From a virus (taxonomy: Duplodnaviria; Caudoviricetes), in IMG/VR virus record IMGVR_UViG_3300047469_000103, positions 236,332 to 300,331 of that record: DNA of 64,000 nucleotides; one strand, 5' to 3'. The translations under genes were made by a program, and so were the position numbers. Of the stretch, positions 1 through 64,000 are shown piece after piece. How positions within the stretch are numbered: the stretch's first letter is position 1; the number at the start of each line of letters is the position of its first letter. Below the pieces are notes generated by a model. It searched no databases. It was not told the DNA's origin and saw only the letters and a list, made by a program, of their open reading frames with translations.

Positions 1-1275
1 CATCGAATAACGAGGGATGTTTACCATTTTGATTGCACGTTCGTTGCTGTACGACGGAACGCCTTTACGGGTTGCCGCAACTTTCGCACGAATTACTTGA
101 CCGATGTAAACCGAGAACCACGCGTTGGTGCGGCTCAGGTTTGGACGCTCGCTGTCTTCGGTCTGGCTGACGTAATGCGCAATGTCAGATTCCAAAGTAA
201 AGCGAATCGAAGTCCGCAAAACGAGGTTCATCAATTCAGCTTCAGGTGCGAGTTTTGCAGTGCCACTATTCAGAATGGTTTCGACCATCGAATTGTTGGC
301 AGCAGCTTCACCCATGCGGGCCTGATTGCGTGCATCAGCAGCAGCTTCAACAGCTTTTTCCGAAGGCATTTTCATAACTTCAACTTGCAGGAATTGTTCC
401 GCAAGGTGATTGGTTACGTCCATATCCGTGATGATGGATTTCGGCAGTTTAAAACCGGTGTGCTTTGTCCAGATATCTTCAATGTCGGTGAACTTGGTAT
501 TTACCGACAGGCCACGGTGCATCACACGTTCGGAAATTGCAGCAGAACCGAACAGGAAAATCGTGATTTCTTTTGCAGCGGCCAGAATGTTTTCACCGAA
601 CGGAGACTGCCAGCGACCGCGACGATGCGATTCAACGAAATAATGTTGAGCGCCATTGTTCGCGAGCAAATCACCTTGGCCCATGTTCGCATCATCCGTA
701 CCGAAATACGGTGCAGGTACATGGTCTGCACGAACGTCGGTGCCGGTGCCATTCAGCACGATATCAATACCGTTGTTGTAACGCTTCGAACGATAGATAT
801 TGTGGAAAGCAGATTGCGACATACGAATTGCGCGGAGGAAACCAACAACTGCGCTTTTTACGGATGCTTCGTCACGCTTGCGCTGCATGGTGTCGTAGAA
901 CAAACGCTCTACACGATCCTTTGCAGCCTGTTCGTCCATACCCGAAATGTAGTTCGCGTCAGCCATGCACGCGCGCATGAAACGGAAAAACAAGTTGATA
1001 TTCGACGTTACGTCACTGAGGGATTCCAGAATTGCCACGAGGAATTGACGATCACTCGGGTAAAAGAAACCTTCATATTCCGCATTGCGATCCGACTCAA
1101 GATTTACCGGTCGAATCGAACGGACAAATTCCGACTCTTCGTTGGCTTCGTCTTCTTCGTCGTCAGCACTTGCACGAGCGATTGCGAGTTCGTCCGCATA
1201 TTCCTGTTCGTAAGCAGCGTGAAGACGCATTGCTTCTGTGATGGAATTTTCACGCCACACAATTTGTCGATTCAT
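1..1275 (-). CDS. hypothetical protein, partial (runs off left edge); absent from ORF track
   Basis: Manual translation: ATG at 1275 overlaps the TGA of the upstream gene (ATGA); 425 codons open to position 1 (MNRQIVWRENSITEAMRLHAAYEQ...). The + strand ORF 97-1308 is its antisense shadow. Confidence 0.8.
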   Translation of the reverse strand, partial: MNRQIVWRENSITEAMRLHAAYEQEYADELAIARASADDEEDEANEESEFVRSIRPVNLESDRNAEYEGFFYPSDRQFLVAILESLSDVTSNINLFFRFMRACMADANYISGMDEQAAKDRVERLFYDTMQRKRDEASVKSAVVGFLRAIRMSQSAFHNIYRSKRYNNGIDIVLNGTGTDVRADHVPAPYFGTDDANMGQGDLLANNGAQHYFVESHRRGRWQSPFGENILAAAKEITIFLFGSAAISERVMHRGLSVNTKFTDIEDIWTKHTGFKLPKSIITDMDVTNHLAEQFLQVEVMKMPSEKAVEAAADARNQARMGEAAANNSMVETILNSGTAKLAPEAELMNLVLRTSIRFTLESDIAHYVSQTEDSERPNLSRTNAWFSVYIGQVIRAKVAATRKGVPSYSNERAIKMVNIPRYSM

Positions 1276-1688
1276 TCTGAAACCTCGTCGAGTTCCCCAT
1301 CGCACTGAATAACAGCGGCCCACAGTGGGTTGGGTTCTTGTTTCTGGTCAACAGCGCAACGCATCAGCGCTTGGCAAAGGGCTACACGAATAAATGGATC
1401 GGGTTCATCCAGTAATGTCGTGCGGTGATAGTAATCGTACAGATTGAAATAAATCTGTTTGGAAAGCGGCTCGTACAAATCATCAACCGCTTTCTTCATA
1501 TCGAAGGTAGGCTGTTTACGATCCGGCAAATAGGATGAATATTCTTGATCGGCCAAATCTTGAATATCGTTGCGGGCGACGTTCGCAAGGTCTTGGATTG
1601 CCTGTAGCTTTGTGGCCGGGTCGGCATCACCTTTGCTGATAACCGCCAGAATGGAATTCAACCCATTCAACGCGCTTTGAACTGTCAT
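1272..1688 (-). CDS. hypothetical protein
   Basis: ORF; start moved to MTVQS (1688), which gives an ATGA overlap with the upstream gene. Confidence 0.7.
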   Translation of the reverse strand: MTVQSALNGLNSILAVISKGDADPATKLQAIQDLANVARNDIQDLADQEYSSYLPDRKQPTFDMKKAVDDLYEPLSKQIYFNLYDYYHRTTLLDEPDPFIRVALCQALMRCAVDQKQEPNPLWAAVIQCDGELDEVSE

Positions 1689-2368
1689 CGAAAATCTCCG
1701 ATTGAAGCTCGACGCCAAACGGCGAAAAGCTGTTTATCTAAGTTTGGATACATGGGAATTGTGTTGTCAAAATAAAGCTCGTATTTCAACACGAGGAAAT
1801 CGTTTTTCAACCGTGCAATTTTGACTCGCATGTCCGAGTTAAGAATCACGCTAACTTCCATTGACTCGCGCACCTTATCGGCACGTGGAGGAAAACGATC
1901 AGCGTAAACCGTTTTCTTTTCACCCGCGTGCATTTTCACACGCGACGAAAGTTTCAATTCCTCGGGCAATGTTTTGAATACTTTCAGTTCGACTAATCGA
2001 CGCAGAAGGTAATCAAGTTCGAATCGTTGCGGCTTCAGTTTCACTGTACCGCGAATGGTGAATCCGTTTACAACATTTACCAATTCATCGGCATTCCAAA
2101 CGAATTCAAACTGGTGCTGCACGGGCAAAAGGTGATACAAAAGAAACTTTGAATGCACCTGTTTGGCGAAGGCTTGATACTGCTTATTTACAGTAAAAAA
2201 GTCAGCCAACAATTTCTTGGTTTTTACTTTAACACCGGCTTGCTGCAAAAGAATGCGAAAACATTCACCCAATACAAGCGGTTCAAGTTTGCTTGTACGG
2301 GGCAGCTCTAAAAACGCCTCCCATGATCCTTGAAAATCGTCGCTAATATCGGATGGCATTTTCATCAT
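1685..2368 (-). CDS. hypothetical protein
   Basis: 227-aa ORF coupled by 4-nt overlaps on both sides. Confidence 0.75.
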   Translation of the reverse strand: MMKMPSDISDDFQGSWEAFLELPRTSKLEPLVLGECFRILLQQAGVKVKTKKLLADFFTVNKQYQAFAKQVHSKFLLYHLLPVQHQFEFVWNADELVNVVNGFTIRGTVKLKPQRFELDYLLRRLVELKVFKTLPEELKLSSRVKMHAGEKKTVYADRFPPRADKVRESMEVSVILNSDMRVKIARLKNDFLVLKYELYFDNTIPMYPNLDKQLFAVWRRASIGDFR

Positions 2369-2691
2369 TTCTTTTTCGCCAAGATCAAATGTTTAGCGGC
2401 TGCATGTCCCGGTCGCTTGGAATGGCAATCGGCACACAGAGTCCAAAGGTTACTCATGGTTGTTTGTCCGCCGCGTGCTGCCGGTCGAATATGATCGACT
2501 TGCAGATTTGTTTTGCACGGACATTTTCGGCACGTGTGATTATCACGAGCCAGAACTTTTTCACGTACTGCCATCCAATCCCAACGCTCGCCGTAAACTT
2601 GTACGGACGTGCGCCGAACCTTGGCAACAACAGCAGGTTTTTTCGTGACGCTTTTCGCCTTGAAAGGTTTAATGCGTTTTGGTGTGGTCAT
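2365..2691 (-). CDS. HNH endonuclease with Lys-rich N-terminus
   Basis: CRKC...LQVDHIRPAARGG...SNLWTLCADCHSKR is a classic Zn-binding HNH motif. Confidence 0.9.
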   Translation of the reverse strand: MTTPKRIKPFKAKSVTKKPAVVAKVRRTSVQVYGERWDWMAVREKVLARDNHTCRKCPCKTNLQVDHIRPAARGGQTTMSNLWTLCADCHSKRPGHAAAKHLILAKKK

Positions 2692-3497
2692 AGCAGAACC
2701 TTCCGCGCCCGGTCGAGTGCCAAGCCGTATTCTGACTGGAGGTTATCTGCGCATTCAGCCAAAGTATTTTTCAACTTCTTTTGAATCTCTAGGCGCATGT
2801 CCGAGTCTTTAACGAATTTCGAAACGGCACCGTCAATGTGGAAATACAGGTCGGTCAGCGACTGCGCCACAACCATTTGGTATGGCCGCATTACAATGCT
2901 TTCCAATTCAGCAATTTGTGCGCTGATATCCCGTGTGGCTCGCAGGTCGGCAATGACTTCGCGAATCTGCGAATAAATAACGTTTAGTGCGTAAACGTCT
3001 TTGTTGTAAATCCGATCTTCCATCTGCTCTTCGAAACGACCAGCCAGAGAAATCAGATTTTCGAATATGCGGCGTGACTCGGCATCGAATTCATCGACAA
3101 CCGGAGGCAATTCTACGAACACTTCGACAGCATCGAGAACTTGTTGTTTGCCCTTCGCCTTTTTCTTCAGTGCTGCACTTCCGGCGACTTTTGGGATTAC
3201 CGCCAGTTCGGTTTTCACCGACTTTTTCTTTTCTTTGATACGTTCGACCGTACCTTCGATTGTTACCGGGGTCTTGCGCTTTTTCTTTTTCAGTTCACTG
3301 CCTTTCTTGTACGTGTTGTCTTCAATCACAATGACTTCACGTTCAACTTTTTTCTTCTTTTTCTTCGTCTTCAGAATAGAAGAACCGCGACCGCCACCAT
3401 CATCGGCATCCTTGTTGCGGAATTTACCGCGTTCATCAATGTCGCCGCCCTGTCCACCACTTACGCGGTGAATGGAATCCCCACTATTCTTTTTCAT
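2688..3497 (-). CDS. hypothetical protein, Lys-rich N-half and helical C-half (possible terminase small subunit, weak)
   Basis: 269-aa ORF; poly-K tracts followed by amphipathic helices; adjacent to HNH. Confidence 0.6.
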   Translation of the reverse strand: MKKNSGDSIHRVSGGQGGDIDERGKFRNKDADDGGGRGSSILKTKKKKKKVEREVIVIEDNTYKKGSELKKKKRKTPVTIEGTVERIKEKKKSVKTELAVIPKVAGSAALKKKAKGKQQVLDAVEVFVELPPVVDEFDAESRRIFENLISLAGRFEEQMEDRIYNKDVYALNVIYSQIREVIADLRATRDISAQIAELESIVMRPYQMVVAQSLTDLYFHIDGAVSKFVKDSDMRLEIQKKLKNTLAECADNLQSEYGLALDRARKVLL

Positions 3498-3519
3498 ATT
3501 TCCCCCGGCTTAAATCGGC

Positions 3520-3542
3520 AAAAGGGGGCACGTGGCCCCCTT
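3520..3542 (-). terminator. intrinsic terminator
   Basis: Minus strand AAGGGGGCC-ACG-TGCCCCC-TTTT just after the stop at 3561. Confidence 0.75.
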
Positions 3543-3560
3543 CTGTTTATTGCGTGTTAT

Positions 3561-4403
3561 TTACATCCAAACGTGGGCGCGTACACGCTCCATGAATTTT
3601 TCGTAGTAGGCCGGACGACGTGCAAAAACACGAGCGTAATAGGCGCTGATTTGGTCGATGTTCGGAGTTGCAGCGGTAGCGATTTCGTCTTCCGCGTCAG
3701 CTTCGATTTCGTGGTCAGCGGCTGCAATTACGATCATGTCGCGGTGCAGAGTTTCTTGCTGGCCGTTCGGGCGAACAACCTGAATATCAGTAGTCGGGCT
3801 ACCGTCTTCGTTGTCGATGGAAGCAACAGCAATACCGACGTTCAAATCGCAAGATTGCTGCGAAATGTAGGTAATCAAATCGCCACCGGTAACGGTTGCG
3901 CGTGCTTGTGCGGTATCAGCACCAACGTTCGCATTTACGAAATCGTTGTGGTCAACAGAAGCACAGGCCAGCAATTGCTGCATAACCAGATGGTCGTCAG
4001 CAACAGCGGATTTAACCAGAACTTCACCGGTCGCAGTTTTGCGCAGTGCCCACAGGCATTCGGTATCGTCCATGAACATATTTGCAGCAACGGCTTTGTA
4101 AGCGCCGCGATTTTCGTCGGTCAGCACAATACGTTCGGCAACAACGCCGACGATGCCTTCGAAAATGTGGGTACGTGCATCGCTAGCGAGCGAAACAAAC
4201 GAACCAACAACAGGCGTGATATGTGCGAATTGTTTTTTGATACCGGCGAACACTTGTTCTTTGGTAGCAGCAACGGAAGCGGTTGCGATGATACGCATGA
4301 AACGATCATCAACTTGATACGCTTCACGAATATTTACTTCAGTGGCTTCAGATTTGACGTTGTGGGCCAAAGCCGATTGCGCACGATTGAGGGAAAAAGT
4401 CAT
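3561..4403 (-). CDS. putative virion structural protein
   Basis: 280-aa ORF with strongly biased codons, own terminator and ATAS motif; no family recognised. Confidence 0.6.
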   Translation of the reverse strand: MTFSLNRAQSALAHNVKSEATEVNIREAYQVDDRFMRIIATASVAATKEQVFAGIKKQFAHITPVVGSFVSLASDARTHIFEGIVGVVAERIVLTDENRGAYKAVAANMFMDDTECLWALRKTATGEVLVKSAVADDHLVMQQLLACASVDHNDFVNANVGADTAQARATVTGGDLITYISQQSCDLNVGIAVASIDNEDGSPTTDIQVVRPNGQQETLHRDMIVIAAADHEIEADAEDEIATAATPNIDQISAYYARVFARRPAYYEKFMERVRAHVWM

Positions 4404-4453
4404 TGTTTATCTCCAGTAGAGTAAGCCAAGTGTTACTCTTATTTAAATTAACT

Positions 4454-5668
4454 TTAGAAGAAATTGCGGAAGAATCCGCCAGTTGATCCACGACCGGGCA
4501 AACCCGGCAATCGAGTCATTGGTGTGTTTGAAACTCCGAGAATCCCGATTGCTTTACTGCTGTCGATGAATCCACCACCAGCAGAACCATCACCACTCAA
4601 AACACCGGCTCGGCCTAACAACTTCTTGAGAGGTTTTACAACACTTTCTATTTCCGCATCGAGTCGGCCCAAAGCACTTTCCAATGCTGGCGTTCGGTCA
4701 ACGTTTAAGCTAACCGTTTGCCCACCGAAATCGAATGCTAATGCGCCTTCAGCTTGAATCTGTGCGCCTAATGCGTAAATGGCAGAACACGTCAGCCATG
4801 CACCCATTAATGGCCCCTGCATATTCGTGCCGGTGAAGCTCGAAATGTTTGGTTGCAGGGAGTTAAACATATTCAAACCACGTGACAAAGATTCCATCAA
4901 ATCGGATTGTGTGTATTCCAATTCGGGAATAATGTTCGCGATTCGCGCCCGGTTAATAAAATCCTCAAGCTGGCGCGCAGCCATAAGGATTTGCGGAGTT
5001 ACCGCCCACACTTTATACGACAGTGTGCTACTTGCCAGTTTGCGCGTTGGTGTGTGTTCTACAAGCATTGTCAGCGGTGACATTTGCGGAGTGCCGACGA
5101 CTGCGGGCATATCAATAACGGTGCGATTTTTCATCGCTTCGATATTAATTCCTTGATCCTCGACGTTCCAGTTTTCGTAGACCGCTCGGTTGTTGAAGTA
5201 AAGCGACAGAGTTAACTTATCACCTTCGACTTCTTTTCGTGCTTTTGTACCCTTTGCCAAATTGGCAGGCACTGCGGCGACTGGGGCTTTGTAGGAAATC
5301 GGCAGGGTTAATTGCATACGCGAATCACGTCCGCAAACAATCACGATATCCGATTCACGGCCAAGCGTTGCAGGCTCGACAGTGATAGAAGTTCGTGCCT
5401 GATAATTCCCGTCTTGTCCCTCGTAAGTCCACCGCGCAAACAATTCAACAGCGTCACGCAAATTCATGTTTGGAATTGGAAGGTCAGCCATCCAATTACC
5501 GGGCATTGTCGCGTGAGGTTTTGCGTAAACTTCTGCGATTACAGAACGGTCGGTGTCGAATAATCGAACCAACGGCGCCGGGGAGTTATCCGACGGCAAG
5601 ACTGGATCGTCAAACGCATCGAAAAACTCTTCCGTAATCGTACACGTTTGACCTTCGTATACGTTCAT
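4454..5668 (-). CDS. putative neck / head-tail adaptor protein
   Basis: C-terminal helical part with AFDFGGQTVSLNVDR resembles jumbo-phage neck (gp13-like) proteins; recognised from memory. Confidence 0.5.
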   Translation of the reverse strand: MNVYEGQTCTITEEFFDAFDDPVLPSDNSPAPLVRLFDTDRSVIAEVYAKPHATMPGNWMADLPIPNMNLRDAVELFARWTYEGQDGNYQARTSITVEPATLGRESDIVIVCGRDSRMQLTLPISYKAPVAAVPANLAKGTKARKEVEGDKLTLSLYFNNRAVYENWNVEDQGINIEAMKNRTVIDMPAVVGTPQMSPLTMLVEHTPTRKLASSTLSYKVWAVTPQILMAARQLEDFINRARIANIIPELEYTQSDLMESLSRGLNMFNSLQPNISSFTGTNMQGPLMGAWLTCSAIYALGAQIQAEGALAFDFGGQTVSLNVDRTPALESALGRLDAEIESVVKPLKKLLGRAGVLSGDGSAGGGFIDSSKAIGILGVSNTPMTRLPGLPGRGSTGGFFRNFF

Positions 5669-6564
5669 TCGATTATCCCTTTCGACAAATTCACAACCAA
5701 TGTTTCTACGTCGTGAATAAGCGATTCGTCAGCCGGTAGCAATGCGACCAGATCAGCTTCTTCAGGCTGCACCATGTTCTGCAAATAACGCAGGATGAAT
5801 TGGCGCAAATGTTCCTGCACCTCTTCTTCATATTGCGCGTAATACTTGCTGCGCTGTCGCATGGGCAGTTTGTCCGCAATGTACCGAACGTAATATTCAA
5901 TAAATTTCGGTGTCCATTCAACATGCAACAGGTCGGGCATTCTCTTCCAGAAATCCAATACATATTTCCAGTCCGTCATCGCCATATAAAACATGGCTTT
6001 CGGAATGGTGTAGTAGAGATATTTCCGAGTGACTTGCACGCCACCATGAAACTCTTTGATCGACCGAATCACAGCTTTGGTATAACCGCCAACAATGTCG
6101 TATAAATATCGCTGATCCCGAATCATCATCTGTTGCATGCGTGCAGCAGTGAGGATATTTAACGGAATGGAAATACTTATAAAATCATTTGAGCTTTCGG
6201 TGTCGTTTCCCCAAATCGCTGTGTAGCCGCGCAGCCAATAAACATGCTTTGCATTTCCCGGCCCGTTATTATCTCGTGTACGGGCGAAGGTGAACACAAG
6301 GCCGCTGCGCCGGACATTTTCGTCAGGCTCCGAAACCAATCCCACACTGGTATGCGTGTATTGTGAATAAACGTTAACCAGTGTGAAACTCGTTTTCAAA
6401 ATAAATGCTAGCGGAGTCTTTCGCAGTTGCAATTCCAAGTAATCCAGAATTGCGCGAATATCAATGAGGTATCTATCGGTGTTGTACGTTGTAACGTACC
6501 GATCCCCGCCGTAGGGCCATGCGGATAAACGAAAGTCTAACCGCATTGGCGCGTGAATATACAA
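5665..6564 (-). CDS. hypothetical protein
   Basis: 299-aa ORF coupled to neighbours. Confidence 0.75.
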   Translation of the reverse strand: MYIHAPMRLDFRLSAWPYGGDRYVTTYNTDRYLIDIRAILDYLELQLRKTPLAFILKTSFTLVNVYSQYTHTSVGLVSEPDENVRRSGLVFTFARTRDNNGPGNAKHVYWLRGYTAIWGNDTESSNDFISISIPLNILTAARMQQMMIRDQRYLYDIVGGYTKAVIRSIKEFHGGVQVTRKYLYYTIPKAMFYMAMTDWKYVLDFWKRMPDLLHVEWTPKFIEYYVRYIADKLPMRQRSKYYAQYEEEVQEHLRQFILRYLQNMVQPEEADLVALLPADESLIHDVETLVVNLSKGIIE

Positions 6565-6565
6565 C

Positions 6566-7765
6566 TTAATCCTTGAGGGTCAAGCTGTAGGTATGCACGC
6601 CCGGATCAATGGTGCGCAGAGTCGGCGTGTATTCTTTATTCAGCATGCGTTTAATCGACGGAATTGCGCCCATCACACGCAGAACTTGAGCCTGAATTTC
6701 CCGATCATTATCAGGATATTCGATTGTCACTTCGGTGCTGTCAACGTTAACGCCGGTAACGCCTTCGATTGCAGAAAGACGCGTGGTAACTTCGGTGGCG
6801 TCGAGGTCGAGTTCTACCGGGGCGGCGAACGCTACAACGTCAGCGACTGCGAATTTACGCGGCATTACTTTGTCGAGTTCTTTTGCGAGTGCAGCAGTGT
6901 CGTTTCCTTTCAGTTCGGAACCGATGGAATACAAACCCGGCAGACCGACTTTATCGTGGATCGAAACATACGCTTTCATTTCGAATGCGTCGTCGGTTGG
7001 CGTCAGGCGTGCGGTAACAACCACAACCTTTGCACGACCAACAACACCGGCTGCGGGCCAGTGGCTGATATCGCAGTTCAACACGAAATCCATCACGTCG
7101 TTTTTGATACCGACGTTAATGTAATAATCCAGTTCGGCATCGCTGAAATACGGAGGATCAATTTTCGCTTTCTTCGCTGCTTCAATTGCGGCGTCACGAG
7201 CTTTGATGTAATCCGCATCCAGACCATCGAAGTATTTCTGCACGCGTTTAAACAAATCACCAACGGCGTCCGGCATGTGATTGTCGGCAACGTCAGACAT
7301 GTTTTGCAGCGATTCAGTGTAGGCGTCGATCAGTGCATCACGCTCGCGATTCAAATTCGGCACGAGTTTATTCAGGCTTTTGTTTTCCGATTCGGAAAAA
7401 CGTTCGATCATCGCTTCCAGTTCGTCGATTGCTTGGCGAGAATCCAAACCGTCGATGTACTGTTTCAGAACACGCGGGCCGGGAGTATCGACCTTTTGAA
7501 CGATCAGACCAAAGCCAGCGTTTTTACCGCCTTTTTGTCCGCTGGTTTTTGTGTTCGTGCCTTTGCGACCGGACACGTCTGCAATAACGTCTTGATCCGA
7601 TGCGGTGGCGAGGTTTTTCTTACCGAATACTTTTCCTTTGAAAAGTTTCATCAGACTGGTGAACTTGGAAATCAGACGACGATACGCAGGCTTGCGTTTG
7701 TTGTAATATTTCAACAACTGTTCGTCGGTCATCTTTTTGAGGAAGGCAACGTTCTGTTTGCTCAT
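6566..7765 (-). CDS. putative virion structural protein
   Basis: 399-aa ORF with high-expression codon bias and ATAS motif after a basic N-terminal segment. Confidence 0.6.
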   Translation of the reverse strand: MSKQNVAFLKKMTDEQLLKYYNKRKPAYRRLISKFTSLMKLFKGKVFGKKNLATASDQDVIADVSGRKGTNTKTSGQKGGKNAGFGLIVQKVDTPGPRVLKQYIDGLDSRQAIDELEAMIERFSESENKSLNKLVPNLNRERDALIDAYTESLQNMSDVADNHMPDAVGDLFKRVQKYFDGLDADYIKARDAAIEAAKKAKIDPPYFSDAELDYYINVGIKNDVMDFVLNCDISHWPAAGVVGRAKVVVVTARLTPTDDAFEMKAYVSIHDKVGLPGLYSIGSELKGNDTAALAKELDKVMPRKFAVADVVAFAAPVELDLDATEVTTRLSAIEGVTGVNVDSTEVTIEYPDNDREIQAQVLRVMGAIPSIKRMLNKEYTPTLRTIDPGVHTYSLTLKD

Positions 7766-8778
7766 GATGGTTCCATAATTGTGTTGAGTTTTACTTTTTC
7801 ATCCTTGCTGACATTCAAGATTTTAGTCAGCTTACTCAGCGAGCGCGCATCATAGATTTTGCGCTTGCCGACGATGAACGAAATCATCCGGTTTTCACCG
7901 TACTGCGAGACGCGATGAATAATGTCAGTGTTTGGCAAATTCACAGCGCGCTTCAGATACGGGAGAACTTGAGCAAGGAATTTGTTAATGTCGTCAGGCT
8001 GCACAAAAGGTTTGAGAATAACGTTCAATTTATCGTCCGTTACTTCTACGTTCTGCACCATCTTTGACGCCAGCAGCGAATCGTCTTTCGGCTCGGGTTT
8101 ACCCACGTATTCGAAATCAGACAGATTGCCCATGATGTAGGTTTGCACGTCTTTTGCAGTGTCCACATTGGACTCTTCGGACGATACAAAAGGCGAGTCA
8201 GGAATAGACACGCGGTATTGCCCACCCATAAGCGAAAGCTTTACGGTGATTGGGCCAGAAACAAAACCGTTTTTATCCGTCACGCCATGATCTGTCCGAA
8301 AACAAATCATTTGATATTCAGGCAGACGAATATGCAGTTGCGTCGTCGGGCTGATACGCGAAAGAATGCGGTACACGGTTTCGGAAAGATACGACAAATG
8401 TTTATCCATACGGGATGCACATACGCCGTCGATCAAATCCATTACGGTCTTTTGAAACGACCGGATGTTTGTTTGCTGCGCGTTAATCATATTGAAACAA
8501 CGATCACGCTTTGAATCGGAAAACTCTTGTGCGACCGAACGGGCGCAGCGCAATTCAACCAACGAATCAACGCAAAATTGTAAGGCTTCCACGGCGTCCG
8601 ACACTTTCAAATATGGAAGCTTTTTCTGATTGAACTTCGATACCAAAACGCTAAAAGTCGTATTAATCTTTGACAATACGGTAATGACTTCATTCGCGTT
8701 TCGGGCGTTCTTTAAATCAATGACATTTGGATTGTCATCAATATACTTTGATTGTATTTGCAATGCTCGAACACCCAA
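7762..8778 (-). CDS. hypothetical protein (TTG start uncertain)
   Basis: 338-aa ORF with ATGA overlap to the next gene. Confidence 0.7.
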   Translation of the reverse strand: MGVRALQIQSKYIDDNPNVIDLKNARNANEVITVLSKINTTFSVLVSKFNQKKLPYLKVSDAVEALQFCVDSLVELRCARSVAQEFSDSKRDRCFNMINAQQTNIRSFQKTVMDLIDGVCASRMDKHLSYLSETVYRILSRISPTTQLHIRLPEYQMICFRTDHGVTDKNGFVSGPITVKLSLMGGQYRVSIPDSPFVSSEESNVDTAKDVQTYIMGNLSDFEYVGKPEPKDDSLLASKMVQNVEVTDDKLNVILKPFVQPDDINKFLAQVLPYLKRAVNLPNTDIIHRVSQYGENRMISFIVGKRKIYDARSLSKLTKILNVSKDEKVKLNTIMEPS

Positions 8779-8815
8779 ATAAGTGGATATACAATAAAAT
8801 TAGCGTCCAGATAGC

Positions 8816-8855
8816 AAAAAACCCGCCGATCCACTAGGGAAGGGCGGGTTTCTTT
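8816..8855 (-). terminator. intrinsic terminator (possibly bidirectional)
   Basis: AAACCCGCC...GGCGGGTTT stem flanked by A and T runs, downstream of the stop at 8880. Confidence 0.7.
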
Positions 8856-8879
8856 TATTGCAAAACAATCATTCAGCTA

Positions 8880-10316
8880 TTAACCGAACGAAGCTTTTTT
8901 GTTACCGGACTTCTTCGGAACAGCGCCACCTTTCGGTTTAGAGGCTGCTTTCGGAGCGGCCTTTGGAGCGGCCTTTGGAGCGGCTGCTTTTTTCACAGCG
9001 GCTTTAGTACCGGCTTTACCCGGTGCAGTTTTACCGGCTGGGGCTTTCAACGAAGTTTTGCTACCGTTGGAAGTTTTCTTGGCCGGTGCGGCTGCTTCGG
9101 TTTTTGGCTTGGCTGGACGGCCACGCTTTTTCGGAGCGGCTGCGGCTGGTGCGGCTTCGGTTTTTGGCTTGGCTGGACGGCCACGCTTTTTAGCCGGTGC
9201 TGCTGGTGCTGCGTCAGCTTTTGGTTTTGCAGGACGACCGCGTTTTTTGGCTGGAGCGGCTGGAGCAGCAGCTTCAGTTTTTGGTTTCGCTGGACGACCA
9301 CGTTTTTTCGCTACTGGAGCCGGTGCAGCAGCTTCAGTTTTTGGCTTGGCCGGACGACCGCGCTTTTTAGCGGCTGGAGCAGCAGCCGGGGCGGCAGCTT
9401 CAGTTTTTGGTTTTGCAGGACGACCGCGTTTTTTCGCAACTGGGGCCGGAGCGGCATCAGCTTTTGGTTTTGCAGGGCGACCGCGTTTTTTCGCTACTGG
9501 TGCAACTGGGGCAGCATCAGCTTTTGGCTTGGCTGGACGGCCACGCTTTTTGGCAGGTGCAGCTTCAGCGGCTGGGGCAGCAGCAGGGACTTTACGAGCT
9601 TTTTTCACAGCACCGCCGGTTTTGCCGAAGTGCTTAGTCGAAATAGCCGAAGTTTCTTTTGCAGCAGCTACTTTCGCAGCAGCGGCTTTCTTCGGATCAA
9701 TCGTTTTCAGACGCTTGCCTTTCTTGGAGATTGGCTTGGCGCTGAAATTGCCGATGAAGTCTTTCAGGCGGAAAACACCACGCTTGGCAGAAGCAGCTTT
9801 GATTTTGCCGAGAGTTTTCTGGTGAGTTTTCACCGCTTTCATACGCTCGCCAGCCAGAGTCTTACGCTCGGAAGCGTAACGTTGCTTTTCAGCAGCGCGC
9901 ATTTTCATACGAACGGCTGGGGCAACCTTGGCGGTACGGATTTTCATCAGTGCCTTTTTGTGGGCGCTGGAAACGGCTTGCGATTTTGCTTTCAGTTGGC
10001 CGCGAACGGATTTCTGAGCAGTAACAGCCTGACGTTTCTGTTCGGAAGCGTGCTTACCAGCGTGGCGCATTTTGCGGTTCTTTTTGTAGGCCGCAACAGC
10101 TTTTTTCGCTTCAGCTTCGGTAGCACCGTGACGCATGGCGCGAAGGAATACCACGTTTTCCAAGTGCGCCAGTTTTTCACCGTGCGACATGGTTTTGTAG
10201 CGGTTCTTCGACGCCTTGTTCAGCTTCGATTTGTTTTTGTTGCGGTATTGTTTGGCCTTTTTGGCGGCGATGCGCGCCTCGGGGCTTTTGTCCTTACGGA
10301 CGACTTTCGTGACCAT
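8880..10316 (-). CDS. histone H1/HMGA-like basic protein with 8 AT-hook repeats
   Basis: Eight copies of KKRGRPAKPK (AT-hook core RGRP) separated by Ala/Pro linkers; K/A/P-rich throughout. Confidence 0.85.
   Translation of the reverse strand: MVTKVVRKDKSPEARIAAKKAKQYRNKNKSKLNKASKNRYKTMSHGEKLAHLENVVFLRAMRHGATEAEAKKAVAAYKKNRKMRHAGKHASEQKRQAVTAQKSVRGQLKAKSQAVSSAHKKALMKIRTAKVAPAVRMKMRAAEKQRYASERKTLAGERMKAVKTHQKTLGKIKAASAKRGVFRLKDFIGNFSAKPISKKGKRLKTIDPKKAAAAKVAAAKETSAISTKHFGKTGGAVKKARKVPAAAPAAEAAPAKKRGRPAKPKADAAPVAPVAKKRGRPAKPKADAAPAPVAKKRGRPAKPKTEAAAPAAAPAAKKRGRPAKPKTEAAAPAPVAKKRGRPAKPKTEAAAPAAPAKKRGRPAKPKADAAPAAPAKKRGRPAKPKTEAAPAAAAPKKRGRPAKPKTEAAAPAKKTSNGSKTSLKAPAGKTAPGKAGTKAAVKKAAAPKAAPKAAPKAASKPKGGAVPKKSGNKKASFG
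9110..9555 (-). repeat. tandem imperfect ~55-65 nt repeats encoding the AT-hook units
   Basis: Recurring tttt(t)gg(c/t)tt(g/t)gc...gg(a/g)cg(g/a)cc(a/g)cg(c/t)tttt blocks. Confidence 0.85.
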
Positions 10317-10412
10317 CGGAGCATCCTCGATTATAGGGTTTTGGTAGTTGGCCTACAATCGTAGCGCCACGATGTACCAACTAATAATAAATTAGTATTA
10401 TCGCGGATTTAA

Positions 10413-11462
10413 TCACGAGGCCGAAATGCCCAGCCGGGCACAAGCCTTTTTAACTTCTTTTCGACCGGCTTTAATCATTTCTTTATCAAAGCCTTCTGCC
10501 ACCATGAACTCTTTTAAACCAAACATTGGATCAATATCAATGTTTTCCACTTTAATTGATTCATCTTCGGAAACATTCGATTTTTTCGCACCAGCTTTAT
10601 GAATGCCACCGGTAATGTTTGGGTATTGAATCATCAGGTCGGCTGGAATAGGAACGTCTTCAGCTACGTGCAGCTTGTAACGAACGTTATCTGCATAAAC
10701 CAGTTTCTTGTAATCATTGAGGTCATTAATCTCAACGTTCTGCAAAGTAAAGTTTGGTTTGTTTTCAACGAACTTATGTTGGAATGCAACCCGGTTTCCA
10801 TCCATGCTGGCTTTAAAATGAATAAAGCCTTTTGGCAATGCTTCACCAAAGTTTTTCTGGAATGGATTACCGCAATAAACGGCCCGCTTTGCTTTCATGA
10901 ATTGGTATTGGTGAATATGCCCGGAAATAGTGAAATCGTTTTTGTGGGTTTCCAATTCATGTTTGGTTTTCAATGAACGACCATTGTCACCAATTGCGCC
11001 GCTGTATTCAACGTGCGCAAAGTTTAATGCACCCTGTTTAGTGGACAGGGTTTTCAGGCATGGATACGGCAGGAAATTCACCGGTACGTTTTCGATTACA
11101 ACGCGTTCCGGTTTCAGGATGATTTTCAGACGCTTAAACGCTTTCGACGTTGCCAGCTTGTGCATGAAATTCATCGACGTATTTTCGATATCACCGAAGT
11201 CATGGTTGCCCATGATGTAATACGTGTAAAGGTTTTCATCGTGACGCAAAAACAAATCGTACAGCTTGCCGTAGGTATCCCAATCGAGGTCAGGTGTATC
11301 AGACAAATCGCCGGGAATAAATACGTGTTTAATACCGTTGCTATACGCGTACTGATAAATCTTTTCCATTTCCGCCAAGATGCGATCATTTGCATCGGGG
11401 AAATGTTTGTTCAAACCGTCAAGGTGAACGTCAGAAAATGCAATGCCTTCAAGATCAGCCAC
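10413..11462 (-). CDS. sbcD: SbcD/Mre11 (T4 gp47-like) metallophosphoesterase nuclease
   Basis: Motifs SDVH, GDLSD, GNHD, AH, SGHIH; Rad50-like partner 5 kb upstream. Confidence 0.9.
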   Translation of the reverse strand: MADLEGIAFSDVHLDGLNKHFPDANDRILAEMEKIYQYAYSNGIKHVFIPGDLSDTPDLDWDTYGKLYDLFLRHDENLYTYYIMGNHDFGDIENTSMNFMHKLATSKAFKRLKIILKPERVVIENVPVNFLPYPCLKTLSTKQGALNFAHVEYSGAIGDNGRSLKTKHELETHKNDFTISGHIHQYQFMKAKRAVYCGNPFQKNFGEALPKGFIHFKASMDGNRVAFQHKFVENKPNFTLQNVEINDLNDYKKLVYADNVRYKLHVAEDVPIPADLMIQYPNITGGIHKAGAKKSNVSEDESIKVENIDIDPMFGLKEFMVAEGFDKEMIKAGRKEVKKACARLGISAS

Positions 11463-11907
11463 GTTTTACTTCCACTGTGAATTGGATAAACTTCAAGGGG
11501 CGCGAAGGCTTGAATGAATATGGCATAACCATCATACCGATCAGGCCACGTCCGCGCTTTTTCGCCGTGCGTTTATTACGCAGAAAGATGTGCGTAATTC
11601 GTTCACCGTCAGCAGTGTTACCGCCGACCAAAACGCCACGTCGATTTCCTCGTTTTTCATCATTTACAGTATAGGATTCGACGATGCCTTCACCCGGCCC
11701 GCCGACTGTGAAATCATTAATGCCGCGCTTCTCTTTTAAATCGTTCAGAAATTCTTTGATTTTCGGTTTCGCGTCCTCGGTCAGTTCACCGATAAGCGGA
11801 GTCAGTTGCTCGCTAATATGCTGCACCATTCTGCGCACGTTGATTTCGTCGATGGCGCTACGTGCTGCGAAATCGTTGTGGACTTCGAATACTTCTTCAG
11901 TGTTCAA
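11455..11907 (-). CDS. stand-alone tail-sheath C-terminal-domain-like protein (~150 aa)
   Basis: SAIDEINVRR...FLNDLKEKRGINDFTV...FKPSRPLKFIQF matches the sheath C-terminal consensus (DRINVRR ... KPxRxxxFI); TTG start at 11907 inferred. Confidence 0.6.
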   Translation of the reverse strand: MNTEEVFEVHNDFAARSAIDEINVRRMVQHISEQLTPLIGELTEDAKPKIKEFLNDLKEKRGINDFTVGGPGEGIVESYTVNDEKRGNRRGVLVGGNTADGERITHIFLRNKRTAKKRGRGLIGMMVMPYSFKPSRPLKFIQFTVEVKRG

Positions 11908-12223
11908 GTTTATATTCCTTTGTGCGCAGACATGAACCGAAATAAATCTGTTTGTTGTGCAGGTTGTTGACGAACGCCAAACGCTCTTCGTCGAGTTCGA
12001 AACGCTGTGCAATTTCTGCGAGCGTATCATTCGTTTTGATGTGGTAAATGCCGAAGCTTTCCACCAAATCACGTTCGTACTGAATTTCATTGAACGCATC
12101 AGCCGGAAGAGTGTAGACGCAACGCTTCCTGAAAATCGGATGGTCGTTAACGTGTACTTTTTCGATCAGATGTTCGATTAATTCTTCACGATCCATTTCG
12201 ACTGCTGCGTTCATTTCAATCAC
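11897..12223 (-). CDS. LysM-domain protein
   Basis: C-terminal YHIKTNDTLAEIAQRFELDEERLAFVNNL...IYFGSCL; GTG start overlaps upstream stop. Confidence 0.75.
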   Translation of the reverse strand: MIEMNAAVEMDREELIEHLIEKVHVNDHPIFRKRCVYTLPADAFNEIQYERDLVESFGIYHIKTNDTLAEIAQRFELDEERLAFVNNLHNKQIYFGSCLRTKEYKLEH

Positions 12224-12576
12224 CGTAGTTTGATTACTTGGCCGGGGAAGATCAGGTGTGGATTTTCCAGATTGTTCAACGTAGCGAGAGTGCGCCACGA
12301 ATGGCCGGTGCCTTCACCGATGTGCGAGAGCGTATCGCCTTCTTGCACAATGTACATGCCGTATTCTTTCGACACCGCATAACGCAGTTTTTTCTTCAGC
12401 GTTTTCAGTTCTTCGCCGGTGATTTCGTGGATTTCCAGACCATGCGCAGTGTGGCGAGCGACGGTATCTTTAATCGCATGATTTGCAGCAACGATTGTTG
12501 CGCCCGGTGACACAGAGATTTTGCCGTCCGTGTTGATATTCACATTACCGGCAGAAATATTGACTTCGGTATTCAT
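12220..12576 (-). CDS. LysM-domain protein
   Basis: C-terminal YIVQEGDTLSHIGEGTGHSWRTLATLNNLENPHLIFPGQVIKL is canonical LysM; start MNTEV by ATGA overlap. Confidence 0.9.
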   Translation of the reverse strand: MNTEVNISAGNVNINTDGKISVSPGATIVAANHAIKDTVARHTAHGLEIHEITGEELKTLKKKLRYAVSKEYGMYIVQEGDTLSHIGEGTGHSWRTLATLNNLENPHLIFPGQVIKLR

Positions 12577-12938
12577 GAGATTGCAGGTGCCTCGTCGATT
12601 TTCAGTTCTTCGGGAGTTTTGATATTCCGTGCGGCCCACATACTGGCACGCAGGCGATTCAAACCTTCGACACTCATTTGATCTTGCGCATAACTTTCTT
12701 CGGTGTGGAACGGATGATCGACGTGGCCGATAGTGCCAACATTCGGAAATTTCTTACCGAACTTTTGCAGCTTGGCTTCTTCGTCGAGATTGCGAATGTG
12801 CTGATTGAACTGGCGCAGCATTTGGTCATAAGCGGCACGCTGATAAACATATGCGTTTTGCGGTTCGAAATTCCCGAGGTTTGCTTGCTGGATACAGTGC
12901 GCCAGAAACTTTACGGGCGGGCGAATTGGGATAGCCAT
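12573..12938 (-). CDS. hypothetical protein carrying an EF-Tu-identical peptide [10 protein letters not shown]
   Basis: 121-aa ORF; peptide at 12714-12743. Confidence 0.7.
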   Translation of the reverse strand: [121 protein letters not shown]

Positions 12939-12950
12939 GACGGTTCCTTG

Positions 12951-13421
12951 TTAATACGAATGTGTGAAATTCAGCGTGTAACGTTTGCCGTGAACACGAG
13001 CGAGACGCTGGCTACGGAATTCGATTTCGACGTTCGCAATACCCGTGTGATAAATCAGGGTAGCGCCGCGCTTGTGGGAGCGAACCGAAAAACGTTTGTA
13101 ATCTGGCGGATTGTTAATTGCGCCGTACCAGTTCTGCATGAATTTGTGTGCGGCGTTCGATTGCTCGAAATAGCTGTGTGACGAAACCGGTTTTGATGGT
13201 TTACGCTCGTGGAAAATCGAACCTGTTTCTTTGTCCGCATTCAGCGTAACGTTCATCATCTGCGAAGGGAATACGCCGGGGTGACGGGCGTTAACTTCGA
13301 ACAGCGGCATGCCGTCAAATTCAATCGTCCATTTCTGCGCTGTTTCTTTTGGTGCAACGTTGCCAATCCACACGTGACCGGTAACGTCCATCAAATTCGC
13401 TGGTGAACTTTGCTCTACCAT
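12951..13421 (-). CDS. hypothetical protein (FRSxRxA family member 1)
   Basis: 156-aa ORF; C-terminal SHKRG...FRSQRLARV. Confidence 0.7.
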   Translation of the reverse strand: MVEQSSPANLMDVTGHVWIGNVAPKETAQKWTIEFDGMPLFEVNARHPGVFPSQMMNVTLNADKETGSIFHERKPSKPVSSHSYFEQSNAAHKFMQNWYGAINNPPDYKRFSVRSHKRGATLIYHTGIANVEIEFRSQRLARVHGKRYTLNFTHSY

Positions 13422-13873
13422 CCCCGTCTTCCTATGCCGTGTTTTTTCATATCCACGCGGGCTTCACGCGCAGAACGATATTCGTACCAATAAGTCGTGC
13501 TGGTATTGTCTTTCGGGTTACGTTCCCAAACATAAACCATAACTTTTCCGCGACGATGCACGAGCGAGTAAATGTATTTCGTTTGGTATTTCGGATTCGG
13601 TTGATACACGTCGCAGATAATTGAAATTCCGGTCAACGTGCCTATGCTTCCGGTCAACAGTGGCGCAGTGTCAACGGGAACCGGTTCGACTGTTTCAGCA
13701 GCGCCCGTACCGTAATGCGCTTCACATGGCCGCGCTGGTAATGACCACGGATAATCCATCGGCATTGTGTAGATGCCACCGCCTTTTTTCATGCGCGGTA
13801 ATTCGTTACGCTGTTCTGTACAGCGCACGTTTTCCAATTCACTTAAAACCCATCCTTTCATCCCGTCCATCAT
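13415..13873 (-). CDS. hypothetical protein (FRSxRxA family member 2)
   Basis: Start MMDGMK by ATGA overlap; C-terminal HRRG...YRSAREARV. Confidence 0.7.
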   Translation of the reverse strand: MMDGMKGWVLSELENVRCTEQRNELPRMKKGGGIYTMPMDYPWSLPARPCEAHYGTGAAETVEPVPVDTAPLLTGSIGTLTGISIICDVYQPNPKYQTKYIYSLVHRRGKVMVYVWERNPKDNTSTTYWYEYRSAREARVDMKKHGIGRRGW

Positions 13874-14229
13874 GCCTGTGCCTCTACCGGTTTTGGTTTC
13901 CACAACTTGGCAAACTTCAGAACGTTCGGCACGTTGTCAGATTCAACCGGGAGGATAACCAGACAGGAAGGCTGTGCATCGCAAATTGTGTTCTCGTGGC
14001 CTTCGTGGCACACCAGAGTTTCACGAATTTTATCAAACTCGCGACGGTTCACACGCAGCACAACTTTACGGAAAGAATCGTTCAACCATTTGTGATAGCA
14101 AAGGAACTCTGCGTCTGGCCGAAGTGGCGATGCGAATCTTATATGTGCCGTCAGAATCGAATGCGCAACCAGCGTCGGCACCATGTAGTCGGGAGCGTCG
14201 TCGAGGACTGCGATGTACATCTTTTTCAT
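13870..14229 (-). CDS. peptidyl-tRNA hydrolase type 2 (PTH2)-like protein
   Basis: KMYIAV...VAHS...W..SFRKVVLRV...SCLVILP...LKLW pattern typical of the PTH2 fold in phages. Confidence 0.7.
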   Translation of the reverse strand: MKKMYIAVLDDAPDYMVPTLVAHSILTAHIRFASPLRPDAEFLCYHKWLNDSFRKVVLRVNRREFDKIRETLVCHEGHENTICDAQPSCLVILPVESDNVPNVLKFAKLWKPKPVEAQA

Positions 14230-14540
14230 TTCTTCGCCCTTCTATTTTTGATCCAGACCTTCGCGGTACGCAGGCTACGGAATTTCAGAACGCTACCCTT
14301 TGGCAGCAACAGGAAAACAATCGCGCCCCACTTCGACGAATACACAGACGCGTAATCCCACGCAAGTTTTTTCCATTCGTCTTCGGGAACCTGCATCGCG
14401 TCAATGCGCGCAACAGCACGGCGATTGCGACGGTATTCAGTTTCGAGTTTTGCTTGAGGCAGACGGGTTTGGTACAACTTCAAAAGCGTCATGCCATCAT
14501 CGCGAACCATGCTACGCAAATCCCAATTCTGAGTCGTCAT
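14226..14540 (-). CDS. hypothetical protein (FRSxRxA family member 3)
   Basis: Start MTTQNW by ATGA overlap; C-terminal SSKWG...FRSLRTAKVW. Confidence 0.7.
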   Translation of the reverse strand: MTTQNWDLRSMVRDDGMTLLKLYQTRLPQAKLETEYRRNRRAVARIDAMQVPEDEWKKLAWDYASVYSSKWGAIVFLLLPKGSVLKFRSLRTAKVWIKNRRAKK

Positions 14541-14851
14541 TTTATAGATGCCCTGAATTCTTTTACCCACATTTTCGCATAGCGACGGGAACGGAATTTC
14601 GTAACCTGTCTGATCGGGTAGATCGTGTGGACGTTAACGCCGCGACGGTGCGAGCTAACGAGGGCTACGCGCTTCAGCGAATCCATCATTTGCTTCTGTT
14701 TCACGCGTGCGAATTCTACAAAGCGTGCATTCGATACAGCCATTTGTGCAGCGTAAGACGACGTGTCTACTGCACCGTTTAAAAACTCTTCAGACAGGCC
14801 CAGCGCTGCCAGCTTCTGTCGGTTCATTTCTTCCAGAGTCGGATTGTCCAC
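14537..14851 (-). CDS. hypothetical protein (FRSxRxA family member 4)
   Basis: GTG start after AAGGA RBS (alternatives 14869, 14878); C-terminal SSHRRG...FRSRRYAKMW. Confidence 0.65.
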   Translation of the reverse strand: MDNPTLEEMNRQKLAALGLSEEFLNGAVDTSSYAAQMAVSNARFVEFARVKQKQMMDSLKRVALVSSHRRGVNVHTIYPIRQVTKFRSRRYAKMWVKEFRASIK

Positions 14852-15101
14852 TTGCGTGTTCCTTTTCATGGCGGGCAATCGCCTCTGTAATAAAATTCAG
14901 AGCGTAGCAATTTGCGCGCACGTAATTGTAACCAGCGTAACCGTCGGAGAATACAACCAGAGCCGGGTACGATTTCGGGTAGCCTTTGATATCTGGTTTG
15001 CTGTCGCTGTTCCAGAATTCTTTGGCCGCTTGTTTGAAGCCTGCTTGCGTCCGCACGATGTACAGGCACGGCGTAAGTTTTTCGCGATTATCTGTAATCA
15101 T
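14790..15101 (-). CDS. hypothetical protein
   Basis: 103-aa ORF with ATGA coupling to the upstream gene; 3' end overlaps the next gene. Confidence 0.6.
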   Translation of the reverse strand: MITDNREKLTPCLYIVRTQAGFKQAAKEFWNSDSKPDIKGYPKSYPALVVFSDGYAGYNYVRANCYALNFITEAIARHEKEHASGQSDSGRNEPTEAGSAGPV

Positions 15102-15850
15102 TTTGCCTTCGCCTTTTTCATACCTTTGACGACCACGCCTTTGTTGATCGCACGAATGTATCGCAATTCGTAAGCACTGATTTTCAACTGCTTTGCAATA
15201 TCGTCTTCCTCACCTTCCATCTGCAACGCTTCCCGGTACAGGATCGCTGTCGGACTGGTTAACAAATCACTCATTCGTTTGACTTGTTTATCAGTGAGCG
15301 GCACGGTCTGGCGTAGCTTATCCAATCGTTTACAGTATTGACTGAAACTCTCTTTCGAAGCCATCCACTTGCACACCAGTTCCTTGATTGGCTTCTGGTG
15401 CGTCTCGCTTGGCGTGAGATAAACAAACGTCATAAACTGCATCAGGAATGTGGCTTGTTGCTTCGCGTGATCCTTTGCCATTTTCACAATGTCGAAAGGC
15501 AGGCGCACGATTGGAATGTCAGGGCATTTATCCAGACGAACACACGGCGTCAATGCGAAGCCGTCGATGTGAAAGAATTCTTCTGCGCGGTAATCGGCAG
15601 GCGTGAAACTGAATTGCGAAAGCGCGATTGGATCGTCGCACACGTAGGACTGTGCTTTGCGCAGTTCCAGTCCTTCGCGGTTCCGCTGAAAAGAATGCAC
15701 ACTCATAAAAATGAAATGCGCACGCTTGTTTTTGCGGTCGATGATTTCGTTATCACCAACGATATAAACGTCAGAACGTTCGATACCTTCGCCGCGTAGC
15801 TTGAGCAATACTTCGTCAGGTGCCTTATGGGCGAACGCAAAAACTTTCAT
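15098..15850 (-). CDS. hypothetical protein
   Basis: 250-aa ORF. Confidence 0.75.
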   Translation of the reverse strand: MKVFAFAHKAPDEVLLKLRGEGIERSDVYIVGDNEIIDRKNKRAHFIFMSVHSFQRNREGLELRKAQSYVCDDPIALSQFSFTPADYRAEEFFHIDGFALTPCVRLDKCPDIPIVRLPFDIVKMAKDHAKQQATFLMQFMTFVYLTPSETHQKPIKELVCKWMASKESFSQYCKRLDKLRQTVPLTDKQVKRMSDLLTSPTAILYREALQMEGEEDDIAKQLKISAYELRYIRAINKGVVVKGMKKAKAK

Positions 15851-16006
15851 TTATTTATCCTTCGGGCATTTGGCTCGGATCGCAGCCAGTTCTTCGTTGG
15901 CACGTAGGCGAGAGGTAGCGAGGCGGGCGTCTCGGTTGAAGTGATTCTGCGCCCGGAAATACGTGAAGTTGTTCAGAAATTTCGTGTGACGCAATTCGAC
16001 AGACAT
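15851..16006 (-). CDS. small hypothetical protein (51 aa), absent from ORF track
   Basis: MSVELRHTKFLNNFTYFRAQNHFNRDARLATSRLRANEELAAIRAKCPKDK; purine-rich RBS GAAGGGAAA; stop abuts the next ATG. Confidence 0.65.
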   Translation of the reverse strand: MSVELRHTKFLNNFTYFRAQNHFNRDARLATSRLRANEELAAIRAKCPKDK

Positions 16007-16018
16007 TGTTGTTTCCCT

Positions 16019-16324
16019 TCAGGAATAACCACGCTGCGTAAAGTTCGCAGTCAGGTTGATTGTGTCGAGCAAGCCGAAACTGAAAACAATTTCGACGTGC
16101 CCAAGATGGTCAAATTGCAGACCGATAATGCGCGGGTATTCGACGGTTTCCAATTCAGCGACAAGGTTGGTGCTGTAGTGATACGCAGTCTCGCCATACT
16201 TCGGATTAATCTGCGTCAGCATCGCCAGCAATTCTTCGCCTTTGAAATGACGCACAGCGCGTTCGACTTCGCTGGCGTCAGTCACGAAATATTGACCGGG
16301 TTTAATGTTTGCAAAATTGCTCAT
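16019..16324 (-). CDS. hypothetical protein
   Basis: ORF; likely start MSNFANIK. Confidence 0.65.
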   Translation of the reverse strand: MSNFANIKPGQYFVTDASEVERAVRHFKGEELLAMLTQINPKYGETAYHYSTNLVAELETVEYPRIIGLQFDHLGHVEIVFSFGLLDTINLTANFTQRGYS

Positions 16325-16508
16325 GGCGCATCCGGGCTTCGTTAATGGCACGATTACTATCGACGATGGTTTCCATCATGGCCGTAGGACTCATGCGCCA
16401 GCGTGGAATAACTACGTCGGTTTGAATTTTCACGCCACCGGGCAACGGCAGTTCCGCCGCTACTCGCCAGCCGATTTTCTCTTCGTTACATTTCCATTGA
16501 ATTTTCAT
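16302..16508 (-). CDS. hypothetical protein
   Basis: 68-aa ORF with ATGA overlap to the sbcC stop. Confidence 0.6.
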   Translation of the reverse strand: MKIQWKCNEEKIGWRVAAELPLPGGVKIQTDVVIPRWRMSPTAMMETIVDSNRAINEARMRHEQFCKH

Positions 16509-18808
16509 TGTTCAAGCTTCACTCTTGAAACGCCTTTGTGTTTCTCGACAGTCACGTAACTGCAATCGCTGTGAACGTGTTTGCCCTTTTGTGTAATCAG
16601 GAAAACATGCGGCACAAGGGTACGCAGGAACGGAATGTAACGATCAGCAAAAAGCGTGATTGTTGTTTCGTCCATGTGTGCATCTGGTTCGTCGAGGATC
16701 GCGATGTTAACCCGTCGATCAGCCTTCGCCATAATCACGCAAGCGAGGAAGTGCAACAGACGGAAACTATCGGATTCTGCGCCGGACAATTCACGAACGT
16801 CGGATACGTTGCCGTTGCCCCGGTCAACGATGATATGCACGCCATCGTCTTTTGCCACTACGTTGAACTTGAATGGCTCAGCGAAAATCAAGTTGGCAAA
16901 TCGGTTGTAATGTTGCTCCAACTGATAAACGATTTGGTGCATCGCGTGCAGCTTCAAGCCCTTGTTGCTGTAGGCTTTCGACATTGCTTTGTACAACTGC
17001 AATTTCTTTGTCAGCGGTTCCAGCTTTTCAATCTCACCGCTGATTTGATCGCGTTGTTTCGACAGCAGTTTGAATTCAGCGCGACGGCTACCGTGCTTGA
17101 CGGAAATCTCATACGCTTTTTCGTATTTCTTTTCGACCTTCTTCAGCTTGGCGGCAGTCTCTTCTAGCTCGGCGGTCAAGCCTTTGTCTTCTGGCACTTC
17201 TTCGAATTCAGCAAGGCGCTCTTTCAGCGCTTTGATTTCATCGAGGATTTCAACCTGTGCTTCGATTTGTTCCAGCGTGAGTTTGACAGAAACTTTAGGC
17301 GCTTTCGGCTTCTTCAGTTCGGACATTTGCTCAGTGATTTCGTCAAAGCGTGCAGCGTTTTCCAGCTTGTCGGTCAGCGTCTCAAGTTCTTCGTTAGACT
17401 TCTTCAGAGTCTTTTTCAGCGCGTAATAATCACGCTCGTTAAACTTGAGTTTTTCGATGATCGCTTTGTTGGTCGTGCGCGTCTCACGGATTTCGAAAGC
17501 GTGAATCATCGACAGCAGCAAACCTTTACGCTTCTTCGCAGCCTTCAGACTTTTCTCAAGGTCTTTCAGGTTGATTTTCTGCATACAGGTCGGGCAGTTG
17601 CCGTCGTCGTGTTCGTGCAGCAAGTCAGAAAGTTTCAGCGTGGTTTTCACCATGCCTAATTCTTCCTTCATTTCTTCCATCGGATCAAGCTTTTGCTTAT
17701 TGCAACGACTCAAGAAGCTGCGCAGTTCTGGCTCAGTGTGATCGTCGAGGTTTTCCAGTTCCCGCACGGCTGCGTCGAATTCATCGCGGACTTTTGTCTG
17801 CCGCTTGTATTCAACTTCCATCGTTTCAATTTCAGCACGCAATTCTTTGACGCGTTTCTTCAGCTTTTTACCGCCGCCGCAATCGCCAAGTTCTTCCAGC
17901 TTTTTCGTTAGGCGCTTGGCAGTTTTGGTATAGGTGTCCAACTCTTCGTGATACGACTCGGCTGCCTCAAGTTCTTTGTACATCGCCTTCAATTCTGGCT
18001 TTGTATATTTCGCTTTCTTTTGCAGCTTCGCCAGCTTCGACTTTGCAGACGCATAAAATTCCACTTGCTTCATGAGCGAGCGGAGTTCCTGTGTGCGGGT
18101 CTGCAATTTGGTAACTTTCTTGGCCTGAGATTTCACAACCTCGGTGGCTTCGTCGAGTTCCTTTTGGCGGTGTCGATTCCAACCATTTTTATTCAGCGCG
18201 TCATTCGTGTTAAGCAGGTTTTTGCTATGCACGTCGGCTTTGTTCTGCGCGATCTTGACCGCATCAACTTGCTTGTCGAAATACTTGCGCAGAATATCGA
18301 ATTGATCCAGTCGCCACACGGCAGTGATATACGACATACGCGTTCGCGCCGTGCCATACATAAAGTCGAGTTTTTTCTGCGACTGGAGGTGAACGTAGGA
18401 ATACCATTCATCCGAGGTCAGCGGAATAATCTTTTCGATCCATTCGCGCTGTGCAGCTTGACCACGGACTTCCAAATCGGTGCCATCGCGGATGATTTTG
18501 TAGCCGCTTCCGCTTTGGCGAATCGTCCATTTGTGCCCGAGGTTTTCCACGTCGATTTCGATATGGGAACCTTTCGAGTGAATCCGGTTTTTCTTGCGAG
18601 TATCTGCCAACGGCATTTGTTCAAAACGCACGTTGGGCAGCATGCCAAACAAAACAGATTTACCGGCGCCGTTGTTGGTCTTCTTTGAAATCAGAGAGTC
18701 ACGGTTGTGGCCGCTTACAACGGTGAAGCCACAGTTATTCGTGAAATCAAATGCACCTTCTTTGTACGATACAACGCCATTGAAACGACTGCCGGTAATA
18801 TCAATCAT
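16505..18808 (-). CDS. sbcC: SbcC/Rad50 (T4 gp46-like) SMC-family ATPase
   Basis: Walker A NGAGKS, coiled coils with CPTC zinc hook, signature LSGAE, Walker B ILDEP, H-loop. Confidence 0.92.
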   Translation of the reverse strand: MIDITGSRFNGVVSYKEGAFDFTNNCGFTVVSGHNRDSLISKKTNNGAGKSVLFGMLPNVRFEQMPLADTRKKNRIHSKGSHIEIDVENLGHKWTIRQSGSGYKIIRDGTDLEVRGQAAQREWIEKIIPLTSDEWYSYVHLQSQKKLDFMYGTARTRMSYITAVWRLDQFDILRKYFDKQVDAVKIAQNKADVHSKNLLNTNDALNKNGWNRHRQKELDEATEVVKSQAKKVTKLQTRTQELRSLMKQVEFYASAKSKLAKLQKKAKYTKPELKAMYKELEAAESYHEELDTYTKTAKRLTKKLEELGDCGGGKKLKKRVKELRAEIETMEVEYKRQTKVRDEFDAAVRELENLDDHTEPELRSFLSRCNKQKLDPMEEMKEELGMVKTTLKLSDLLHEHDDGNCPTCMQKINLKDLEKSLKAAKKRKGLLLSMIHAFEIRETRTTNKAIIEKLKFNERDYYALKKTLKKSNEELETLTDKLENAARFDEITEQMSELKKPKAPKVSVKLTLEQIEAQVEILDEIKALKERLAEFEEVPEDKGLTAELEETAAKLKKVEKKYEKAYEISVKHGSRRAEFKLLSKQRDQISGEIEKLEPLTKKLQLYKAMSKAYSNKGLKLHAMHQIVYQLEQHYNRFANLIFAEPFKFNVVAKDDGVHIIVDRGNGNVSDVRELSGAESDSFRLLHFLACVIMAKADRRVNIAILDEPDAHMDETTITLFADRYIPFLRTLVPHVFLITQKGKHVHSDCSYVTVEKHKGVSRVKLEQ

Positions 18809-20964
18809 AATGCTTCCAGATACTTTCTGATATCGCGCAAGTTTGTTGCTGCGCGAGTTTGATGTTCAAAGGTCAGGCGCTGTTCCAGCATTTCCAGAGT
18901 CAGCAACCATTCCAAGCTTGGCGGATTTGCGAGGCATTCGCCGGGTTTACGGTCGCCGTAAAAACCGGACGCTGGTGGTTCATTTATAGATACGCCGGGA
19001 GACTTGCGGAAAACACGATCAAGATTTTCAACGTATTCGTCGATTTCTTTTTCGTCTTCCTGTTCCTGAATACGTTGGGCGTATTGCTCTGCGCTTTCAC
19101 CAGTCGGGCAAGGGCCGGGGCCAGTTGGGCCTTTCACGCCGATTGATTTTCCTTGAATGTCGAATACTTCGTGCGAGTCTTCTACTTCGCGCCCTTCTTC
19201 AGCAGCGACAGTTTTCAACGCAGAAACCAGACTTTCTTTTTCTTGCTCAGACCATTTATGCGGAGGCTGGCCGGTCGGAGCTTGCAGGTTTACATTCACT
19301 GCGAAACCATCAACGATTTTCACAGGAACGCCGCTGTCGATTTTTTCGCCTTCTTTCACAGGCACTTCAATAATCGCGGGACTCTTCATCATTTCAGCCG
19401 CGACTTGTTCTGCGATCCACGTTGCATCAGGCATGTAGGAAAGTTGAACTTGCCCACCAGCGCTAACACTTACGATTTTCTTACCGTAATGTGGATCGTT
19501 TTTATCTTCGATGTGTGTAGGCGCCGGACGCACTTCAACCGGCGCGTCAGGACTCATGAATTTCGAAACGAATTTATCCGAGGCTTCGCGCAATACTTCG
19601 TCGGCGCTTTCCATCAGGATTTCAGTCGGCGTTTGCACTTCTTCAACGACAGCAACTGCTTCAACAGGCTTACCGACTGGGGCAGGTTTGCGCTTTGGAA
19701 ACAGGAAGCCGGTCACTGCAACAAACTCAGCGATACCAGCGAGCAAAAGATTCGATTTTACTTCTTCGGTTTTCGCCGGATCGAGTTCGAAACGTTTCAT
19801 GAAAACCTGAAGACGCACGCCGCCTTCCAGATAATCCACAACGTCTGCAATTTCCAGCGTAGAGAATTCTTTGTAGACTTTTTTCACAGGTTGTTTCCCG
19901 ACCGGAGCTACTTTGATTTCGTTCGGTTTCAGGTCTGGCTGTTCAACGACTTTGATGCCGCCAAGATCAATCGTGCGAGGCACTGCGTTCTTCGCGGTTT
20001 CAGTTTCAATGAACTTTTCCAGCACTGCGCGAATTGCGATGTTCCGAACGTTACCGATATCAAATCCGCGATGGCTGAAATAATTCAGAACCATATCGTG
20101 CGACAGATGTGTGGTTTCGATGATCGTGTGCAAGTCGTATGGTGGCGGAATTGCACGGGAATATTCTTCCAGCACAGTCGCGACAGCTTCGGCATTCATG
20201 ATGCGGCGAACGCTGTGCAGATTGCGTGGGTCAAAATCCAGCGCCGGGTCAACATATTCGCCGTCTTGTTTAACGTTGAAATACCCATCCATCGACAGGT
20301 CGCCAAACACTTCGAGGAAATAGTTTTTCTCGACGATAAAAGCTTTGGAAATTTCCGCATGACATGTGTCGGCGGTGAACGCGTCTTTCATGTTCTGAAT
20401 CACGGCCCGCACTTCACCATCGGAAGTCAGGATGCGCCGGGTTTCAATCGGTGGTACGGTATGCACCACTTCAGATTCAGGCGTGTGCATCGAATACGTG
20501 TTGCCTTCTTTTGTCGCTTTTTTCTGGTCAATCAGATTGCGCAGAATCCACGTCAGTGCGCTACCCTTCTTGCCGAAGAACGCCCCCAATTCCATCGCCG
20601 TTTTCGGGCGACCGTTGGCGTCGATCAGCAATTGTAAAACGGATTCTTCAGACGGTTTATTCATGTCTGGTTTCAACGTCATGTCCTTCGGCGGAATGTC
20701 ATTGCGCAGCGTGTGAACAACCGGATTTTCCGAAGCAAACTCTTTCGAGATTGCCGCGTTTTCTTCCCGTGCGTGATCTTCGTTGATCGTGAACTTATTG
20801 TCGGCGTCCATGACCACGAGTTTCTGCTGCTTCAAAGTATTCGAAGCGTGAATCAGTTGGATATATTTCTCACCCATTTCTGCGGTGTAATCCGCCAGAG
20901 TTTTACCGGGGTGGCACTGAATATGAAGCAGCAGGGCTGCCTCTAATGTGGACAAGTTTTCCAT
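18805..20964 (-). CDS. large hypothetical protein with several winged-helix-like repeats
   Basis: 719 aa; segments such as EESVLQLLIDANGRPKTAMELGAFFGKKGSALTWILRNLIDQKKATKEGNTY fit wHTH spacing. Confidence 0.6.
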   Translation of the reverse strand: MENLSTLEAALLLHIQCHPGKTLADYTAEMGEKYIQLIHASNTLKQQKLVVMDADNKFTINEDHAREENAAISKEFASENPVVHTLRNDIPPKDMTLKPDMNKPSEESVLQLLIDANGRPKTAMELGAFFGKKGSALTWILRNLIDQKKATKEGNTYSMHTPESEVVHTVPPIETRRILTSDGEVRAVIQNMKDAFTADTCHAEISKAFIVEKNYFLEVFGDLSMDGYFNVKQDGEYVDPALDFDPRNLHSVRRIMNAEAVATVLEEYSRAIPPPYDLHTIIETTHLSHDMVLNYFSHRGFDIGNVRNIAIRAVLEKFIETETAKNAVPRTIDLGGIKVVEQPDLKPNEIKVAPVGKQPVKKVYKEFSTLEIADVVDYLEGGVRLQVFMKRFELDPAKTEEVKSNLLLAGIAEFVAVTGFLFPKRKPAPVGKPVEAVAVVEEVQTPTEILMESADEVLREASDKFVSKFMSPDAPVEVRPAPTHIEDKNDPHYGKKIVSVSAGGQVQLSYMPDATWIAEQVAAEMMKSPAIIEVPVKEGEKIDSGVPVKIVDGFAVNVNLQAPTGQPPHKWSEQEKESLVSALKTVAAEEGREVEDSHEVFDIQGKSIGVKGPTGPGPCPTGESAEQYAQRIQEQEDEKEIDEYVENLDRVFRKSPGVSINEPPASGFYGDRKPGECLANPPSLEWLLTLEMLEQRLTFEHQTRAATNLRDIRKYLEAL

Positions 20965-22142
20965 TACTCATACTCTGCAATGAACGCACCGACGTTGGAG
21001 TAAAACAATACACTTTCGTCAATCGTGATGCTATTCAGTTTGACTTCGATTTCCGCAAGCAGGTTCTGGATCAGCACCAGTGCAAGCATTTTGTTTTTGA
21101 CTTTCAAATCATCAAAAATCTTGCCGCTATACGGACGGAATTTGTTGGTCTTCGTGATGACTCCGATTCGATAATCAATGAGCCAACGGGTTTTGTTAAT
21201 CAGGCCACGAGCGTTGCCCGCGCTGCGAATTTGAATCACGGCCTGTTCCATGTCGCGTTGCAGTACAGCGGCAAGGAAATGTGCTGCGACTTCTTCCATG
21301 TCAACGTCGGCGTCAGACATAAACGATGCGATATTTGTCGGATCGAATTTCTTGCCGGAAGCGACGATAGAAAGAAAAATATCCAGCTTCGACACTGCTT
21401 CGCGCATGCTGCCGTTACTGGATTCTGCAATCGTGTTAAGCGATTTCTTCGCTTCTTTTTTCAGCGTGACGCCTTCCTTCTCGGCAATGGCAGCCATGCG
21501 GTCGATCAAAACATCATGCTCAATCGGTCGAACATGCAAAGGCATGCAACGCGATTTCAGCATCTTGTTTACTTTGTCCGGGTGCGTCGTACACAGCATG
21601 TAAATTGTATGCGGCGGTGGATTTTCGGTTGCAACCAACAACGCTTTTTCCGATTGATCGCGAAGGGTGTGTGCTTCGTCGATAATGATAATGCGTTTGC
21701 GGGTAGCCGGTGCGTTTGCTGCTGCTGCAATCAGCGAGCGGATTTCGTCGATCTTGCCGCTTTGCCCTGCATCGAAATAAATAATGTCCGGGTGCTTGGC
21801 GAATTGGCAGGAAAAACATTTGCCACAAAGGTTCAACGTTTCACAGTTGATTTGCCGCGCCGCGATGAATGCCATCGTGGTCTTGCCGCAACCGTAGTGA
21901 CCGGAGAACATAATTGCAGATGGAAATTTGCCGCGCTTAAAAGCCCCCTGAAGCGTAGCAACGACTTGATCTTGGCCGACAACATCATCCAAAGTTTGCG
22001 GACGATATTCGTTTGCCAGTTGAACGGTTTGCAAAGACAGCGGGCCGGTTTTAACCAGACCTACTTTTTTCTTCTTCGGCTTCGTGTCTTTCTCGACAAC
22101 GGATTTACCGGTCTTCTTCAATTTCTTTTCAGGCTTAGCCAT
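20964..22142 (-). CDS. dnaX: DNA polymerase III gamma/tau-like clamp-loader ATPase
   Basis: YRPQTLDDVVGQ, Walker A GHYGCGKTT, Zn module CE...CGKCFSC, IIDEAH, SRC motif. Confidence 0.92.
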   Translation of the reverse strand: MAKPEKKLKKTGKSVVEKDTKPKKKKVGLVKTGPLSLQTVQLANEYRPQTLDDVVGQDQVVATLQGAFKRGKFPSAIMFSGHYGCGKTTMAFIAARQINCETLNLCGKCFSCQFAKHPDIIYFDAGQSGKIDEIRSLIAAAANAPATRKRIIIIDEAHTLRDQSEKALLVATENPPPHTIYMLCTTHPDKVNKMLKSRCMPLHVRPIEHDVLIDRMAAIAEKEGVTLKKEAKKSLNTIAESSNGSMREAVSKLDIFLSIVASGKKFDPTNIASFMSDADVDMEEVAAHFLAAVLQRDMEQAVIQIRSAGNARGLINKTRWLIDYRIGVITKTNKFRPYSGKIFDDLKVKNKMLALVLIQNLLAEIEVKLNSITIDESVLFYSNVGAFIAEYE

Positions 22143-22171
22143 TACGACACACTCTAGGGATGTGATGTTTA

Positions 22172-22179
22172 TTTACAGT
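22172..22179 (-). promoter_or_regulatory. ACTGTAAA motif upstream of dnaX
   Basis: TTTACAGT on + strand, 30 nt upstream of the start, intergenic. Confidence 0.55.
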
Positions 22180-22222
22180 ATTGCACGCATGCCGATCTGT
22201 GCCAGCTATGCGTGCGTGTCGA

Positions 22223-23398
22223 TTAGTCAGACGCTTGGGCGTTCTTCAACGTTTTCTCAAGCAGCTTTTTCACGCTCTTCGGAATTTCTTTACCGGTCGT
22301 GTGATAGGCGTAAGCTTCTGCAAACATTTCCTGCACGCTGACTTTTGCGTATTCCGAAATCAGCGATTCCGAATTCGAATACGATGCCGACGTAGGCCAG
22401 ATGGCAGCGAGTGCCTTGCTGTTTTGATTCAGCAAAGTGTTCACGTCTTCCGGCGACATTTTGTGATGCTTTTTCAAATAACCGAGGGCTTCTTTGAACA
22501 GCGCCAGTTCGTCTTCTTCGATATCGCGTTGGAATTCACGCACGCTTTGCTGGCTGGCAACCAACGAGGTGCAGAGGTCTTCCATTTCTTGTTTCTTCGC
22601 CTTCGAAACTTTGGTCAGGCTGTTATAGATTTCCAGCCATTCCGCACGCACTTTTTCGCTGACGAATTTGAACCAGATACCGTGGCCGATTTCGTGTGCG
22701 AAAATGTATTGGTTGTAAATCTGATCGCTGATGATTTTCGGGTGCAGCTTCACCATGTCTTCAGGCGTACCGGATTTGAAGCTGACCGAATAAGTACCGG
22801 CCCATTTGCCTTTCGCGTTCAAGACTTCCAGACGGGTGAACGGGAATACTTTTCCGAGTCCCTGTTCTTCGACTTTTTTCTTGATGCGTTTGATTGCGAT
22901 AGTGATCGCTTCTTTTTCTTCGTCTTCCAGCTTGCGGTAAATGTGCATCGGCCCGATAGGCGTTGCAACTTCGCCGTAATGCGGCTGAATATCTACACCG
23001 TAAGCTTTGCCCGGTGCCGGATCGCTGCCGAGGTTTGCCACCAGAGTTTCAGCGGTATATTCGACGGTCTGAGGTTCGTCATTCGCCATCGTGTCTTCGA
23101 TGTACGCAGTGTTACGCTTTGGCGAGTGGGCAAAACACAGTTTGTTTTTCTTGCCGATGCGAACGATGATGAAATCGTCTTTCTCGACGGGCAGCATTGC
23201 TTTTTCTGGCGCTTCTTCTTTCTTCGCCAGTTTCTTACCGCCGCTGACTTTGACGATGGTGTCGCCGCTTTCTTCAGAAGACTTTTTCTTCTTCTTTTTC
23301 ATTTTGGTATCGAGGCCGGAACTCTTCACCAGTTTCTTGCTGGTGTTTTCTTCGCTACTCTTTTTCTTCTTTTTCTTTTTCTTCAGGTCGTCACTCAT
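22223..23398 (-). CDS. putative zinc metallopeptidase (zincin) with Lys-rich N-terminus
   Basis: FAHEIGH (HExxH) plus downstream QEMFAEAY third-ligand motif; start MSDDLKK. Confidence 0.6.
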   Translation of the reverse strand: MSDDLKKKKKKKKSSEENTSKKLVKSSGLDTKMKKKKKKSSEESGDTIVKVSGGKKLAKKEEAPEKAMLPVEKDDFIIVRIGKKNKLCFAHSPKRNTAYIEDTMANDEPQTVEYTAETLVANLGSDPAPGKAYGVDIQPHYGEVATPIGPMHIYRKLEDEEKEAITIAIKRIKKKVEEQGLGKVFPFTRLEVLNAKGKWAGTYSVSFKSGTPEDMVKLHPKIISDQIYNQYIFAHEIGHGIWFKFVSEKVRAEWLEIYNSLTKVSKAKKQEMEDLCTSLVASQQSVREFQRDIEEDELALFKEALGYLKKHHKMSPEDVNTLLNQNSKALAAIWPTSASYSNSESLISEYAKVSVQEMFAEAYAYHTTGKEIPKSVKKLLEKTLKNAQASD

Positions 23399-23414
23399 TA
23401 CATTCTCCAAGTTG

Positions 23415-23711
23415 TTAAGGCATAAGCCAATGTTTGCGCAGGGGTTGTGCTGCAATCCACACGTCGTCGCGGTGATCTGAAACACTGAGGATTTGTGTAC
23501 CGTCTTCCTCTTCCACGAATGTGATTAGGTGGCCGTAATATTCGCTAGTCACCACGACGTTATGTGTCGGCGGCAAATCCAGATATCCGAATACTTTGTG
23601 GTGAAACATCGTTTCGATATCTTTGCTCGTAGTTTTCACGGCGGGATAAGTTGTGAAACCGTGCGTGCGCTTCGGCATCAACTCGATTAATTCAGTCACA
23701 CATATCTCCAA
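23415..23711 (-). CDS. hypothetical protein (start uncertain)
   Basis: 98-aa ORF filling the gap. Confidence 0.55.
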   Translation of the reverse strand: MEICVTELIELMPKRTHGFTTYPAVKTTSKDIETMFHHKVFGYLDLPPTHNVVVTSEYYGHLITFVEEEDGTQILSVSDHRDDVWIAAQPLRKHWLMP

Positions 23712-24396
23712 TGCCGTCTACGACTGACGATGCGCCATCTGCAATTGCGTTCATTACAACGCGCCCGATTGTGCCAATGCCGTCGAGGATTCCGCCCGCG
23801 TCAGCACTGGACATGGAACTGCTAGACGCAAACGAATTTGCACCAGACACAGATTTAGGCATTTCGTTTTCGTGTGGATCAGGTTCATGGAATGTGAAAG
23901 TTTTTACACGCACGCCGTCGATAAAGTCGTCACGCAAAAAACCTTCCGACTGCATGGCGGCACGGAACGACGTAATGTTCACATCGGGCAGCGGCGTTTT
24001 ACCTTGCAAAAACATTTGATGCGCGACGACAAACCATTGCGTCCATCCACTATCCAGCATTGCGCGTGCCAAATAAACCGGAGTGTTTCCCGGCCCGGTC
24101 GCGTGTGGGTTTACACGTTGGCGTGCAGCCGCAGCTTGCGCCTTCTGGTCTTCAATCCATGCGTGAGGATCAAAGCTTTCCGCTTCGACGATTGTTACCA
24201 GCATTTTTTCTGCTTGATAATGATTCGGATACGGCGGACGAATCGCGTCACAAATTTCGTTGTATTTGTTTTCGTCACAGAATCGCCATTCGTCCCACGC
24301 ACCGGCAACGTCGATGCTGTCTTTGTCACGGACGCCGTAATAGCAACCAGAATCCCACGAACGATAGCGATAAAGATATTCGACTTTTTCTGTCAT
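23692..24396 (-). CDS. hypothetical protein
   Basis: 234-aa ORF. Confidence 0.7.
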   Translation of the reverse strand: MTEKVEYLYRYRSWDSGCYYGVRDKDSIDVAGAWDEWRFCDENKYNEICDAIRPPYPNHYQAEKMLVTIVEAESFDPHAWIEDQKAQAAAARQRVNPHATGPGNTPVYLARAMLDSGWTQWFVVAHQMFLQGKTPLPDVNITSFRAAMQSEGFLRDDFIDGVRVKTFTFHEPDPHENEMPKSVSGANSFASSSSMSSADAGGILDGIGTIGRVVMNAIADGASSVVDGIGDMCD

Positions 24397-25019
24397 GACC
24401 GGCCCGCCGATGCGAACAGCGCTTTGATTTCTTTAGTCAGGAAACCATCGACCAAAGTTTCGTTATTGCAAATGCCCATGTATTCGAATTCCACACCTTC
24501 GTTGAAACGGAACAGACCGCCAACAGTCATGGAATCGTTGAATGTTTCCAGCGGCTTATCCCACGTGTAACCATTCGCGCCGATGTAGTGAATATTCACC
24601 GGATACTTTTCGCGGTTCTGCGCGTTGGCATTCATGTTGCCGTAACCGTAGATCAGGTATGGCCGACCGCTTTTGTGCGTGAACACACTGCCGATTGGCG
24701 GAATATCAAATTCCATATCCGCTGGCGTGCTGATTTCGGTTTGCTTTACAAACACGGTGTAGGCCGGGAGATTGTGCGAATAAATCAAAACAGATTTACC
24801 CGATTCACTCAGGCCGCAAATCACAGCGTCATCGGCTGCAACCACTTTGAATTCTTCACGGGTCACATTGTCACGCAGCCAGTGCAGGTTTGGTTTGCAA
24901 ACGGTGTAATGTACATCGCCGTCTTTTACATACGCGTTGTAAATCTGTTGCTGTGCGTTGTAGTGCAGGGCGGTTTGCACGAGGCCGGTTGCCTCTTCTT
25001 CGGTATACATTCGGCTCAC
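24393..25019 (-). CDS. hypothetical protein with DUF1653-like C-terminal domain
   Basis: IGSVFTHKSGRPYLIYG...HYIGANGYTWDKPLETF resembles the DUF1653 pattern (HxKGxxY...WxRPxxxF). Confidence 0.55.
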   Translation of the reverse strand: MSRMYTEEEATGLVQTALHYNAQQQIYNAYVKDGDVHYTVCKPNLHWLRDNVTREEFKVVAADDAVICGLSESGKSVLIYSHNLPAYTVFVKQTEISTPADMEFDIPPIGSVFTHKSGRPYLIYGYGNMNANAQNREKYPVNIHYIGANGYTWDKPLETFNDSMTVGGLFRFNEGVEFEYMGICNNETLVDGFLTKEIKALFASAGRS

Positions 25020-25651
25020 GATAAAATAATCCTGTTTTGCAAAAGAAGTACCAGCGCGTAACCGTGCGCCGGGATATGTTGTGGATCAATTGGAGCCAGA
25101 CCGTAATAGGCGCGTCGGATGATTTCGACTGCATCTAAATCTATTACGTCTATATCGGCGGCTTCGCAAATGCCCAAGAATTTTTCAACGATTTCCGGCA
25201 TGACAGTTACTGCCAGACCACGACGGCGCAGTTTTACTTTCTCTTCGCGATTGCGAATAACGGCGGTGCCTGTTGCATCGGGAAACGCAACGTACACACG
25301 ATCATCTGAAACAAACACGTTGGCGTTTTGCCAAACGTCTGCGACCTCAGTTGTGTAGGTCATACTCGAAACGAATGTATCGAAATTTCGCCGCACGTAA
25401 TTCCGCAATTCAAGCACGGCATTTACACGCTTCAGTTCTTCAATGGCTTCGGTTGCACGTGGCGTTGGCGCAAAAAACAACGTGCCCAATCCATCGTCGC
25501 AAACCTTTGCGAATTTCCGACCTTCTTTAAATCCGATTGCTACGCCATCACTGAAAACATACAAGCTGTTATCAACGAGGGTAAGGCGCTCCGCAAAACG
25601 GCGGCGGCATTCGGCTACAAAACGGCTATCAAATATATTGACCTCAAGCAT
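25016..25651 (-). CDS. hypothetical protein
   Basis: 211-aa ORF. Confidence 0.7.
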   Translation of the reverse strand: MLEVNIFDSRFVAECRRRFAERLTLVDNSLYVFSDGVAIGFKEGRKFAKVCDDGLGTLFFAPTPRATEAIEELKRVNAVLELRNYVRRNFDTFVSSMTYTTEVADVWQNANVFVSDDRVYVAFPDATGTAVIRNREEKVKLRRRGLAVTVMPEIVEKFLGICEAADIDVIDLDAVEIIRRAYYGLAPIDPQHIPAHGYALVLLLQNRIILS

Positions 25652-25677
25652 GATCGTTCCTTAACGTGGCTCTGTTC

Positions 25678-26622
25678 TTATTTTACAGTTTTTCGAGCTT
25701 TGGCAGACGGCACCATTAGTTTCGAAAGGGCGGTTGCAAAGTCTGTGTGCATTTGATTCGATTCTTCAAACTGAAACAAAAGCATTGCCGTGTCGTATTC
25801 TACAAACTTGACAGGATTGGCTTCATTGCGCGTCATTACTTCTACCAGCTTTAGAAAATCCGCCAGTACGTCAAACCCACAGCGGCGGTAGTATTCCGCA
25901 TCGGTTTTATTCAGGGGGCCACAAAACGTAACATAGCGCGAATGCCCGAGGATTTCTTTTGTAGCCTTGTTAATCATTTCAGTTCGTTCGCGATGAAACT
26001 GATCGTCAATCGAGTGAATACGTTCCATGCGTCGGCGCAATTCTGCCGGGTCGTCTTTGTCCTTCATTGCCCGCAAAAACTTGCCAGCGGTGCTAAGGAT
26101 TTTCTTCGATTGATTTTCCATGCCCCGGCCATATTGCAGGGTTTGGATTTTCTTTCCGTCCAGTGCAACGGCCAATCCAACAGCGTCGGCACTTTCGCGT
26201 GCGTAGTCTCGCCAAAACAGTACAGCGCCTTTGGAAGTCGGGGCTTTCACCGTGGCTTTTTTCCAGTGACGTTCGTACCACAAATCGTTAAGCAAAACGA
26301 ATTCCACACCATCACGATAAACCGTAGCGCCAAACCAATGCAGAATGGTCTGCAAATGCACCATGTAATCGTCATAGGTATTTATGTCCAGCGTGTCGAA
26401 AACTTCTTCAACATGTTGCATCGCATTTTTCAATGTTTCTTCATGGTGTTCTAAGTTGTGTTGCTGCGCATCGGCTTGATATGCGCCGTCAGTGTAAGCG
26501 TGAGCGTACAGGCAGAAGCGGAAAGCGGATTGGTATTCGCCCAGTCGGGAGAACAGCGCTTTCACGTTGAATTTCTGTGCAACGCGGACGTAGGAAGGCT
26601 GGAAGTATTTCATGTTTTTCAC
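25678..26622 (-). CDS. hypothetical protein
   Basis: 314-aa ORF. Confidence 0.75.
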   Translation of the reverse strand: MKNMKYFQPSYVRVAQKFNVKALFSRLGEYQSAFRFCLYAHAYTDGAYQADAQQHNLEHHEETLKNAMQHVEEVFDTLDINTYDDYMVHLQTILHWFGATVYRDGVEFVLLNDLWYERHWKKATVKAPTSKGAVLFWRDYARESADAVGLAVALDGKKIQTLQYGRGMENQSKKILSTAGKFLRAMKDKDDPAELRRRMERIHSIDDQFHRERTEMINKATKEILGHSRYVTFCGPLNKTDAEYYRRCGFDVLADFLKLVEVMTRNEANPVKFVEYDTAMLLFQFEESNQMHTDFATALSKLMVPSAKARKTVK

Positions 26623-27224
26623 TCATAAATGCGGCGGTAAGCCGGGGCGGGGGTTTGGTGCGCGGGTGATTGAAGGGAAGGGGGCGAGCGGAATGGGGGA
26701 TGGGATGCGCTTCGCGCTTTTTAACGTGCCGAAGGTCTATTATTTGTGCATACAAATAACGCGGACAGAGCTATCCTTAAAAGATTGCACATTCATCGCT
26801 CAATGCAAACGCATGCAGTGGATTAATTCTGTTTTGTTTGGCTGGCTGGTAAATGTGCCGGTTTCTTTTTCAACTGTGTTCCTACGGAACCAGTCTCTGT
26901 CGCTGCGCTCCGAGCCTGTTTCGCTTCGCTTCTCTCGCTGCGCTCGCCAGAGCAACACGAGAATCAATCCGTTCCTAAACTCAATCACCGCAAACAATCA
27001 TGGCTCGACGAAGCAGTCTCGATCCGTTCCAAACCAAATAATCATTTTGTTCTGTCACTCAATATTCCGCAACGAGTACACAAGCCACCCTTTACAGTTT
27101 TCAAAAGGACACATTTTAGACCGAAAAACATTCCATACAATAACCATTTGTTTCAATCATTCAAATAAAAGTCGAATAAAAGGCAATAAAAAAGGGAACC
27201 GCAATGGCTCCCTTTAGGTGTACG
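26623..27224. other. largest noncoding region; candidate replication origin or regulatory locus
   Basis: 600 nt with no credible ORF: G-tract cluster, five GNA mini-hairpins on the - strand, AT-rich block with 3x AATAAAA, ACTGTAAA motif. Confidence 0.45.
27188..27216 (-). terminator. intrinsic terminator
   Basis: Minus strand GGGAGCC-ATTGC-GGTTCCC-TTTTTT after the stop at 27225. Confidence 0.8.
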
Positions 27225-28007
27225 TTAAAGCGATTTGCATGTAACCAAACGGTCGTAAAGTTCCAGAATGTTTGCATCAAAGTCGAAACCCGGAATAGGG
27301 CTTGCGCATTCGCGGCAATCAAACCAATCGTGAGCTTTACAAGGCGTTGCCATCGGCATTAATGGCGCAGCAACCGGTGTGGTATCACACGGCGGAATCG
27401 GGCACGGGTCTGCATCCATCAATAGACGTTCACAAACGAGTTTAATCAACAGGCAAATATTTACGTCATTGATAACGTATTTTTCACCGGTGTTTTCTGT
27501 CTCGAAAGCAATTGTCGTTTTGACATTCCCGGTCTGCGGACAATCAGAAGGCGCGCAACCATTGTCGGGTGTCAGCACTGGCGCTTCGATAACCCGTTCC
27601 GGTTGGGCCATTTGAATTGGATTTGCCGGGACAAATGTTCCGTCTTCAGGTACGCCATCCAGAACAGTAATTCCGTTCATGGAAATGCGAACTTTCTTCG
27701 GCCCGTAAGTCTGAATGCAAACGGATGTTTCACCATCGCGTTCAAACGTGGTCACGTCGGCATAAGTTCCATCCGATGCGGTAGCGGTGTGATGCCCTTG
27801 CAACTTCGCTTGAATTTCGTGCTTCACTTTATCCCACATGAGCGCGAATTTCTTGCTGCTTTTTTCTGCAATGGCATTTGCCAGTTTGTCGCCGGTTTCA
27901 CGACTGAGAAAAGGCATAATCATTCTGAGCATGGCAGAACGTTTATTACCGCCTTTTCGATTGCGTGCCAGTGCGATCATATTCGACGCAATGACTAATT
28001 CTTTCAC
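27225..28007 (-). CDS. putative virion-associated protein
   Basis: GTG start after GGAGG; ATAS motif; Cys/Pro-rich C-terminus. Confidence 0.6.
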   Translation of the reverse strand: MKELVIASNMIALARNRKGGNKRSAMLRMIMPFLSRETGDKLANAIAEKSSKKFALMWDKVKHEIQAKLQGHHTATASDGTYADVTTFERDGETSVCIQTYGPKKVRISMNGITVLDGVPEDGTFVPANPIQMAQPERVIEAPVLTPDNGCAPSDCPQTGNVKTTIAFETENTGEKYVINDVNICLLIKLVCERLLMDADPCPIPPCDTTPVAAPLMPMATPCKAHDWFDCRECASPIPGFDFDANILELYDRLVTCKSL

Positions 28008-28576
28008 GGTTGAACCTCCCAATCAATTTCGGCGCCGTGGTGATGGCAATACGTGCGCGTGGCTAAATGGATTGTCATTTGCAGTTCTTCGGTAATATCC
28101 GCTGGCGCCAAATCACCACGCAGAATTACCCGGCTCACACTACGTCCGCGAATAGGCCGCAGACTGGAAGGCAACGAATTGTTTTCCACGTGGATTTCGA
28201 AGTCGGGATAAACTTCAGGAAACACGGTGCCTTCAGGCCAGACAATAATCGTCTTCCATTTAAAACCGGAAGCAACTTTCGCATAACCGTCTTCGAACGC
28301 TTCGGCAGGGCTGAAAGATTCGTAGCCGTTTTCGTAGCGCACGTAATAACCGCCAATAAACGGTTCGTGTTTTTTGTAATACGCATCGCTCACAATCACC
28401 GAATATTCACCGGCTGCCGAGGTCATAACGTATTCGGTTTTCTGAGGGGCCAGAATGCCGTCAACGTAGTGCAGTTCTTCACGTGTGCCGTCCGACGTGC
28501 CTTTTTCTTGCGCGTAGATAACACCGATTTGAAAACCCTTCACACGCTTGTGGCTTTGGTAGGTTGCGAGTTCCAT
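28004..28576 (-). CDS. conserved phage protein (GYYVRYxxGYESFSPxxxFExGY domain)
   Basis: Motif common in small phage proteins, often fused to DUF2829-type domains (from memory). Confidence 0.6.
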   Translation of the reverse strand: MELATYQSHKRVKGFQIGVIYAQEKGTSDGTREELHYVDGILAPQKTEYVMTSAAGEYSVIVSDAYYKKHEPFIGGYYVRYENGYESFSPAEAFEDGYAKVASGFKWKTIIVWPEGTVFPEVYPDFEIHVENNSLPSSLRPIRGRSVSRVILRGDLAPADITEELQMTIHLATRTYCHHHGAEIDWEVQP

Positions 28577-28577
28577 A

Positions 28578-29057
28578 TTAATCCCTCAAAGAATATGCGA
28601 ATTGAATTGTGCCGCCGTGTGGCGAACCGCTGATGATCCGGCCTACGCCAATCGCAAACAAATCCTGCGATGCGTTGATTATCGGCGTCCACGATTCAAT
28701 TTCCATCGGTGACAAAGTAATCTTGGATTGTGGCGGACAATCAAACGACAAATAAATGCAACGTGAAGCCATCACCACGCGCACCAGTTCTTCGTGACCT
28801 TCCCACGCTTTCATTTCTTTCACCCGCAAGAATTCTTGCAGGATGATATTGCGAATGGTGGCAGTGCCAATGCTCAAGGCACGATCCAAATCGAAATTCA
28901 ACCAGCCTTTCGAATTGTTAATGATTTCGCCAAGGGTGTGACCACGGAAAACCGCCAGTGACTCAGGTTCGTTTTTAACGGAAATGGAATTGGCAGTAAT
29001 AATCGGTGGCACATCGTCGTCGTGCAAATACAACCGCATTACTTGGAGTTCTTTCAT
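28578..29057 (-). CDS. hypothetical protein
   Basis: 159-aa ORF. Confidence 0.7.
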   Translation of the reverse strand: MKELQVMRLYLHDDDVPPIITANSISVKNEPESLAVFRGHTLGEIINNSKGWLNFDLDRALSIGTATIRNIILQEFLRVKEMKAWEGHEELVRVVMASRCIYLSFDCPPQSKITLSPMEIESWTPIINASQDLFAIGVGRIISGSPHGGTIQFAYSLRD

Positions 29058-30154
29058 CGCAACTTATATCCCTTGGCAATATTTCTTAGAGGTTCTGTCG
29101 GTTGCAGCACACGCGTAGAGCAAACCCATTCAAGCCGGGCCTGATCCTGCATAATCTTCCGTTCTTTATCGCGGATTTTCAGATAGAGATTTCGTTCGGG
29201 AATACAAACGATATCGCCTTCGTTTACTTCGGAAACTTCCGGGCCGAGAACGATTGGAATATCGCTCATGGTTTGCAGCCGGTCATAATCCAGCGTGGTC
29301 GTTTCACCACCGATGTTCGCGTTAATTCGCTGGATACCCAAATCGAATTCAAACAGCACATGCGTAAAGCGTGAGGCATGCACATAAAAATCAATTGTTG
29401 TACCGGCGTGCTGGCGTAGGTCTTCAATCGTTAATGCTTTGCCATCCTTGCGACACGGGCGATCACGCAGAATGAAAAGGTCTTCACGCACACTGTAGGT
29501 TGCCGAATTGAAATACTTCGGCACCAGCAATTTGAAACACACGTAAGCGTCTGCGATTTCTTTTACAAACGCATGCGGTGCGCTTGTGGAATCGACATGG
29601 AAACCGTCGATGTTTTCGATATCGTAATTGGTAAACAGACGACGCTGCAAACCGTAAGCCTGATAACCCGGCTGACGCAATGAGCGATAGCAAATTCCGC
29701 AATTGATACTGCCTTGCGAAACGCCATCTTGATAATCGTCTTCGTCGTCGGCAAATGTGGTGACGGCAACGAGTCCTTCATTGGAATCAGCACGACCGCC
29801 GCTGACCTGCACGACAACATCATCATTCATGATTTTCTGACTGAAATCAGAACCGAACAAATCGTCGTCTTGCATTTCAATATCAATCGTATCGGTCACA
29901 CGATCTTTATGCGGAATCACTGGCGCTTCAGTCGAACCGGGATGAATCGGCACGTTTGTTTTTGAACAGGTACAAGGCCGACCAACCAAACGTTCGACCT
30001 GATAAAGAATAATGCCCACCGCGTTAACGGCAAGGCTGTTGGAAACCTGATTGTTATACGCCGCAACTGTTTCATCCATTCGGGCTTGCGCCTGTTTGTG
30101 GATAATGTTTCTGGCGTGAACACGCTTGTTGTTTGACGGGCCACGTTTAATCAT
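29054..30154 (-). CDS. putative virion structural (head closure/neck-type) protein with CxC...CxxC
   Basis: RPCTCS...INCGICY; beta-rich C-half; function inferred. Confidence 0.45.
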   Translation of the reverse strand: MIKRGPSNNKRVHARNIIHKQAQARMDETVAAYNNQVSNSLAVNAVGIILYQVERLVGRPCTCSKTNVPIHPGSTEAPVIPHKDRVTDTIDIEMQDDDLFGSDFSQKIMNDDVVVQVSGGRADSNEGLVAVTTFADDEDDYQDGVSQGSINCGICYRSLRQPGYQAYGLQRRLFTNYDIENIDGFHVDSTSAPHAFVKEIADAYVCFKLLVPKYFNSATYSVREDLFILRDRPCRKDGKALTIEDLRQHAGTTIDFYVHASRFTHVLFEFDLGIQRINANIGGETTTLDYDRLQTMSDIPIVLGPEVSEVNEGDIVCIPERNLYLKIRDKERKIMQDQARLEWVCSTRVLQPTEPLRNIAKGYKLR

Positions 30155-30240
30155 TTTTGATACCTCCGTTCCCTATAAATTACGCCTGAAAAAGTGAGAT
30201 TGCGGATAGTAATTCAGTAGTATGCTCAAGGAGATTCAAG

Positions 30241-30888
30241 ATGGCCCGGCGTAAAAGCAAAAAGAAAGTGCAGGTAAGCAGCGCCCCGCAATTGGTATTC
30301 AAACGCAAGAAGCTGAAACGCAAGTATCCCAATTCGGTAATCGTTACCGGGCAAGATATGGGAACAAAGAACTACGCAGTAACGCAGATTGAAGCGTGGA
30401 TTAAAGACGGGCGTTTCCGTTTCCGTGTGTTGGGTTCGAAAATGATGGTGAACCTAATCCATGACGTGAAAGTTGCGCAAAACGAATGCGCTTTGTTCGT
30501 CGAAGAATACAAACGTTTACCTGAAGCAGATTACATTGCAGCGGAACGGTATCAATCCCGGCCCGGTGGCTCCACTGGTTCAACCGTCGAAGCTATCTCG
30601 ATGATGTTGGGCGCGATGATGCTAATTCATCCAGATACACCAATCGAATATTACACAGCGGCGACGTGGAAGAACGCTTTCAACGGAACGCAAGCTGATT
30701 TGAAATCAATGTACGAAGATTTGAAAGAATACAAAGCCTTCGGAATTGTGATTCACCAACTCGATTCGTTCTTCATTGCGCTTTATCACGCAGCGAAAAT
30801 GTTGGGTGTCAAACCATTCGATTTCATTGAAAGTTTCAAAGACGAAGAACGCCTTTTCAAAGTTCTTTGCGATGCACCGACCTTATAA
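30241..30888 (+). CDS. ruvC: RuvC-like Holliday junction resolvase (poxvirus A22/Ydc2 type)
   Basis: GQDMGTKNYA (Asp), IAAERYQ (Glu), HQLDSF (Asp) RNase H-fold catalytic motifs. Confidence 0.8.
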   Translation: MARRKSKKKVQVSSAPQLVFKRKKLKRKYPNSVIVTGQDMGTKNYAVTQIEAWIKDGRFRFRVLGSKMMVNLIHDVKVAQNECALFVEEYKRLPEADYIAAERYQSRPGGSTGSTVEAISMMLGAMMLIHPDTPIEYYTAATWKNAFNGTQADLKSMYEDLKEYKAFGIVIHQLDSFFIALYHAAKMLGVKPFDFIESFKDEERLFKVLCDAPTL

Positions 30889-30935
30889 ATAATGTAAATA
30901 AAGGGGGTATTTTACAGAAACCTCCGAGGTCATTT

Positions 30936-31352
30936 ATGCAATCTGATAAAGGGTTTACCGTTACAACCGATACCCCTCTCCGACGTAGCGATTTCGCAGT
31001 CGAAGGGGATTTCCTGCCGACGATTTTGAGCCGCGCCTTCTACGTTTCGTATGAAGTTGAACGCCGCTTTGAAGCTGATCGCCAGCGTCCGCACACCGTA
31101 ATCGTTTCGTTCATGGAAACTGCAAACAACATTGCAGATTTGAACGCCATTACATTCGGTCAAGTGTCGCCAGAAAATCTGATCCTGATTACCAAAACCA
31201 AATCTGGCCGCGTTGTTTCTAAACGGACTTTTTCCAGTCTGCGTTTGAAGACAGCCGGTGCCAGCTACGCAATGCACGGCGACCACGAGGTTCCGTTGCA
31301 ACGTTTTGTTTTTGACTGCTACATGTCAGACGCGGAATTTCCGAAGTCTTGA
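30936..31352 (+). CDS. hypothetical protein
   Basis: Start MQSDKG after GAGG RBS. Confidence 0.7.
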   Translation: MQSDKGFTVTTDTPLRRSDFAVEGDFLPTILSRAFYVSYEVERRFEADRQRPHTVIVSFMETANNIADLNAITFGQVSPENLILITKTKSGRVVSKRTFSSLRLKTAGASYAMHGDHEVPLQRFVFDCYMSDAEFPKS

Positions 31353-31849
31353 AAAGCAAGCAATGCCCCCTGCTGGATACCTATCGTTTCAAATCGCAAT
31401 GCCGTGTAGAAACCTGCAAATACTACACGGAAAAAACTGCGAACAAGTGCATGGCACTCGATACGGTATTTTCGTCCACGGACAAGGGCACGACTGACGC
31501 GGAGTTACGGCTACTGAAATTGCCGGAGCATTCGAAGCGAGAAGTTTTTGTAGTGCGAAAAGAAGCACTGGAAAACGTACAGGCCGTTATGGCTTTGTAC
31601 CGAGCGGTGAGAGTTTGCCGCGAAGAAAAAGACAGTGACGTTTTCCCTGAAGAAAACACAGTCACGCAAAAAGTTGTGTCGCATCCTCTGTTCAAAGATT
31701 CCGATATCGGGATGGAAGAGTGGATGTTGCCTTACCTGTTTGATCCGAAATTCATGTCGAAATTCGGCAACCCGAAAATTCACACCCTGTTCGATGTTTC
31801 CGATAAGGAAATGGAACAAGCCTACCCTAGCCTCGGAGAAAAGAAATGA
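31349..31849 (+). CDS. hypothetical protein with Cys-rich N-terminus
   Basis: QCP...CRVETC...NKC; overlapped with neighbours. Confidence 0.7.
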   Translation: MKSKQCPLLDTYRFKSQCRVETCKYYTEKTANKCMALDTVFSSTDKGTTDAELRLLKLPEHSKREVFVVRKEALENVQAVMALYRAVRVCREEKDSDVFPEENTVTQKVVSHPLFKDSDIGMEEWMLPYLFDPKFMSKFGNPKIHTLFDVSDKEMEQAYPSLGEKK

Positions 31850-32475
31850 CTGCTCAAAGTTCGAATAAAGCCCTGATGCGCAAACTGACCGTGCCTGAAG
31901 CCCTCAAGCGCGACGACCTGTGCCTTTACGTGATGAACATCGTAAAACCGGGCGGCAATATCAACCTGACTGCAAAAGGCGAAGACGGCCAAATGCAATC
32001 GGTTGTAATTCCGAAAACTTTTATCCCGGTTGACATGACTCTGTTCATCAACCGCGCAAACCTGCTGAATAACCAGATTTTCCGTCAACTGGTTGTCCGT
32101 GGCGACGTGGTAATTGTTCACCCGGACGATGCTGAAAAAGCAATCGAAGCCCACCCGAACGCGAAGAAAGAACAGAAGCGAATTCTGTCGTCGAATACCG
32201 ACTACGACGTGGCCGGTGGCGCTGCTGGTAACAGCGGTTATATCGAAATGAAAGACACCGGCGGTTCGCTGCAACAGCGCGTTGAATCCGATGCTTCCAA
32301 CATTTCGCCATTCGCTGCCGGTATCGTGAGCCGTGCCGCTTCCGAAGACGTGGCCGATTTGATGATGGATATCGAAGCCAACCGCGACACACTCAGCACC
32401 GACGATCTGGAATTCATCGCGACCAACGTTGAAGACGCTACCCTGAAGCAATTCATCGTAGATCAACTGGCGTAA
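31846..32475 (+). CDS. hypothetical protein (highly expressed codon bias)
   Basis: 209-aa ORF followed by terminator. Confidence 0.75.
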   Translation: MTAQSSNKALMRKLTVPEALKRDDLCLYVMNIVKPGGNINLTAKGEDGQMQSVVIPKTFIPVDMTLFINRANLLNNQIFRQLVVRGDVVIVHPDDAEKAIEAHPNAKKEQKRILSSNTDYDVAGGAAGNSGYIEMKDTGGSLQQRVESDASNISPFAAGIVSRAASEDVADLMMDIEANRDTLSTDDLEFIATNVEDATLKQFIVDQLA

Positions 32476-32489
32476 TGTTTTTCTGAAGC

Positions 32490-32531
32490 AAAAAAAAGGC
32501 CGCAATCCAATTAAGGAAAGCGGCCTTTTTT
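32490..32531. terminator. bidirectional terminator between convergent blocks
   Basis: AAAAAAAGGCCGC...GCGGCCTTTTTT. Confidence 0.85.
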
Positions 32532-32538
32532 GTGCCTG

Positions 32539-32826
32539 TCATTCAGCAGCAACGGGGATATTCATTTCAGATGCGAGAATTGCAATGGTTTCCTCGACAC
32601 CGTGAATTGTCAGTACCTCGTAAAGAATTGCCTTTTCATCGAATTCGTTTTTCAGCGTGCGCATCACATCCAACGCATCGACGGTTGTTGTCGGGTACGG
32701 ATGGCTGCGTGTCCAACGCGTGTACACTTTCTTCGGCACATTGAATTCTTTATGCAGTTTCACGTCCAGCGCCCAAATTTTATCAGTCGCCAAACACAGG
32801 TAGCGTTTAATTTCGTCACTAATCAT
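32539..32826 (-). CDS. hypothetical protein
   Basis: 95-aa ORF with ATGA coupling. Confidence 0.65.
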   Translation of the reverse strand: MISDEIKRYLCLATDKIWALDVKLHKEFNVPKKVYTRWTRSHPYPTTTVDALDVMRTLKNEFDEKAILYEVLTIHGVEETIAILASEMNIPVAAE

Positions 32827-33125
32827 GGTTTGAATTCCATCATGGCTGCGCAGATTGCGTGAGTACGTCCGACCAATCCACCGTTGCGTAACGACAGCAA
32901 TTGTTTCATTTTGTTTTCAATCGAAGTTTGAATCGCCAGCGCATACGACAGGCACTGCCCTTTTGTCACACCGCCATGCAGACCAGATGCACCACGCCCG
33001 TATGGATTATTGCCGATGCCGAATTCCGCATACAGCGCGTAATCAAATTCAGTTTCGCGTTCCATCAATTTCTGCACAGCACTGATGGTTTCCCAATCGG
33101 CTAACTCTCTTCCTTCTGCGCTCAT
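32823..33125 (-). CDS. hypothetical protein
   Basis: 100-aa ORF with ATGA coupling to primase. Confidence 0.65.
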   Translation of the reverse strand: MSAEGRELADWETISAVQKLMERETEFDYALYAEFGIGNNPYGRGASGLHGGVTKGQCLSYALAIQTSIENKMKQLLSLRNGGLVGRTHAICAAMMEFKP

Positions 33126-34207
33126 TTCTTCTTCACTCCGATACGTTTGGTTTTCTGTTCGATTTTCAGTTTAGGTTTCATTTTCTTTTCTGTCGCGATG
33201 ACTTTCTTTTTCTTCTTCGGTGCTACTGGCATTGCACCCGCGTAAACAATTTCCTTCACCTTGTCGATGATCTTCTGGCTCGCATCGTCCGGGTCAAGCT
33301 TAATCAGATTGCCCTCTTCATCGAATTTGCGTGGCAGTTTCAGTTCCTCGAAATCAATCATGTTTTCACAGAACGATTCGACCAGTCGCGCCATGCCAAT
33401 ACCTGCACTGTCGTTATCCGTCAGCGTGTAGATTTTCTTGATGCCTAATCCCATCAACAGCATGAGTTTCCGTTCGCCAAACATTTTGGAACCGAGGATA
33501 CCAATTGCCGGGATTTTATTCAGCACCAGACGCAGCCAGTCACGCGGGCCTTCACATAGCACCACGGAATCACAACCGAACAATTCATGCTTGCGCACAA
33601 AATCATAACCGAGCAATCCATAATTCTGTACCCAGTCGCCACCGGTGTTGAGATACGACGGGCCTTTTTCTGGTTTGTCCCACAACGCTTTCACACCGCC
33701 GCGATATCGACCGTTAATGTAGACCGGAAGCACCAACATTAATTCGTCACGTTTTCCCTCGTTGAACATGTAGCCATCAACGCGCTTAATCATGCTGCCG
33801 GGATAACCACGCCATTCCTTTTTCTCAGGCCACGGAAGCACTGCACCGCCGACCTCTTCGAATAGACGCTTAATGCTTTTACTGTTCGTGGATTCTGCTG
33901 CGCTTTTATTACGCAACACGCGGCCCATGTCACCCGCAGTTGTGCCTGTGAAATTCTGCCATTCTTTAATGATGCGCAGGCCCATCTTTTCCGCAAGCTT
34001 ATTCCACGGGCCTGCTTCGCCACAACCGTAACAGTTGAAAAAACCTAACGGGACTTTTGCTTCATACGAAATGTTGATACCGCACGATGGCGTCTTTTCG
34101 TCGTGGAACGGACAACAGATTGAAAAACTGGAATGTGTTTGTTTTGTATAGCCTTGAATTTTATCCAGTTCTTCATGGAGAATCGTAAACGCATCTTCCA
34201 TGCTCAT
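33122..34207 (-). CDS. dnaG: DNA primase (CHC2 zinc finger + TOPRIM)
   Basis: CPFHDEKTPS...CYGC zinc finger; VLCEGPRD and LTDNDSAG TOPRIM motifs; Lys-rich C-tail. Confidence 0.9.
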   Translation of the reverse strand: MSMEDAFTILHEELDKIQGYTKQTHSSFSICCPFHDEKTPSCGINISYEAKVPLGFFNCYGCGEAGPWNKLAEKMGLRIIKEWQNFTGTTAGDMGRVLRNKSAAESTNSKSIKRLFEEVGGAVLPWPEKKEWRGYPGSMIKRVDGYMFNEGKRDELMLVLPVYINGRYRGGVKALWDKPEKGPSYLNTGGDWVQNYGLLGYDFVRKHELFGCDSVVLCEGPRDWLRLVLNKIPAIGILGSKMFGERKLMLLMGLGIKKIYTLTDNDSAGIGMARLVESFCENMIDFEELKLPRKFDEEGNLIKLDPDDASQKIIDKVKEIVYAGAMPVAPKKKKKVIATEKKMKPKLKIEQKTKRIGVKKK

Positions 34208-34209
34208 AA

Positions 34210-34255
34210 ACTGTAAACCTGAAATATCAATTTAACAATGTACACCCTTTACAGT
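34210..34255. promoter_or_regulatory. divergent control region with two opposed ACTGTAAA motifs
   Basis: ACTGTAAA (+, 34210) pointing to the Cas4-like gene and TTTACAGT (34248) pointing to primase. Confidence 0.6.
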
Positions 34256-34269
34256 ATCACTCGCAGTAG

Positions 34270-35394
34270 GTGAAGCCCGTGTTTAAAGACATTGCTACCA
34301 AAATAAGGGCCGATAGAAGGTTCGCACATGTGGAATCCCACATTGGCAAAGTCTATGCACAGGTAATGGATTCTCAAATCTTTACGCCGAATGGACGCGG
34401 GCCAGAATATCGACCATCCTCATTTCCGATTTGCCCTGTACTCGTGCATATGCAATTCATTAAAGCCGCACGCGATGGCTATTATGAAAGCAACATGTTT
34501 GCAGGCGGTGGATATTTCACGACTGTCGGAACAGCAGCACACGAAAACATTCAGTATTATTTCGGCCAGACAAAGAAAACGTTTGGTGACTGGAAATGTC
34601 GCAACAACAAATGTCAACGGCACCACGACGCCCGCGATCTTTACGATGAAATGGGCAAGATTTACCGGCCCGGAATTCTCACAGCGAAAAACACGACAGA
34701 CAATTTGTGTCCGACGTGCAAGGTCGCGTGTGAGTATGTCGAGAAGTGCATTAATTACAACGGCCTGAAAGGACACATCGACTGCATTTATGAAATGCCG
34801 GACGGTTCCTATTGGGTCATGGACTACAAGACCAGTACGAAAGGGCAAATCAAAGGAAACAAATTGCCGAAGCGCGAACACTTGATGCAGGTTCCTACAT
34901 ACTGCTATGTGTTGGAAAAGAAATACGGAATGAAAATTTCTGGTTTCTCGCTGCTGTACTTGAGTCGCGACAACCCTTACGAATATCGGGAGTACGCCGA
35001 ACAGTGGGGGCCACGCCGTCGCAACGAAATCAAGGAACTGATTAAGTCGCAGAAGAAAATCTACCGGGCTGCTGTGAACTCGTTCATTCAGAACAAACCG
35101 GAAATCGCAATGAAATGCAAACCGTGCCAAGTGCCGGACGATTACGAACGCCTCATGCCTGCTTACGAAAAATGCCCGATGGAAAAGGTGTGTTTCAACA
35201 AGCGCGATCTTAAAGACAATATGCTGCACGCGTTGAAGCCAGCCGAGCTTATCAAAGTTCTAGACCTGACAAACAACATGCGGAATTATGTCGAAGACGA
35301 AGACATGCCGGTCGTGAAGAAAATTGCGAAGAAAAAGAAAACGCTCGATCCAATCAAGTCGGCCAAGAAGCCTAAGAGGATTGCCAAGAAATGA
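34270..35394 (+). CDS. Cas4-like PD-(D/E)xK exonuclease (stand-alone)
   Basis: CP...GTAAH, GHID, MDYKT, QxxxY and C-terminal CKPC...CP...C (Fe-S ligand pattern); extra Cys insert. Confidence 0.85.
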   Translation: MKPVFKDIATKIRADRRFAHVESHIGKVYAQVMDSQIFTPNGRGPEYRPSSFPICPVLVHMQFIKAARDGYYESNMFAGGGYFTTVGTAAHENIQYYFGQTKKTFGDWKCRNNKCQRHHDARDLYDEMGKIYRPGILTAKNTTDNLCPTCKVACEYVEKCINYNGLKGHIDCIYEMPDGSYWVMDYKTSTKGQIKGNKLPKREHLMQVPTYCYVLEKKYGMKISGFSLLYLSRDNPYEYREYAEQWGPRRRNEIKELIKSQKKIYRAAVNSFIQNKPEIAMKCKPCQVPDDYERLMPAYEKCPMEKVCFNKRDLKDNMLHALKPAELIKVLDLTNNMRNYVEDEDMPVVKKIAKKKKTLDPIKSAKKPKRIAKK

Positions 35395-36086
35395 GAATCA
35401 AATTAAACCTTAACGAAACCAGCACGGCAGGCAGTGTGTACAGCACGCCGAGCATGGAAAGTGCAGAGCAACAGGAACCGTCAGACGAAGAACTGGCGAT
35501 TCGCGATACCGAAGAAAAAGAACGCGAAGCACAAGAAGCAGAAAAAGCGCGTAAAGACGCTGCGAAAAAAGCAGCAGAAGACGCGAAGAAAGTTCCTAAA
35601 ACTCCAAAGGAGAGTGGCGAAGATGCTAGCGGCGATACGGGCGATGGCGATGATGACGATTCTGGAGGTGAAGACGACGCCTCCGACGATTCCGATGATT
35701 CTGCTGATGACGAAACTTCGGACGACGAAAGTGCAGACGATGAAGAAGATTTAGGCGACGAAGAAGAGGACGAAGGCGACGAAGAGGAGGAAGAGGAAGA
35801 CGAAGAAGCAACCGCTTCCGCACTTCCATATCCTGACGCGCAAAAAGCTGTTCCAGATTTGCCAATCCTTCCGCTTAAAGAAGTACCGGCTGATCCTGAA
35901 GCAGAAGAGGAAAATCTCAACGCCGACGATAACACCGCATCGAATTTGAAAAATACCCCGGACGATCCAAACGTAAAAGATGGGGATAACAAAATCGAAG
36001 CGACAATCGAAGCCGTTGCCTCTGCATATTCGGAACGCCAAGCAATTCGCTCAGCGCTGCCGTACCCGGACGCGTGGAAAGCGTGA
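35391..36086 (+). CDS. highly acidic low-complexity protein
   Basis: D/E-rich core; ATAS motif; internal repeat SALPYPDA x2. Confidence 0.8.
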   Translation: MRIKLNLNETSTAGSVYSTPSMESAEQQEPSDEELAIRDTEEKEREAQEAEKARKDAAKKAAEDAKKVPKTPKESGEDASGDTGDGDDDDSGGEDDASDDSDDSADDETSDDESADDEEDLGDEEEDEGDEEEEEEDEEATASALPYPDAQKAVPDLPILPLKEVPADPEAEEENLNADDNTASNLKNTPDDPNVKDGDNKIEATIEAVASAYSERQAIRSALPYPDAWKA

Positions 36087-36181
36087 TTCAAACAAACCGC
36101 ATTCAGAGCAATCTGTTTGCGGTTTTTTCGTATGGATTCAAATACTGTAAATATACGCAAACGACTAGGAGTATTCCCTTT

Positions 36182-36532
36182 ATGCTGACTGACGTAATCA
36201 ACGGAATCGACATTAACGGCGATAACAATACCCGTGCGAAGTTTGCGAACACGGTCGCCACATTCAAGGTAGACAAGCGCCTGTTTACCAAAGAATATAA
36301 ATTCGAACATCACAAAGTCGTATCGCTTCACGGCAAACGTTTTCTTGCCTGTGTAAAGCGTGGCGATTATGCAATGCTGGTCGAAGCCAACGCCGATGCA
36401 GAACAAATCATTGTCTGTGCGGAAATGGATTCGTCAATTTATTCCGATGCAATGGCCGAAGCGCTGGCGCAAATCAAAATGCACGTGTTCCTGACGCGCA
36501 AGCCGACGAAAAAAGAAGCGGTTGCTGTATGA
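36182..36532 (+). CDS. hypothetical protein
   Basis: Start moved to MLTDVING (AGGAG RBS, ACTGTAAA at 36144). Confidence 0.65.
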   Translation: MLTDVINGIDINGDNNTRAKFANTVATFKVDKRLFTKEYKFEHHKVVSLHGKRFLACVKRGDYAMLVEANADAEQIIVCAEMDSSIYSDAMAEALAQIKMHVFLTRKPTKKEAVAV

Positions 36533-36780
36533 GCGTCCCACCGGCTAAAGAGCTTCCTGATTTCTGTGGCTGCAATCGTGATTTTGTATTTCGTCATTTG
36601 TTTTACACGGAAAGCCACCAACCGAGCAGCGGGGAAGTGCGATGCTACACGTGCGGACGAATGAAGAAAATTGATTACGGTTTTCATTGGGAAGTTAGAG
36701 GCTACTGGAAACACGAAAGTTTCGGCAACGGAACGTGGCCTATTCCCGATGACGTGCTGGCAAAACTGGAGGCATCATGA
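36529..36780 (+). CDS. hypothetical protein with CxC...CxxC
   Basis: 83-aa ORF with ATGA coupling. Confidence 0.65.
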   Translation: MSVPPAKELPDFCGCNRDFVFRHLFYTESHQPSSGEVRCYTCGRMKKIDYGFHWEVRGYWKHESFGNGTWPIPDDVLAKLEAS

Positions 36781-37187
36781 GTTTCATGAAATCACCGGTT
36801 AAAAATCCCACCTATCGCAACCTGCTTATGTATCGCGGTGAAATTCTGGAAGTGCATACGTTCACGCTTGAGCCGCCTGATTCGAAAAAGAGTCGGTACA
36901 GTGCGTTAGTCAGCATGCAATGGTTTCAGGATCGCGAATTGGAATTGCGCTACGGCGATAAACCGAAAAAGATTCTGCCACCATTTTACGTGGGACTGTT
37001 TGAACACAAATATTTCTTCGACAAGATGGAAGACTCCCGACGCAAACGGTGGTACGAACGCGGCGAAGAACCGGAAGACCTGTGGGCCGAGTATCCGCAT
37101 TTCCACCATGAATCATTGTGGGATTTTTACACGGCAATCGGTTACGACTATAAAGCGAAACGCTGGATTCGTGAGGAACCCAAATGA
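36777..37187 (+). CDS. hypothetical protein
   Basis: 136-aa ORF with ATGA coupling. Confidence 0.7.
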   Translation: MSFMKSPVKNPTYRNLLMYRGEILEVHTFTLEPPDSKKSRYSALVSMQWFQDRELELRYGDKPKKILPPFYVGLFEHKYFFDKMEDSRRKRWYERGEEPEDLWAEYPHFHHESLWDFYTAIGYDYKAKRWIREEPK

Positions 37188-37447
37188 ATTTCGAAAAGCT
37201 TCAGGTTCACCCGGATAACGCCCCGGCCTATATGGTCATGGACGACGAAGGCCGAGCGGCTGCGCGTGCGGATTTCATTGCAACGCTGCGACCACAAGAA
37301 GCGAATATTCACGTCAGCGAATTCAGCGGTGCAGTCACCTATCCGGCGCTGGTGATTTACGAATACGTGGACGGCCCGACGTTCGTCAGTGAATACGTTT
37401 ATGCTTTTGCGGACATTCGAAAATCCGCACTCAAATTGAGAAAATAA
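37184..37447 (+). CDS. hypothetical protein
   Basis: 87-aa ORF with ATGA coupling. Confidence 0.65.
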   Translation: MNFEKLQVHPDNAPAYMVMDDEGRAAARADFIATLRPQEANIHVSEFSGAVTYPALVIYEYVDGPTFVSEYVYAFADIRKSALKLRK

Positions 37448-37450
37448 CCA

Positions 37451-39520
37451 ATGGCAGTCGCGAAGAAAAAACCAGTCGAGGAAAAGGTTACAAAGAAAAA
37501 ACCTCTCGCTGAAGCTGTAGGCAAAACGGTCAAAAAGAAATCCGCAAGTCAAGACGGTTTCCAGATTCTGGAAGGCTTGATGGGCGTTCGTCACAACCCG
37601 ACAATGTATCTCGGTGAACTAGGCCCGTCGATGGCCTATCGCTGTATCAAAGAGGCCGTGGACAACGCCTACGATGAACACATTGCAGGGCGTAACTCTG
37701 TAATCGAAGTGATCGTCGATTATGACAACGGAATTTATATCATCGCTGACCAAGCGGGCGGTATTCCGACAGACTTCAAAAAGCTGGAAAACGGCGACAA
37801 AATTTCCATCATGACTGCGGCCTACACGAAGACGCACGCAGGCGCCAAGTTCAACGACAAGGCGTATAAAACTTCGGCAGGTACGCACGGTATCGGTATG
37901 GCTGCGGTAATGGCCGTCTGCGAAGAAATGCGCGCTTGGACAACGTACAAAGGCAAACTGCATTTCCAGAAATACGGCAAAGGTAAAATCACTTCGAAAG
38001 GTGAACACCCGCTGCCTGTGAAAGCCGTCGATAAAGACGTGATGCCGCACCTGAAAGACAAGCTGAAAAAATACGGCACAATCGTTGCGCTGAAATTGGA
38101 TCAAGAAGTTGTATCCGAAGACAGCCGCCGTGGCAAAGCACTGCCGAAGAATTTCCGCAAAGCAGAACCGGTTGCCGCTGACGTGCAATCGTGGTTGCAG
38201 AACGTGGCAATGCTTAACCCCGGTCTGGAAATTCGTTTCGCACAAATTCGCAACAAGAAACGTGAAGACCACGTTTTCATGAACAAAAAGGATTTGGCAT
38301 ATGTACCGAAATACATGTGCGATATCCGCGAACTTTCCGCACAAGGGAAACCGTTCACGTTCAAGACCGACAACATCACCTGTGCCATTGTTTGGTCTGA
38401 CCATACCGACGCAGATAATTTCCTGACATTCGTGAACACTTCGCCAACGGCTGACGGCGGCTGGCACGTGACAGGATTTACCGCTGCACTTTCCGCCGCG
38501 CTGAAGAAATTCATGCCAGCGCCGAAGAAAGGTCAGAAAGGTCAAGGTTTTACCGGTTCGGATTTGCTCACGGGTTTGACCGGCATGTTCGACTGGCGTA
38601 TGCACGGCGCACAGTACACGTCTCAGGTTAAAGACAAACTCGCATCGAAAGTAGACAAAGAAGTTTACGACGCGTTGCTGCCTGAATTGGAAAAGTATTT
38701 CGACACGAACAAATCGGTCGGAAAAAACATCATCAAACGTGCGCAGGTTCTTAACAAAGGCCGACTGGAACTGGCTGCTGTCGTTAAGTCGATGGCTGAC
38801 GTGAAGAAAAAGAAAAACGGTTCTGCTCTCCCGGCTGCGCTCGCTGCTGCACCGAAATGCAAACCGCACGAACGTGAATTGTTTATCGTGGAAGGTGACT
38901 CGGCAAAAGGCCCGTCTGTTAACTCCCGCGACGTTTACAATCAGGAAGTAATGGCCGCGTCTGGTAAGCCACTTAACGCCCTGAAAGCACCGCTTGCAAA
39001 AGTTCTCGCCCACAAAGAAATCGGCAACATGCTTATTTCTCTCGGCGCGGATTTGAAGACGCTTGATCCGAAAGCAGAAAACCCGATTATCAGCGTGGAT
39101 AAACTCCGCGTTGCAAACATCATTTTCCTAGTTGACCCTGACCCGGACGGCGGACACATTGCCGTACTGTTCATGGCGGCGCTGTGGCGTTTGATGCCTG
39201 ATCTTTTCCGTCAAGGTCGTGTGTGGTGTGTGCAGGCTCCGCTTTATGCTGCGCTGCATGATAAACGCATTTATGGTGCAATGACTTTCACCGAATGCCG
39301 CACCCTCGCACCAAAAGCTGTAAAGGATAAGGACATTGTTCGTATCAAAGGTTGGGGAGAAGTAAACGAAGATTACGTCGGCCCAATTGCATTCGATCCG
39401 AAGCAGCGCAAGCTTATTCGAATTGACGCATTTTCCAGTGTCGAACATGAGAAATTTTTCCGTGGCGTTGTGGCAGAAGATGCCGTACACCGTCGCCGTC
39501 TGCTGGGGCTTGAAGACTGA
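37451..39520 (+). CDS. gyrB: type IIA DNA topoisomerase subunit B (GHKL ATPase + TOPRIM)
   Basis: EAVDNAYDE, DQAGGIP, THAGAKF, GTHGIG, VEGDSAKG, DPDPDGGHI, IKGWGE. Confidence 0.93.
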   Translation: MAVAKKKPVEEKVTKKKPLAEAVGKTVKKKSASQDGFQILEGLMGVRHNPTMYLGELGPSMAYRCIKEAVDNAYDEHIAGRNSVIEVIVDYDNGIYIIADQAGGIPTDFKKLENGDKISIMTAAYTKTHAGAKFNDKAYKTSAGTHGIGMAAVMAVCEEMRAWTTYKGKLHFQKYGKGKITSKGEHPLPVKAVDKDVMPHLKDKLKKYGTIVALKLDQEVVSEDSRRGKALPKNFRKAEPVAADVQSWLQNVAMLNPGLEIRFAQIRNKKREDHVFMNKKDLAYVPKYMCDIRELSAQGKPFTFKTDNITCAIVWSDHTDADNFLTFVNTSPTADGGWHVTGFTAALSAALKKFMPAPKKGQKGQGFTGSDLLTGLTGMFDWRMHGAQYTSQVKDKLASKVDKEVYDALLPELEKYFDTNKSVGKNIIKRAQVLNKGRLELAAVVKSMADVKKKKNGSALPAALAAAPKCKPHERELFIVEGDSAKGPSVNSRDVYNQEVMAASGKPLNALKAPLAKVLAHKEIGNMLISLGADLKTLDPKAENPIISVDKLRVANIIFLVDPDPDGGHIAVLFMAALWRLMPDLFRQGRVWCVQAPLYAALHDKRIYGAMTFTECRTLAPKAVKDKDIVRIKGWGEVNEDYVGPIAFDPKQRKLIRIDAFSSVEHEKFFRGVVAEDAVHRRRLLGLED

Positions 39521-41169
39521 TGGCTGCTAAAAAACCAGAACCGAAAAAGGGAGTCGCCAAAAAGGCGGCTTCCAAAGCTGTAGTTAAATCGAAATCGAAA
39601 AGCGTTACGAAGGCGCCGACCACTCGTGACAAAATGCTGGAAGCGGGATTGCAATTCATTACGGAATCCATGTACCCGCTGAAAGCAAACAGCGTAATCG
39701 AACAAGGGCTGGACGTTTACACGCGTGACGCTCTGAAAGTTTATGGTTCGTATGTGGTTGAACAGCGAGCGGTAGCGGATTTCCGCGACGGCATGAAACC
39801 TGTTCACCGTGCGGTTTTGTGGTCGATGGCTGGACTCGGTTTGCGTCCGTCTGCTGGTCATAAAAAATCTGCACGAACTGTTGGTGATGCAATCGGTAAA
39901 TATCACCCGCACGGCGATAGCGCTGCGTATGAAGCGATGGTGACAATTACAAACACGGTGCCGCCGTTCGTTGATGGTCGCGGTGGTTTCGGTTCGCCTG
40001 ATACCCCTGCTTCTGCTGCGCGATACACCGAAGCGAAAATGTCGAAATTCGCTCACACGTTTTTGCTTGATCCCGATTACCTGAAAGTTGTTCCTTACGA
40101 ACAGAACTTTTCAAACGACGATCAATTGCCGCTGTACCTTCCTGCACTTTTGCCAGCGTTGCTTTTCGTGACCAACATCCCGGCCCCGGCCTACGGTGTT
40201 AAAGCGGGCAACCCTGCATTCAGCATGCCGACTGTTGCGAAAGTAATTGTCGATATGTTGAAGGGCAAAACGTACACCGCGCAAAAACTCAGCGATTCGT
40301 TGAAAATTTATCACCCGTATGGATGCCTCGATGTTTCGAAAGATTCTGATATCGAACAGTTGATGGCAACCGGTGCTGGTAAAGTCAGTTATGCACCGCT
40401 GACAAAATACGATGAACCGAAGCGCACGATCTACCTGCAATCGTTTGTGCCGACCACGCTGTCTGGTACAGAAAGCATCGACAAAACCCTGAATAAAATT
40501 CTCGATCTGGACGGCGTGAAAAACGCATACAACTCGCCCGGTAAAAAGAATAAGAACGCGGGGCCATTCGGTGCGCTGTGTGAAATCAATGCGCAGAAGA
40601 ACACGACCGACGAACGCTTCGACGAAATCTGCCACTCGGTAGACAACATCGTTAAATCGTCCGTGCATTATCGACTGGGCGTGACCATCCGTAAAAAAGA
40701 TGCACCGAACGAATTCCGTTATCTGGACTACGTGACGTACTTCAACGCGTGGATCAAATATCGCATCAAACTGGAAGAGCGCCTGATTGCCTACAAGCTG
40801 AAAAGCATTGGCGAGCAATTGCACTTGCAGGAAGTCTATCTGTTCGCTGTACAGAACATGAAAGAACTTCTGAAGATTTTGCCGAAAGCACTCGCGGCAA
40901 AAGACCCGGAAGCAGTCTTGGCGAAGGCGTTGAAAATGCCGGTCGAAGACGCAGCAATTATTCTGGATCGAAAAATCCGTCAATTGGCTGCAATGGAAGC
41001 TGACGCCCTGAAAGAAAAAATCAAAGGGTTGAAAGCCGATATCAAAACCTTGCTCACTGAGCAAAAGAATCCGGGGGAACGGGCTGCACGCGATACCGAA
41101 GCACGCGTGAAAGCCTACTTGAAAAAACCAGACCCAACCCAACCGGGATTGCCAGTCAACCCCGAATAA
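39520..41169 (+). CDS. gyrA: type IIA DNA topoisomerase subunit A, lacking the C-terminal pinwheel
   Basis: DFRDGMKPVHR, KSARTVGDAIGKYHPHGD, active-site AARYTE. Confidence 0.93.
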   Translation: MAAKKPEPKKGVAKKAASKAVVKSKSKSVTKAPTTRDKMLEAGLQFITESMYPLKANSVIEQGLDVYTRDALKVYGSYVVEQRAVADFRDGMKPVHRAVLWSMAGLGLRPSAGHKKSARTVGDAIGKYHPHGDSAAYEAMVTITNTVPPFVDGRGGFGSPDTPASAARYTEAKMSKFAHTFLLDPDYLKVVPYEQNFSNDDQLPLYLPALLPALLFVTNIPAPAYGVKAGNPAFSMPTVAKVIVDMLKGKTYTAQKLSDSLKIYHPYGCLDVSKDSDIEQLMATGAGKVSYAPLTKYDEPKRTIYLQSFVPTTLSGTESIDKTLNKILDLDGVKNAYNSPGKKNKNAGPFGALCEINAQKNTTDERFDEICHSVDNIVKSSVHYRLGVTIRKKDAPNEFRYLDYVTYFNAWIKYRIKLEERLIAYKLKSIGEQLHLQEVYLFAVQNMKELLKILPKALAAKDPEAVLAKALKMPVEDAAIILDRKIRQLAAMEADALKEKIKGLKADIKTLLTEQKNPGERAARDTEARVKAYLKKPDPTQPGLPVNPE

Positions 41170-41182
41170 CCCGGAGAACAAA

Positions 41183-41722
41183 ATGGACGAAACGCCAATC
41201 GTTGAAATCGAAGAGCCGGAAGAGATTTACGTCCACGGCTCGCCTGTGAAATTCAACACGAAAGTTTACTGCTTTATGCGTAGCTTCCATCTGCCGATTC
41301 TGGAAGATCAGGAATTGCCGCTGCAAGATACGTGGTTCATGGTTCCGGCTGTGCAGCACGGGCCAATGATTACGCTTGCAAATCCCAACATCGAATTGAC
41401 CGCTTTGATGATGATCGACCAGAACGGCCTTGTGGTAAAAGCGCATCGTGTGAATCCGCACATTACGCCGCCACTCGGCAACTTCGAACTCGACATGATG
41501 AAAAAAGAAGCGTTCGATATTTCCGTGTGGGAAAAAGCAAAGCAGCAGTCTTTCCCTTACGAAACCATGTTCGACAAAAGCGCTGTAGCCGCTCGTTACC
41601 GCGATGCGAAAGCCACGCCAGCAATGGCGATGAACATCGAATCGTCGAACATCACGTACCAAACAATTCGCAAGAAAATTCAACCGAAACCATGCACCAC
41701 CTGCGGGGGCCGTAACAAATGA
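41183..41722 (+). CDS. hypothetical protein (C-terminal CxxC)
   Basis: 179-aa ORF with GGAG RBS. Confidence 0.75.
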   Translation: MDETPIVEIEEPEEIYVHGSPVKFNTKVYCFMRSFHLPILEDQELPLQDTWFMVPAVQHGPMITLANPNIELTALMMIDQNGLVVKAHRVNPHITPPLGNFELDMMKKEAFDISVWEKAKQQSFPYETMFDKSAVAARYRDAKATPAMAMNIESSNITYQTIRKKIQPKPCTTCGGRNK

Positions 41723-42225
41723 GTGCCGTACTAAAAGAAGGCGTACAAGATTTCGTAGACCTTACGCCTTACGACGTGTTGCGTCGGGAATTACAAACCG
41801 ACGTAATTACTTACGGCGCAATTCACGCAGCATTCGTGAGCAAGTGCGTACCGCATATGGTCGTGGCCCGCGTGCATTTCACTCTGCCTCAATTGAAAAA
41901 CGGTGAAATGCCGTTTGCCGATACGGTAATGAGCGAAGCCACGGTTGAACGTGCCTACATCGAAGGCGCTGCTGTTTGTAATTTCGTGGATAATGTTCTG
42001 GCTCAAGAACATCCGATGGATAAACGTTTCCTTTTGCGTTACATGGAACAGCTTTGCATTCGTTACGGCAAAAGCAACGACCGTGCAATTGGATTCGGTC
42101 ACGACATTATCTACAGCCGTGAAGAGCCTATCGCCGGTTTCTACAAAGCGTTTGATAATACTTTGTACATTCCGCCACTGACTGGTCACTGGGCAATTGC
42201 GTCGAAAGGCAGCGCCCGCGACTAA
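41719..42225 (+). CDS. hypothetical protein
   Basis: 168-aa ORF. Confidence 0.7.
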   Translation: MSAVLKEGVQDFVDLTPYDVLRRELQTDVITYGAIHAAFVSKCVPHMVVARVHFTLPQLKNGEMPFADTVMSEATVERAYIEGAAVCNFVDNVLAQEHPMDKRFLLRYMEQLCIRYGKSNDRAIGFGHDIIYSREEPIAGFYKAFDNTLYIPPLTGHWAIASKGSARD

Positions 42226-42283
42226 AACTGTAAAGAAAAGGCGAGCGCACATTGTTCTCGCCTACTTTCTCGGATGAAATGAA

Positions 42284-42586
42284 ATGGAACAGAATCTCGA
42301 ACTGCACAGCCTCATGACCGACATGCAAATCGGCTATTACATGGCGTTGAAATACAACAGCGAGACGGGCAAACCGACCAACGTAAAGGAAGCGGTTGCT
42401 GTGCTGAAACAGATTGCAAAAAACGCAATCGTGAACAAACGCATTCCGCGTTCGCTGTTCATGTATGCAAAAGTATTCCTACTGTCAGAAGACCCGATGG
42501 CCGTTGTAGAACGCGCTTATCAAGTCTACTGCCAAGAAAACCCGGAAGAGGTCGAAGGCGATGGAACTTTGGCTATGCAAGCGTAA
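42284..42586 (+). CDS. hypothetical protein
   Basis: 100-aa ORF; ACTGTAAA at 42227. Confidence 0.7.
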   Translation: MEQNLELHSLMTDMQIGYYMALKYNSETGKPTNVKEAVAVLKQIAKNAIVNKRIPRSLFMYAKVFLLSEDPMAVVERAYQVYCQENPEEVEGDGTLAMQA

Positions 42587-43028
42587 CGAATTCGGTTTGC
42601 TGAAAGACGGTAGAATGATTTCGTTTTTCCGTGTGAATAATCCACACCAGCCAATCGAAACGCTGGAGTACATGAGCGGCAAGGCGAAAACCACGGCCCG
42701 AGCTTTCATCGACGACCTTGTGACAAAACACGGCATGTTGAAAGCGATGGTCAGCAACTGCGCATTGCCGCCGTCGAAAAACGAATGTGTTTACGTGCAT
42801 GACTTTGGCGAAATTCATTCGGTGCGATTATTGAGCATGGTGTCGGGACACAAGCTGCTGACATTTCTTGCGAAAGTGAACGAAGAAAATGCCTACGTGC
42901 AATTCTTTGTACGCAATCACAGAAACCGTCTGACTGTTCGTTGTCGGGCACGCACAAACATTCATCAGTTCGCCACTGACGAACGGGACGCCGGGAACTA
43001 TTTGGGTTTCCTAATTTTTGAACACTAA
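42561..43028 (+). CDS. hypothetical protein
   Basis: 155-aa ORF. Confidence 0.65.
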   Translation: MELWLCKRNEFGLLKDGRMISFFRVNNPHQPIETLEYMSGKAKTTARAFIDDLVTKHGMLKAMVSNCALPPSKNECVYVHDFGEIHSVRLLSMVSGHKLLTFLAKVNEENAYVQFFVRNHRNRLTVRCRARTNIHQFATDERDAGNYLGFLIFEH

Positions 43029-43036
43029 GGTGACGC

Positions 43037-43456
43037 ATGGACAAGCGCATATACGGAACCGTTAATCGCACGCAGAAAGGCGAAACGTTTTTGCAGTCCG
43101 TCACAGTGGAAGGGCCGGGAGCGCAGCAATTACTTGTGCGCCTTTTCCGTGATAGAAATCCAATGCACTTTGTTGTGCGTGGCGGAATGACTGCGCTGGT
43201 GCGTCAAGACCTTGCGTATGAAACGCTGGATGAAATACTTAACCAGATGGGCACGAAAAAGGCTGTGATAGGCGAGCATAACGAAATGATTTTCGTAATT
43301 GTTTCTTATGCAAAAGGTCGGCTGTGTGAAAGCCTGATCCGTAGCGCCCGCACCCTGCGCACAATCAAAGCGCCTGTACGATTAATCGAGTCCGAAAAAG
43401 ATTTGATAAACGCGCCCGTCTCTTATCAACCGACACGCGTCTATAAGGACGACTAA
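43037..43456 (+). CDS. hypothetical protein
   Basis: 139-aa ORF with TAATG coupling. Confidence 0.7.
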   Translation: MDKRIYGTVNRTQKGETFLQSVTVEGPGAQQLLVRLFRDRNPMHFVVRGGMTALVRQDLAYETLDEILNQMGTKKAVIGEHNEMIFVIVSYAKGRLCESLIRSARTLRTIKAPVRLIESEKDLINAPVSYQPTRVYKDD

Positions 43457-44289
43457 TGACCCTTCTATCTGTGGACGGCACGAACGCAATCCACCGGGCA
43501 CACCATGCCGTCAGATACATGGAACACAAGGGCACACCAACGAATGCAATTATCGGATTCTTTGCAATCCTGAATTCGAATCTACGCCAAATCAACGCGA
43601 AAAAATGTCTCGTGACATTCGACCGTACTGGCGGACAAAACTTTCGACAGAAATTGCATCCGTTGTACAAAGGCACACGTGACAAAGACCCGGTGAAGAG
43701 TGCTGCGCTCGCTGCACAGGTTCCAATCATCTGTGATTTGCTGGAAGCGATGGGCATTTCGTTTGTAGGCAAAAAGAATATCGAGGCTGACGATATTATC
43801 GGCAGTACCGCTGTGAATTACACTGACGGAATCGCATACATCCTTTCCGGGGATAAAGATTTCGCACAGGAATTGATTCACAAACACGTTCGTTTAATCA
43901 ATCCGAACAAAAAGATCACCGTGTCCTATAAAAACTGTAAAGAGGTATACGGAGTTCACCCGAAACACATGATTGATTACCTAATGCTGGACGGCGACGA
44001 AATTGATAACATTGATGGCGTTCCCGGCGTTGGGCCAAAGACAGCAATTAAACTGCTGGAAGAATTCGGAAGGGCTGAAAAGATTCCATTGGATCGTTTC
44101 CCTCCCAAATCAAAAACTGTAAACATTCCTAAACTGCTAAAGCTTAATCGGCAGCTTGTAACAATCCGTTCCGATCTGTATGATGCAAACACGGAATTGG
44201 ATTTATCAATTTCCAAGATGGACGTGAAGGAATTCGCGAAAATCTGCAACCGATACCGATTGAATTCACTTTTGAAGACAATCAGATAA
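43456..44289 (+). CDS. 5'-3' exonuclease / flap endonuclease (Pol I N-domain, T4 RNase H-like)
   Basis: VDGTN, FD, YKGTR, EADDIIG, SGDKD, GDEIDNIDGVPGVGPKTA (H3TH). Confidence 0.93.
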   Translation: MTLLSVDGTNAIHRAHHAVRYMEHKGTPTNAIIGFFAILNSNLRQINAKKCLVTFDRTGGQNFRQKLHPLYKGTRDKDPVKSAALAAQVPIICDLLEAMGISFVGKKNIEADDIIGSTAVNYTDGIAYILSGDKDFAQELIHKHVRLINPNKKITVSYKNCKEVYGVHPKHMIDYLMLDGDEIDNIDGVPGVGPKTAIKLLEEFGRAEKIPLDRFPPKSKTVNIPKLLKLNRQLVTIRSDLYDANTELDLSISKMDVKEFAKICNRYRLNSLLKTIR

Positions 44290-44351
44290 ATGTGTAGATA
44301 ACTACATAAACCACGGCAATATGCCAACCCTAGAAAGAAGAGAGAAATATC

Positions 44352-44927
44352 ATGACCGCACCAATCGTTAAAGTTTCGAAAGCTGTTGCCGCCGCCACTA
44401 AACTGCTGGCTACCCGCACCGACGCACTGACCGCTGCCAAAGCTGACCTGACCGCCGCCAACGCTACCGCCAAGCGTCAAAGCAAACTGGTTCTTTCCGC
44501 ACCGAAAGTTGTCGCTACCGTGCAGAAAAATGCGCAAGCTTCCATCGAAGGTTTCACCCAAGCCGTTGCCGTTCTGACCACCGAAGTTGCCGATGCAAAA
44601 GCTGCACTGGCGCTGGTAATCAAAACCGAACGTGACGCGGCCACCGCTGCTGCAAAAGCTGCAAAAGCTCTGCAAGCACAAAAAGATCGCGATGCAAAAA
44701 CTGCACAGCGTCTGGCTGACAAAGCTGCCAAAACTGCACCTGCTGTTGCTCCGGTTGCTGCGCCTGCTGTTAAGGCTGCACCGAAAGCAAAAGCTGCAAA
44801 AGTCGCTGCTGCCCCTGTTGCCACTGTGAAAGCTGCCCCGAAAGCAAAAGCTGTTAAAGCCGCTGCTGCCCCGGTCGCTGCCAAAGCTGCACCGAAAGCC
44901 AAAGTTGCCAAGGCTCCAAAAGCCTAA
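44352..44927 (+). CDS. Ala/Lys-rich H1/AlgP-like protein
   Basis: Helical N-half; C-terminal (K)AAPKAKAAK repeats. Confidence 0.75.
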   Translation: MTAPIVKVSKAVAAATKLLATRTDALTAAKADLTAANATAKRQSKLVLSAPKVVATVQKNAQASIEGFTQAVAVLTTEVADAKAALALVIKTERDAATAAAKAAKALQAQKDRDAKTAQRLADKAAKTAPAVAPVAAPAVKAAPKAKAAKVAAAPVATVKAAPKAKAVKAAAAPVAAKAAPKAKVAKAPKA

Positions 44928-44955
44928 GCAATTTGCTTTACTGGCAATGAAACCG

Positions 44956-44984
44956 AAAGCGGCCTAGAGATAGGTCGCTTTTTT
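44956..44984 (+). terminator. intrinsic terminator
   Basis: AAAGCGGCCTA-GAGA-TAGGTCGCTTT-TTT. Confidence 0.85.
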
Positions 44985-45014
44985 ACTTTCCAGCGCGGAA
45001 AAGCAGGGACAAAT

Positions 45015-45821
45015 ATGATTAACGCTAGCGGAATCATCAAAGATATTCTGAACGGCAAGCTGACCTACACCGAATTGCTGCGCGATGTATCCACTATGCA
45101 GCAGTTGAGTTCTAACGTTGTCGATTTCAATTTCATCGTGAATCAATTTCTCGCGATGGGTTGCCGTTTGATTCTCGACGGTGACAACGTTCAAGTAGTT
45201 CCTAACGATGCACGAATTCATCCATCACCACCGGACTTTATGCGCATTCGTCCAAGCGAAGCGCTGCCGCTCATTCGTAACGAACCGTTCGCCTTCTTGC
45301 CGAATTGGGATAAAGTTTACGCCCGTTTAGAAATCATGCTTCAAAGCAAAGGGCCGCAGCCGATGACAACTGCGCCGTTTCGCGAAGTGTTGAGCATGAA
45401 ATCCATTTTCAACAATTCGAATCGCGTTGTTCCATCGCAAATGGTTTGCTTCCCGGTAATCTGTTTGCTTGATGGTTCGATTAAGCTGATTCGCATGTCG
45501 CTGCACAATTTCTCGAAAACCCCTCGCGATGTTTTGAATGGTGCGCCTTGCATCATTCGCGGTAAATCTTCACGGAAGCAAATCGTGAAGCCAACCATTT
45601 TGATCGAAAACACATTCGATACGGTTGAGATTCTGGAACGCAACGCTGAAGCATTGGCGCAACTGGAAGCGGACTATAGCGTTTCGAACGTTGTAACCGT
45701 TGAACAGGCACAACTGCTGCGTAACCTGCTTGATAGCCGGAAACGAGACGCTACGGCCATTCAAAGCCGTATGGCGTCGATTCATTCAGTAAACGAAGGC
45801 AAAGGCGCTAACCGGGCTTGA
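45015..45821 (+). CDS. hypothetical protein
   Basis: 268-aa ORF. Confidence 0.75.
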   Translation: MINASGIIKDILNGKLTYTELLRDVSTMQQLSSNVVDFNFIVNQFLAMGCRLILDGDNVQVVPNDARIHPSPPDFMRIRPSEALPLIRNEPFAFLPNWDKVYARLEIMLQSKGPQPMTTAPFREVLSMKSIFNNSNRVVPSQMVCFPVICLLDGSIKLIRMSLHNFSKTPRDVLNGAPCIIRGKSSRKQIVKPTILIENTFDTVEILERNAEALAQLEADYSVSNVVTVEQAQLLRNLLDSRKRDATAIQSRMASIHSVNEGKGANRA

Positions 45822-45860
45822 CTGCCCTATGGCCCTTTGATACCGTGGGTTGTCCGTAAC

Positions 45861-46079
45861 GTTTCGAGCCTTCAGCGTAACGCTCACGGATCAAGGGAAG
45901 TTTCAGACGATGCGCTTCTATATAGGGCGCACGCTTCGAACCTTGATTGATTGCAGCCGAAGCAATGAGCGTTACCGTTTCAATGCTTTCCGGCTCAAAG
46001 GAACGTTTGCCTTTATAGGGCGCCGTTCAAATGCCGCTTGTGTGTTTGGCGTTCCTTTGATAGATTGAAACCTCGAAAC
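45861..46079 (+). ncRNA. candidate structured ncRNA or leader, three-way junction with two similar arms
   Basis: At least 8 mutually compatible helices of 5-11 bp found by eye in an intergenic gap (see findings). Confidence 0.6.
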
Positions 46080-46134
46080 CCCTGCCTGAATGAAAAGGCA
46101 CTCACACATTAAAGTAAGTTTGGAGAGAATCACC

Positions 46135-47904
46135 ATGACTAACTACGTCGGCAAAACCATCAACGTAAACCACGGCGCTAAAAAAGGCGTCGTTAAAGAA
46201 ACCGTCGTTAAGCAATTGAAGAACGGCACCATTCGTACTGGCGACGGAACAGAATTCCACGCTGACGAAATCTACAACAAAGGCCGTGGCGTTTTTGTTG
46301 ACGTGAAAGGCGGCGCTACTAAAAAGCCTGCTGCCGTCGCTGCTGACAATTCCCGCAAAGCTCCAACTGCAAAACCTGCTGCTGCGCCAGCGCCTGCCGC
46401 TCGTGTTGCATCTGCTGTAACCGCCGAAGAACTGGAAGGCGCGAAAGTAAACGGTTCCCGTGTTGAACGCGTTCTGAAAAAGGCCGGGAAAGTAAAACTG
46501 GAAGACGGCACCACCGTTGAACTGTCGAGCATCGTTCGTAAAGGTCGCGGTTATGTTTCCGATTCGGCAGTAATGCCAGAAGAAACCAAACCAGCCGGTA
46601 AAACCGCTGGCGCAAAACCTTCTGCAAAAGGCGGCGCGGTTCCAAAAGTGAAAGCGGCAACTTTCGACAGCGCCACCTTTGGCCCTGCTGGCGAATACAC
46701 CACCAAAGACGTGCGCCATCAAATCGTCGATATCGACGGCGAAGAAAGCACCGTTGAAAAAGTATTCACTTCCGGTCGTTGCGTAACTGACGACGGTTCT
46801 GAATTCAACGTCTCCGAAGTGCGTACCCGTCTCGACGGCACCTTCTGCGTTTACTCGGAAGAGTACATTGTGGAATTGCAAGAATTGTGGGAAGCGACTC
46901 AAGCGCCGAAAGCCGCAGCGCCGAAAGCCACCGCTGAAATCACCACAAAAGAAGTGAAGAACAAAAATATCGCAGTGGGTGATGTTACTCACGTGATCGT
47001 AAAAACCTTTTCGAGCGGCAACGTTGAAACCGACCACGGTTTTAAATTCACCGTTAAAGATATCGCCCGCAAAGGTCGTGGCTATATCTACACCGGCGAA
47101 ATGCCAACCAAAAAAGGCGGCGCACTTCCTAAAGCTCGCCCTGCACCAGAACCGCAATCGAAAGTTCTGAGCGTTTCCGCTTTCGACGGCGACACTGCAA
47201 AAGACGTTCGCGATTTGTTGAACGTTGCAGTTCGTAACGCAATCGTCACTGCTTACGATATCGACGTAGCTGGCGTGTTCGTTGCGTATGACGAAAACAT
47301 GCTGACTTTCCAAGTTAGCTTCGCAGCAACCGACGCCGATTTGGACGTGGTTAAAGCTGCTGTAGAAAAACAGCGCCATGAAAATTTCGCTGATTCCGAA
47401 GCCCGCGATTTCGAGCAACACGAACTGACCGACGCGCCAGTCGTAGAGCAAGAAGAGGAAGAGGAAGAAGAGGAAGAGGAAGAAGAAGAGCGCGAAGAAG
47501 AGGAAGAGGAAGAAGAAGAGGAAGAGGAAGAGCCAGAATTCGCCGTGCTGCAAAACGACGACGATTTCGACGCAATGCCTACCAACGTTTCTTTCCCTGC
47601 TGACACTTCGAAAGACGTAGCCGGTGCCGATGGCCGTCTGAAACGTCTTTTCCCAACCAAAAGCCTCACCGGTTACGCTGAAGCGTGGTACGAATCGCAA
47701 GCGGCATTTGACGCGGTTGAATACGATATCGAACCGGGCAACACTTTGACTGTCGAAGGTCAGGAATATGTTTTGGTCGGCATTAAAGAACAGAAAATCG
47801 ACGGCGTACTGCAAGCCGCTCCTTTCCTCGTTCACGCAACCAAAATGCAATTCCGCCCTGACGTAACTTTCGACATGCTGAAAGAATGGGTTGCTGCGCA
47901 GTAA
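46135..47904 (+). CDS. multidomain protein: four beta-rich ~45-aa repeats, K/A/P linkers, poly-Glu tract
   Basis: Start MTNYVG after GGAGAG; repeats ending in (R/N)KGRG; E-run near 47450-47530. Confidence 0.8.
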   Translation: MTNYVGKTINVNHGAKKGVVKETVVKQLKNGTIRTGDGTEFHADEIYNKGRGVFVDVKGGATKKPAAVAADNSRKAPTAKPAAAPAPAARVASAVTAEELEGAKVNGSRVERVLKKAGKVKLEDGTTVELSSIVRKGRGYVSDSAVMPEETKPAGKTAGAKPSAKGGAVPKVKAATFDSATFGPAGEYTTKDVRHQIVDIDGEESTVEKVFTSGRCVTDDGSEFNVSEVRTRLDGTFCVYSEEYIVELQELWEATQAPKAAAPKATAEITTKEVKNKNIAVGDVTHVIVKTFSSGNVETDHGFKFTVKDIARKGRGYIYTGEMPTKKGGALPKARPAPEPQSKVLSVSAFDGDTAKDVRDLLNVAVRNAIVTAYDIDVAGVFVAYDENMLTFQVSFAATDADLDVVKAAVEKQRHENFADSEARDFEQHELTDAPVVEQEEEEEEEEEEEEEREEEEEEEEEEEEEPEFAVLQNDDDFDAMPTNVSFPADTSKDVAGADGRLKRLFPTKSLTGYAEAWYESQAAFDAVEYDIEPGNTLTVEGQEYVLVGIKEQKIDGVLQAAPFLVHATKMQFRPDVTFDMLKEWVAAQ

Positions 47905-47979
47905 TTTCAGCGCTCATTAATTAAATCACTGGCGGGGGCATACCTCCGCCTAAGTAAAAATCGCTAGGAGAATCACACC

Positions 47980-49290
47980 ATGAACTTTTTCACTACTCTG
48001 CGTGCTGCTGCCGTTTCGCAATGCCAAGGCTTTTTCTATGGCCTGCTGTTGAACGCGCTGAAAACCGAACCGGAAGAAATCGTCGATTGGGTTTTGGTTG
48101 ACCCGGCAGAATACGATATCGACGAATCCGAAAATCATCCGCCGATTCTGATGAAACGCGTTGCGCTTCCGATGTTCGCAATTATCAACCCGGAAGAGCA
48201 GGAACAATACGCCACCAACGCCGCTACGGAAATCGAAGAAGCGTATGGCGTGAACATCGGTCTGTTTGTCGATGGCAGCGCCGGGGAAATCATCACGTAC
48301 ATTTCCAATTTCCCGGTTGACGTAAATCGCACTCGCGAATTGTTCAACGACGAAGAAGACGAAGAAGAAGGTTTGCCGTCTCACGCCGAAGTCGGTCAAT
48401 CGCTCGCGCTGCTGGAAGACGACGATATTCAATTCCTGAATTTCGTTCGTACCACGCAAGGCGAACAAATCTTCAACGATATTACTTTCGACGAAGACGA
48501 CGAAACCGCGCTGCGTGAATTCTTCATGGGCAACGAAAGCGCCGATGAACTGGAAATCACCAACGATTGCCTCGACGCGCTGCGTAACGAATACGACGCC
48601 GAAGAAGAGGAAGAGGAAGAAGAGGAAGAAGAGGAAGAAACCGACGACGCAGAAAATGCAGCCGGTAAAACTCCGCTGACTCTGGTTCCGCAAATTCCTG
48701 CGCCGGTTGTTGCTGACGATTTCGAACCGGAAGCGCTGGATGACTTCGAAGCAGAAGCGCCAGTAATTGCCGAAGGTGAAAAAACCGAAGCCGTTTCGGA
48801 TGTTGATTTGGCGTCTGATGATTTCGAAGCAGAACAACGCAACGAATCCGAACAGGCCGACGAAGAAGCCGAACAGGATGCCGCTATCGGCGCCCCGGAC
48901 AACGCGCACGAAGAATCGTTTATCGACGATCAAGGGCAAGCCGTACCTGCCGTTGCAACCGCCCCAGCGCCCGTACAAGCTGCGCCAGCCGAAACCGTGG
49001 CAGAAACCCCGGAACTTACCAAAGCGCGCTTTAACCGCACGCTGGAAGACTTCGCGGCCAAGCTGCCTACCGATACCATTTCCGAACTGGGCGACGGTGA
49101 AGTAACCGTGATGCTTTCCCGGTCGGTCGAAGGTGTGAACAAGGATTACGTTTTGCGCGTAAAAATTGAACACGAAAACTTCGCCGGTATCAAAATGATG
49201 GACGTGTTCTATCTGTTCGACGAAGCTGGTCTGCAACTGTTGCGCGCAACCAACGTCAACGCCGTACTCGACGCAATCGCCGCGCTGTAA
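47980..49290 (+). CDS. highly acidic hypothetical protein
   Basis: 436 aa, D/E-rich with poly-E tract; AGGAG RBS. Confidence 0.8.
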   Translation: MNFFTTLRAAAVSQCQGFFYGLLLNALKTEPEEIVDWVLVDPAEYDIDESENHPPILMKRVALPMFAIINPEEQEQYATNAATEIEEAYGVNIGLFVDGSAGEIITYISNFPVDVNRTRELFNDEEDEEEGLPSHAEVGQSLALLEDDDIQFLNFVRTTQGEQIFNDITFDEDDETALREFFMGNESADELEITNDCLDALRNEYDAEEEEEEEEEEEEETDDAENAAGKTPLTLVPQIPAPVVADDFEPEALDDFEAEAPVIAEGEKTEAVSDVDLASDDFEAEQRNESEQADEEAEQDAAIGAPDNAHEESFIDDQGQAVPAVATAPAPVQAAPAETVAETPELTKARFNRTLEDFAAKLPTDTISELGDGEVTVMLSRSVEGVNKDYVLRVKIEHENFAGIKMMDVFYLFDEAGLQLLRATNVNAVLDAIAAL

Positions 49291-49303
49291 TTATTTACGC
49301 AAC

Positions 49304-49336
49304 GGGGAAGGGTGCCTAGCGCCCCTCCCCATTTTT
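49304..49336 (+). terminator. intrinsic terminator
   Basis: GGGGAAGGGTGC-CTA-GCGCCCCTCCCC-ATTTTT. Confidence 0.75.
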
Positions 49337-49354
49337 GCATTCAGAGGATTTAAA

Positions 49355-49828
49355 ATGAATTCGCTCACTCGCTCGCAGAAAATCGAAAACCTCGATTTGC
49401 TTTTGAACCTTGTCATTGGTGATGCTGAAAAGCTCGCAATGAGCAAGCAAGAATCTTTTTCGGTTGCCACGCAATACACCTCCCTAATCGGGCCGAATAT
49501 CACAATCACCACTCCGCAATACACGGGCGTTATCACCGTGGATTTCGAAGGCAGCGTGGTGCGTTTTGATACCTACGGTTTCCGTCACCGTTTCGCGGAT
49601 AATAACGCGTTCCTCACGTTCTTCATGAAAACCCTCGAAAGTCCTTTGCACGCATGCCACAAGCTGGCCGGTGAAATCGGCGGCAAGACAATGGGCAACA
49701 ACGTTATTCTGCAAAAAGAAAACGTCGCCTATTTCATCACCGAGATTCCCGGCGGTTTTGAAATGAAATTCTCCAACCAGAAAATCATGTCGTCGTTTGA
49801 CGATATCGTCGGCCTGTTGGGAGCGTAA
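49355..49828 (+). CDS. hypothetical protein
   Basis: 157-aa ORF with GAGGA RBS. Confidence 0.75.
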   Translation: MNSLTRSQKIENLDLLLNLVIGDAEKLAMSKQESFSVATQYTSLIGPNITITTPQYTGVITVDFEGSVVRFDTYGFRHRFADNNAFLTFFMKTLESPLHACHKLAGEIGGKTMGNNVILQKENVAYFITEIPGGFEMKFSNQKIMSSFDDIVGLLGA

Positions 49829-49831
49829 GAA

Positions 49832-50104
49832 ATGGAGCCAGTGCGTTTTGCGGAAACACTGATTGGATTTCTTCAACATGATGAAATTGCAATTGTGGAT
49901 AACGCGCTGGATTTGCCGATTGCTGAAGCGGCCACGCGCATACTGGAAATTCTGGCAATGCGTCCAGACGGTAGCGACGTGGCCGTTGCCGTTACTAATG
50001 GCGACACGCTTCTGATTTATCGTAAATCCTGTGCCGACAAATATCAGGAATTCATTTCCGACGTTACAGACCTGAGCGAGCGCGACCATGCAGATGCTGA
50101 ATAG
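49832..50104 (+). CDS. hypothetical protein
   Basis: 90-aa ORF. Confidence 0.65.
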   Translation: MEPVRFAETLIGFLQHDEIAIVDNALDLPIAEAATRILEILAMRPDGSDVAVAVTNGDTLLIYRKSCADKYQEFISDVTDLSERDHADAE

Positions 50105-51377
50105 CACCATTCACCGGCTGTACGAAAAGGGTTTCATTAAACTTTGCGACCCGACACAATTTATCAATTCGTACACGTATGAGTTTATGGGCCGGATTAC
50201 GACCCAGCGTATTACGGTTGATCCGCGCATGAAAAAAGTAGACCTGATCCGAATCGTTGATGCGGCCTGCAATGGCAGCATGGAAAACATGGTTACGCTT
50301 GCCATGCTGTATAACGTTGGCTACGGCGTTCCGTATGACGCAAGGCTGGCCGACGCATGGGCGCACCATGCAACGCTTGTTAAGGCCGCTGTAGGCTTTG
50401 AGGCGTGCTGTAAGGCGGCGAAGCAATCAGCCTTCGACAATCCGCCCGAGATTTACCCTAACAGTCTCGTGTTCCCTTGTCTGGCAATCATCGACCAGAT
50501 ACACGACCACAAACACGAAGACAAATTGCGCACCGGCACTTATGTAATGCCGCGCCTTGATGGCATTCGTGTTTATTTGATTTACCGGCACAATCCCGGC
50601 ACCGTTCCGCATTTGTACGCGGGATTCTATCGCGACGGCGAAGACACATTTATTGCGCTCGACAAATTAATCGAGTTGGGCGCCCCGCGTTATTTCGGAG
50701 AGATTCGCGGCAACGTTGTTATCAACGAATATACGCCGTTTGGTGAAAACACCATGTACGTCGTTGCAGGTACGATTTACGTTCCTGAATCGAAAGGCGG
50801 TTCCGCATTAACGGTCGATACATTCCACGAATTTTTGGCAAACAATCATCCGCCATTAACGCGTGACAAGTTCGACACCGATGCAGACGTGACCGAACTG
50901 GAAGCACTTGAGAAAACTGTAAACAGACTCAAGCGAATCCAACAACGCTTCACGGATTTGAGTAAACCAATTCCGGCAGAGCAACGCGCTGAATTACGCT
51001 CGGCAGAAACTCGCTACGCTGACTTGGCAAACGCATTAAAGGCGGCAGACCCACAAGCGGAATACGAAGCCTATATTGCATCGCTGCCTAAATCCCGGCT
51101 GCGCTTTGTAATGCACGAGCTTTACCGCTGGAACCGTGACGGATTAAAGACGGTTAAAATGAGTCGCATTATGCAGACGCATTTGCAATCGTTGGGATTC
51201 ACCAGTTTGATGCACGCAGCGCTTGAAACCGTTGGTTGGGTAGCCGACCACGAAGACGTGCCGAAAACTGTAAAGATGTTTGAGAAGACATTAGACGCAA
51301 AGGTTAACGCCTTAATCATTCAGCCAAGCACAGACGCGACCGTTCGCTTTGTGGACGTAACGAGGATTGACGTATGA
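50088..51377 (+). CDS. Sel1-repeat + degenerate DNA-ligase adenylation-domain protein
   Basis: LAMLYNVGYGVPYDARLADAW (Sel1); MPRLDGIR where KxDGxR is expected; no OB-fold or BRCT. Confidence 0.6.
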   Translation: MQMLNSTIHRLYEKGFIKLCDPTQFINSYTYEFMGRITTQRITVDPRMKKVDLIRIVDAACNGSMENMVTLAMLYNVGYGVPYDARLADAWAHHATLVKAAVGFEACCKAAKQSAFDNPPEIYPNSLVFPCLAIIDQIHDHKHEDKLRTGTYVMPRLDGIRVYLIYRHNPGTVPHLYAGFYRDGEDTFIALDKLIELGAPRYFGEIRGNVVINEYTPFGENTMYVVAGTIYVPESKGGSALTVDTFHEFLANNHPPLTRDKFDTDADVTELEALEKTVNRLKRIQQRFTDLSKPIPAEQRAELRSAETRYADLANALKAADPQAEYEAYIASLPKSRLRFVMHELYRWNRDGLKTVKMSRIMQTHLQSLGFTSLMHAALETVGWVADHEDVPKTVKMFEKTLDAKVNALIIQPSTDATVRFVDVTRIDV

Positions 51378-52249
51378 GTAACGATATTTCTTACGAAGCT
51401 AAACAAACTCAGCAATTGCATTCGGAACAAGTTGAAATCGGCGTTGCGCACGAACCAGAAAATACCGTGCGCACCCGTCACAACATTCCAGCCGCATTGG
51501 AAATTAATTCGGAATACCCTATTCGCTTCACGCCACGCGTTGAAGTGTATTTGGGCGCCATCTGCAATACTGTAAATGATGTTGTAGAAGCGCACCCGAT
51601 TGTAACTGATCCACTCGATAACCCAATCAGTTTGCTTCGCCCTTTGTCTCGTGCAAAGGTCGGCATTGCAATTGAACCGATGGAAAAGCTTTACGAATTC
51701 CTGTCGGATATTACGCAGCATAATTATTTGCTGCTGGCTGCCGATGATGCGGCCATCCATGATCGACTCACTACCACGGTTGAAAGCATTCATGCGCAAC
51801 TGTTGGAACATTTCGGCGGCGATCCGCTGGAACAAGAAGGTATGGAATTCTCCATTGCCCGACGCGATTTCTTTACCACTACGGTTTCTTTTGAAGTCGT
51901 AGAAACCACCGTCGGTTTGCAAACTGTAAATGACATTCAACTGATCGTTAGTGTTTACATTCACGCGGGCAGCTTGACTAGCCTGAAGACCGACATTGCG
52001 GAAATGGCGAATACTGTAAAGACACAGTACCGCACCGTAATTCGTAACTTCGCACGGGCTAGCGGAATTGATACACAACTGAGCGTTGTTTTTGACGCTA
52101 GTAATTTCTCTGTACGCCCTAGCGTTCTGAACCTGTTCAACGCATTGATTCAAATCAGTGAAGGTAAAGTCGCTGTCGTACAAAACGAAACTCACCTACC
52201 CGACGAAGCTAACATCGTCGTTAGCCTCGACATTAATTCGAAAGGATAG
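51374..52249 (+). CDS. hypothetical protein
   Basis: 291-aa ORF. Confidence 0.75.
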   Translation: MSNDISYEAKQTQQLHSEQVEIGVAHEPENTVRTRHNIPAALEINSEYPIRFTPRVEVYLGAICNTVNDVVEAHPIVTDPLDNPISLLRPLSRAKVGIAIEPMEKLYEFLSDITQHNYLLLAADDAAIHDRLTTTVESIHAQLLEHFGGDPLEQEGMEFSIARRDFFTTTVSFEVVETTVGLQTVNDIQLIVSVYIHAGSLTSLKTDIAEMANTVKTQYRTVIRNFARASGIDTQLSVVFDASNFSVRPSVLNLFNALIQISEGKVAVVQNETHLPDEANIVVSLDINSKG

Positions 52250-52255
52250 AAACAA

Positions 52256-52825
52256 ATGGCCAAGCCAGAAAAAAGCAGCAAAAAATCGTCCGCTCCACGT
52301 ACCAAAGTTTCGCGTCTGACTAAAGTCGAACGCAAGCTGACTGGCACCAGCGCCAAGACTCCTTTCAGCATGAAATCCGCACAGTTCACCGTGACCGGTT
52401 ACATGCAACAGCCTGTAGAAATTCCGGGCTACCTGATCGAACGTAGCGCCACGCATATTGTGTTCCGCCACAAGGCCACCAGCGCATCGAAGAAAATGGT
52501 TGTATCGGTTTTCCCGGTCGGCCAAGTTCTGGATCATTTGGGCGACGAGAAAGGCGGTTCCGTTACCGTTCTTCAGCGCAAAGCTTTCACCAGCGCAACC
52601 GGCACCCTGAAATTCAGCGGTAACGATATCATCGTCAAAAATGCTGACGGCGAAATCACCACCTTCTCGCAGAACGATATCGCTCAATACGAAGTGAAAG
52701 CGTTCGATCTGGAAGGCAGCCAAGCTTCGGGCCGTGGCGTTAAATCGTCTTCCGAAAAAGAAGGCAAGAAGTCTTCGAAAGTTACCAACATCAAAGACGG
52801 CGCGAAGAAAAAAGTAAAAAAGTAA
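52256..52825 (+). CDS. basic hypothetical protein with beta-rich core and K/S-rich tails
   Basis: 189-aa ORF with high-expression codons. Confidence 0.8.
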   Translation: MAKPEKSSKKSSAPRTKVSRLTKVERKLTGTSAKTPFSMKSAQFTVTGYMQQPVEIPGYLIERSATHIVFRHKATSASKKMVVSVFPVGQVLDHLGDEKGGSVTVLQRKAFTSATGTLKFSGNDIIVKNADGEITTFSQNDIAQYEVKAFDLEGSQASGRGVKSSSEKEGKKSSKVTNIKDGAKKKVKK

Positions 52826-52868
52826 CAAACACGCGGTACGTCGGGGACTTCTAACGGAGTCCTCGCAT

Positions 52869-52948
52869 ACTGTAAAGGTTACTTGCAACACAGCGTCAAC
52901 GGATACTGTAAATATGTTGGGTAATCACCTGACATAGAAAACTGTAAA
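52869..52948 (+). promoter_or_regulatory. three ACTGTAAA motifs at exact 36-nt period
   Basis: Copies start at 52869, 52905 and 52941, upstream of the poly-Glu gene and just after hairpin 52843-52864. Confidence 0.6.
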
Positions 52949-52995
52949 CAATCATCAGCGACAAACACTTACTTATTGATCTGGAGTTTTACATC

Positions 52996-53523
52996 ATGGC
53001 TGCTAAAAAATCCCCTGCTAAAAAATCCGCTCCTGCCAAGAAATCCAAGAAGCGCGAAATTCCACAAATCAGCGAAGCCGTGCTGAACCTGCTGAACCTC
53101 GACATTCTGTCGCAAGTTCTTCTCGCCTTCGACAAAGAAGGTTTCGAAACCATCGAAGACGTTCTCGGCGCCATTTCGCAACTGAGCGAAGAGGCTGAAG
53201 AAGAGGAAGAGGAAGAAGAGGAAGAAGAGGAAGAGGAAGAGGAAGAGGAAGAGGAAGAGGAAGAAGAGGAAGAAGAGGAAGAGGAAGAGGAAGAGGAAGA
53301 GGAAGAAGAGGAAGAAGAGGAAGAGGAAGAAGAGGAAGAGGAAGAGGAAGAAGAGGAAGAAGAGGAAGAGGAAGAAGAGGAAGAAGAGGAAGAGGAAGAA
53401 GAGGAAGAAGAGGAAGAAGAGGAAGAAGAGGAAGAGGAAGAGGAAGAGGAAGAGGAAGAGGAAGAGGAAGAGGAAGAGGAAGAGGAAGAAGAGGAAGAGG
53501 AAGAAGACGAAGACGACGAATAA
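52996..53523 (+). CDS. poly-glutamate protein (K-rich N-terminus, short helix, 103 consecutive Glu)
   Basis: GGAG RBS; E-run codons 53197-53505. Confidence 0.85.
   Translation: MAAKKSPAKKSAPAKKSKKREIPQISEAVLNLLNLDILSQVLLAFDKEGFETIEDVLGAISQLSEEAEEEEEEEEEEEEEEEEEEEEEEEEEEEEEEEEEEEEEEEEEEEEEEEEEEEEEEEEEEEEEEEEEEEEEEEEEEEEEEEEEEEEEEEEEEEEEEEEEEEEEEEDEDDE
53197..53505 (+). repeat. (GAA/GAG)n trinucleotide tract
   Basis: 309 nt of mixed GAA/GAG codons. Confidence 0.95.
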
Positions 53524-53660
53524 TCGTCTGCCCTCCGGCACCAACCTCGCTCTAATCTGATTCACAAAAACCCTTCGCGATTTCCCTTTTGATTCTCGCG
53601 AATTCTTAACCCGGTGCATGGTGTGCCGGGTTACTTAAAAAATACAGGAACATTTTCATC

Positions 53661-54281
53661 ATGGCTAAGAACGACGTAACCATCAACGGCAAAGCTGAAA
53701 TCACCCGTCTGCGTAAACAGCAGAAGTCGCTGGAAAAAGCTACCAAAGCTCAAGAAAATTCGCTGGAAGTTCTGCAATCGCAGACCGCCGAAGTGAACGC
53801 CCAAATCGAAGCCCTCGATTCGCAAATGAGCGGCGAGCCGGTGAAAGCTGCCAAAGGTAAAGGCAAAGCCAAGGCCGACGACAAGCCAGCCAAAGGCGGC
53901 AAGAAAGGCGCTGCCAAAGCTGAAGAAAAACCAGCCAAAGGCAAAGGCAAAAAAGCTTCGAAAGACGAAGACGATGCCCCGGCCAAAGGCAAAGGCAAGA
54001 AAGCTTCGAAAGAAGAAGTGAAGCCAGCCAAGAAAGCCAAGAAAGCCAAAGACGAAGACGACGCCCCAAAGGCCAAGAAATCGAAAAAGGCTGACAAAGA
54101 CGAAGCCCCGGCCAAGAAAAAGAAATCCAAGGACGTAGCTGAAGACGCTCCGAAGAAAAAGAAGAAGTCGAAAGACTCCGACGAAAAAAGCAGCAAGAAG
54201 TCCTCCAAGAAATCGGACAAGAAAGCTGACAAAACCAGCAGCAAGAAAGGCAAGAAAAAAGATTACGACTTCGAAGATTAA
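53661..54281 (+). CDS. Lys-rich histone-like protein with N-terminal coiled coil
   Basis: AKGKGKKASK and K/D blocks; ends KDYDFED. Confidence 0.8.
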   Translation: MAKNDVTINGKAEITRLRKQQKSLEKATKAQENSLEVLQSQTAEVNAQIEALDSQMSGEPVKAAKGKGKAKADDKPAKGGKKGAAKAEEKPAKGKGKKASKDEDDAPAKGKGKKASKEEVKPAKKAKKAKDEDDAPKAKKSKKADKDEAPAKKKKSKDVAEDAPKKKKKSKDSDEKSSKKSSKKSDKKADKTSSKKGKKKDYDFED

Positions 54282-54309
54282 TTTCGAAGCTGTGACCTGA
54301 GCTAAGAGG

Positions 54310-54332
54310 AAGGGGCCATAGTGCCCCTTTTT
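54310..54332 (+). terminator. intrinsic terminator
   Basis: AAGGGGC-CATAGT-GCCCCTT-TTT. Confidence 0.8.
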
Positions 54333-54336
54333 CTGT

Positions 54337-55098
54337 ATGCACTGGCTACATTCCCTCGACCAAATGGTCTATCGACTCGGTGCAGCGTGTTTTACTCAAA
54401 CGGAATTCGCACGCGTACTATACGAACTTCGCGAAGACCGAAAACATGCGATGGCTTCCGCTTTTGCTGAATCGTTGCGCAGCCAATCCAGACAGGAACA
54501 GTCGCGCAAAACTTTTGCAACAAAAGACGAAACGCCCACCAACACCCTACGCGCTAAAGCTGTCGTGATGGAAGACAGCGCACGCCATCTTATTGCTCGG
54601 CCTGCCTTCGAAGCGGCACGCATAGAGCTTCTAATGATTGAAACCTTATTGGCTGAAGTCGAGCCAGATGTACACGGTTCAATCCCCCTCGCTTTTCACG
54701 CATGTCAAAAAATCGAAAACACTCTAGCGGTTCTGTGGAAAGGTTTTGTCGAAACCAATACCTACACGCAGCTATCGTTCGATACGCGCTCTGACATGCT
54801 GTTGCGCGGCCTCACGCCCCCGAATTACACCGACGTGACCGACCGCGACACCTTCCTGCAAACCTTCAATCAAAGCCCGCACAAGTCTGTGACTTCAAAA
54901 GTCCTAGACCAACTTTATGCGCGCGCAATTCAGGTTTTGGAAATTTCACCACTTTTAATTTCGTACAAAGACGCTCTGTCTTTGGAGTTTTCCGATGAAA
55001 AGTTTCGCGGACTTATCCCAACAAGCATTGCAGTTTTCGAGCCAGTTAAAGACTGTAAAGGACTTGGCATGCCAGCACCAAATCCATCCGCACAATGA
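54337..55098 (+). CDS. hypothetical protein
   Basis: 253-aa ORF. Confidence 0.7.
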   Translation: MHWLHSLDQMVYRLGAACFTQTEFARVLYELREDRKHAMASAFAESLRSQSRQEQSRKTFATKDETPTNTLRAKAVVMEDSARHLIARPAFEAARIELLMIETLLAEVEPDVHGSIPLAFHACQKIENTLAVLWKGFVETNTYTQLSFDTRSDMLLRGLTPPNYTDVTDRDTFLQTFNQSPHKSVTSKVLDQLYARAIQVLEISPLLISYKDALSLEFSDEKFRGLIPTSIAVFEPVKDCKGLGMPAPNPSAQ

Positions 55099-55303
55099 AC
55101 ATGTTTTTACTTTCATCGCGACCCTAGACACAAACGGGGAAACGCCGGTGATGGCTTACAACGTGACGTGCGATAACACACCCATTTACGCGCTATCCGA
55201 ATTACCTCCGACCGTGCTTGCTGCTTACGGAATTTTTGTAGGCCACGTCGAAGGATGGAAATACGGCGGGGAATTACATGAGTCGCTTAGACACGATGAT
55301 TAG
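54995..55303 (+). CDS. hypothetical protein (true start may be 55148/55151)
   Basis: Only frame filling 55098-55278. Confidence 0.4.
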   Translation: MKSFADLSQQALQFSSQLKTVKDLACQHQIHPHNEHVFTFIATLDTNGETPVMAYNVTCDNTPIYALSELPPTVLAAYGIFVGHVEGWKYGGELHESLRHDD

Positions 55304-55949
55304 TCTTTTCAGTTGTGGTTGCCACGTCGAGGGAGATATCCCAACCCTGAGCCGCTGCGAAGAGCATAACGGTTTTGTCGTGGTTTGCCACAATCAAAAT
55401 GTTCAAGAACGTTCGTTTAAAAGCGAGCGCGGAACTGTGTGGCAAGGCACCTTGCTGCATAACCTCCGACGTTTAAAGGATGAACAGTTCTCGTACATTT
55501 TCGCGTATCCAGAACACCACGTTATGGCTGCGATGAAATGGATTACTCCGAAGGCTTGGCGCGATACACAGATGGAAATGATGTACCACCTGAAACGGGT
55601 TTTGAAACCGGGCGGGTATATTTCCATCATCGTCGATCCTGACGTTTCTAACACCGTCGTTTATCAGGCTGCAAAACTCAAACTGAAAATCGACGTGCGA
55701 CCGTTTACGTTTGAGTATTTCGAGAAAGAGCCGTACAGCACTTGCTCGTTTGCTTACGCGGATGCAAAGGCCCATTACATTTTGTACAAGGGCTATCGTG
55801 AAAAGATTCCGCAGTCCGGTTCTGCTGTGCTGGATATTTCCGGCATCAAATTGCAGCACACTGAGAAGCGGAAAAAGGATAACAAAATGCTCGTGCTTAC
55901 TGGGCACGCTCGGCAATTCGAAATCGTCAAAAATCTTCTAGGAGGTTGA
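55278..55949 (+). CDS. degenerate amino-DNA-methyltransferase-like protein
   Basis: WQGTLLHNLRRLKDEQFSYIFAYPEH...LKRVLKPGGY aligns with the beta-class N4/N6 MTase N-terminus, but DPPY is replaced and no FxGxG is present. Confidence 0.55.
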   Translation: MSRLDTMISLFSCGCHVEGDIPTLSRCEEHNGFVVVCHNQNVQERSFKSERGTVWQGTLLHNLRRLKDEQFSYIFAYPEHHVMAAMKWITPKAWRDTQMEMMYHLKRVLKPGGYISIIVDPDVSNTVVYQAAKLKLKIDVRPFTFEYFEKEPYSTCSFAYADAKAHYILYKGYREKIPQSGSAVLDISGIKLQHTEKRKKDNKMLVLTGHARQFEIVKNLLGG

Positions 55950-55953
55950 CGCG

Positions 55954-56616
55954 ATGGCGGTCAAGACTAAGAAGATCAAAGTCCAATCTGTAAAAACAAA
56001 ACGCATTGTTACGAAGCCGAAAAAGACAGCGGCGAAACGTGACGCGGAAAAGATTACAAAGCGGAAACGCACAAGTACAGCGGCCCCGGTGCGAAGCGCT
56101 GGTGTGGTCAAGGTACGCGGTATCCCGTACAAGCTGCGCAAGTTCGAAAACCTTGGCGCACGTGCATTGCCCGAAACGTATTTCACTCGCGAAGGGCAAA
56201 GCCTCAAACAGTTGATCCGAAACACTCCGCGAATTTTCGTAAACAACGCGGTTGATGTTGAAGCACACAAATACAAACGGATGTTCACGAAGGCTGGAAA
56301 GCCTGCCGTCAAAGGCATCATGTGGACAAACGATCCTTTCCGTCCGCTGAAGGTTCGTCGCTATCACGAAACCTACATCGTCGGTCTGGATAAAGGCGGT
56401 GAAAATAAACCGCTTTATAAACACAAGCGCGTAATTGCACAGTGTACCTGTGAAGCGTACATCTACAACTTCGAATATGCGAACGCACGATGGGGCGCGG
56501 CGTATTTGATTTATTCCAATGGCGAGCCGCCAGCGTGGACTAACCCGGCGATGGTAACGGGCCTATGCAAACATTTGATTGCGCTCGCGAAAATCTGCAT
56601 TGAGGAAAACCTATGA
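55954..56616 (+). CDS. SWIM-type zinc-finger protein with Lys-rich N-terminus
   Basis: CTCE...LCKHL (CxC-Xn-CxH). Confidence 0.7.
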   Translation: MAVKTKKIKVQSVKTKRIVTKPKKTAAKRDAEKITKRKRTSTAAPVRSAGVVKVRGIPYKLRKFENLGARALPETYFTREGQSLKQLIRNTPRIFVNNAVDVEAHKYKRMFTKAGKPAVKGIMWTNDPFRPLKVRRYHETYIVGLDKGGENKPLYKHKRVIAQCTCEAYIYNFEYANARWGAAYLIYSNGEPPAWTNPAMVTGLCKHLIALAKICIEENL

Positions 56617-57026
56617 CCTACGAATTAGACAGGCACGTTGGAGATTTCCGCGCTGTCAAATTTCTGTGCGATGACGGTGAATTTCCACCGATGACGGTTG
56701 AACTGTTCCAACGCATACGCAATGTGGGAAAAGCTGATATTTTCGTGGTCGGCCCAAAGATCGCAGAGCATTTCTATCACACGCTGGGCAAATGGTATTT
56801 CGATAGAAACGGTTCTACGCCGTTCACGGATTACTTTGATCTGCATGCGTCTGCTTCTGATAAAGAACGTGGTTATTTGGGAATGTTGCTGGGCCTTGAT
56901 ATCGTGACCAGACCAGACCTCGACCCGTTCTTAGTTGCTGGTGTAGAATTAAAACTGCCGCCCGTTTGGACTGCGTGCCACGTCACGCTTGATTCCGCAT
57001 CAAAAAGAATTGAGGAAAATCTGTGA
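56613..57026 (+). CDS. hypothetical protein
   Basis: 137-aa ORF. Confidence 0.7.
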   Translation: MTYELDRHVGDFRAVKFLCDDGEFPPMTVELFQRIRNVGKADIFVVGPKIAEHFYHTLGKWYFDRNGSTPFTDYFDLHASASDKERGYLGMLLGLDIVTRPDLDPFLVAGVELKLPPVWTACHVTLDSASKRIEENL

Positions 57027-57733
57027 TTAATCTTGACCTGCTTAATCTGACTACGCCGGAACCGAAACCGGGCACCAGCGTAAACATGATTTACGCACCC
57101 GGTACATTCCCGCAAAACGAATTCTTTTCTGTGCTGGCAAATGGCGACCTGAAACTGTGGGCACCAACGAAAGGCGTATCGTCGAAATCGACCAGCCGCA
57201 CACGCACTGAATTGCGCGAATGTTTGGCGAATGGCGCAGTTTACAACTGGCAGTATCCAGACCAGCCGCACCACTGGCTGCGCGTAGCAATGACCGTGCT
57301 GCAAGTTCCGAAAAAAGGTGAAACTGTTGTCGGTCAAATCCACGTAAACGGAAACACGCGACCACCTGTAAAACTTTCGTTCGATAAAGCGGCTGACGGT
57401 GTAGGTCAATTGACTGTTGGTTTCCGTGAAGTTTTCGATCAGGTTAATCCTGTCGATTTCGTGTTGATGAATAACATCCCGGTCGGTACGCGATTCACTT
57501 TCAACATTCATGTCACGGCATCCGGCGCGGTTTTGTTTTCGTCGAGTTTCACCGATGCGAACGGGCAAAAACAAACGGGTAATCTCACTTTGCAATTCGA
57601 TGCAAGTTGGGCGGATCAAGGGATTTATTTCAAGGCCGGTGTTTACAATCAGGAAGACCCGACCACGGAAACCCTAGCAACCGAAGGCAGCGCCGCGCTG
57701 TTCCACAAACTGGAAATCACTCACGGAATTTAA
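57023..57733 (+). CDS. polysaccharide lyase family 7 (alginate lyase)
   Basis: All three PL7 motifs: RTELRE, QIH, YFKAGVYNQ. Confidence 0.9.
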   Translation: MINLDLLNLTTPEPKPGTSVNMIYAPGTFPQNEFFSVLANGDLKLWAPTKGVSSKSTSRTRTELRECLANGAVYNWQYPDQPHHWLRVAMTVLQVPKKGETVVGQIHVNGNTRPPVKLSFDKAADGVGQLTVGFREVFDQVNPVDFVLMNNIPVGTRFTFNIHVTASGAVLFSSSFTDANGQKQTGNLTLQFDASWADQGIYFKAGVYNQEDPTTETLATEGSAALFHKLEITHGI

Positions 57734-57736
57734 ATC

Positions 57737-58018
57737 ATGACGTACACAGTGTTGACTGAGAAACAAAAGCTGGCTGCACTGGCGTTGCGTTTCTATCAGA
57801 ATTTCCAGTGGGCACCAATCGCCGGTGACTACTACACAACTTCGCGAAACGATCTTGAACTTTATCAAATTGTTGAAGAAGACGAAACGCATTACCACAC
57901 CTCGTACCTGCCGTTAGGTGGCGCGACTGCCAAGTGGCCGAAATCGGAATTCACCACGCAAGGTTTCGGCGTGCATCGTGTATTTGTTCCACCATTCGTT
58001 CTGGAAGGCCGCATATGA
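57737..58018 (+). CDS. hypothetical protein
   Basis: 93-aa ORF. Confidence 0.7.
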   Translation: MTYTVLTEKQKLAALALRFYQNFQWAPIAGDYYTTSRNDLELYQIVEEDETHYHTSYLPLGGATAKWPKSEFTTQGFGVHRVFVPPFVLEGRI

Positions 58019-58347
58019 CCAGCCGATTGTTTCAACGCATTATCCGCGCTCGTGACGCCTCGTTTAAATTCGACCGCAACAGATTCAACGCACTGAATCA
58101 GGTTTTGATGGCTGCGAAAATGGAAGCCGGTGACGCACGCATGTCGTCGCTGACTGACGAACAATTTTACGCAATCATTCGCCAGCATATCGGCGTATAC
58201 AGTGATCGAATTCGTTGGTTGAATAATCCACCCGAAGGCTCCGGCTCTTACGGTGAATTCGTAGACATGCAACAGCGCGTTTACGCCATCGAAGTTTATC
58301 TGCCACTGGAGAACGAAATTGAATTATCGCCATTGCAGGAAATGTAA
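58015..58347 (+). CDS. hypothetical protein
   Basis: Start MTSRLF by ATGA overlap. Confidence 0.65.
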   Translation: MTSRLFQRIIRARDASFKFDRNRFNALNQVLMAAKMEAGDARMSSLTDEQFYAIIRQHIGVYSDRIRWLNNPPEGSGSYGEFVDMQQRVYAIEVYLPLENEIELSPLQEM

Positions 58348-58717
58348 TTCGCCGCGCATGACTGATATGTGCGCACGCTGCAACGAACCGACACACGAGC
58401 CGCATCCTGAATGGGATTGGCCGAAATTGCCGCCAGTAGATTTAATCCGCAAGCTGGCGCACGAAGTTGGTTACGCAATCGGTGAACATGGTTCGAAAGA
58501 ACGTGACTTGGACGTGATCGCCGCACCGTGGACAAACGACGCGGTAAATTGTGATGTTTTGCTTTCACATCTTGCGCGTGGATTGGACGCACGGATTGTT
58601 GACGAAGAGCAGAAACCACACGGGCGAATTGCAGCGACCCTTCAAATGAACGGCTGGTATCGCCACATTGATATTTCGGTCTATCCAATCATCGAACTGG
58701 AGGATGAAAATGTTTAG
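58319..58717 (+). CDS. conserved phage protein, Zn-ribbon + nucleotidyltransferase-like motif
   Basis: CRKC...CARC; GYAIGEHGSKERDLDVIAAPW. Confidence 0.6.
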   Translation: MNYRHCRKCNSPRMTDMCARCNEPTHEPHPEWDWPKLPPVDLIRKLAHEVGYAIGEHGSKERDLDVIAAPWTNDAVNCDVLLSHLARGLDARIVDEEQKPHGRIAATLQMNGWYRHIDISVYPIIELEDENV

Positions 58718-59042
58718 CATCGACGTAAAACAACTGGAAAAAATGAACGGCATGATTCCGCAAGACACAGTACGCGCTGTGTTGGAATCTCTCGACCTGA
58801 AAGTCTGGTTCCTTGCGCCCGGTGCAATCGCAATCGTCGATAACAATTTCGTGCCGGAAGAATCGTATATCTCCGGTCTGCACCCAACCCCGGAACAAGC
58901 GTTCGCAGAAGCACTGGAGAAAGTGCAATCTGTAAAGGGTGAAAGTAATTCCGCTTCGGTTCGCTGCGCTGTTGTGTTTCGCGACCGTATCGAAGGCGAC
59001 TGGTTTGCTACCATCACACTTGCAATGTACAAAAAGGATTAA
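58710..59042 (+). CDS. hypothetical protein
   Basis: Start MFSID 6 nt after GGAGG. Confidence 0.7.
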   Translation: MFSIDVKQLEKMNGMIPQDTVRAVLESLDLKVWFLAPGAIAIVDNNFVPEESYISGLHPTPEQAFAEALEKVQSVKGESNSASVRCAVVFRDRIEGDWFATITLAMYKKD

Positions 59043-59045
59043 GAA

Positions 59046-59477
59046 ATGTCCGTTATTGATCGTATCACGGCTGACCGCGCAATCGCACGTCAGGACAAAG
59101 ACACAAACACTTACCAGATTCTGACGCAGATTCTCGGCAATTACCAAACCGGCGCCACGCTGAAAAAACCACGAGTTGGTGACAGCGCAATGATCGCCTG
59201 CGTTCGCGAAATCACAAACGCGAATAACGAAACCATCGCCCTGCTGATGAAAGCCAATACCGAAGGCCAGCACCAGCCAAAAATTGACGACCTCTACAAG
59301 CAGACGGTAATGCTTATGCAATACCTGCCTAAGCTGCTGACTGAAACCGAATTGGCGGATATTCTGGCCGCTGGTGAGTACGCAAACATCGGTGCTTTCC
59401 AAAAGTTTCTGCGTGAAAATCACACCGATTGTTTCCAACCGGGCGTAGCGGCTGCTGTGTTCAACGCGGCTAAATAA
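59046..59477 (+). CDS. GatB/YqeY-domain protein
   Basis: Helical pattern ...ARQDKD...L...E...LMQYLPKLLTETEL...IGAFQKFL typical of YqeY. Confidence 0.75.
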   Translation: MSVIDRITADRAIARQDKDTNTYQILTQILGNYQTGATLKKPRVGDSAMIACVREITNANNETIALLMKANTEGQHQPKIDDLYKQTVMLMQYLPKLLTETELADILAAGEYANIGAFQKFLRENHTDCFQPGVAAAVFNAAK

Positions 59478-59480
59478 ACG

Positions 59481-59687
59481 TTGAGCGTAACACGTCCAAA
59501 AACCACTCCTTGCATCGGTAAATGTTCGCACAATGTTGGCGACGATATCTGCAAGGGGTGCAAAAGAACAATTGCAGAAGTTCGAGATTGGAATCGCTTA
59601 ACCACCGAACAGAAAATGCAGAAGATTGAAGAACTGAAGGTGCGCGACTTAAACGTGTTCGTGATACCAGTTCAAATTTACGACTGA
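59481..59687 (+). CDS. DUF1289-family Cys-rich protein
   Basis: TPCIGKCS...ICKGCKRTIAEVRDW. Confidence 0.8.
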   Translation: MSVTRPKTTPCIGKCSHNVGDDICKGCKRTIAEVRDWNRLTTEQKMQKIEELKVRDLNVFVIPVQIYD

Positions 59688-59696
59688 GGATTAATC

Positions 59697-59774
59697 ATGC
59701 TCTGTGTCCGCTGCTACGAACAATCATACCACTGCACCTGTGGCCGTTATATTTTTATCGGGAAAACAAAATGA
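59697..59774 (+). CDS. 25-aa Cys-rich microprotein, absent from ORF track
   Basis: MLCVRCYEQSYHCTCGRYIFIGKTK; GAGGA RBS; ATGA overlap with the next gene. Confidence 0.55.
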   Translation: MLCVRCYEQSYHCTCGRYIFIGKTK

Positions 59775-60277
59775 CAACTCGCGTTCTGACTGACGAAGAA
59801 ATCCAGCAACGAATCGACGGCAAAGTAACCATCGTGCAGCAAGGTCGAATCCCGATGCACGAAGGTGTGCAACTGTTCGAAAAAGAATATATCGGCAAAG
59901 CAAAAAGCAGCGCCGACGCCGCACTCGCGTTGGCTGTATCCGCTTTCGAAGACGACCGCCGTGGCGAACGTGCGTATGTTCGCAGTATCGTTTTGATGGG
60001 CGTAGATTTCGAACACGTTTGCGTTCTGACTGCTGCGCTGCGTCCGGCTCCGATGACCTACAGCCAAGCGCTGGAAAAACTCAAAGATAAACAACGTCTT
60101 GCTCGCGCTGGCTGGAACGGTGCAGGCCAGTACGTTTATTTGGTCGAAGGTTTGCGTCATGGTGAAATCGAATTCGAACCTGTCTTTGTAATTCGTAACG
60201 CGCAAGGCAAACACCAACCGGGCTGGCTGGCATCTATGGGCGACCAGATGGCCGGGGATTGGGAAATCGTTAATTAA
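59771..60277 (+). CDS. tad2: DUF2829/Tad2 (Thoeris anti-defence 2)-family protein with N-terminal extension
   Basis: MTYSQALEKLK...ARAGWNGAGQYVYL...GWLASMGDQMAGDWEIV is the DUF2829 signature. Confidence 0.75.
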   Translation: MTTRVLTDEEIQQRIDGKVTIVQQGRIPMHEGVQLFEKEYIGKAKSSADAALALAVSAFEDDRRGERAYVRSIVLMGVDFEHVCVLTAALRPAPMTYSQALEKLKDKQRLARAGWNGAGQYVYLVEGLRHGEIEFEPVFVIRNAQGKHQPGWLASMGDQMAGDWEIVN

Positions 60278-60283
60278 TCGAAT

Positions 60284-61312
60284 TTGATGGAGGGAAGAAT
60301 GTCTGCTGATAAAAACATGACCGGGGAACAGATTCAGCAGATTATGGATATGTTTCTGTACAAGGCTCTAGAACCGCTGATTCTTTTCACGAATATTTTC
60401 GATGCGCAGATTGAATATTTGCTCGTGCTGATCGCAACCAACCGGAAGCGCAAACTCAGTTCCCTTGACCGGGGAGTGGTCGTGGAAAAACTCGCGGCTT
60501 ATCTCTCCGTTTCTGATCGTCGGCAGAAATTCGAATTCATCCGTGAAGCGCGACTAGAGCGGTACTTTATCCATCGGTTCATCAACGAATTCCTGTCGGA
60601 TAACATGGACTACATTGAGAAATATAAAAAGTTTCTCACTGATCCGTCGCGTCCGGCACAAGTTGAGCTAGATCGCATCGCCACGCAAGTCGGGCATTGC
60701 AGTCGCGCAGACCTATACAAAACTCTGAAACTTGCGAACGCATATCTCGGACGTTTTTATTCGTACCGTAACACCGTGATCGGCCACTACATCAAAAACA
60801 GTAACAAGCTGGCGAAGGCGCACGTCACCAACACGCACAGCAATTCCAGTTACAAAGATTTGGTGCAGTCGATTCTAAAATCCATCATCACGGCGCTGGA
60901 TAAATACGACAGTCGAAAAGGTGCGCTCACTTCTTACATCCAGACATGGGCGAAGAACGCGACCACGACGACGAAAGAACACGAATACGGAATTGCATAC
61001 ACGATTCCACAAACCCAACGGAAGAAACTTTTCGAAGGGAAAAGCACCGAGGTGAATTACGGCGTAAGTCTTGATGCTTTATTTGGCGATGACGACGAAG
61101 ACGGCAGCATGGCGATGCACAGCATTGTTAGCCAGAATCCAGAACTCGATTACGACATTGAAAAGCAACAGGGCGTCACGCTTGTGCAACGTCTCGCGAA
61201 GAAAGTAGACCCGCTGGGGATCGCCCGCTTGAGTTTGGAAATTGGTGAATATTTCTCTCCTTACGAAAAGCTGGTAATGCGTAATCAAATGGCGGAAGAA
61301 GGGCTGCTTTAA
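60284..61312 (+). CDS. phage sigma70-like factor
   Basis: Region-2-like DLVQSILKSIITALDKYDSRKGALTSYIQTWAKNA; region-3-like VSLD. Confidence 0.75.
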   Translation: MMEGRMSADKNMTGEQIQQIMDMFLYKALEPLILFTNIFDAQIEYLLVLIATNRKRKLSSLDRGVVVEKLAAYLSVSDRRQKFEFIREARLERYFIHRFINEFLSDNMDYIEKYKKFLTDPSRPAQVELDRIATQVGHCSRADLYKTLKLANAYLGRFYSYRNTVIGHYIKNSNKLAKAHVTNTHSNSSYKDLVQSILKSIITALDKYDSRKGALTSYIQTWAKNATTTTKEHEYGIAYTIPQTQRKKLFEGKSTEVNYGVSLDALFGDDDEDGSMAMHSIVSQNPELDYDIEKQQGVTLVQRLAKKVDPLGIARLSLEIGEYFSPYEKLVMRNQMAEEGLL

Positions 61313-61366
61313 AAACTGTAAAGAACCTACATAGAAACGATGGGCCTTTACCCACGCTTCTAACTG

Positions 61367-61488
61367 TTAGGTTTGTCTGGTAATGCGGCCTCGCCCTCAA
61401 GGCTAAACGGTGTACTGCTTGCAACGCATCCCCCGCGCATCCTCACGCGGTTTTGTTTAGCGAGTACACGACCAGATGAACCGCCTAA
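61367..61488 (+). ncRNA. candidate pseudoknotted ncRNA / ribozyme-like element
   Basis: 11-bp closing stem plus crossing 7-bp helices; 45 nt downstream of ACTGTAAA at 61315. Confidence 0.5.
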
Positions 61489-61505
61489 TTAAAAGTGAGA
61501 AATTC

Positions 61506-61673
61506 ATGACGCAATCAAATGTTGCCGTGGTAGATTTCAAACAGCCTCGCGATGCGGATGGAAATATTATCCTGCACCCGAGCGTGAAAGAGCTTGCAAA
61601 GCAAATCGAAGATAAAGCCTACAGTGACGCGCTTGCAAAAGTCATTGCTAAAGCAGAAGAATCGAACTGGTAA
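61506..61673 (+). CDS. small hypothetical protein
   Basis: Start MTQSNV after GTGAG. Confidence 0.65.
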   Translation: MTQSNVAVVDFKQPRDADGNIILHPSVKELAKQIEDKAYSDALAKVIAKAEESNW

Positions 61674-61706
61674 AATAAACCGGTCAAACACATATGGAGA
61701 TTGGCA

Positions 61707-62384
61707 ATGAGTGAAAGCAAAGAAAGCAATTTGATTTCGCACGCTCGCCGGGAACTCGCAATTCTGGAAGCGCAAGCCGCTGCGGATACCGAAGACCCGG
61801 CTGGCTGTCTGGAAATGCAACAGCACATGACTGCGGATGTTCTCAAGGTTCTGGAAGCAATCAACACGACCGGCCAATCTGGCGGAAGCATCGGTTATTT
61901 TCTGAATCTTGTTCGTCGTCTGGCTTTGCAACAAAACGTGGCGCCTTTGATTGGTGATGATGCCGAATGGTTTTATCACGGTAAAGAAATGGGTGACATG
62001 TACCAGAACAAACGCAACGGTGCAGTCTTCAAAGATGCCACCGATGGCCGCGCCTATTACCTCGACGGTTATGTGACTGTCGATCCTAACGGTTGCAGTT
62101 ATACCGGTGGCAATGGTGGTCGCTGCTACATTGAATTTCCGTACACGCCGGAAACGCATTACATTCCGCGCATGGAACTGCTTGAAAACGATCCAGATTT
62201 TCCACACTGGAGTCGTCCTGCTTTGGTCACAGAAAATTATCTGTTCGATACGAAGCAAGCGGTTTTGGATTTCTATGCAACGCACGGAATTACCCAACCT
62301 GAAGACGCGGACGAAGATCGCGCCGAGCCACTGGCCCGTGCGATTGCAAATCCTGATGATGCACCTGTGCGAGAAGCGGAATAA
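61707..62384 (+). CDS. conserved phage hypothetical protein
   Basis: SNLISHARREL...GQSGGS...PLIGDDAEW...YQNKR...VFKD pattern recurrent in phages (from memory). Confidence 0.75.
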   Translation: MSESKESNLISHARRELAILEAQAAADTEDPAGCLEMQQHMTADVLKVLEAINTTGQSGGSIGYFLNLVRRLALQQNVAPLIGDDAEWFYHGKEMGDMYQNKRNGAVFKDATDGRAYYLDGYVTVDPNGCSYTGGNGGRCYIEFPYTPETHYIPRMELLENDPDFPHWSRPALVTENYLFDTKQAVLDFYATHGITQPEDADEDRAEPLARAIANPDDAPVREAE

Positions 62385-62515
62385 TGAGTTGGTTTCCCTG
62401 CTTGGTTTTGCTCGTTGACTCCGACGAAACACTGATCGCAAAAACTGTAAACGATATACCGAATGGTGCAACCTTTCGCGTATTGAAAAAACGAATTAAC
62501 GAGGAAAATTCATGA
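62384..62515 (+). CDS. 43-aa microprotein, absent from ORF track
   Basis: MSWFPCLVLLVDSDETLIAKTVNDIPNGATFRVLKKRINEENS; TAATG overlap upstream and ATGA overlap downstream. Confidence 0.55.
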   Translation: MSWFPCLVLLVDSDETLIAKTVNDIPNGATFRVLKKRINEENS

Positions 62516-63741
62516 GTGCTTCTTTCAAGGGCTTTGGTTCGATCAAGACCAACAGCCGTAACGATTCCGTCCGTCTGGACGAAGTGATCGACATTATCAA
62601 ATGGGTTGATAAAAAGTGGGTTACGATTCGCGTCCTGCCTCTCGCCCCGCTGCAAGTGCGTCAAGCGTGGATCAAACTCTACGCCGGTAAAGAAAAGAAA
62701 GAAATTTCGATTCCGCGTTATGTCGTAAACTTCGATCCGTCGAATCCAGATACTCCGAAAAAAGGCGTGCGTTGCCCGTACTCGGAACTGGTAACTGACA
62801 AAGACGGCCCGGTACGCGTTTCCGACTTCTGGCTGTTCAACGTCATTGACCGCGACATGCAGGAAGAAGGCCCACCGCGTAAATCGTCGAAGCCTACAAA
62901 AGCTGAAGCGAAATCTGGTCACAAAGATATCACTTCCGAAACGTGGACTCCGGTTCGTGTTGCACGTTTCACCATGACTTCGATTCTGCGTTTGCAGGAA
63001 CTGTCGGAAGACAACCTCGTCAAAGACAAAAAGACCGGCAAAAAAGCGCAGTTCGACGCGTCCGATGCCCGTTACGGTTTCGACGTAAAAGTGAAGTTCA
63101 AGAAAGATGCACCGGGTACTGATAAGTACAGCATCGACAAGGCCGATGGCGCCGCTGCACTGACGAAAGAAGAACAAGGTTATTTGACTTGGAATCTTTC
63201 TGAAGAACTTCTGGACGCAACCGGTCGCATGACTGAAAAGCAAGCGCTGGAAGACGTTAAGCGTATGGAACTGGTCGGCGGTAATACGCTGGACGATGAC
63301 GACGATGACGACGACAAGCCGAAGAAAAAAGGCAAGGGTAAATCCCGTTCGCTCGACGACGATGACGACGAAGACGAAAAGCCGAAGAAGAAAAAGAAAA
63401 AGCCTTTCGACGACGATGACGACGAAGACGAAAAGCCAAAGAAAAAGAAAAAGAAATCTTCGGACGATGATGACGACGAAGATGAAAAGCCGAAAAAGAA
63501 GCTGAAGAAAAAGTCCAAGTCGGATGATGATGAAGACGAAAAGCCGAAGAAGAAGTTGAAGAAAAAGTCCAAGTCCGACGATGACGACGAAGACGAAAAG
63601 CCAAAGAAGAAAAAGAAATCTTCGAAAGACGACGACGAAAAGCCGAAGAAGAAAAAGGCCAAGGTCGAAGAAAAGAAAGGCGGTGCTAAAAAGAAGACCG
63701 CAAAAAAGGGTAAAAAGAAGAACGCATGGGATGATGAATAA
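62512..63741 (+). CDS. T4 gp32-like single-stranded DNA-binding protein with long D/K block tail
   Basis: TIRVLP...WIK...CPY...FNVIDR...GFDVKVK...Y pattern of gp32-type SSB; ends AWDDE; next to probable recA. Confidence 0.7.
   Translation: MSASFKGFGSIKTNSRNDSVRLDEVIDIIKWVDKKWVTIRVLPLAPLQVRQAWIKLYAGKEKKEISIPRYVVNFDPSNPDTPKKGVRCPYSELVTDKDGPVRVSDFWLFNVIDRDMQEEGPPRKSSKPTKAEAKSGHKDITSETWTPVRVARFTMTSILRLQELSEDNLVKDKKTGKKAQFDASDARYGFDVKVKFKKDAPGTDKYSIDKADGAAALTKEEQGYLTWNLSEELLDATGRMTEKQALEDVKRMELVGGNTLDDDDDDDDKPKKKGKGKSRSLDDDDDEDEKPKKKKKKPFDDDDDEDEKPKKKKKKSSDDDDDEDEKPKKKLKKKSKSDDDEDEKPKKKLKKKSKSDDDDEDEKPKKKKKSSKDDDEKPKKKKAKVEEKKGGAKKKTAKKGKKKNAWDDE
63296..63660 (+). repeat. seven imperfect repeats encoding D(3-8)(E)-KPKKK blocks
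   Basis: Recurring gacgatgacgacgaagacgaaaagccgaagaag units. Confidence 0.85.
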
Positions 63742-63755
63742 CCTGTGATTTCTTC

Positions 63756-63775
63756 GGGGCTATTTCGGTAGCCCC
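63756..63775 (+). other. UUCG hairpin (stabiliser or weak terminator)
   Basis: GGGGCTAT-TTCG-GTAGCCCC with no U-tract. Confidence 0.6.
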
Positions 63776-63793
63776 ACTTACCTTGGAGACTCT

Positions 63794-64000
63794 ATGCCAA
63801 AAGCGGTTGTAAAATCTAAAAAGCTCGATCTTTCCCCCAAGGCTGCGGCTGCGGAGAAAAAGAAGTTAGCGGCGGTAAAAGCGTCCGGCCCGGTGTTCGA
63901 TCCATATGCGAACCTCGAAGCAGAAATTGACGACATGGAGAAAAAGGTCGGACTGACCTCTATGTCTGTAAACGAAAAAGAAGATCGCCTAGACACAGGT
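63794..64000 (+). CDS. partial CDS, probable RecA/UvsX-like recombinase N-terminus
   Basis: GGAG RBS; K-rich start, then helix and ...RLDTG (position of the RecA STG motif); follows SSB; runs off the window. Confidence 0.45.
   Translation, partial: MPKAVVKSKKLDLSPKAAAAEKKKLAAVKASGPVFDPYANLEAEIDDMEKKVGLTSMSVNEKEDRLDTG

Follow-up and report, generated by a model that had tools for sequence, protein, structure and literature searches.

The tail of linker histone H1 pairs with the polyacidic proteins prothymosin-alpha and nucleoplasmin, and bacteria possess an H1-like protein, AlgP. In Streptomyces, the C-terminal lysine repeats of the actinobacterial topoisomerase I, TopA, stabilize the complex of this enzyme with DNA and confer processivity (PMC5714199). 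Molecular sleds, such as adenovirus pVIc and NLS-like peptides, are short basic peptides that interact non-specifically with DNA and carry cargo, including a viral protease, along it (PMC4740752, PMC4797294). The disordered linker of bacterial SSB, together with its acidic tip, serves as an interaction hub, as do the acidic C-terminal tails of T4 gp32 and T7 gp2.5 (PMC7145534, PMC10359462, PMC12424635), and the phage nucleus of chimalliviruses gathers replication proteins around phage DNA by means of a protein shell and selective import (PMC11077065).

The 64-kb stretch of DNA analyzed here (the window) comes from a giant Pseudomonas-type phage related to Pseudomonas phage Lu11; it corresponds to the replication and recombination module of this jumbo phage and shows synteny with Lu11 gp101-gp176. 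Lys-rich tails, defined by at least seven Lys in a 20-residue window no more than 45 residues from either protein end, are present on proteins of this module; they fall outside the catalytic domains, occur preferentially on DNA enzymes, and show conserved charge and composition. Our literature search found no paper on Lys tails across jumbo-phage DNA enzymes. The DNA-related proteins concerned, together with a peptidase and one borderline case, are as follows.

2365..2691, minus strand: HNH endonuclease, N-terminal basic stretch of ~30-50 residues; the Pfam HNH domain covers residues 54-92
15098..15850, minus strand: gp116-like protein, weak Lys-rich C-end (KGMKKAKAK) just under the criterion
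20964..22142, minus strand: DnaX-like clamp loader, starting MAKPEKKLKK, N-terminal Lys tail of ~36 residues
22223..23398, minus strand: zincin (HEXXH metallopeptidase; true start 23398), N-terminal tail of ~67 residues, 24 of them Lys
30241..30888, plus strand: RuvC-like Holliday-junction resolvase, N-terminal basic tail of ~33 residues, net +13; PHROG 18317 begins at residue 34
33122..34207, minus strand: DnaG-type primase, C-terminal Lys tail of ~33 residues with 15 Lys; the Pfam zinc ribbon and Toprim domains end at 295
34270..35394, plus strand: Cas4-like PD-(D/E)XK nuclease, C-terminal Lys tail of ~30 residues; Pfam PDDEXK_1 ends at 288
37451..39520, plus strand: type IIA topoisomerase B subunit, N-terminal Lys tail of ~28 residues; residues 31-35 align with GyrB 3-9
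39520..41169, plus strand: type IIA topoisomerase A subunit, N-extension of ~50 residues, the first ~30 Lys-rich
55954..56616, plus strand: SWIM-type zinc-finger protein, basic N-tail of ~50 residues, net +16
63794..64000, plus strand: start of a RecA/UvsX-like recombinase, Lys-rich N-end

Every Lys-rich end named in the original prediction, eight N-terminal and two C-terminal, is present in the sequence. Its view that these extensions are atypical of bacterial homologues also holds: neither bacterial nor T4 homologues have the tails, which add about 28-50 residues by comparison, and the boundaries of Pfam, PHROG and PDB alignments place the Lys-rich low-complexity segments outside the catalytic domains. 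In the clamp loader, Pfam DNA_pol3_delta2 starts at residue 56 and the PHROG profile at residue 38, and residue 42 aligns with residue 6 of E. coli gamma/tau. In topoisomerase A, residue 73 aligns with residue 22 of E. coli GyrA and residue 70 with residue 15 of T4 gp52. The type IIA identity of the two subunits is evident from the Pfam domains (HATPase_c, DNA_gyraseB and Toprim in B; DNA_topoisoIV in A) and the PDB matches (E 5e-65 and 3e-45 for B and A, respectively). The zincin, whose N-terminus reads MSDDLKKKKKKKK, contains the motif HEIGH and matches PHROG 17197 'peptidase' from residue 68 onward (E 1e-122); with respect to its subfamily, searches of Pfam and PDB gave no match, and the Atlas provided a weak lead to M34/M90-like peptidases. 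The SWIM protein lacks a Pfam match, but its CxC...CxH residues (C164, C166, C205, H207) are invariant in 30 homologues, and its top AlphaFold DB matches are SWIM-type (E 5e-4).

Given that genes in the window were called as the longest ORF with a codon-usage score, tail counts are approximate: 14 of the 77 window proteins qualify, while 300 shuffles, each retaining the composition of every protein, yielded 3.7 on average and 8 at most. The tails occur on 8 of 12 annotated DNA enzymes in the window and on 6 of the 65 other proteins (p=5e-5). Nor are they equally common genome-wide: in Lu11, 17/74 module genes are tagged versus 4/258 elsewhere (p=5e-9), so that 17 of all 21 tails fall inside the replication/recombination module. 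Start choice does not account for the tails, because tail-bearing starts either overlap the stop codon of the preceding gene or have a Shine-Dalgarno-like sequence, and C-terminal tails are immune to it. A Lu11-type promoter motif is found at 22171-22179, by the clamp loader gene.

The pooled tails are about 20-70 residues long, with ~34% Lys and a net charge of +7 to +16; aromatics are almost absent, Cys, His and Trp do not occur, and Lys is favored 3.9-fold as against 0.74-fold for Arg. Comparison of the pooled tails detected no common motif beyond Lys runs. Structure models of two proteins give pLDDT < 50 for both tails of the 52256 protein and, in the SWIM protein, for residues 1-18; together with the composition of the tails, this suggests that the enzyme tails are disordered.

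In Lu11 and HRDY3, the tails are located at the same ends, with Lys fractions within a few percent, although they are indel-rich, drift in length and are less conserved than the enzyme cores. Tags recur on the same families in PaBG, Alexandra, Motura, RSL1 and PhiXhv-15, but are scarce in Illi-2, an unrelated jumbo phage. Tail counts exceed the shuffle expectation in seven related phages, whereas the count in the outgroup Illi-2 is not clearly above that in shuffles (4 vs 1.8). The zincin tail is retained in Lu11, HRDY3 and PaBG, and the RecA/UvsX orthologues, including Lu11 gp177, are tagged in seven genomes. The basic HNH N-terminus (K7 and net +9 in the first 40 residues) is kept in Lu11 and HRDY3, but the outgroup HNH is also basic, so this tail is not clade-specific; the weak C-end of the gp116-like protein is kept in neither of these phages. 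In support of the system-wide charge tagging originally proposed, tail position, lysine fraction and net charge are conserved across the phage clade, and the tails occur alongside a conserved group of strongly basic and strongly acidic proteins.

These comparisons bear on the possibility that the tails are functionless, that is, products of repeat slippage, A-rich 5' initiation aids, or sites of incidental binding by a polyanion such as polyphosphate. Several tails and charged proteins are indeed encoded by tandem DNA repeats, many tails begin with MAK or MAA, and their lengths vary via indels. However, C-terminal tails cannot act as initiation ramps, particular families are strongly enriched, and orthologues only 30-60% identical still agree in which end is tagged, in Lys fraction and in net charge. 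Furthermore, the AAA codon share is 53% in tails versus 69% elsewhere, with AAG being commoner in tails, and runs of A or T of at least 9 are absent across the window. The enrichment of AAG and the avoidance of long A runs point to selection on the protein rather than on A-rich DNA. The starts shared between proteins are genuine, as originally reported (MAKPEK in the clamp loader and the 52256 protein; MAAKK in topoisomerase A and the poly-E protein described below), and their synonymous differences rule out recent copying. We consider functionless tails quite unlikely; at the level of sequence, the evidence indicates that the tails are maintained by selection.

We propose, with moderate confidence, that the Lys-rich ends are disordered and polycationic and tether the proteins to DNA or to some other polyanion. 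Under this proposal, the lineage would have appended tails to replication, recombination and topology enzymes and a few accessory proteins, giving them an affinity for a polyanion, in the first place the replicating phage DNA, that is salt-sensitive and does not depend on sequence. The tagged enzymes would then be concentrated on DNA, with longer residence and perhaps sliding. A close parallel is with Streptomyces TopA, which also carries a lineage-specific Lys-rich low-complexity extension outside the topoisomerase catalytic core, but the phage tails reside on type IIA subunits and about a dozen other proteins, at either end, and are much shorter. Basic N-extensions of topoisomerase A are present in 35 of 144 phage cluster representatives from many unrelated lineages, which fits an enzyme-intrinsic DNA-binding role. 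By contrast, the zincin, an enzyme with no obvious need for DNA, has the strongest tail, which is easier to reconcile with an address label than with an aid to catalysis. By analogy with the adenovirus protease, a precedent for sledding along DNA, the zincin tail could nevertheless be compatible with DNA tethering: both cases combine a basic peptide with protease cargo, although sleds have a length of 8-11 residues, frequently contain Arg and are in some cases attached post-translationally, whereas the phage tails comprise 20-70 residues, are Lys-dominated and gene-encoded. Conversely, SbcC, SbcD, the 5'-3' exonuclease and sigma, as well as the portal, are tagged in none of eight genomes; because SbcCD, the exonuclease and sigma work on DNA, such a role does not by itself entail a tail.

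In addition to the tagged enzymes, the window encodes several proteins of extreme charge.

8880..10316, minus strand: AT-hook array protein with 21% Lys and a net charge of +115; its eight KKRGRPAKPK repeats are encoded by a 60-nt tandem repeat at 9094-9551
35391..36086, plus strand: acidic D/E/S/G-rich protein, 34% D/E, net -56, with the motif ALPYPDA(Q/W)KA twice
44352..44927, plus strand: Ala/Lys-repeat protein, H1/AlgP-like, with AAPKAKA units and a 57-nt tandem repeat
46135..47904 (alternative start 46090), plus strand: gp157-like protein with an internal Glu-rich run
47980..49290, plus strand: acidic protein, net -88, 25% D/E, with Glu runs
52256..52825, plus strand: gene 1 of a conserved charge-matched trio, net +18, with a beta-rich core flanked by basic tails at both ends, starting MAKPEK
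52996..53523, plus strand: trio gene 2, poly-E protein with ~110 Glu, a Lys-rich N-tail of 20 residues and a small helical domain; 67% D/E, net -108
53661..54281, plus strand: trio gene 3, 31% Lys, with a Lys-rich tail and the acidic/aromatic C-tip DYDFED, net +27
62512..63741, plus strand: phage SSB (PHROG 15004) whose C-terminal tail of ~140 residues is built of D/K blocks and ends in AWDDE

The strongly acidic proteins at 35391, 46135, 47980 and 52996 were all recovered in the sequence. The basic nature of the proteins at 8880, 44352 and 53661 was likewise borne out, but their description as histone-like was not supported: one is an AT-hook array, and no histone fold was identified in any of them. 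In the first of these, a pattern search found eight KKRGRPAKP units with an RGRP core and basic flanks, resembling the repeated K/R-flanked RGRP cores of the HMGA AT-hook (PF02178); it differs from HMGA in being phage-encoded, in having many more repeats and a basic helical N-region, in lacking an acidic tail, and in a Pfam AT_hook score just under the cut-off (17.2 bits against 17.4, E 0.004). Its counterpart in Lu11, gp111, has six PGRPKKT units. The Ala/Lys protein at 44352 has no Pfam or PHROG family. The Lu11 orthologue of the 35391 protein, gp142, has a terminal Lys tail, and the label 'polyphosphate kinase' given in Lu11 to the orthologue of the 47980 protein is unsupported, as no Pfam family is detected. 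For trio gene 1, AlphaFold2 models the core at residues 44-149, and none of 35 homologues has a Pfam family; the N-terminal third of the trio gene 3 product looks, by eye, like a coiled coil.

Extended to these proteins, the tethering proposal would have the AT-hook array, the H1-like Ala/Lys protein and the Lys-rich product of trio gene 3 coating the same phage DNA, with the very acidic proteins probably buffering or chaperoning the polycations. As in the H1 and AlgP systems, Ala/Lys/Pro polycations are encoded beside polyanions of matching charge size, but the phage proteins have no histone or globular H1 fold and the host is bacterial. The net charges of the trio are nearly constant in five phages (+14 to +18 for gene 1, -94 to -108 for gene 2 and about +26 for gene 3), and a separate promoter motif for the poly-E gene lies at 52905-52913; the charge-matched trio, with its poly-E member, suggests more organization than independent tethers need.

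Such organization could reflect the shell-less electrostatic replication compartment of the original hypothesis, a complex coacervate into which the tails, as client tags, would partition proteins, with phage DNA, poly-E, the 35391 and 47980 proteins, the SSB tail and the basic coat proteins as predicted scaffolds. Oppositely charged multivalent scaffolds are indeed co-encoded (poly-E at -108, the AT-hook protein at +115, and the blocky SSB tail), the promoter motif of the poly-E gene and the constant charges of the trio are in line with this scheme, tail net charges are alike across unrelated enzymes, and the peptidase and several proteins without functional annotation are tagged as well. The SSB tail is, as originally noted, a blocky D/K polyampholyte (FCR 0.75, NCPR +0.09, kappa 0.54), a pattern known to favor self-association. 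Nevertheless, acid-rich proteins are as frequent in the untagged Illi-2 (5 proteins), the tails share only Lys runs, the persistence of the same tagged and untagged families over deep divergence suggests enzyme-specific roles, and plain DNA binding predicts the same co-localization. We regard a coacervate as possible but rather unlikely. It would resemble the chimallivirus nucleus in gathering replication proteins of a jumbo phage about DNA, but any compartment in the Lu11-like clade, which we take to lie outside the chimalliviruses, would be electrostatic and is hypothetical.

The SSB tail, with a 54-nt tandem repeat and six to seven D/E blocks, could also be read differently: the Lys tails might bind acidic D/E blocks or tips of SSB, RecA and the Lys-rich trio protein, assembling the replisome by fuzzy recruitment with no main role for bulk DNA. 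All three proteins bear conserved acidic or acidic/aromatic tips (AWDDE, GDGDDEE and DYDFED, respectively; DDDIPF in Motura), and the SSB and clamp loader of Alexandra end alike, DDKPAKKKKKKK. The long disordered C-tail with such a tip is reminiscent of bacterial SSB, gp32 and gp2.5, but the phage tail is a polyampholyte of repeated D/E and Lys blocks and far more charged. Compared with T7 gp2.5 and T4 gp32, the polarity of recruitment would be reversed; textbook receptors of SSB tips are folded pockets, not Lys tails, and the tails contain no conserved docking motif. On these protein sequences, fuzzy recruitment seems to us improbable as the main role of the tails, and tethering to a polyanion remains the preferred reading.

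Finally, the tails might load proteins into the virion, by co-packaging with DNA or by targeting the head. Other viruses are known to contain polycationic internal proteins, and in principle capsid DNA could be condensed by the AT-hook and Lys-rich proteins. However, the tags are on replication enzymes and at either protein end, whereas the portal, head-region and recognized structural proteins are untagged, which makes virion loading highly improbable. A T4-type capsid targeting sequence, which is a short N-terminal leader common to head-internal proteins and removed by the prohead protease, was considered and rejected, given that the tails have no leader motif. Elsewhere in Lu11 and HRDY3, other proteins start with MIISLAAA and MNIALAAS.

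The window belongs to an undescribed jumbo phage of the Lu11 type and represents its module for replication and recombination, because our gene calls line up one-to-one with gp101–gp176 of Pseudomonas phage Lu11; in the topoisomerase region the nucleotide identity between the two is about 74%. A few head genes occupy the left end of the window, and the genes lie on the minus strand as far as approximately 30.1 kb, where they switch to the plus strand. Lu11 and other public relatives were used as proxies for the window's phage, with the genome-wide test run on Lu11. The window genes were called as longest open reading frames, so that some N-termini are too long; the start of the HEXXH zincin peptidase (minus strand) was set at 23398. 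The core of the middle/late promoter annotated in Lu11, ACTGTAAAT, occurs 7 times in the window against 0.37 expected, including sites upstream of the genes for the clamp loader, a basic protein with a beta-rich core (52256, named, like other handles, by start coordinate) and a poly-E protein (52996).

Sites of the promoter core ACTGTAAAT in the window
2186, 11662, 22171; minus strand; motif match
36144, 51569, 51923, 52905; plus strand; motif match

Between 11897 and 14229 an endolysin-like gene looks split or rearranged: residues 1–116 of the putative Lu11 endolysin gp114 resemble the ORF at 13870–14229 (minus strand) and residues 163–200 that at 11897–12298 (minus strand), with about 1.6 kb of small genes between the two. 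Four adjacent small genes at 12951–14878 (minus strand) share a similar basic C-terminal module, (F/Y)RSxRxA(K/R)V/M.

The original prediction listed Lys-rich ends on a set of DNA enzymes, and in the window sequence each named protein does have the end described. With a tail defined as at least 7 Lys in a 20-residue window no more than 45 residues from an end, 14 of the 77 window proteins are tagged, whereas 300 trials in which each protein's own residues were shuffled gave 3.7 on average and never more than 8. The tagged set comprises 8 of the 12 proteins annotated in DNA or RNA metabolism vs. 6 of the 65 others (p=5e-5). Nor are tails equally common throughout the genome, an outcome that would have spoken against the prediction: in Lu11 they occur in 17 of 74 genes of the 74–143 kb module vs. 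4 of 258 elsewhere (p=5e-9), and among those tagged are RecA (gp177) and a helicase of the DnaB type (gp186). A gp104-like protein encoded beside the head genes (2688–3497, minus strand), with internal Lys runs (KKKKKK, KKKKRK) in the N-terminal 130 residues and a C-terminal half that is helical, may be scaffold-like and was left out of the terminal-tail count.

Pfam and PHROGs confirm the assignments of the HNH protein, the DnaX-like clamp loader, the resolvase, the DnaG-type primase, the Cas4-like PD-(D/E)XK nuclease, both type IIA topoisomerase subunits, SSB and the HEXXH peptidase, although the subfamily of the latter had no Pfam or PDB match and only a weak Atlas lead. In the SWIM protein the CxC...CxH signature is invariant across 30 homologues, and SWIM-type proteins are the top AlphaFold DB matches, with no match in the PDB. 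Comparison with bacterial and T4 homologues bore out the claim that the extensions were added outside the conserved domains: residues 31–35 of topoisomerase B align to GyrB residues 3–9, residues 73 and 70 of topoisomerase A to Escherichia coli GyrA residue 22 and T4 gp52 residue 15, respectively, and clamp-loader residue 42 to residue 6 of E. coli gamma/tau, and the PHROG profiles begin at residue 34 of the resolvase and residue 68 of the peptidase. The starts of the tail genes are credible because they are accompanied by Shine-Dalgarno-like purine runs or by an ATGA overlap with the upstream stop codon; together with the conserved frames, these features rule out a start-codon artefact.

Lys makes up 34% of the pooled enzyme tails, a 3.9-fold enrichment over the proteome, and the remainder is mostly Ala, Ser, Val, Pro and Thr, with Arg depleted (0.74-fold), almost no aromatics and no Cys, His or Trp; this composition suggests that the tails are disordered. 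Net charge per tail ranges from +7 to +16, the exception being one 15-residue segment of the 52256 protein (+4), and the tails share no motif apart from the Lys runs. Lysine is encoded by AAA in 53% of tail codons vs. 69% elsewhere, and every A or T run in the window is shorter than 9; the shift to AAG and the lack of longer runs argue for selection that would act on the protein sequence of the tails, and against slippery poly-A. An artefact of A-rich DNA or of a translation ramp is ruled out by the AAG enrichment, the existence of C-terminal tails and the absence of homopolymers of at least 9.

In the Lu11 and HRDY3 orthologues every tail is kept at the same end with a near-equal Lys fraction (e.g., 0.37 vs. 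0.32; 0.40 vs. 0.41), even as the tails are indel-rich and, in most cases, more divergent than the cores. The counts below come from our own gene calls in eight complete genomes, a small and phylogenetically non-independent sample; the Lys content of the proteome is 6.0–6.7% in seven of the eight and lower, 5.1%, in RSL1.

Lys-rich tails in eight complete genomes
Lu11: observed 21; shuffle mean 6.0
HRDY3: observed 27; shuffle mean 7.0
PaBG: observed 14; shuffle mean 6.0
Alexandra: observed 16; shuffle mean 5.6
Motura: observed 23; shuffle mean 5.7
RSL1: observed 8; shuffle mean 1.3
PhiXhv-15: observed 13; shuffle mean 2.6
Illi-2 (outgroup): observed 4; shuffle mean 1.8

Across these genomes the same families are tagged repeatedly. 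The C-terminus of SSB and the N-termini of RecA and topoisomerase A are tagged nearly everywhere. Five further families (clamp loader, primase, SWIM protein, peptidase and 52256) have the tail in only some of the genomes, but all five have it in the window, Lu11 and HRDY3. SbcC, SbcD, the 5'-3' exonuclease, sigma and portal have a tail in none of the genomes compared. In the wider topoisomerase A family, an N-terminal extension with a net charge of at least +5 is present in 35 of 144 full-length cluster representatives, including 12 of the 22 nearest relatives. Among the topoisomerase A homologues, many have a length of 800–1200 residues and a match that is broken in two; the 300–600 extra residues, near query position 120–170, are probably inteins or homing-endonuclease insertions. 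In HRDY3 (PQ015379), the enzyme is annotated at 4814–6405 as two consecutive CDSs of 315 and 216 aa, which may reflect a frameshift or a real split, and the C-terminus of topoisomerase B is divergent. The clamp loader and SSB of Erwinia phage Alexandra (NC_047995; 176490–177770 and 199585–200859) have the identical ending DDKPAKKKKKKK, which suggests exchange of a tail module between genes, or convergence.

Conservation of the end, the charge and the codon pattern makes it unlikely that the tails are without function in origin. Packaging of the tagged proteins into the virion is likewise unlikely because no recognised structural protein is tagged; moreover, other proteins show a different N-terminal leader. 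The simplest mechanism that fits all the observations would be that the tails are polycationic, disordered tethers to a polyanion, chiefly DNA. There is experimental precedent for Lys-rich tethering in the lysine repeats of Streptomyces TopA (PMC5714199) and in the basic "molecular sled" peptides, one of which moves a viral protease along DNA (PMC4740752, PMC4797294). Judged from sequence, the novelty relative to these known Lys tethers would be the lineage-wide use of Lys-rich DNA-tethering tails. Full-text literature searches returned no description of such tails, of the AT-hook protein or of the charged gene trio (see below) in jumbo phages, and searches on phage condensates likewise returned none.

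The genes 52256, 52996 and 53661 (the last encoding a Lys-rich protein) form a trio that is syntenic in five phages.

The charged trio
Window, 52256–54281, plus strand; synteny
Lu11, gp163–165; synteny
HRDY3, 140133–142086; synteny
PaBG, 88996–90945; synteny
Alexandra, 254536–256817; synteny

Over the five phages the net charges are near-constant (+14 to +18, -94 to -108 and +23 to +30, respectively); lengths and residue choice vary, some phages using poly-E and others an E/D alternation. At the C-terminus of the third protein is an acidic/aromatic tip (DYDFED and variants) similar to the tips of SSB (AWDDE in the window, DDDIPF in Motura), and the SSB tail is a blocky polyampholyte (FCR 0.75, NCPR +0.09, kappa 0.54). 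For the 52256 protein, structure prediction yields a confident beta-rich core with low-confidence tails; Foldseek found no match for the core in the PDB or AlphaFold DB, and an Hfq/Sm-like fold, the best VIA-align match, was rejected at a noise-level Z of 5.4. A protein search with the N-terminal domain of the poly-E protein gave no homologues, and IMG/VR only one near-identical contig.

The 8880–10316 protein (minus strand; net charge +115) contains eight KKRGRPAKPK units, which are AT-hooks scoring just below the Pfam cut-off and encoded by a 60-nt tandem repeat at 9094–9551; Lu11 gp111 has six PGRPKKT units. A possible role for such an array would be competition with H-NS/MvaT-type silencers over AT-rich minor grooves. 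The protein at 44352 has Ala/Lys repeats and is assigned a family by neither Pfam nor PHROG. Neither the trio nor the AT-hook array falls into a described family; both may be phage "chromatin" proteins.

The question at stake is how large phages without a protein nucleus manage to hold dozens of their replication and repair proteins on phage DNA in a crowded host cell. The tail-bearing clade presumably lacks a nucleus shell. In an extended form of the original prediction, replication would proceed in a shell-less electrostatic compartment for which the tails are a sufficient and interchangeable address: a DNA-based coacervate would arise from the trio, the AT-hook and H1-like coat proteins and the SSB tail with its charge blocks, and enzymes and protease would be brought in by a short Lys tail. 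The data are compatible with such a code, which the tagged peptidase, the constant charges of the trio and the blocky SSB tail make attractive; if true, it would give bacterial viruses a counterpart to charge-coded nuclear or nucleolar targeting. We nevertheless consider it unlikely: plain DNA binding would account for the same results, and the outgroup Illi-2, in which the tails are not enriched, has just as many acid-rich proteins, five, which speaks against a specific link between polyacidic proteins and the tail-bearing clade. The tails might also find use as portable tags for attaching proteins to DNA in bacteria. Roughly two thirds of the lineage's DNA enzymes have a tail, and those without one are the same in every case; this selective and consistent tagging makes the retention question directly testable in the culturable phages Lu11, HRDY3 and PaBG.

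Among the acidic proteins, the Lu11 label "polyphosphate kinase" for the orthologue of 47980 has no Pfam support. The 35391–36086 protein (plus strand) contains one internal and one C-terminal copy of ALPYPDA(Q/W)KA; Lu11 gp142 instead combines a related motif, SLPYPN, with a Lys tail.

Follow-up and report, generated by a model that had tools for sequence, protein, structure and literature searches.

A phage protein of 121 residues, here called P0001, carries an exact copy of the segment of bacterial EF-Tu that forms strand beta-1 and the first half of the G1 motif, and it represents a new, sequence-unrelated family among the non-GTPase phage carriers of this peptide. We favor, at a probability of about 0.45, the reading that the short module built around this copy is a selected and displayed linear mimic of the beta-1/half P-loop segment of EF-Tu. 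This reading is preferred because the peptide stands on at least 10 unrelated phage protein families, and another invariant EF-Tu peptide never does. P0001 itself is a non-enzymatic accessory protein.

The P0001 gene and its match to EF-Tu

P0001 is encoded in a stretch of 64,000 nucleotides, referred to here in its whole length as the window, which is part of the genome of an uncultured jumbo phage akin to Pseudomonas phage Lu11. The head-tail connector of this phage shares 76% identity with its counterparts in Pseudomonas phages HRDY3 and Lu11, its SbcD-like nuclease is 63–67% identical to the HRDY3 and Lu11 proteins, and contigs bearing P0001 reach about 300 kb. An alginate lyase is also encoded in the window (PF08787; Table 1) and fits an alginate-producing host such as Pseudomonas.

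The P0001 open reading frame is a genuine gene, since it is preceded by a Shine-Dalgarno sequence, its stop codon overlaps the ATG of the downstream LysM gene as ATGA, identical copies or homologues at 72–90% identity recur in conserved synteny on more than 20 independent metagenomic contigs, and its overall pN/pS is 0.22. The LysM gene follows the P0001 homologue in every related locus that extends that far, the distant locus L013 included. The gene occupies a variable islet between SbcC-like and SbcD-like genes, an interval that holds other small genes in Lu11 and HRDY3. Neither a P0001 homologue nor the decapeptide, with V/I/M variants allowed, occurs in the complete genomes of these two phages, so the gene is dispensable for this phage type.

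Table 1. Features of the P0001 gene and of other genes in the window (window coordinates)
Feature	Position	Strand	Basis
P0001 gene (121-aa accessory protein with EF-Tu decapeptide)	12573..12938	-	ORF and translation; homologues at 72–90% identity, pN/pS 0.22
N-terminal helical-hairpin domain, residues 1–63 (predicted)	12750..12938	-	AlphaFold2 helices; sole part common with P0004
Motif module F64–P76, [FY]-P-NVGT[IV]GH[IV]DH-P	12711..12749	-	pN/pS 0.079 (residues 65–76); frame also in L022/L051 and L100
Decapeptide, EF-Tu strand beta-1 and first half of G1	12714..12743	-	Translation, phmmer
C-terminal extension, residues 77–121	12576..12710	-	Alignment, AlphaFold2 model, pN/pS
Shine-Dalgarno AAGGAA, four bases upstream of the P0001 ATG	12943..12948	-	Read from sequence
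LysM-domain gene, 118 aa, downstream of P0001	12220..12576	-	Pfam LysM E 2.6e-11
SbcD-like gene	10413..11462
PTH2-like gene, 119 aa	13870..14229	-	E 0.0066, 17 bits (Pfam cut-off 23)
SbcC-like gene	16505..18808
Alginate lyase	57023..57733	+	PF08787 E 2.5e-41
YqeY-like match	59046..59477	+	E 9e-4, 19.8 bits (cut-off 27)
168-aa protein, C-terminal Tad2-like domain	59771..60277	+	PF11195 E 1.1e-20

Translation places the decapeptide at P0001 residues 66–75 (codons AAT GTT GGC ACT ATC GGC CAC GTC GAT CAT), where 10/10 residues are identical to EF-Tu residues 13–22. A phmmer search against PDB chains aligns P0001 to EF-Tu over the same ten consecutive identities and over nothing beyond the motif, in agreement with the sequence-only reading that first pointed to the peptide. 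Chance expectations computed from the window's own composition amount to 2.6e-9 (amino-acid model) to 5.5e-9 (degenerate DNA pattern) matches per window, or about 0.009 per 1e11 bp, and the match is not due to chance.

Because the residue after the decapeptide is Pro76, which stands at the position of the second P-loop glycine (EF-Tu Gly23), P0001 lacks GK[ST] and has neither its Lys nor its Thr, as the sequence-only reading had observed in noting the missing GKT; where the G1 consensus is GxxxxGK[ST], P0001 has GHVDH-P-F-H. No G2–G5 motifs, G domain (about 190 residues) or domains II/III are found in this protein of 121 residues, which is predicted to be mostly helical, and a Pfam search returned nothing at E <= 1. 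The P-loop cannot form, and P0001 is not a GTPase. Compared with bacterial EF-Tu (tufA/tufB, PF00009), it is alike in ten residues and unlike elsewhere.

The remainder of the protein had been described as unrelated to EF-Tu, and both alignment shuffles and profile decoys confirm it. An EF-Tu N-terminal HMM aligns only P0001 residues 60/62–75/76 (14–16 residues), and a fraction of 0.20–0.62 of decoys with shuffled flanks score at least as high as the real sequence. The EF-Tu GGAAR and IDNAP sequences belong to the switch-I region, where prolyl hydroxylation takes place in Pseudomonas, and we considered whether "WAAR" and "IDEAP" in the P0001 tail make it an extended homologue of EF-Tu residues 23–60; this was rejected, both by local alignments to 24 EF-Tu sequences compared with shuffles (p 0.14–0.53) and by the HMM, which scores the shuffled-flank decoys equally. 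A "KF" resemblance upstream of the motif, also raised previously, adds no measurable score.

Constraint on the motif within a modular protein

AlphaFold2, run with a five-sequence alignment, gives a low-confidence model of P0001, with a mean pLDDT of 65. Helices are predicted over residues 9–20 and 29–63 (block mean pLDDT 76–89 over residues 11–60), followed by coil over residues 64–82 that includes the motif (pLDDT below 50 at 67–75 and 77–83), a short helix at 83–86, a helix at 90–103, and a conserved tail without structure. On this model P0001 would be a small helical scaffold with a C-terminal extension, the motif lying in the extension's linker, which is probably unstructured. The extension comprises a variable segment (77–89), the helix 90–103, and the tail TPEELxIDEAPxxS.

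The extension that bears the motif is modular, and the scaffold is able to exist without it. P0004, the product of a complete 67-aa gene from a more distant phage, matches P0001 residues 1–63 only and lacks the motif; the gene holds the same position, immediately upstream of a LysM gene and near an SbcD-like gene. An exhaustive phmmer search of 1.84 billion representatives added only P0004 and a spurious coiled-coil match. No match emerged from tblastn of P0001 against 50,697 phage records, no relatives from a metagenome scan with the P0001 family alignment, and only marginal matches confined to the motif from a search of PHROGs; P0004 is a singleton for which no relatives were found. Foldseek comparison of the P0001 model with BFVD and the PDB gave no match at E <= 0.001, and the ESM Atlas returned only unnamed clusters at scores below 0.9. 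The idea that P0001 is a piece of the Lu11 endolysin was rejected for want of similarity.

Selection on the gene was assessed with its four long homologues, a small sample (n=4). Across these, pN/pS is 0.158 in the scaffold (residues 1–58), 0.33 in the segment before the motif (residues 59–64), 0.079 in the motif (residues 65–76), the lowest value in the gene, 0.50 in the segment after it (residues 77–89), and 0.244 in the C-terminal part (residues 90–121); pS within the motif is 0.54. By this measure the motif appears as the most constrained part of the gene, an island between its two most variable segments. Conserved islands of this kind, set in a variable and probably unstructured linker, are typical of short linear motifs.

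P-NVGT[IV]GH[IV]DH-P is present in each of the four long homologues, and the only changes are V73I and I70V, conservative exchanges between branched aliphatic residues; H72, D74, and H75 are invariant across the family, with His or Tyr at +3. Since V73I and I70V are tolerated, perfect identity with the EF-Tu of one host is not required. The sequence-only reading had allowed for chance or neutral capture if the peptide should vary among homologues, and its retention in every close homologue (PNVGT[IV]GH[IV]DHP) argues against both. A captured tuf fragment had likewise been proposed. The homologues bear no trace of recent capture of tuf DNA, because the third positions of their codons differ freely, and the flanks of the motif carry no EF-Tu signal.

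The same peptide on unrelated phage proteins

A degenerate-DNA scan of 2.9 million IMG/VR contigs recovered the exact decapeptide at 49 loci, 27 of which read on into GKTTLT and belong to EF-Tu genes. At the remaining 22 the peptide is part of a non-EF-Tu ORF, and these ORFs fall into at least 10 unrelated kinds. The EF-Tu G3 decapeptide DCPGHADYVK, which is just as invariant, served as a control and was found at 37 IMG/VR loci, every one a genuine EF-Tu (22/49 versus 0/37 non-EF-Tu occurrences, Fisher p = 4e-7). Beta-1/G1 is the piece of EF-Tu that phages specifically keep. Forms without the P-loop glycine were found at nine viral loci by a scan that allowed V/I/M variants and excluded Gly by requiring that the codon after the motif not start with G; the relaxed scan added L100 (HFP-NVGTVGHIDH-S) and L101, the latter a 255-aa ORF (1795–2562, minus strand) on a 270-kb viral contig, with the motif as a C-terminal tag.

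The carriers are graded in form from clearly tuf-derived to motif-only. In L029 (3053–3634, minus strand) and L058, about 50 aa from the EF-Tu N-terminus are joined in frame with a putative YbcO nuclease (PF07102, E 3.5e-44, 60-kb viral contig). Mini-proteins of about 55–70 aa (L019 1213–1419, L037 8525–8872, L017, L030, L033, L047; PHROGs 27465/12626) have the whole EF-Tu N-terminus followed by a diverged helix, and their genes stand in the lambdoid nin region, flanked by NinB/Orf and the HNH/NinG/RusA/Q genes. ORFs annotated as hypothetical proteins in two cultured phages, Aaphi23 and S1249, match the motif-bearing N-terminus of the mini-proteins, and a genome map of Aaphi23-type phages marks the EF-Tu mini-protein "Tu" (PMC3391216). 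Like P0001, the mini-proteins are phage-encoded, bear the exact decapeptide, and are of uncharacterized function; unlike P0001, they retain the whole EF-Tu N-terminal arm and the GK. Against the two PHROG profiles P0001 scores E 0.017 and 0.11, over residues 62/63–76 only, versus 5e-15 for a true member. Further exact carriers are L022/L051, L023, L035, L039, L045, L056, and L057, the last a 177–195-aa ORF (4247–4831, minus strand) flanked by the genes for the major head protein and the head-tail adaptor, in a structural module.

A close parallel in known phages is a set of small accessory proteins of SPN3US-like jumbo phages (SPN3US_0192, ChrisDB gp215, and those of phiEaH2, Huxley, and Machina), some of which bear the GenBank product name "putative elongation factor Tu." They share with P0001 the exact decapeptide, the absence of the P-loop glycine (HVDH-SRS), and a location downstream of an SMC/SbcC-like ATPase gene, with a few small genes in between. 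BLASTP similarity between the two groups is nevertheless confined to 13 residues, and the SPN3US-like proteins keep an EF-Tu-like "HV" ahead of the motif and, behind it, a stretch resembling helix alpha1, neither of which P0001 keeps. Cultured carriers of the decapeptide are Aaphi23, S1249, SPN3US (SPN3US_0192), ChrisDB (gp215), and phiEaH2. Our literature search turned up no paper on phage copies or mimicry of the EF-Tu N-terminal strand, only the "Tu" map label and the GenBank names.

Three unrelated families of large phages (P0001, L022/L051, and L100) share more than the decapeptide, namely the frame [FY]P-NVGT[IV]GH[IV]DH-[PS]. BLASTP of P0001 against the otherwise unrelated L022 protein gives 13/17 identical residues, and against L100 a 12-residue P0001 stretch aligns with FPNVGTVGHIDH. 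Common to the three is [KR][FY]P...DH[PS]; the flanks of EF-Tu itself are H-V before and G-K after. The shared frame suggests either that a 12–13-residue module was passed from one phage gene to another or that the families converged on a common requirement. P0001 has N[VI]GT[IV]GH[IV]DH in a phage ORF without a working P-loop and under purifying selection relative to its flanks (n=4), which places it in this informal class of carriers.

Cellular genomes present a different picture. Among genomes of 185,579 bacterial and archaeal species, one per species, the pattern lacking the P-loop glycine matched, besides EF-Tu, two small ORFs from Firmicutes MAGs and a single short ORF in which the EF-Tu N-terminus is kept ahead of the motif. 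The EF-Tu matches come from lineages that read TGA as Gly and from first-base variants of the Gly codon. In Absconditabacteria-/Peribacteria-type and a few unclassified MAGs (L104, L105, L111, L114, L117, L120, L122, L125–L127) a TGA codon specifies the P-loop glycine of EF-Tu, which marks genetic code 25. L109 and L115, from Clostridia and Erysipelotrichaceae MAGs, are small ORFs that carry a decapeptide form which we take to be the usual one of Firmicutes EF-Tu; this is a hint that copies follow the host's own EF-Tu sequence. Non-GTPase carriers of the beta-1/G1 peptide are essentially a phage phenomenon.

This distribution bears on two explanations in which the peptide has no function as an EF-Tu copy. 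That the resemblance arose by chance or by convergence alone, without common origin or any relation to EF-Tu, accords with the lack of similarity outside the ten residues, but this view would have to overcome an expectation of 3–5e-9 per window and about 0.009 per 1e11 bp, the 22 independent non-EF-Tu occurrences versus none for the control peptide, and the existence of graded forms from tuf-derived to motif-only; we regard it as extremely improbable. The second would make the stretch a DNA-level element, such as an attP core or a recombination or homing target matching tuf, with peptide identity as a by-product. The DNA encoding tuf G1 is highly conserved and a good integration or homing target, and one mini-protein ORF lies directly upstream of an HNH endonuclease gene. 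Set against this, the 30 bases vary at many synonymous sites among the four homologues while the residues are fixed, the stretch lies in frame inside a conserved ORF, the P0001 islet contains no integrase, the lambdoid mini-protein genes stand between NinB and NinG/RusA/Q and not at attP, and the window phage resembles virulent jumbo phages, so that such an element is highly improbable here. An attP-type duplication of the tuf 5′ end was also considered for the temperate-phage mini-proteins and rejected on their nin-region location. The placement of P0001 between SbcC and SbcD, of the SPN3US-type gene after an SMC-like gene, and of the mini-proteins beside Nin nucleases prompted the idea of a common link to recombination nucleases; it is not general, as the L057 carrier lies in a structural module.

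Candidate roles of the displayed segment

In the mechanism that we propose, the helical scaffold (residues 1–63) would carry the C-terminal extension, whose linker would display the 12–13-residue module, and the module would engage whatever recognizes or packs against the EF-Tu beta-1 segment. Candidate targets would include a factor that recognizes EF-Tu chains while they are nascent, unfolded, or cleaved, and the surface of the G domain that beta-1 normally fills; the scaffold may supply the remaining activity. This reading is the most parsimonious one, in that the peptide would be held to the EF-Tu sequence by a function that relies on the likeness. The sequence-only reading had suggested a mimic or decoy. 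A role of this kind is favored over neutral capture by the conservation of the peptide, its recurrence on unrelated proteins, and the absence of the control peptide from such proteins; the more specific suggestion of a decoy for defenses that target EF-Tu is conjecture.

EF-Tu residues 13–18 form the buried central strand of the G domain and offer no linear epitope to partners of folded EF-Tu. Classical surface mimicry is awkward for this reason, and a partner would have to meet EF-Tu as an unfolded, nascent, or cleaved chain, unless the partner is the surface of the G domain. Mimicry of host proteins through short linear motifs is well known for eukaryotic viruses. P0001 resembles those cases in having a conserved, host-identical island in a variable, probably unstructured linker, on one of several unrelated viral scaffolds, and differs from them in that the copied segment is a buried core strand and not a surface docking motif.

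The chief rival of the mimic reading takes the same burial as a sign that the segment is an unlikely epitope, and holds that the module was inherited, by an old tuf capture or by passage between phage genes, and kept for an internal job, as an oligomerization strand or as a His-x-Asp-His(-x-x-His) metal site. Invariant H72, D74, and H75 with His or Tyr at +3, the sharing of [FY]P...DH[PS]xH and not of the EF-Tu flanks by unrelated families, and the tolerated V/I exchanges are all compatible with such a role, and it could also account for the strong constraint on a strand-turn-His/Asp element. The carrier scaffolds, however, are unrelated (helical hairpin, YbcO fusion, C-terminal tags, and mini-proteins of about 55 aa), and an internal role would be expected to let them drift to different optima, yet N-V-G-T-I-G and H-V-D-H are identical to EF-Tu in all. 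The metal site in particular is disfavored by the +3 His, which is not conserved (Tyr in the homologue P0003, Pro or Ser elsewhere), and by the candidate co-ligands H14 and C15, which vary. On balance we consider a structural or metal-binding role unlikely, while giving it more weight than any other alternative.

A translation-related context had been read into the neighborhood from a PTH2-like gene about 1 kb away and a YqeY gene in the window, the latter probably the YqeY-like match of Table 1. P0001 and these two would then manipulate translation as a module, with EF-Tu, EF-Ts, or the ribosome as the binding target of P0001. The PTH2 match is weak in the window, and its Lu11 orthologue, gp114 (L064 5887–6513), passes the Pfam cut-off with 24.8 bits. 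Gp114 also has a C-terminal LysM domain (E 4e-10). Indeed, the PTH2-like sequence is the N-terminal domain of a LysM-bearing protein of 208–211 aa in Lu11 and HRDY3 (HRDY3 counterpart: L065 4877–5512), annotated as an endolysin, and this fusion points to the cell wall and not to tRNA. It is unusual for a PTH2-fold domain to be joined to one that binds peptidoglycan; in the window the PTH2-like and LysM sequences are separate genes, with three genes including P0001 inserted between them. Moreover, both window matches fall below their Pfam cut-offs, the YqeY-like one lies 46 kb from P0001, the PTH2-like gene is missing from the P0002 phage locus, which keeps its P0001 homologue, and carriers elsewhere lie in nin regions, in structural modules, or in other islets, and have no translation genes in common. 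The proposed context is therefore weak, and a translation module appears improbable.

As the most abundant bacterial protein, EF-Tu is a node of conflict, with Lit, type IV Thoeris, Avs7, and Q-beta replicase all converging on it. The Lit protease works together with the Gol peptide of T4, type IV Thoeris has a caspase that cleaves EF-Tu after R45 and R59, and Avs7 makes use of domains II–III of EF-Tu. These systems resemble the case of P0001 in making EF-Tu a recurrent point of phage-host conflict, and the window encodes a Tad2-like anti-Thoeris domain as well; they differ in that none is reported to recognize EF-Tu residues 13–22, and no significant similarity links the P0001 tail with the switch-I region where type IV Thoeris cleaves. 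The Tad2-like family comprises Thoeris anti-defense sponges, and because such a domain is encoded the window phage probably meets TIR-signaling defenses.

A bolder extension of the mimic reading, which we hold to be doubtful, is that the beta-1/G1 peptide serves phages as a portable tag directed at a host process that reads EF-Tu in its unfolded, nascent, or cleaved state. The peptide would then have moved between phage genes in the phage-adapted frame [FY]P-NVGT[IV]GH[IV]DH-[PS], and its target could be, for example, a guard-type defense or a quality-control factor that monitors the integrity of EF-Tu. Were this so, the carriers would constitute a new class of anti-defense or takeover decoys that work by core-strand mimicry.

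Many unrelated phages, from 40-kb temperate to 300-kb jumbo, keep an exact copy of this EF-Tu segment on small proteins incapable of nucleotide binding, and its retention across them points to an interaction for which precisely this sequence is needed. Folded EF-Tu buries the segment, so the partner may be one that handles EF-Tu before folding or after damage; we know of no such player. With SPN3US, ChrisDB, and Aaphi23 as cultured carriers, the role of the peptide is open to genetics.

Follow-up and report, generated by a model that had tools for sequence, protein, structure and literature searches.

The intergenic spacer described here reads as two copies, in tandem, of a promoter-leader cassette that its phage group uses repeatedly, the first copy being gene-less. 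On balance, we favour the view that this first copy has become a folded 5' leader of about 220 nt for the gene downstream, most likely acting in cis. The spacer lies in a 64-kb stretch of a jumbo phage (the window, meaning the whole of the DNA analysed) between two plus-strand genes. It measures 313 nt (45822-46134), from a 268-aa ORF (45015-45821) to a 589-aa ORF (46135-47904), and not the 310 nt given in the initial annotation.

The window also carries a replication module, with topoisomerase II subunits, a clamp loader, a PD-(D/E)XK nuclease and a 5'-3' exonuclease. Among named phages, the Pseudomonas phages HRDY3 (314 kb) and Lu11 (281 kb) come closest, and the source phage belongs to this Lu11/HRDY3 group of Pseudomonas phages of approximately 280-315 kb. 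The study of such jumbo phages at the transcript level is almost absent, and a literature search found no paper mentioning phage HRDY3. A phage gene for a sigma70-family factor is reported for the group (PMC7412058) and an RNA polymerase beta gene was looked for in HRDY3 and not found, which makes it plausible that these phages depend on the polymerase core of the host. The strongest site of the region resembling an intrinsic terminator (44955-44982, plus strand), a 12-bp stem followed by a T run, is located directly 5' of the 268-aa gene; because of this position, the 268-aa gene and the structured spacer may form a transcription unit apart from the upstream exonuclease genes.

Tandem promoter-leader cassettes

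A homologous spacer is found at the same position of the gene order in 20 relatives, with six clades distinguished. The relatives come from HRDY3, IMG/VR contigs retrieved with a DNA pattern, one metagenome contig and Lu11; nine further homologous contigs were obtained through the downstream protein. Clade A comprises the window, L008 with L164, L120, L162 and L121; clade B, HRDY3 and L014; clade C, L005 and L012; clade D, L002, L003, L004 and L011; clade E, L122-L129; and Lu11 stands as the sixth. The alignment included 18 relatives, and Lu11 was compared by eye. A BLASTN search of a phage collection with the clade E spacer gave no match, and a loose DNA pattern, TTGATACC...CCGTAACG, was discarded, as it returned around 100 chance matches and its sole double match (L074) was an unrelated duplicated gene.

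Between clades, the downstream protein retains only 37-49% identity, while the spacer contains blocks that hardly vary. Identity with the closest relative is 98.2% over the first 170 nt of the spacer, as compared with 88.2% and 81.9% for the flanking genes. Of the 15 differences from this relative, nine affect unpaired positions, although 65% of the positions are paired; four amount to two compensatory changes from C-G to T-A, one in the TATAG hairpin at 46009-21 and one in the P2 leader hairpin at 46083-46100, and two lie at a hairpin tip. The elements of the two cassettes are as follows.

45818-45846, plus strand: promoter P1, with the -35 hexamer TTGACT (45818-23), a 17-bp spacer, TG (45838-39) and the -10 hexamer TACCGT (45841-46)
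45853-45861, plus strand: predicted P1 transcript start and conserved 5' block TCCGTAACG, 7 nt past the -10
45883-45903, plus strand: gene-less leader/RBS box CTCACGGATCAAGGGAAGTTT with the decoy Shine-Dalgarno-like AAGGGAAG, the best conserved block of the spacer
46038-46066, plus strand: promoter P2, with the -35 hexamer TTGTGT (46038-43), a 17-bp spacer, TG (46058-59) and the -10 hexamer TAGATT (46061-66)
46100-46137, plus strand: functional leader box ACTCACAC...AAGTAAGTTT, Shine-Dalgarno GGAG (46122-25) and the ATG (46135) of the 589-aa gene

All 18 aligned relatives retain the pattern TTGAC-N15-TGnTAnnnT of P1, which can also be recognised by eye in Lu11. The length of the promoter spacer is fixed and its sequence is free, with only the positions relevant to sigma70 remaining constant, which is the signature of a predicted sigma70 extended -10 promoter. 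The TGn and -10 of the window read TGATACCGT; among the relatives, the -10 varies between TACCGT, TACCTT, TACATT and TAGCTT with the TG kept, apart from L162, where the TG is one base out of register. The transcript would start at about 45853, in the 5' block TCCGTAACG, which is conserved in clades A-D and replaced by CCGTGACG in clade E and Lu11. The stop codon of the 268-aa gene (TGA, 45819-21) sits within the -35 hexamer of P1, and in HRDY3 the stop of the upstream gene (TAA) lies 8 nt 5' of this hexamer.

P2, with a predicted transcript start at about 46073, is embedded in the 3' strands of the second arm of the RNA fold described below. Its GCTTG and TAGNTT elements are conserved in clades A, B, C and E; clade E presents a perfect TTGACG-17-TAGATT with TG, and L121 has TTGCCA-17-TAGATT, while P2 is degenerate in clade D and Lu11. 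The P1/P2 pair stands out since sigma70-like matches are depleted between 44500 and 64000, where five were found against 15.5 +/- 4.1 in shuffles; the stricter pattern TTGAC-N14-16-TGnTAnnnT occurs once in the 64-kb window.

Both promoters appear to belong to a cassette with approximately ten copies per genome, which consists of a sigma70-type promoter, a short hairpin and a CTCAC...AAGGGAAGTTT leader/RBS box. The repeat was counted in HRDY3 and in the IMG/VR relative G001, where the box pattern CTCAC-N7-RGGAAGTT gives 10-12 matches per genome and a reversed-pattern control gives none. In most copies, the box is found 35-60 nt 3' of a TTGAC-17-TAnnnT promoter, is preceded by a short GGGC...GCCC hairpin and is followed by an ATG within a few bases. 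The TTTGATACCTT promoter type of P1 also fronts several other leader cassettes in HRDY3 and G001. P2, the hairpin at 46083-46100, the box, GGAG and the ATG of the 589-aa gene constitute a cassette of this kind. The gene-less box (45883-45902) follows P1 by 36 nt, which is within the spacing of the cassette, and is 76% identical to the real box at 46101-21. P1 with 45853-45903 and P2 with 46073-46134 would hence share the layout of the group's own cassette, with its transcribed spacer of around 35-60 nt. The upstream copy nevertheless differs from the usual cassette: it has no ORF, long-range helices take the place of the GGGC...GCCC hairpin, a unique TATATAG hairpin comes afterwards, and the two copies are fused into one folded unit. 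The initial annotation had been drawn without the cassette, and what it treated as parts of a single RNA element turn out to include a repeated leader/RBS box, which is the best conserved block (45883-45903), and, within arm 2, a second promoter.

The absence of a gene after the first box bears on a further explanation, that of a small protein or a regulatory upstream ORF, to which we give a very slim chance. The candidates are a 52-codon ATG ORF (45910-46068) within a 72-codon TTG frame (45850-46068) and the Lu11_0153A CDS. In the window, an ATG does lie 9 nt past the decoy Shine-Dalgarno, short ORFs follow the box in HRDY3, L004 and L122, and a 68-aa CDS is annotated in the same spacer of Lu11. 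However, a conserved ORF 3-7 nt past the AAGTT(T) of the first box was looked for and not found, an ATG or TTG being present there in some relatives only. The start codon is absent in L005, L012, L120, L121 and L125-127, the ORFs vary from 5 to 52 codons in differing frames, the closest relative has a frameshift caused by a 1-nt deletion, and Pfam and PHROG searches gave no match. The Lu11 CDS, for its part, overlaps P1 and the box. This CDS (Lu11_0153A, JQ768459; L165 2135-2341) extends across the promoter and the leader box with no counterpart in any relative, and is probably a mis-annotation.

Other copies of the cassette show features of their own. In L144 (HRDY3, PQ015379, approximately 282093), L154 (G001, approximately 141844), L146 and L159, no ATG follows the box. 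In copies of the L144/L154 type, AAGGGAAGT runs directly into its complement ACTTCCCTT and then into TTTTCT, forming a terminator-like hairpin from the Shine-Dalgarno-like box approximately 85 nt past a good TTGAC-17-TACTAT/TACAAT promoter; these copies are candidate short sRNA genes. Moreover, several cassette promoters have, 30-90 nt on their 5' side, palindromes that are perfect and GC-rich (TATACGCGTGCGCACGCGTATA), with a CGTATAGAGGGCGTGCC-like motif after them, as in L143 and L131 (HRDY3, approximately 276150-276215), with similar sites in L141, L151 and L153. They could be operator sites or upstream terminators, and the motif that follows them loosely resembles TATATAGGGCGC of the structured spacer.

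Selection on the RNA structure

Inspection of the sequence located every helix listed in the initial annotation, and the fold can be described by the following elements.

45861-45868, plus strand: 5' strand of the closing helix H1, GTTTCGAG, pairing with 46072-46079
46072-46079, plus strand: 3' strand of H1, CTCGAAAC, containing the predicted P2 start at about 46073
45877-45886 / 45966-45975, plus strand: outer helix of arm 1, 10 bp
45890-96 / 45941-47, plus strand: inner helix of arm 1, with an additional ATTGC/GCAAT pairing
45908-45933, plus strand: TATATAG hairpin, with the stem CG-TGCGCTT / GGGCGCA-CG and the loop CTATATA
45977-46071, plus strand: arm 2, with its outer helix at 45977-84 / 46064-71
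45995-46005 / 46050-60, plus strand: inner helix of arm 2, 11 bp and perfect
46009-46021, plus strand: small TATAG hairpin of arm 2
46083-46100, plus strand: 5' hairpin of the P2 leader, TGCCT GAATGAAA AGGCA, at the hairpin place of the other cassettes

The unconstrained minimum-energy fold of 45861-46079 (RNAfold) is the nested two-arm structure. Its energy of -76.4 kcal/mol compares with -61.7 +/- 4.1 kcal/mol for 200 dinucleotide shuffles of the same stretch (z = -3.57), one of which folded equally well. The fold is diffuse, with an ensemble frequency of 0.0002 for the minimum-energy structure, and the outer helix of arm 1 is absent from the centroid. In line with the earlier statement that no Rfam family could be recognised, the 64-kb window contains no match at gathering score. 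When Rfam 15 was searched with 45780-46180 at E values up to 10, three weak matches were obtained, all on the opposite strand, and the best of the scores, 15.5 bits, is to be set against thresholds of 37-71 bits. Taken with the comparative evidence, these results support a real, selected RNA structure outside any Rfam family. It is assigned to the plus strand because the G-U pairs in several helices fit this strand only.

Folding excess and helices are unevenly distributed among the clades. The folding z-scores of the relatives range from about -2.7 to -5.0 in clade A and are -3.2 and -3.6 in clade E and -2.9 in clade B, with a small excess in clades C (-1.7) and D (-1.1). Compensatory changes were read across approximately ten truly distinct sequences, which are too few for a formal covariation statistic. 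The helices of clade A present at least 12 both-sided changes. In L120, L162 and L121, a G-C pair of H1 is changed to C-G and a T-A pair of the arm 2 outer helix to C-G, and the latter helix is longer in L121. The inner helix of arm 2 is kept at 8-13 bp within clade A; the window and L120 differ by five both-sided changes in it, and L120 and L121 by a further two. L121 has lost the TG of P2, but the inner pairing of arm 2 is restored there. H1 is also kept in clade E, where its duplex energy is better than that of almost all shuffles, and clades B-D have a weak equivalent of this pairing. The outer helix of arm 1 beats shuffles in clades A-D, mainly through sequence conservation, and is missing from clade E, and arm 2 is missing from clade D. 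In clade E, a 39-bp interrupted helix joins the 5' half to the whole P2 region, with five consistent or compensatory positions, including one change from U-A to C-G, and two breaks that each affect a single sequence.

The TATATAG hairpin is the local minimum-energy structure in 17 of the 18 aligned relatives, L121 folding otherwise, and can be drawn by eye in Lu11 as well. Its stems differ (GCCT/AGGC, TGCC/GGCA, TCT/AGA, GTGTTGCTT/AGGCAACGC, CATGCC/GGGTGTG) and its loop is conserved. These stems were compared from the folds of the individual sequences because indels put them out of register in a plain MAFFT alignment, on which RNAalifold found no pairs. The sequence TATATAGG was also considered as a general late-promoter motif and rejected: it has a single occurrence in the 314-kb HRDY3 genome, at this locus, and none in G001, where the copy reads CATATAGG. 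Clades A-D also share a putative 5' hairpin, TCCGT/ACGGA (45853-57/45886-90), which is longer in Lu11 and broken without compensation in clade E; it would cross H1.

The search for compensatory changes in homologues, by which the initial annotation had proposed to judge the structure, thus found them in H1, the outer and inner helices of arm 2, the TATATAG hairpin and the P2 leader hairpin. Most of the RNA structure, though not all of it, appears to be selected, most strongly in clades A and E. The universal core, as far as sequence comparison can define it, is P1, the 5' block, the decoy box, the hairpin and a closing interaction. The large branched fold would be an elaboration of clade A with a partial internal duplication; the absences of arms and helices and the small folding excess of clades C and D indicate that it is partly lineage-specific.

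Much of the conservation of the spacer could serve DNA-level signals, given the location of P2 inside arm 2. It is conceivable, but decidedly unlikely, that the locus is a DNA-level control region only, with two promoters and operator or activator sites, whose helices are by-products of duplication. P1 and P2 both look real and are alike in clade E, TATAGAGGGCG-like motifs occur upstream of other HRDY3 cassette promoters, and clade D has little folding excess. In addition, the promoter element CCTTTGATA is complementary to the AAGGG of the box, so that repeated cassettes would create helices automatically. This reading is weakened by both-sided compensatory substitutions in at least six helices, as protein-bound DNA sites would retain their sequence and not covary. 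The stems that covary include some without a promoter role, namely the TATATAG hairpin, the P2 leader hairpin and arm 2 of L121, and G-U pairs are tolerated on the plus strand only.

The region is indeed internally duplicated, as had been noticed, but less can be built on the duplication than was suggested. The likeness between the arms is modest, with a 23-nt local alignment around TATAGGGCGC being matched by 19 of 2000 shuffles. This 10-mer is present twice (45921 and 46014) as described, and two or more occurrences of TATAGGGCGC in 64 kb are at chance level (49 of 100 shuffles). The idea of an RNA with two protein-binding sites fails: only the first copy, as the TATATAG hairpin, is conserved across all clades. 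The second is confined to the lineage of the window, reads TATAGACGCC in the closest relative and is absent in L120, L162 and L121.

The folded domain as a proposed 5' leader

What the locus shows directly comprises the helices, with the conservation and compensatory changes seen in them, as well as promoter-like elements, the repetition of the cassette and the lack of an ORF. From these we infer that host RNA polymerase, using the host sigma70, would start at P1 around 45853, giving rise to an RNA domain of approximately 220 nt that would fold autonomously into H1, arm 1, with the decoy box and the TATATAG hairpin, and arm 2. Transcription would then run on through the P2 cassette into the 589-aa gene, whose mRNA would exist in two forms: the long form would carry the folded leader, and the short form, made from P2, a standard leader. 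The gene of the upstream cassette would have been lost, or was never there. The domain would act in cis, as a stabilising 5' domain, as a platform for a protein or as both, with the decoy leader box and the TATATAG loop as candidate recognition sites, and the long isoform would thereby acquire its own regulation. Action in cis seems most likely because the fold leaves the real ribosome-binding site open.

The initial annotation had put the domain forward as a candidate ncRNA. For a free-standing ncRNA gene, the domain does have a promoter of its own, but no intrinsic terminator is found between 45853 and 46135, from the folded domain to the gene, and its location between the conserved P1 and this gene would make it the 5' part of a long mRNA isoform. 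A related possibility is that of a functional ncRNA, either released from the long transcript by cleavage close to the P2 start or still attached to it, which acts in trans. Such an RNA could be a decoy for a factor that binds the CTCAC/AAGGGAAGTTT box of the approximately ten early cassettes or, alternatively, an RNA partner of the downstream protein with its four SH3/Tudor-like repeats. The 3' limit of the folded domain coincides with the predicted P2 transcript start, H1 closing the fold exactly there, the predicted accessibility of the ribosome-binding site of the gene is unchanged by the fold, and an intact shared leader box is carried without an ORF. Furthermore, the box-derived terminator-like hairpins into which the cassettes L144 and L154 of HRDY3 and G001 run suggest that this phage group makes short RNAs, which is what makes a trans-acting or processed RNA a serious rival. 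Against it, neither a terminator nor a recognisable processing site was found after the domain, and in clade D and Lu11 read-through appears to be obligatory since P2 is degenerate there, which leaves the long isoform as the sole evident route to expression of the gene. The downstream protein, with its small beta-barrels and weak fold matches of Tudor, KOW and CarD type, would suit the second of these roles, but none of the matches is significant (best E 0.15). On this evidence, a trans-acting RNA is somewhat unlikely.

It is also unlikely, to a greater degree, that the gene-less cassette has become a dedicated regulatory RNA, whose folded domain of approximately 220 nt would use the decoy box and the TATATAG loop to titrate, or to recruit, a factor that acts on all of the approximately ten early cassettes. 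Candidates for this factor are a RegA-like translational repressor, a host RNA-binding protein or the multi-barrel acidic protein, and the sequence of P2 might be held as a duplex in the RNA.

In the predictions, the fold leaves the ribosome site of the gene accessible. The sequestration of the Shine-Dalgarno by the leader was considered and rejected, as the unpaired probability from the Shine-Dalgarno to the ATG is equal in P1 and P2 transcripts of 11 relatives; for the stretch 46100-46137, it is predicted to be 0.66 in both. A conserved pairing between the leader and the ribosome-binding site was looked for and none was found. The competing stem (45833-49/45883-97) that had been put forward as a switch does not hold either, because its 5' part coincides with the -10 region of P1 and precedes the predicted start at about 45853; only RNA reading through from the upstream gene could form the stem. 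A conserved two-state switch was rejected for clade A, both for this stem and for a fold in which the decoy box pairs with the 3' strand of arm 2, the latter being worse by 6 kcal/mol in the window and by 13-14 kcal/mol in L120, L162 and L121.

These results bear on a leader that senses a ligand or the temperature (a riboswitch or a thermometer) and on an antitermination RNA of the HK022 put type, possibilities that we regard as highly improbable. The multi-helix junction and the very conserved unpaired bases just past a promoter, together with the two arms of clade A, are features that such RNAs would have. Nonetheless, Rfam offers no match even at E values up to 10, the Shine-Dalgarno and the start codon have no conserved pairing and equal accessibility in the long and short transcripts, and the alternative fold is not conserved in clade A. 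There is, likewise, no terminator between the domain and the gene and no notable series of plus-strand terminators downstream, and other promoters of the P1 type lack this RNA.

The downstream protein and known RNA systems

The 589-aa protein (46135-47904) has four beta-barrel repeats of approximately 45 aa, which end in a shared RKGRGY motif and are separated by disordered linkers rich in K, A and P. The repeats are followed by an alpha/beta domain, a poly-Glu tract of approximately 35 residues and a C-terminal barrel. In the AlphaFold model, the pLDDT averages 69. The whole model gave nothing significant in Foldseek (best E 0.15), with weak resemblances to Tudor, KOW, EF-P and the N-terminal domain of CarD, and the protein has no Pfam or PHROG family.

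The locus provides a testable picture of the layout of early expression in phages of the Lu11/HRDY3 type where, at one conserved place, a gene-less cassette copy seems to have been turned into a folded leader RNA before the gene of a beta-barrel protein. It adds a covariation-supported RNA motif outside Rfam and corrects at least one probable mis-annotation, Lu11_0153A, and the promoter and leader elements might serve as parts in Pseudomonas. Should a regulator of the leader box common to the cassettes bind the domain, the locus would exemplify regulation through a duplicated decoy leader. If the reading as a dedicated RNA were true, it would represent a new class of phage RNA decoys built by duplication of an expression cassette.

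Several known RNAs can be compared with this leader. The put RNAs of HK022 are promoter-proximal, two-stem RNAs that modify RNA polymerase. The clade A domain is similarly a two-armed folded RNA directly past an early sigma70-type promoter; however, it is about three times larger, its arms are not conserved across clades, it has no homology to put, and terminators to be overcome were not found. RsmY and RsmZ are decoy or sponge RNAs. With these, and with sRNAs derived from 5'UTRs, the leader shares Shine-Dalgarno-like GGA boxes without an ORF and an independently folding domain. In contrast to RsmY and RsmZ, its GGA motifs are mostly within helices and not in hairpin loops, and neither a processing signal nor a terminator signal was found.

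The leader of the T4 gene 32 mRNA, a long structured phage 5' leader, is involved in translational autoregulation. No sequence or structural similarity connects it with the leader described here, which has no evident pseudoknot followed by an unstructured A/U-rich tract. The structured leader is a new RNA motif of a kind already familiar. As in the T4 gene 32 system, a long conserved leader precedes a gene in a replication-gene neighbourhood, and the encoded protein has an acidic tail and, in its predicted model, folds resembling those that bind nucleic acids.

Follow-up and report, generated by a model that had tools for sequence, protein, structure and literature searches.

What kind of element separates the sigma factor gene of a Lu11-like jumbo phage from the small operon behind it? 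The window, a stretch of 64,000 nucleotides of viral DNA, is part of the genome of such a phage, its sigma factor being 64% identical to that of Lu11 and 69% identical to that of Pseudomonas phage HRDY3. At 61366-61489, on the plus strand, it carries a structured RNA element of about 120 bases. A first-pass annotation had described this element as a non-coding RNA with crossing helices and twister-like hallmarks, located downstream of a promoter-type motif. The last point is confirmed, a ACTGTAAA box lying directly upstream. The motif (A)ACTGTAAA is over-represented, strand-specific and situated shortly upstream of genes, and 12 exact copies of AAACTGTAAA, co-oriented with the genes, occur in the window as compared to 0.14 expected. 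The box is found behind the sigma factor gene in nearly all relatives. In the GenBank record of Lu11 (JQ768459), the same motif, at the same place relative to the sigma factor gene, is annotated as a 'putative middle/late promoter'. We infer that the box AAACTGTAAA acts as a promoter. In Lu11 and in most relatives, the start codon follows the box after about 20-45 nt, whereas here about 165 nt of structured RNA lie between them.

The first gene behind this leader encodes a 55-amino-acid protein with a VVDFK.PRD..G motif. Its product matched no Pfam or PHROG family, and a protein search with it returned three close clusters only. The gene occurs in most Lu11-like relatives, where it invariably comes next behind the sigma factor gene, and is missing in L005, L032, L034 and L070. 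The second gene of the unit belongs to the Tad3 family. Tad3 has been described as inhibiting type I Thoeris through binding of ThsB (PMC13728456). The features of the region are collected in Table 1.

Table 1. Features of the leader region and of the genes around it. Positions are those of the window; stems are given as predicted.
Feature	Position	Strand	Remarks
Tad2-like gene (DUF2829)	59771-60277		upstream of the sigma factor gene
Phage sigma factor	60284-61312		phrog_17569, E = 5e-131; Pfam Sigma70_r2
Putative promoter box AAACTGTAAA	61313-61322	+	overlaps the sigma-gene stop codon (TAA 61310-12)
5′-proximal imperfect hairpin UAGAA..CG..UGGG / CCCA..CG..UUCUA	61332-61362	+	separate, 5′ of the junction in the whole-leader MFE structure; first part of the insert
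Conserved block, three-way-junction RNA including outer UUAGG/CCUAA	61366-61489	+	z = -3.0; 122/123 identity in L002 and L037
P1, 5′ strand	61370-61381	+	pairs with 61471-61482, 12 bp including U-G and G-U; paired in 100% of variants
UGCG in J1/2	61384-61387	+	sole conserved letters of J1/2; complementary to CGCA 61425-28 (P3 internal loop)
P2 hairpin GGCCU CGCCCUCA AGGCU	61387-61404	+	stem 61387-91 / 61400-04; loop CGCCCUCA; MFE and RNAalifold
J2/3 AAACG	61405-61409	+	invariant
P3 arm	61410-61469	+	4 double compensatory changes, 0 broken pairs
P3	61410-19 / 61459-69	+	G61462 bulged
P3a	61421-24 / 61453-56	+	
P3 internal loop CGCAUCCC	61425-32	+	invariant
P3b CCGCG / CGCGG	61433-37 / 61446-50	+	loop CAUCCUCA 61438-45
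P1, 3′ strand	61471-61482	+	partner of 61370-61381; covariation test
A/U-rich single-stranded spacer	61489-61505	+	Shine-Dalgarno-like GUGAG 61495-99, 6 nt before ATG
55-aa gene, VVDFK.PRD... family	61506-61673	+	first gene behind the leader
Tad3-family gene (N-terminal domain)	61707-62384	+	Pfam PF25185 Tad3, E = 1.6e-28; second gene of the unit
SSB	62512-63741		downstream of the Tad3-family gene

A 122-nt stretch at this locus is predicted to fold into a nested three-way junction with a minimum free energy (MFE) of -43.1 kcal/mol. As compared to dinucleotide shuffles, this fold has a z-score of -3.0, one of 200 shuffles being equally stable. The fold of the opposite strand is weaker (z = -1.4). 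The junction strands are AAUGC, AAACG and G. All stems listed in the first-pass annotation lie where it had placed them, and several are recovered in this structure. These are the closing stem, formed by GTTTGTCTGGT at 61371-81 and ACCAGATGAAC at 61471-81, the helix of GTGTACT (61410-16) with AGTACAC (61463-69), and the hairpin of CCGCG (61433-37) with CGCGG (61446-50). The words of the outer extension, TTAGG (61367-71) and CCTAA (61484-88), are present as well. A further pairing, of ATGCG (61383-87) with CGCAT (61425-29), fared less well: both words are present, but only four pairs, UGCG with CGCA, are conserved, and these show no covariation. A tertiary contact of 4 bp between UGCG and CGCA is nevertheless possible, judging from the complementarity. 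In the MFE structure of the whole leader, the ribosome-binding site of the first gene is open and not occluded. Pairing in cis of the CCUCA loops with the Shine-Dalgarno sequence of that gene would involve only 4-5 bp and is poorly kept in the diverged homologue L027. Therefore, simple sequestration in cis is a weak explanation.

The pairing was then compared across an alignment of the window with the related loci L002, L037 and L027, using 31 pairs of P1, P3, P3a and P3b. L027 is the diverged member of this set. Its sigma factor is 87% identical to that of the window's phage, and its element shows 98 identities in 129 aligned columns, about one quarter of the positions being different. All 31 tested pairs are canonical in all aligned variants. 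Both sides have changed in five pairs, and one side, in a compatible manner, in four pairs, in a comparison that consists of two deep variants only, that is, of one independent contrast. The five double compensatory changes between L027 and the window lineage are C-G to U-A in P1, A-U to G-C, C-G to U-A and C-G to A-U in P3, and A-U to U-G in P3a. One-sided changes in P1 are G-U to G-C and, twice, U-A to U-G. The 62 paired positions contain 13 substitutions, and pairing is kept by all of them. None of 500 column shuffles matched the observed pairing and compensation. When the 3′ partners were slid by 1-3 columns as a control, only 31-46% were paired, with at most one double change. RNAalifold gave the same nested fold as a consensus. 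Independent folding of L027 gave the same architecture (z = -2.9). Read from the minus strand, the wobble pairs would turn into A-C mismatches, and the fold of that strand is weaker; therefore, the RNA is read from the plus strand. Overall, each stem substitution being compensated, very few sequences provide clean comparative support. As judged from this substitution pattern, the data show that an RNA-level fold (P1, P2, P3-P3a-P3b) is under selection on the plus strand.

In L027, the closing stem and the GTGTACT/AGTACAC helix are kept with compensatory changes, and the CCGCG hairpin (P3b) is invariant. P2 is misaligned by MAFFT and was compared through the fold of L027 itself. Its stem has an entirely different sequence there (GG-A-UAGU / ACUA-G-CC), and the 8-nt loop retains CCCUC(A), corresponding to the CCCUCA motif of the P2 loop in the window. 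The terminal loop of P3b changes from CAUCCUCA in the window to ACCCCUCA in L027, with CCUCA kept. Across the variants, YCCUCA is thereby found in both 8-nt terminal loops. J2/3 (AAACG), the internal loop CGCAUCCC, the bulged G and UGCG are also invariant. J1/2 changes outside UGCG, which is the same in the window, L002, L037 and L027. The 5′ hairpin of L027 has the same architecture as that of the window; its middle stem differs (UAAU/AUUA), and an A-U pair of the outer stem has become G-U.

The crossing helix did not withstand this comparison. GCTAAAC (61402-08) had been proposed to pair with GTTTAGC (61455-61) across the GTGTACT/AGTACAC helix, in the pseudoknot order A-B-A′-B′. The complementarity is indeed a perfect 7-mer in the window lineage, but two of the seven pairs are mismatched in L027. 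Moreover, the 3′ strand belongs to a covarying nested helix. Its G to U change is compensated in the nested pairing of GCU (61417-19) with AGC (61459-61), which becomes GAU/AUC in L027 (C-G to A-U). When forced as a nested alternative, the crossing helix costs +3.7 kcal/mol in the window and +9.4 kcal/mol in L027. The pseudoknot was therefore rejected on the basis of the L027 mismatches, the nested compensation and the energy cost. It would probably also be sterically unfavourable, with single-nucleotide connectors beside two 7-bp helices. A residual AAAC/GUUU complementarity is present in both variants and possibly corresponds to a transient alternative.

Among the close relatives, the block 61366-61488 is nearly frozen, with 122 of 123 positions identical to the window in L002 as well as in L037. 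For the last 600 nt of the sigma factor gene, identity to the window is 92% in L002 and 93% in L037. The corresponding values are 91% and 88% for the 5′ hairpin, which equals the flank rate, 76% and 82% for the spacer, and 80% and 89% for the small gene. The edges of the frozen tract coincide exactly with the outer UUAGG/CCUAA, and both immediate flanks diverge. At the flank rate, about 10 substitutions would be expected in the block, as compared to the one observed (Poisson estimate, P < 0.001). Towards L027, the element diverges about like its flanks (76% identity for the element and 81% for the flanks). On this account, the near-identity in the close group could result from recent block exchange or episodic change rather than from selection. 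A coding reading was rejected. A 39-aa ORF (61373-61492) spans the element, but its frame is interrupted in L027 and the shared part carries mostly non-synonymous changes, showing that the constraint is not coding.

The element lies within a lineage-specific insertion of about 165 nt, between the box AAACTGTAAA (61313) and the ribosome-binding site of the 55-aa gene. The insert, consisting of hairpin and junction, was found only in L001/L040 (the window's phage), L002/L017, L037, the truncated L038 and L027-L030. The sigma factors of L002/L017, L037 and L038 belong to the same 90%-identity cluster as that of the window, L002 being 96% identical; those of L027-L030 are 87% identical. The insert is lacking in 13 of 15 IMG/VR relatives, in eight metagenome relatives and in ENA/Logan relatives with a sigma identity of at most 83%; in all of these, the next start codon follows the box within about 20-90 nt. 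In the relatives without the insert, the box AAACTGTAAA is directly followed by the same kind of Shine-Dalgarno sequence and ATG, belonging to the small gene or, if this is missing, to the Tad3-family gene. L039 has a sigma factor of the window's 90%-identity cluster, yet it has no insert and carries another small-gene allele, which points to a mosaic boundary at the promoter. In a comparison of L039:1100-1340 with 61280-61680 of the window, the breakpoint falls at the promoter box, and the small-gene allele of L039 is common to L031 (sigma identity 83%).

Searches for further copies covered the phage, its relatives and public collections. No second copy or relative was detected by blastn within the window and all loci. 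A distant-mode search of INPHARED phages gave chance fragments only. Exact and gapped pattern scans of IMG/VR returned the same two phage contigs, plus chance matches in unrelated high-GC phages. A covariance model, R1, revealed no further copy over the IMG/VR pattern-scan loci, nor over the window, 23 related loci and the complete genomes of three relatives; the best additional match (E = 0.48) is located within coding sequence, and its fold is not more stable than those of shuffled sequences. A pattern scan of GTDB genomes for a host origin gave two chance matches in Verrucomicrobiota MAGs, with the short hairpin only. In a metagenome scan with the sigma factor, only relatives with at most 69% identity were found, none of them with the insert. 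Over the collections covered, these searches show an insert present in a single copy and restricted to one sub-lineage of Lu11-like jumbo phages.

How might such an RNA act? We consider it somewhat more probable than not that the element is a cis-acting regulatory or stabilising leader with a partner acting in trans. It would represent a new clade-restricted structured leader RNA, without an Rfam family, of the broad kind of phage mRNA leader RNAs. The element would form the core of a 5′ leader of about 165 nt, made of the 5′ hairpin and a 113-nt three-way junction. The mRNA, transcribed from the phage's own middle/late-type box (61313), would encode the 55-aa and Tad3-family proteins. Its start is expected a few bases after 61322, with the 5′ hairpin and the P1-closed junction forming the 5′ end. 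Structured 5′ ends generally protect bacterial mRNAs from 5′-end-dependent decay, and the 5′ hairpin and closed P1 may protect this 5′ end. The twin YCCUCA loops, the internal loop CGCAUCCC and the invariant junction letters would offer a recognition surface to the partner. This partner might be a protein, possibly a dimer, or a G-rich RNA segment resembling a Shine-Dalgarno sequence (UGAGG), and its binding would set the stability and/or the translation of the downstream operon. Recognition by a specific partner, rather than mere stability, is suggested by the paired loop motifs, by the invariance of the internal loop and by the nearly frozen sequence. UGAGGA-type Shine-Dalgarno sequences are common in the phage, several being located in the window, for example at 37172, 56601 and 59685. 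Since most relatives carry the same genes without the leader, it appears dispensable for the operon as such.

The T4 gene 32 leader pseudoknot and translational operators are examples of phage 5′-leader RNAs that likewise lie between a promoter and the gene that opens an operon. The element also shares with them a fold kept by compensating mutations, the lack of an independent terminator and, presumably, an action in cis on stability or translation. Unlike them, it folds as a three-way junction bearing twin CCUCA loops and is restricted to one sub-lineage.

The two C-rich loops are conserved and have no intramolecular partner, as would also be expected of a trans-acting sRNA processed from the transcript. 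Cleavage in the spacer at 61489-94 would free the hairpin plus junction, whose CCUCA loops would then base-pair to ribosome-binding sites of the UGAGG type in host or phage mRNAs. RNase E uses single-stranded A/U-rich sites such as the stretch after P1, and a site of this type indeed stands right behind P1. UGAGGA-type Shine-Dalgarno sequences precede several window genes, and pairing with a conserved target would agree with the near-frozen sequence. Among the sRNAs that target Shine-Dalgarno sequences with C-rich loops, those of the RsaE/RoxS type likewise expose several such loops, complementary to GGAG/GAGG-type ribosome-binding sites. Unlike these sRNAs, the element is a leader without its own terminator, comes from a phage and shows no homology to them. 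No terminator follows the element, the only hairpin of this kind that was found being internal to it, and a 3′ end would consequently have to be produced by processing. In addition, the loops share only 5 nt across the variants, and the rest of the window shows no enrichment of hairpin loops with CCUCA. We regard a processed sRNA as rather unlikely. A genome-wide regulon of CCUCA hairpins was also considered and was set aside for the lack of enrichment in the window.

Covarying stems around the invariant letters AAACG, CGCAUCCC and UGCG correspond to the generic pattern of an aptamer. Together with the position in a 5′ leader and the possible 4-bp tertiary pairing UGCG/CGCA, they would agree with a riboswitch-type sensor whose junction binds a small molecule and tunes the small gene and the Tad3-family gene. 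We hold this improbable. No Rfam aptamer matched even at E <= 10, no expression platform is evident, the Shine-Dalgarno sequence being open in the MFE structure, and, in contrast to most riboswitches, the family is very small and limited to one clade. In the window lineage, a terminator-like hairpin with a U-run does occur inside the element, where the P3b hairpin CCGCG..CGCGG is followed by UUUUGUUUAG. It is weak, with a stem of only 5 bp, and in L027 the tract reads UGGUGUUUAU, the changed bases pairing in P3a as compensations. An intrinsic terminator or attenuator was rejected on these grounds. It is very improbable that the junction senses an infection-time small molecule, for instance a host nucleotide-derived immune signal, and, only when they are needed, switches on the small gene and the anti-Thoeris gene of the Tad3 family. 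If true, a phage anti-defence operon would for the first time be seen under control of the riboswitch type.

The distribution of the insert could also be taken to mean that it has no function, being a scar left behind by recombination or by a small mobile element, or that it is a signal at the DNA level, its close identity being due to recent exchange. Indeed, presence and absence are polymorphic within the same 90%-identity sigma cluster, as L039 illustrates, and most relatives do without the insert. Against this, all 13 substitutions in the 62 paired positions keep pairing, and the G-U pairs make the signal strand-specific, hence a signal of RNA. The frozen tract is exactly the folded unit, with diverging flanks. 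The insert has no terminal repeats, and no second copy was found in the window, in the genomes of three relatives or in the IMG/VR and GTDB scans. We judge a functionless insert or a DNA-level signal to be quite improbable.

The twister likeness remains to be considered. In twister ribozymes, two pseudoknots stabilise the internal loops, a conserved U-A cleavage step adjoins P1 and at least 10 active-site nucleotides are strongly conserved (PMC8495972). The element resembles them in its size, in a closing P1 followed by UAAUGC (window lineage only) and in a C-rich terminal loop. However, twister is built as P1-P2-P4 with internal loops, and the element as a three-way junction. No conserved double pseudoknot was found in the element, the possible UGCG/CGCA pairing being a single 4-bp contact. 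The letters UAAUGCGGC and GAGU, which had been taken as twister hallmarks, are replaced by UUUCUGCGG and GAAC in L027, the change from GAGU to GAAC being within a covarying stem. The sequence after P1 is UAAUGC in the window, UAUUGC in L002 and L037 and UUUCUGC in L027, and the U-A step adjoining P1 is U-U in L027. Using cmscan with Rfam 15, no match at the gathering score was obtained in the whole window. At E <= 10, the region 61200-61650 (451 nt) gave two unrelated chance matches only, and no ribozyme or riboswitch family. By these comparisons, the element is not a twister ribozyme or a member of another Rfam family. A self-cleaving ribozyme, as a twister variant or a new class, is extremely improbable: the compact fold, the possible tertiary pairing, the very high conservation in close relatives and the superficial resemblance to twister seen in the window lineage (P1-UAAUGCGGC, a C-rich loop) would suit it, but there is no match to twister-P1/P3/P5, twister-sister, hammerhead, pistol, hatchet, HDV or other Rfam models (E <= 10, 451 nt), the crossing helix and the U-A step are not conserved and a hammerhead core is lacking.

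Other candidates were rejected in the same way. The junction strands do not contain the hammerhead core CUGANGA...GAAA, and no Rfam hammerhead model matched. A sponge for CsrA/RsmA on the minus strand, with GGA loops, is contradicted by the weak fold (z = -1.4), by G-U pairs becoming A-C and by GGA not being conserved in L027. A lambda boxA-like word, CGCUUCUAA (61355-63), is not conserved in L002 or L027. A retron ncRNA, considered for the long terminal stem, was dismissed because the element is not followed by a reverse transcriptase gene.

Jumbo phages have hardly been explored for structured regulatory RNAs. Here, the sharply delimited near-frozen block and the two identical loop motifs point to a specific partner. 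The operon headed by the element includes a gene of the Tad3 family (Thoeris inhibitor), with a Tad2-like gene and the phage sigma factor gene nearby, and from this position the element could be a handle on the timing or dosing of anti-defence genes. Because close relatives differ in its presence or absence, they provide a ready-made natural experiment. If the element is merely a stabilising leader, it would be an ordinary, though well-documented, feature.

Some observations were made on the neighbouring genes and promoters. The Tad2-like and Tad3-family genes flank the sigma factor gene, and this order is kept in many relatives (L027, L032, L034, L037, L069 and L070), which suggests, from gene order and family assignment, a conserved anti-Thoeris pair around the sigma factor gene of Lu11-like phages. 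A 43-aa ORF (62384-62515), overlapping the Tad3-family gene at its stop codon, is probably real, since it recurs as a called gene of 43 residues in L027, L028, L037, L039 and L040. Hairpins are also found about 5-15 nt behind AAACTGTAAA boxes at 42227, 50916 and 62444, for example GGCGAG..CTCGCC at 42240 and ACTCAA..TTGAGT at 50930. A hairpin soon after the box is likewise seen in the leaders of SSB in L004 and L006. A 5′-terminal hairpin may be a general feature of mRNAs from this promoter class. Finally, in L005 (4020-4125), where the small gene is missing, the Tad3-family gene has a leader of about 90 nt with a terminator-like hairpin, GCCGGG..CTCGGC followed by ATTTTGG. This hairpin, which has no sequence relationship with the leader element of the window, lies between the promoter box and the start codon, where it could act as an attenuator.
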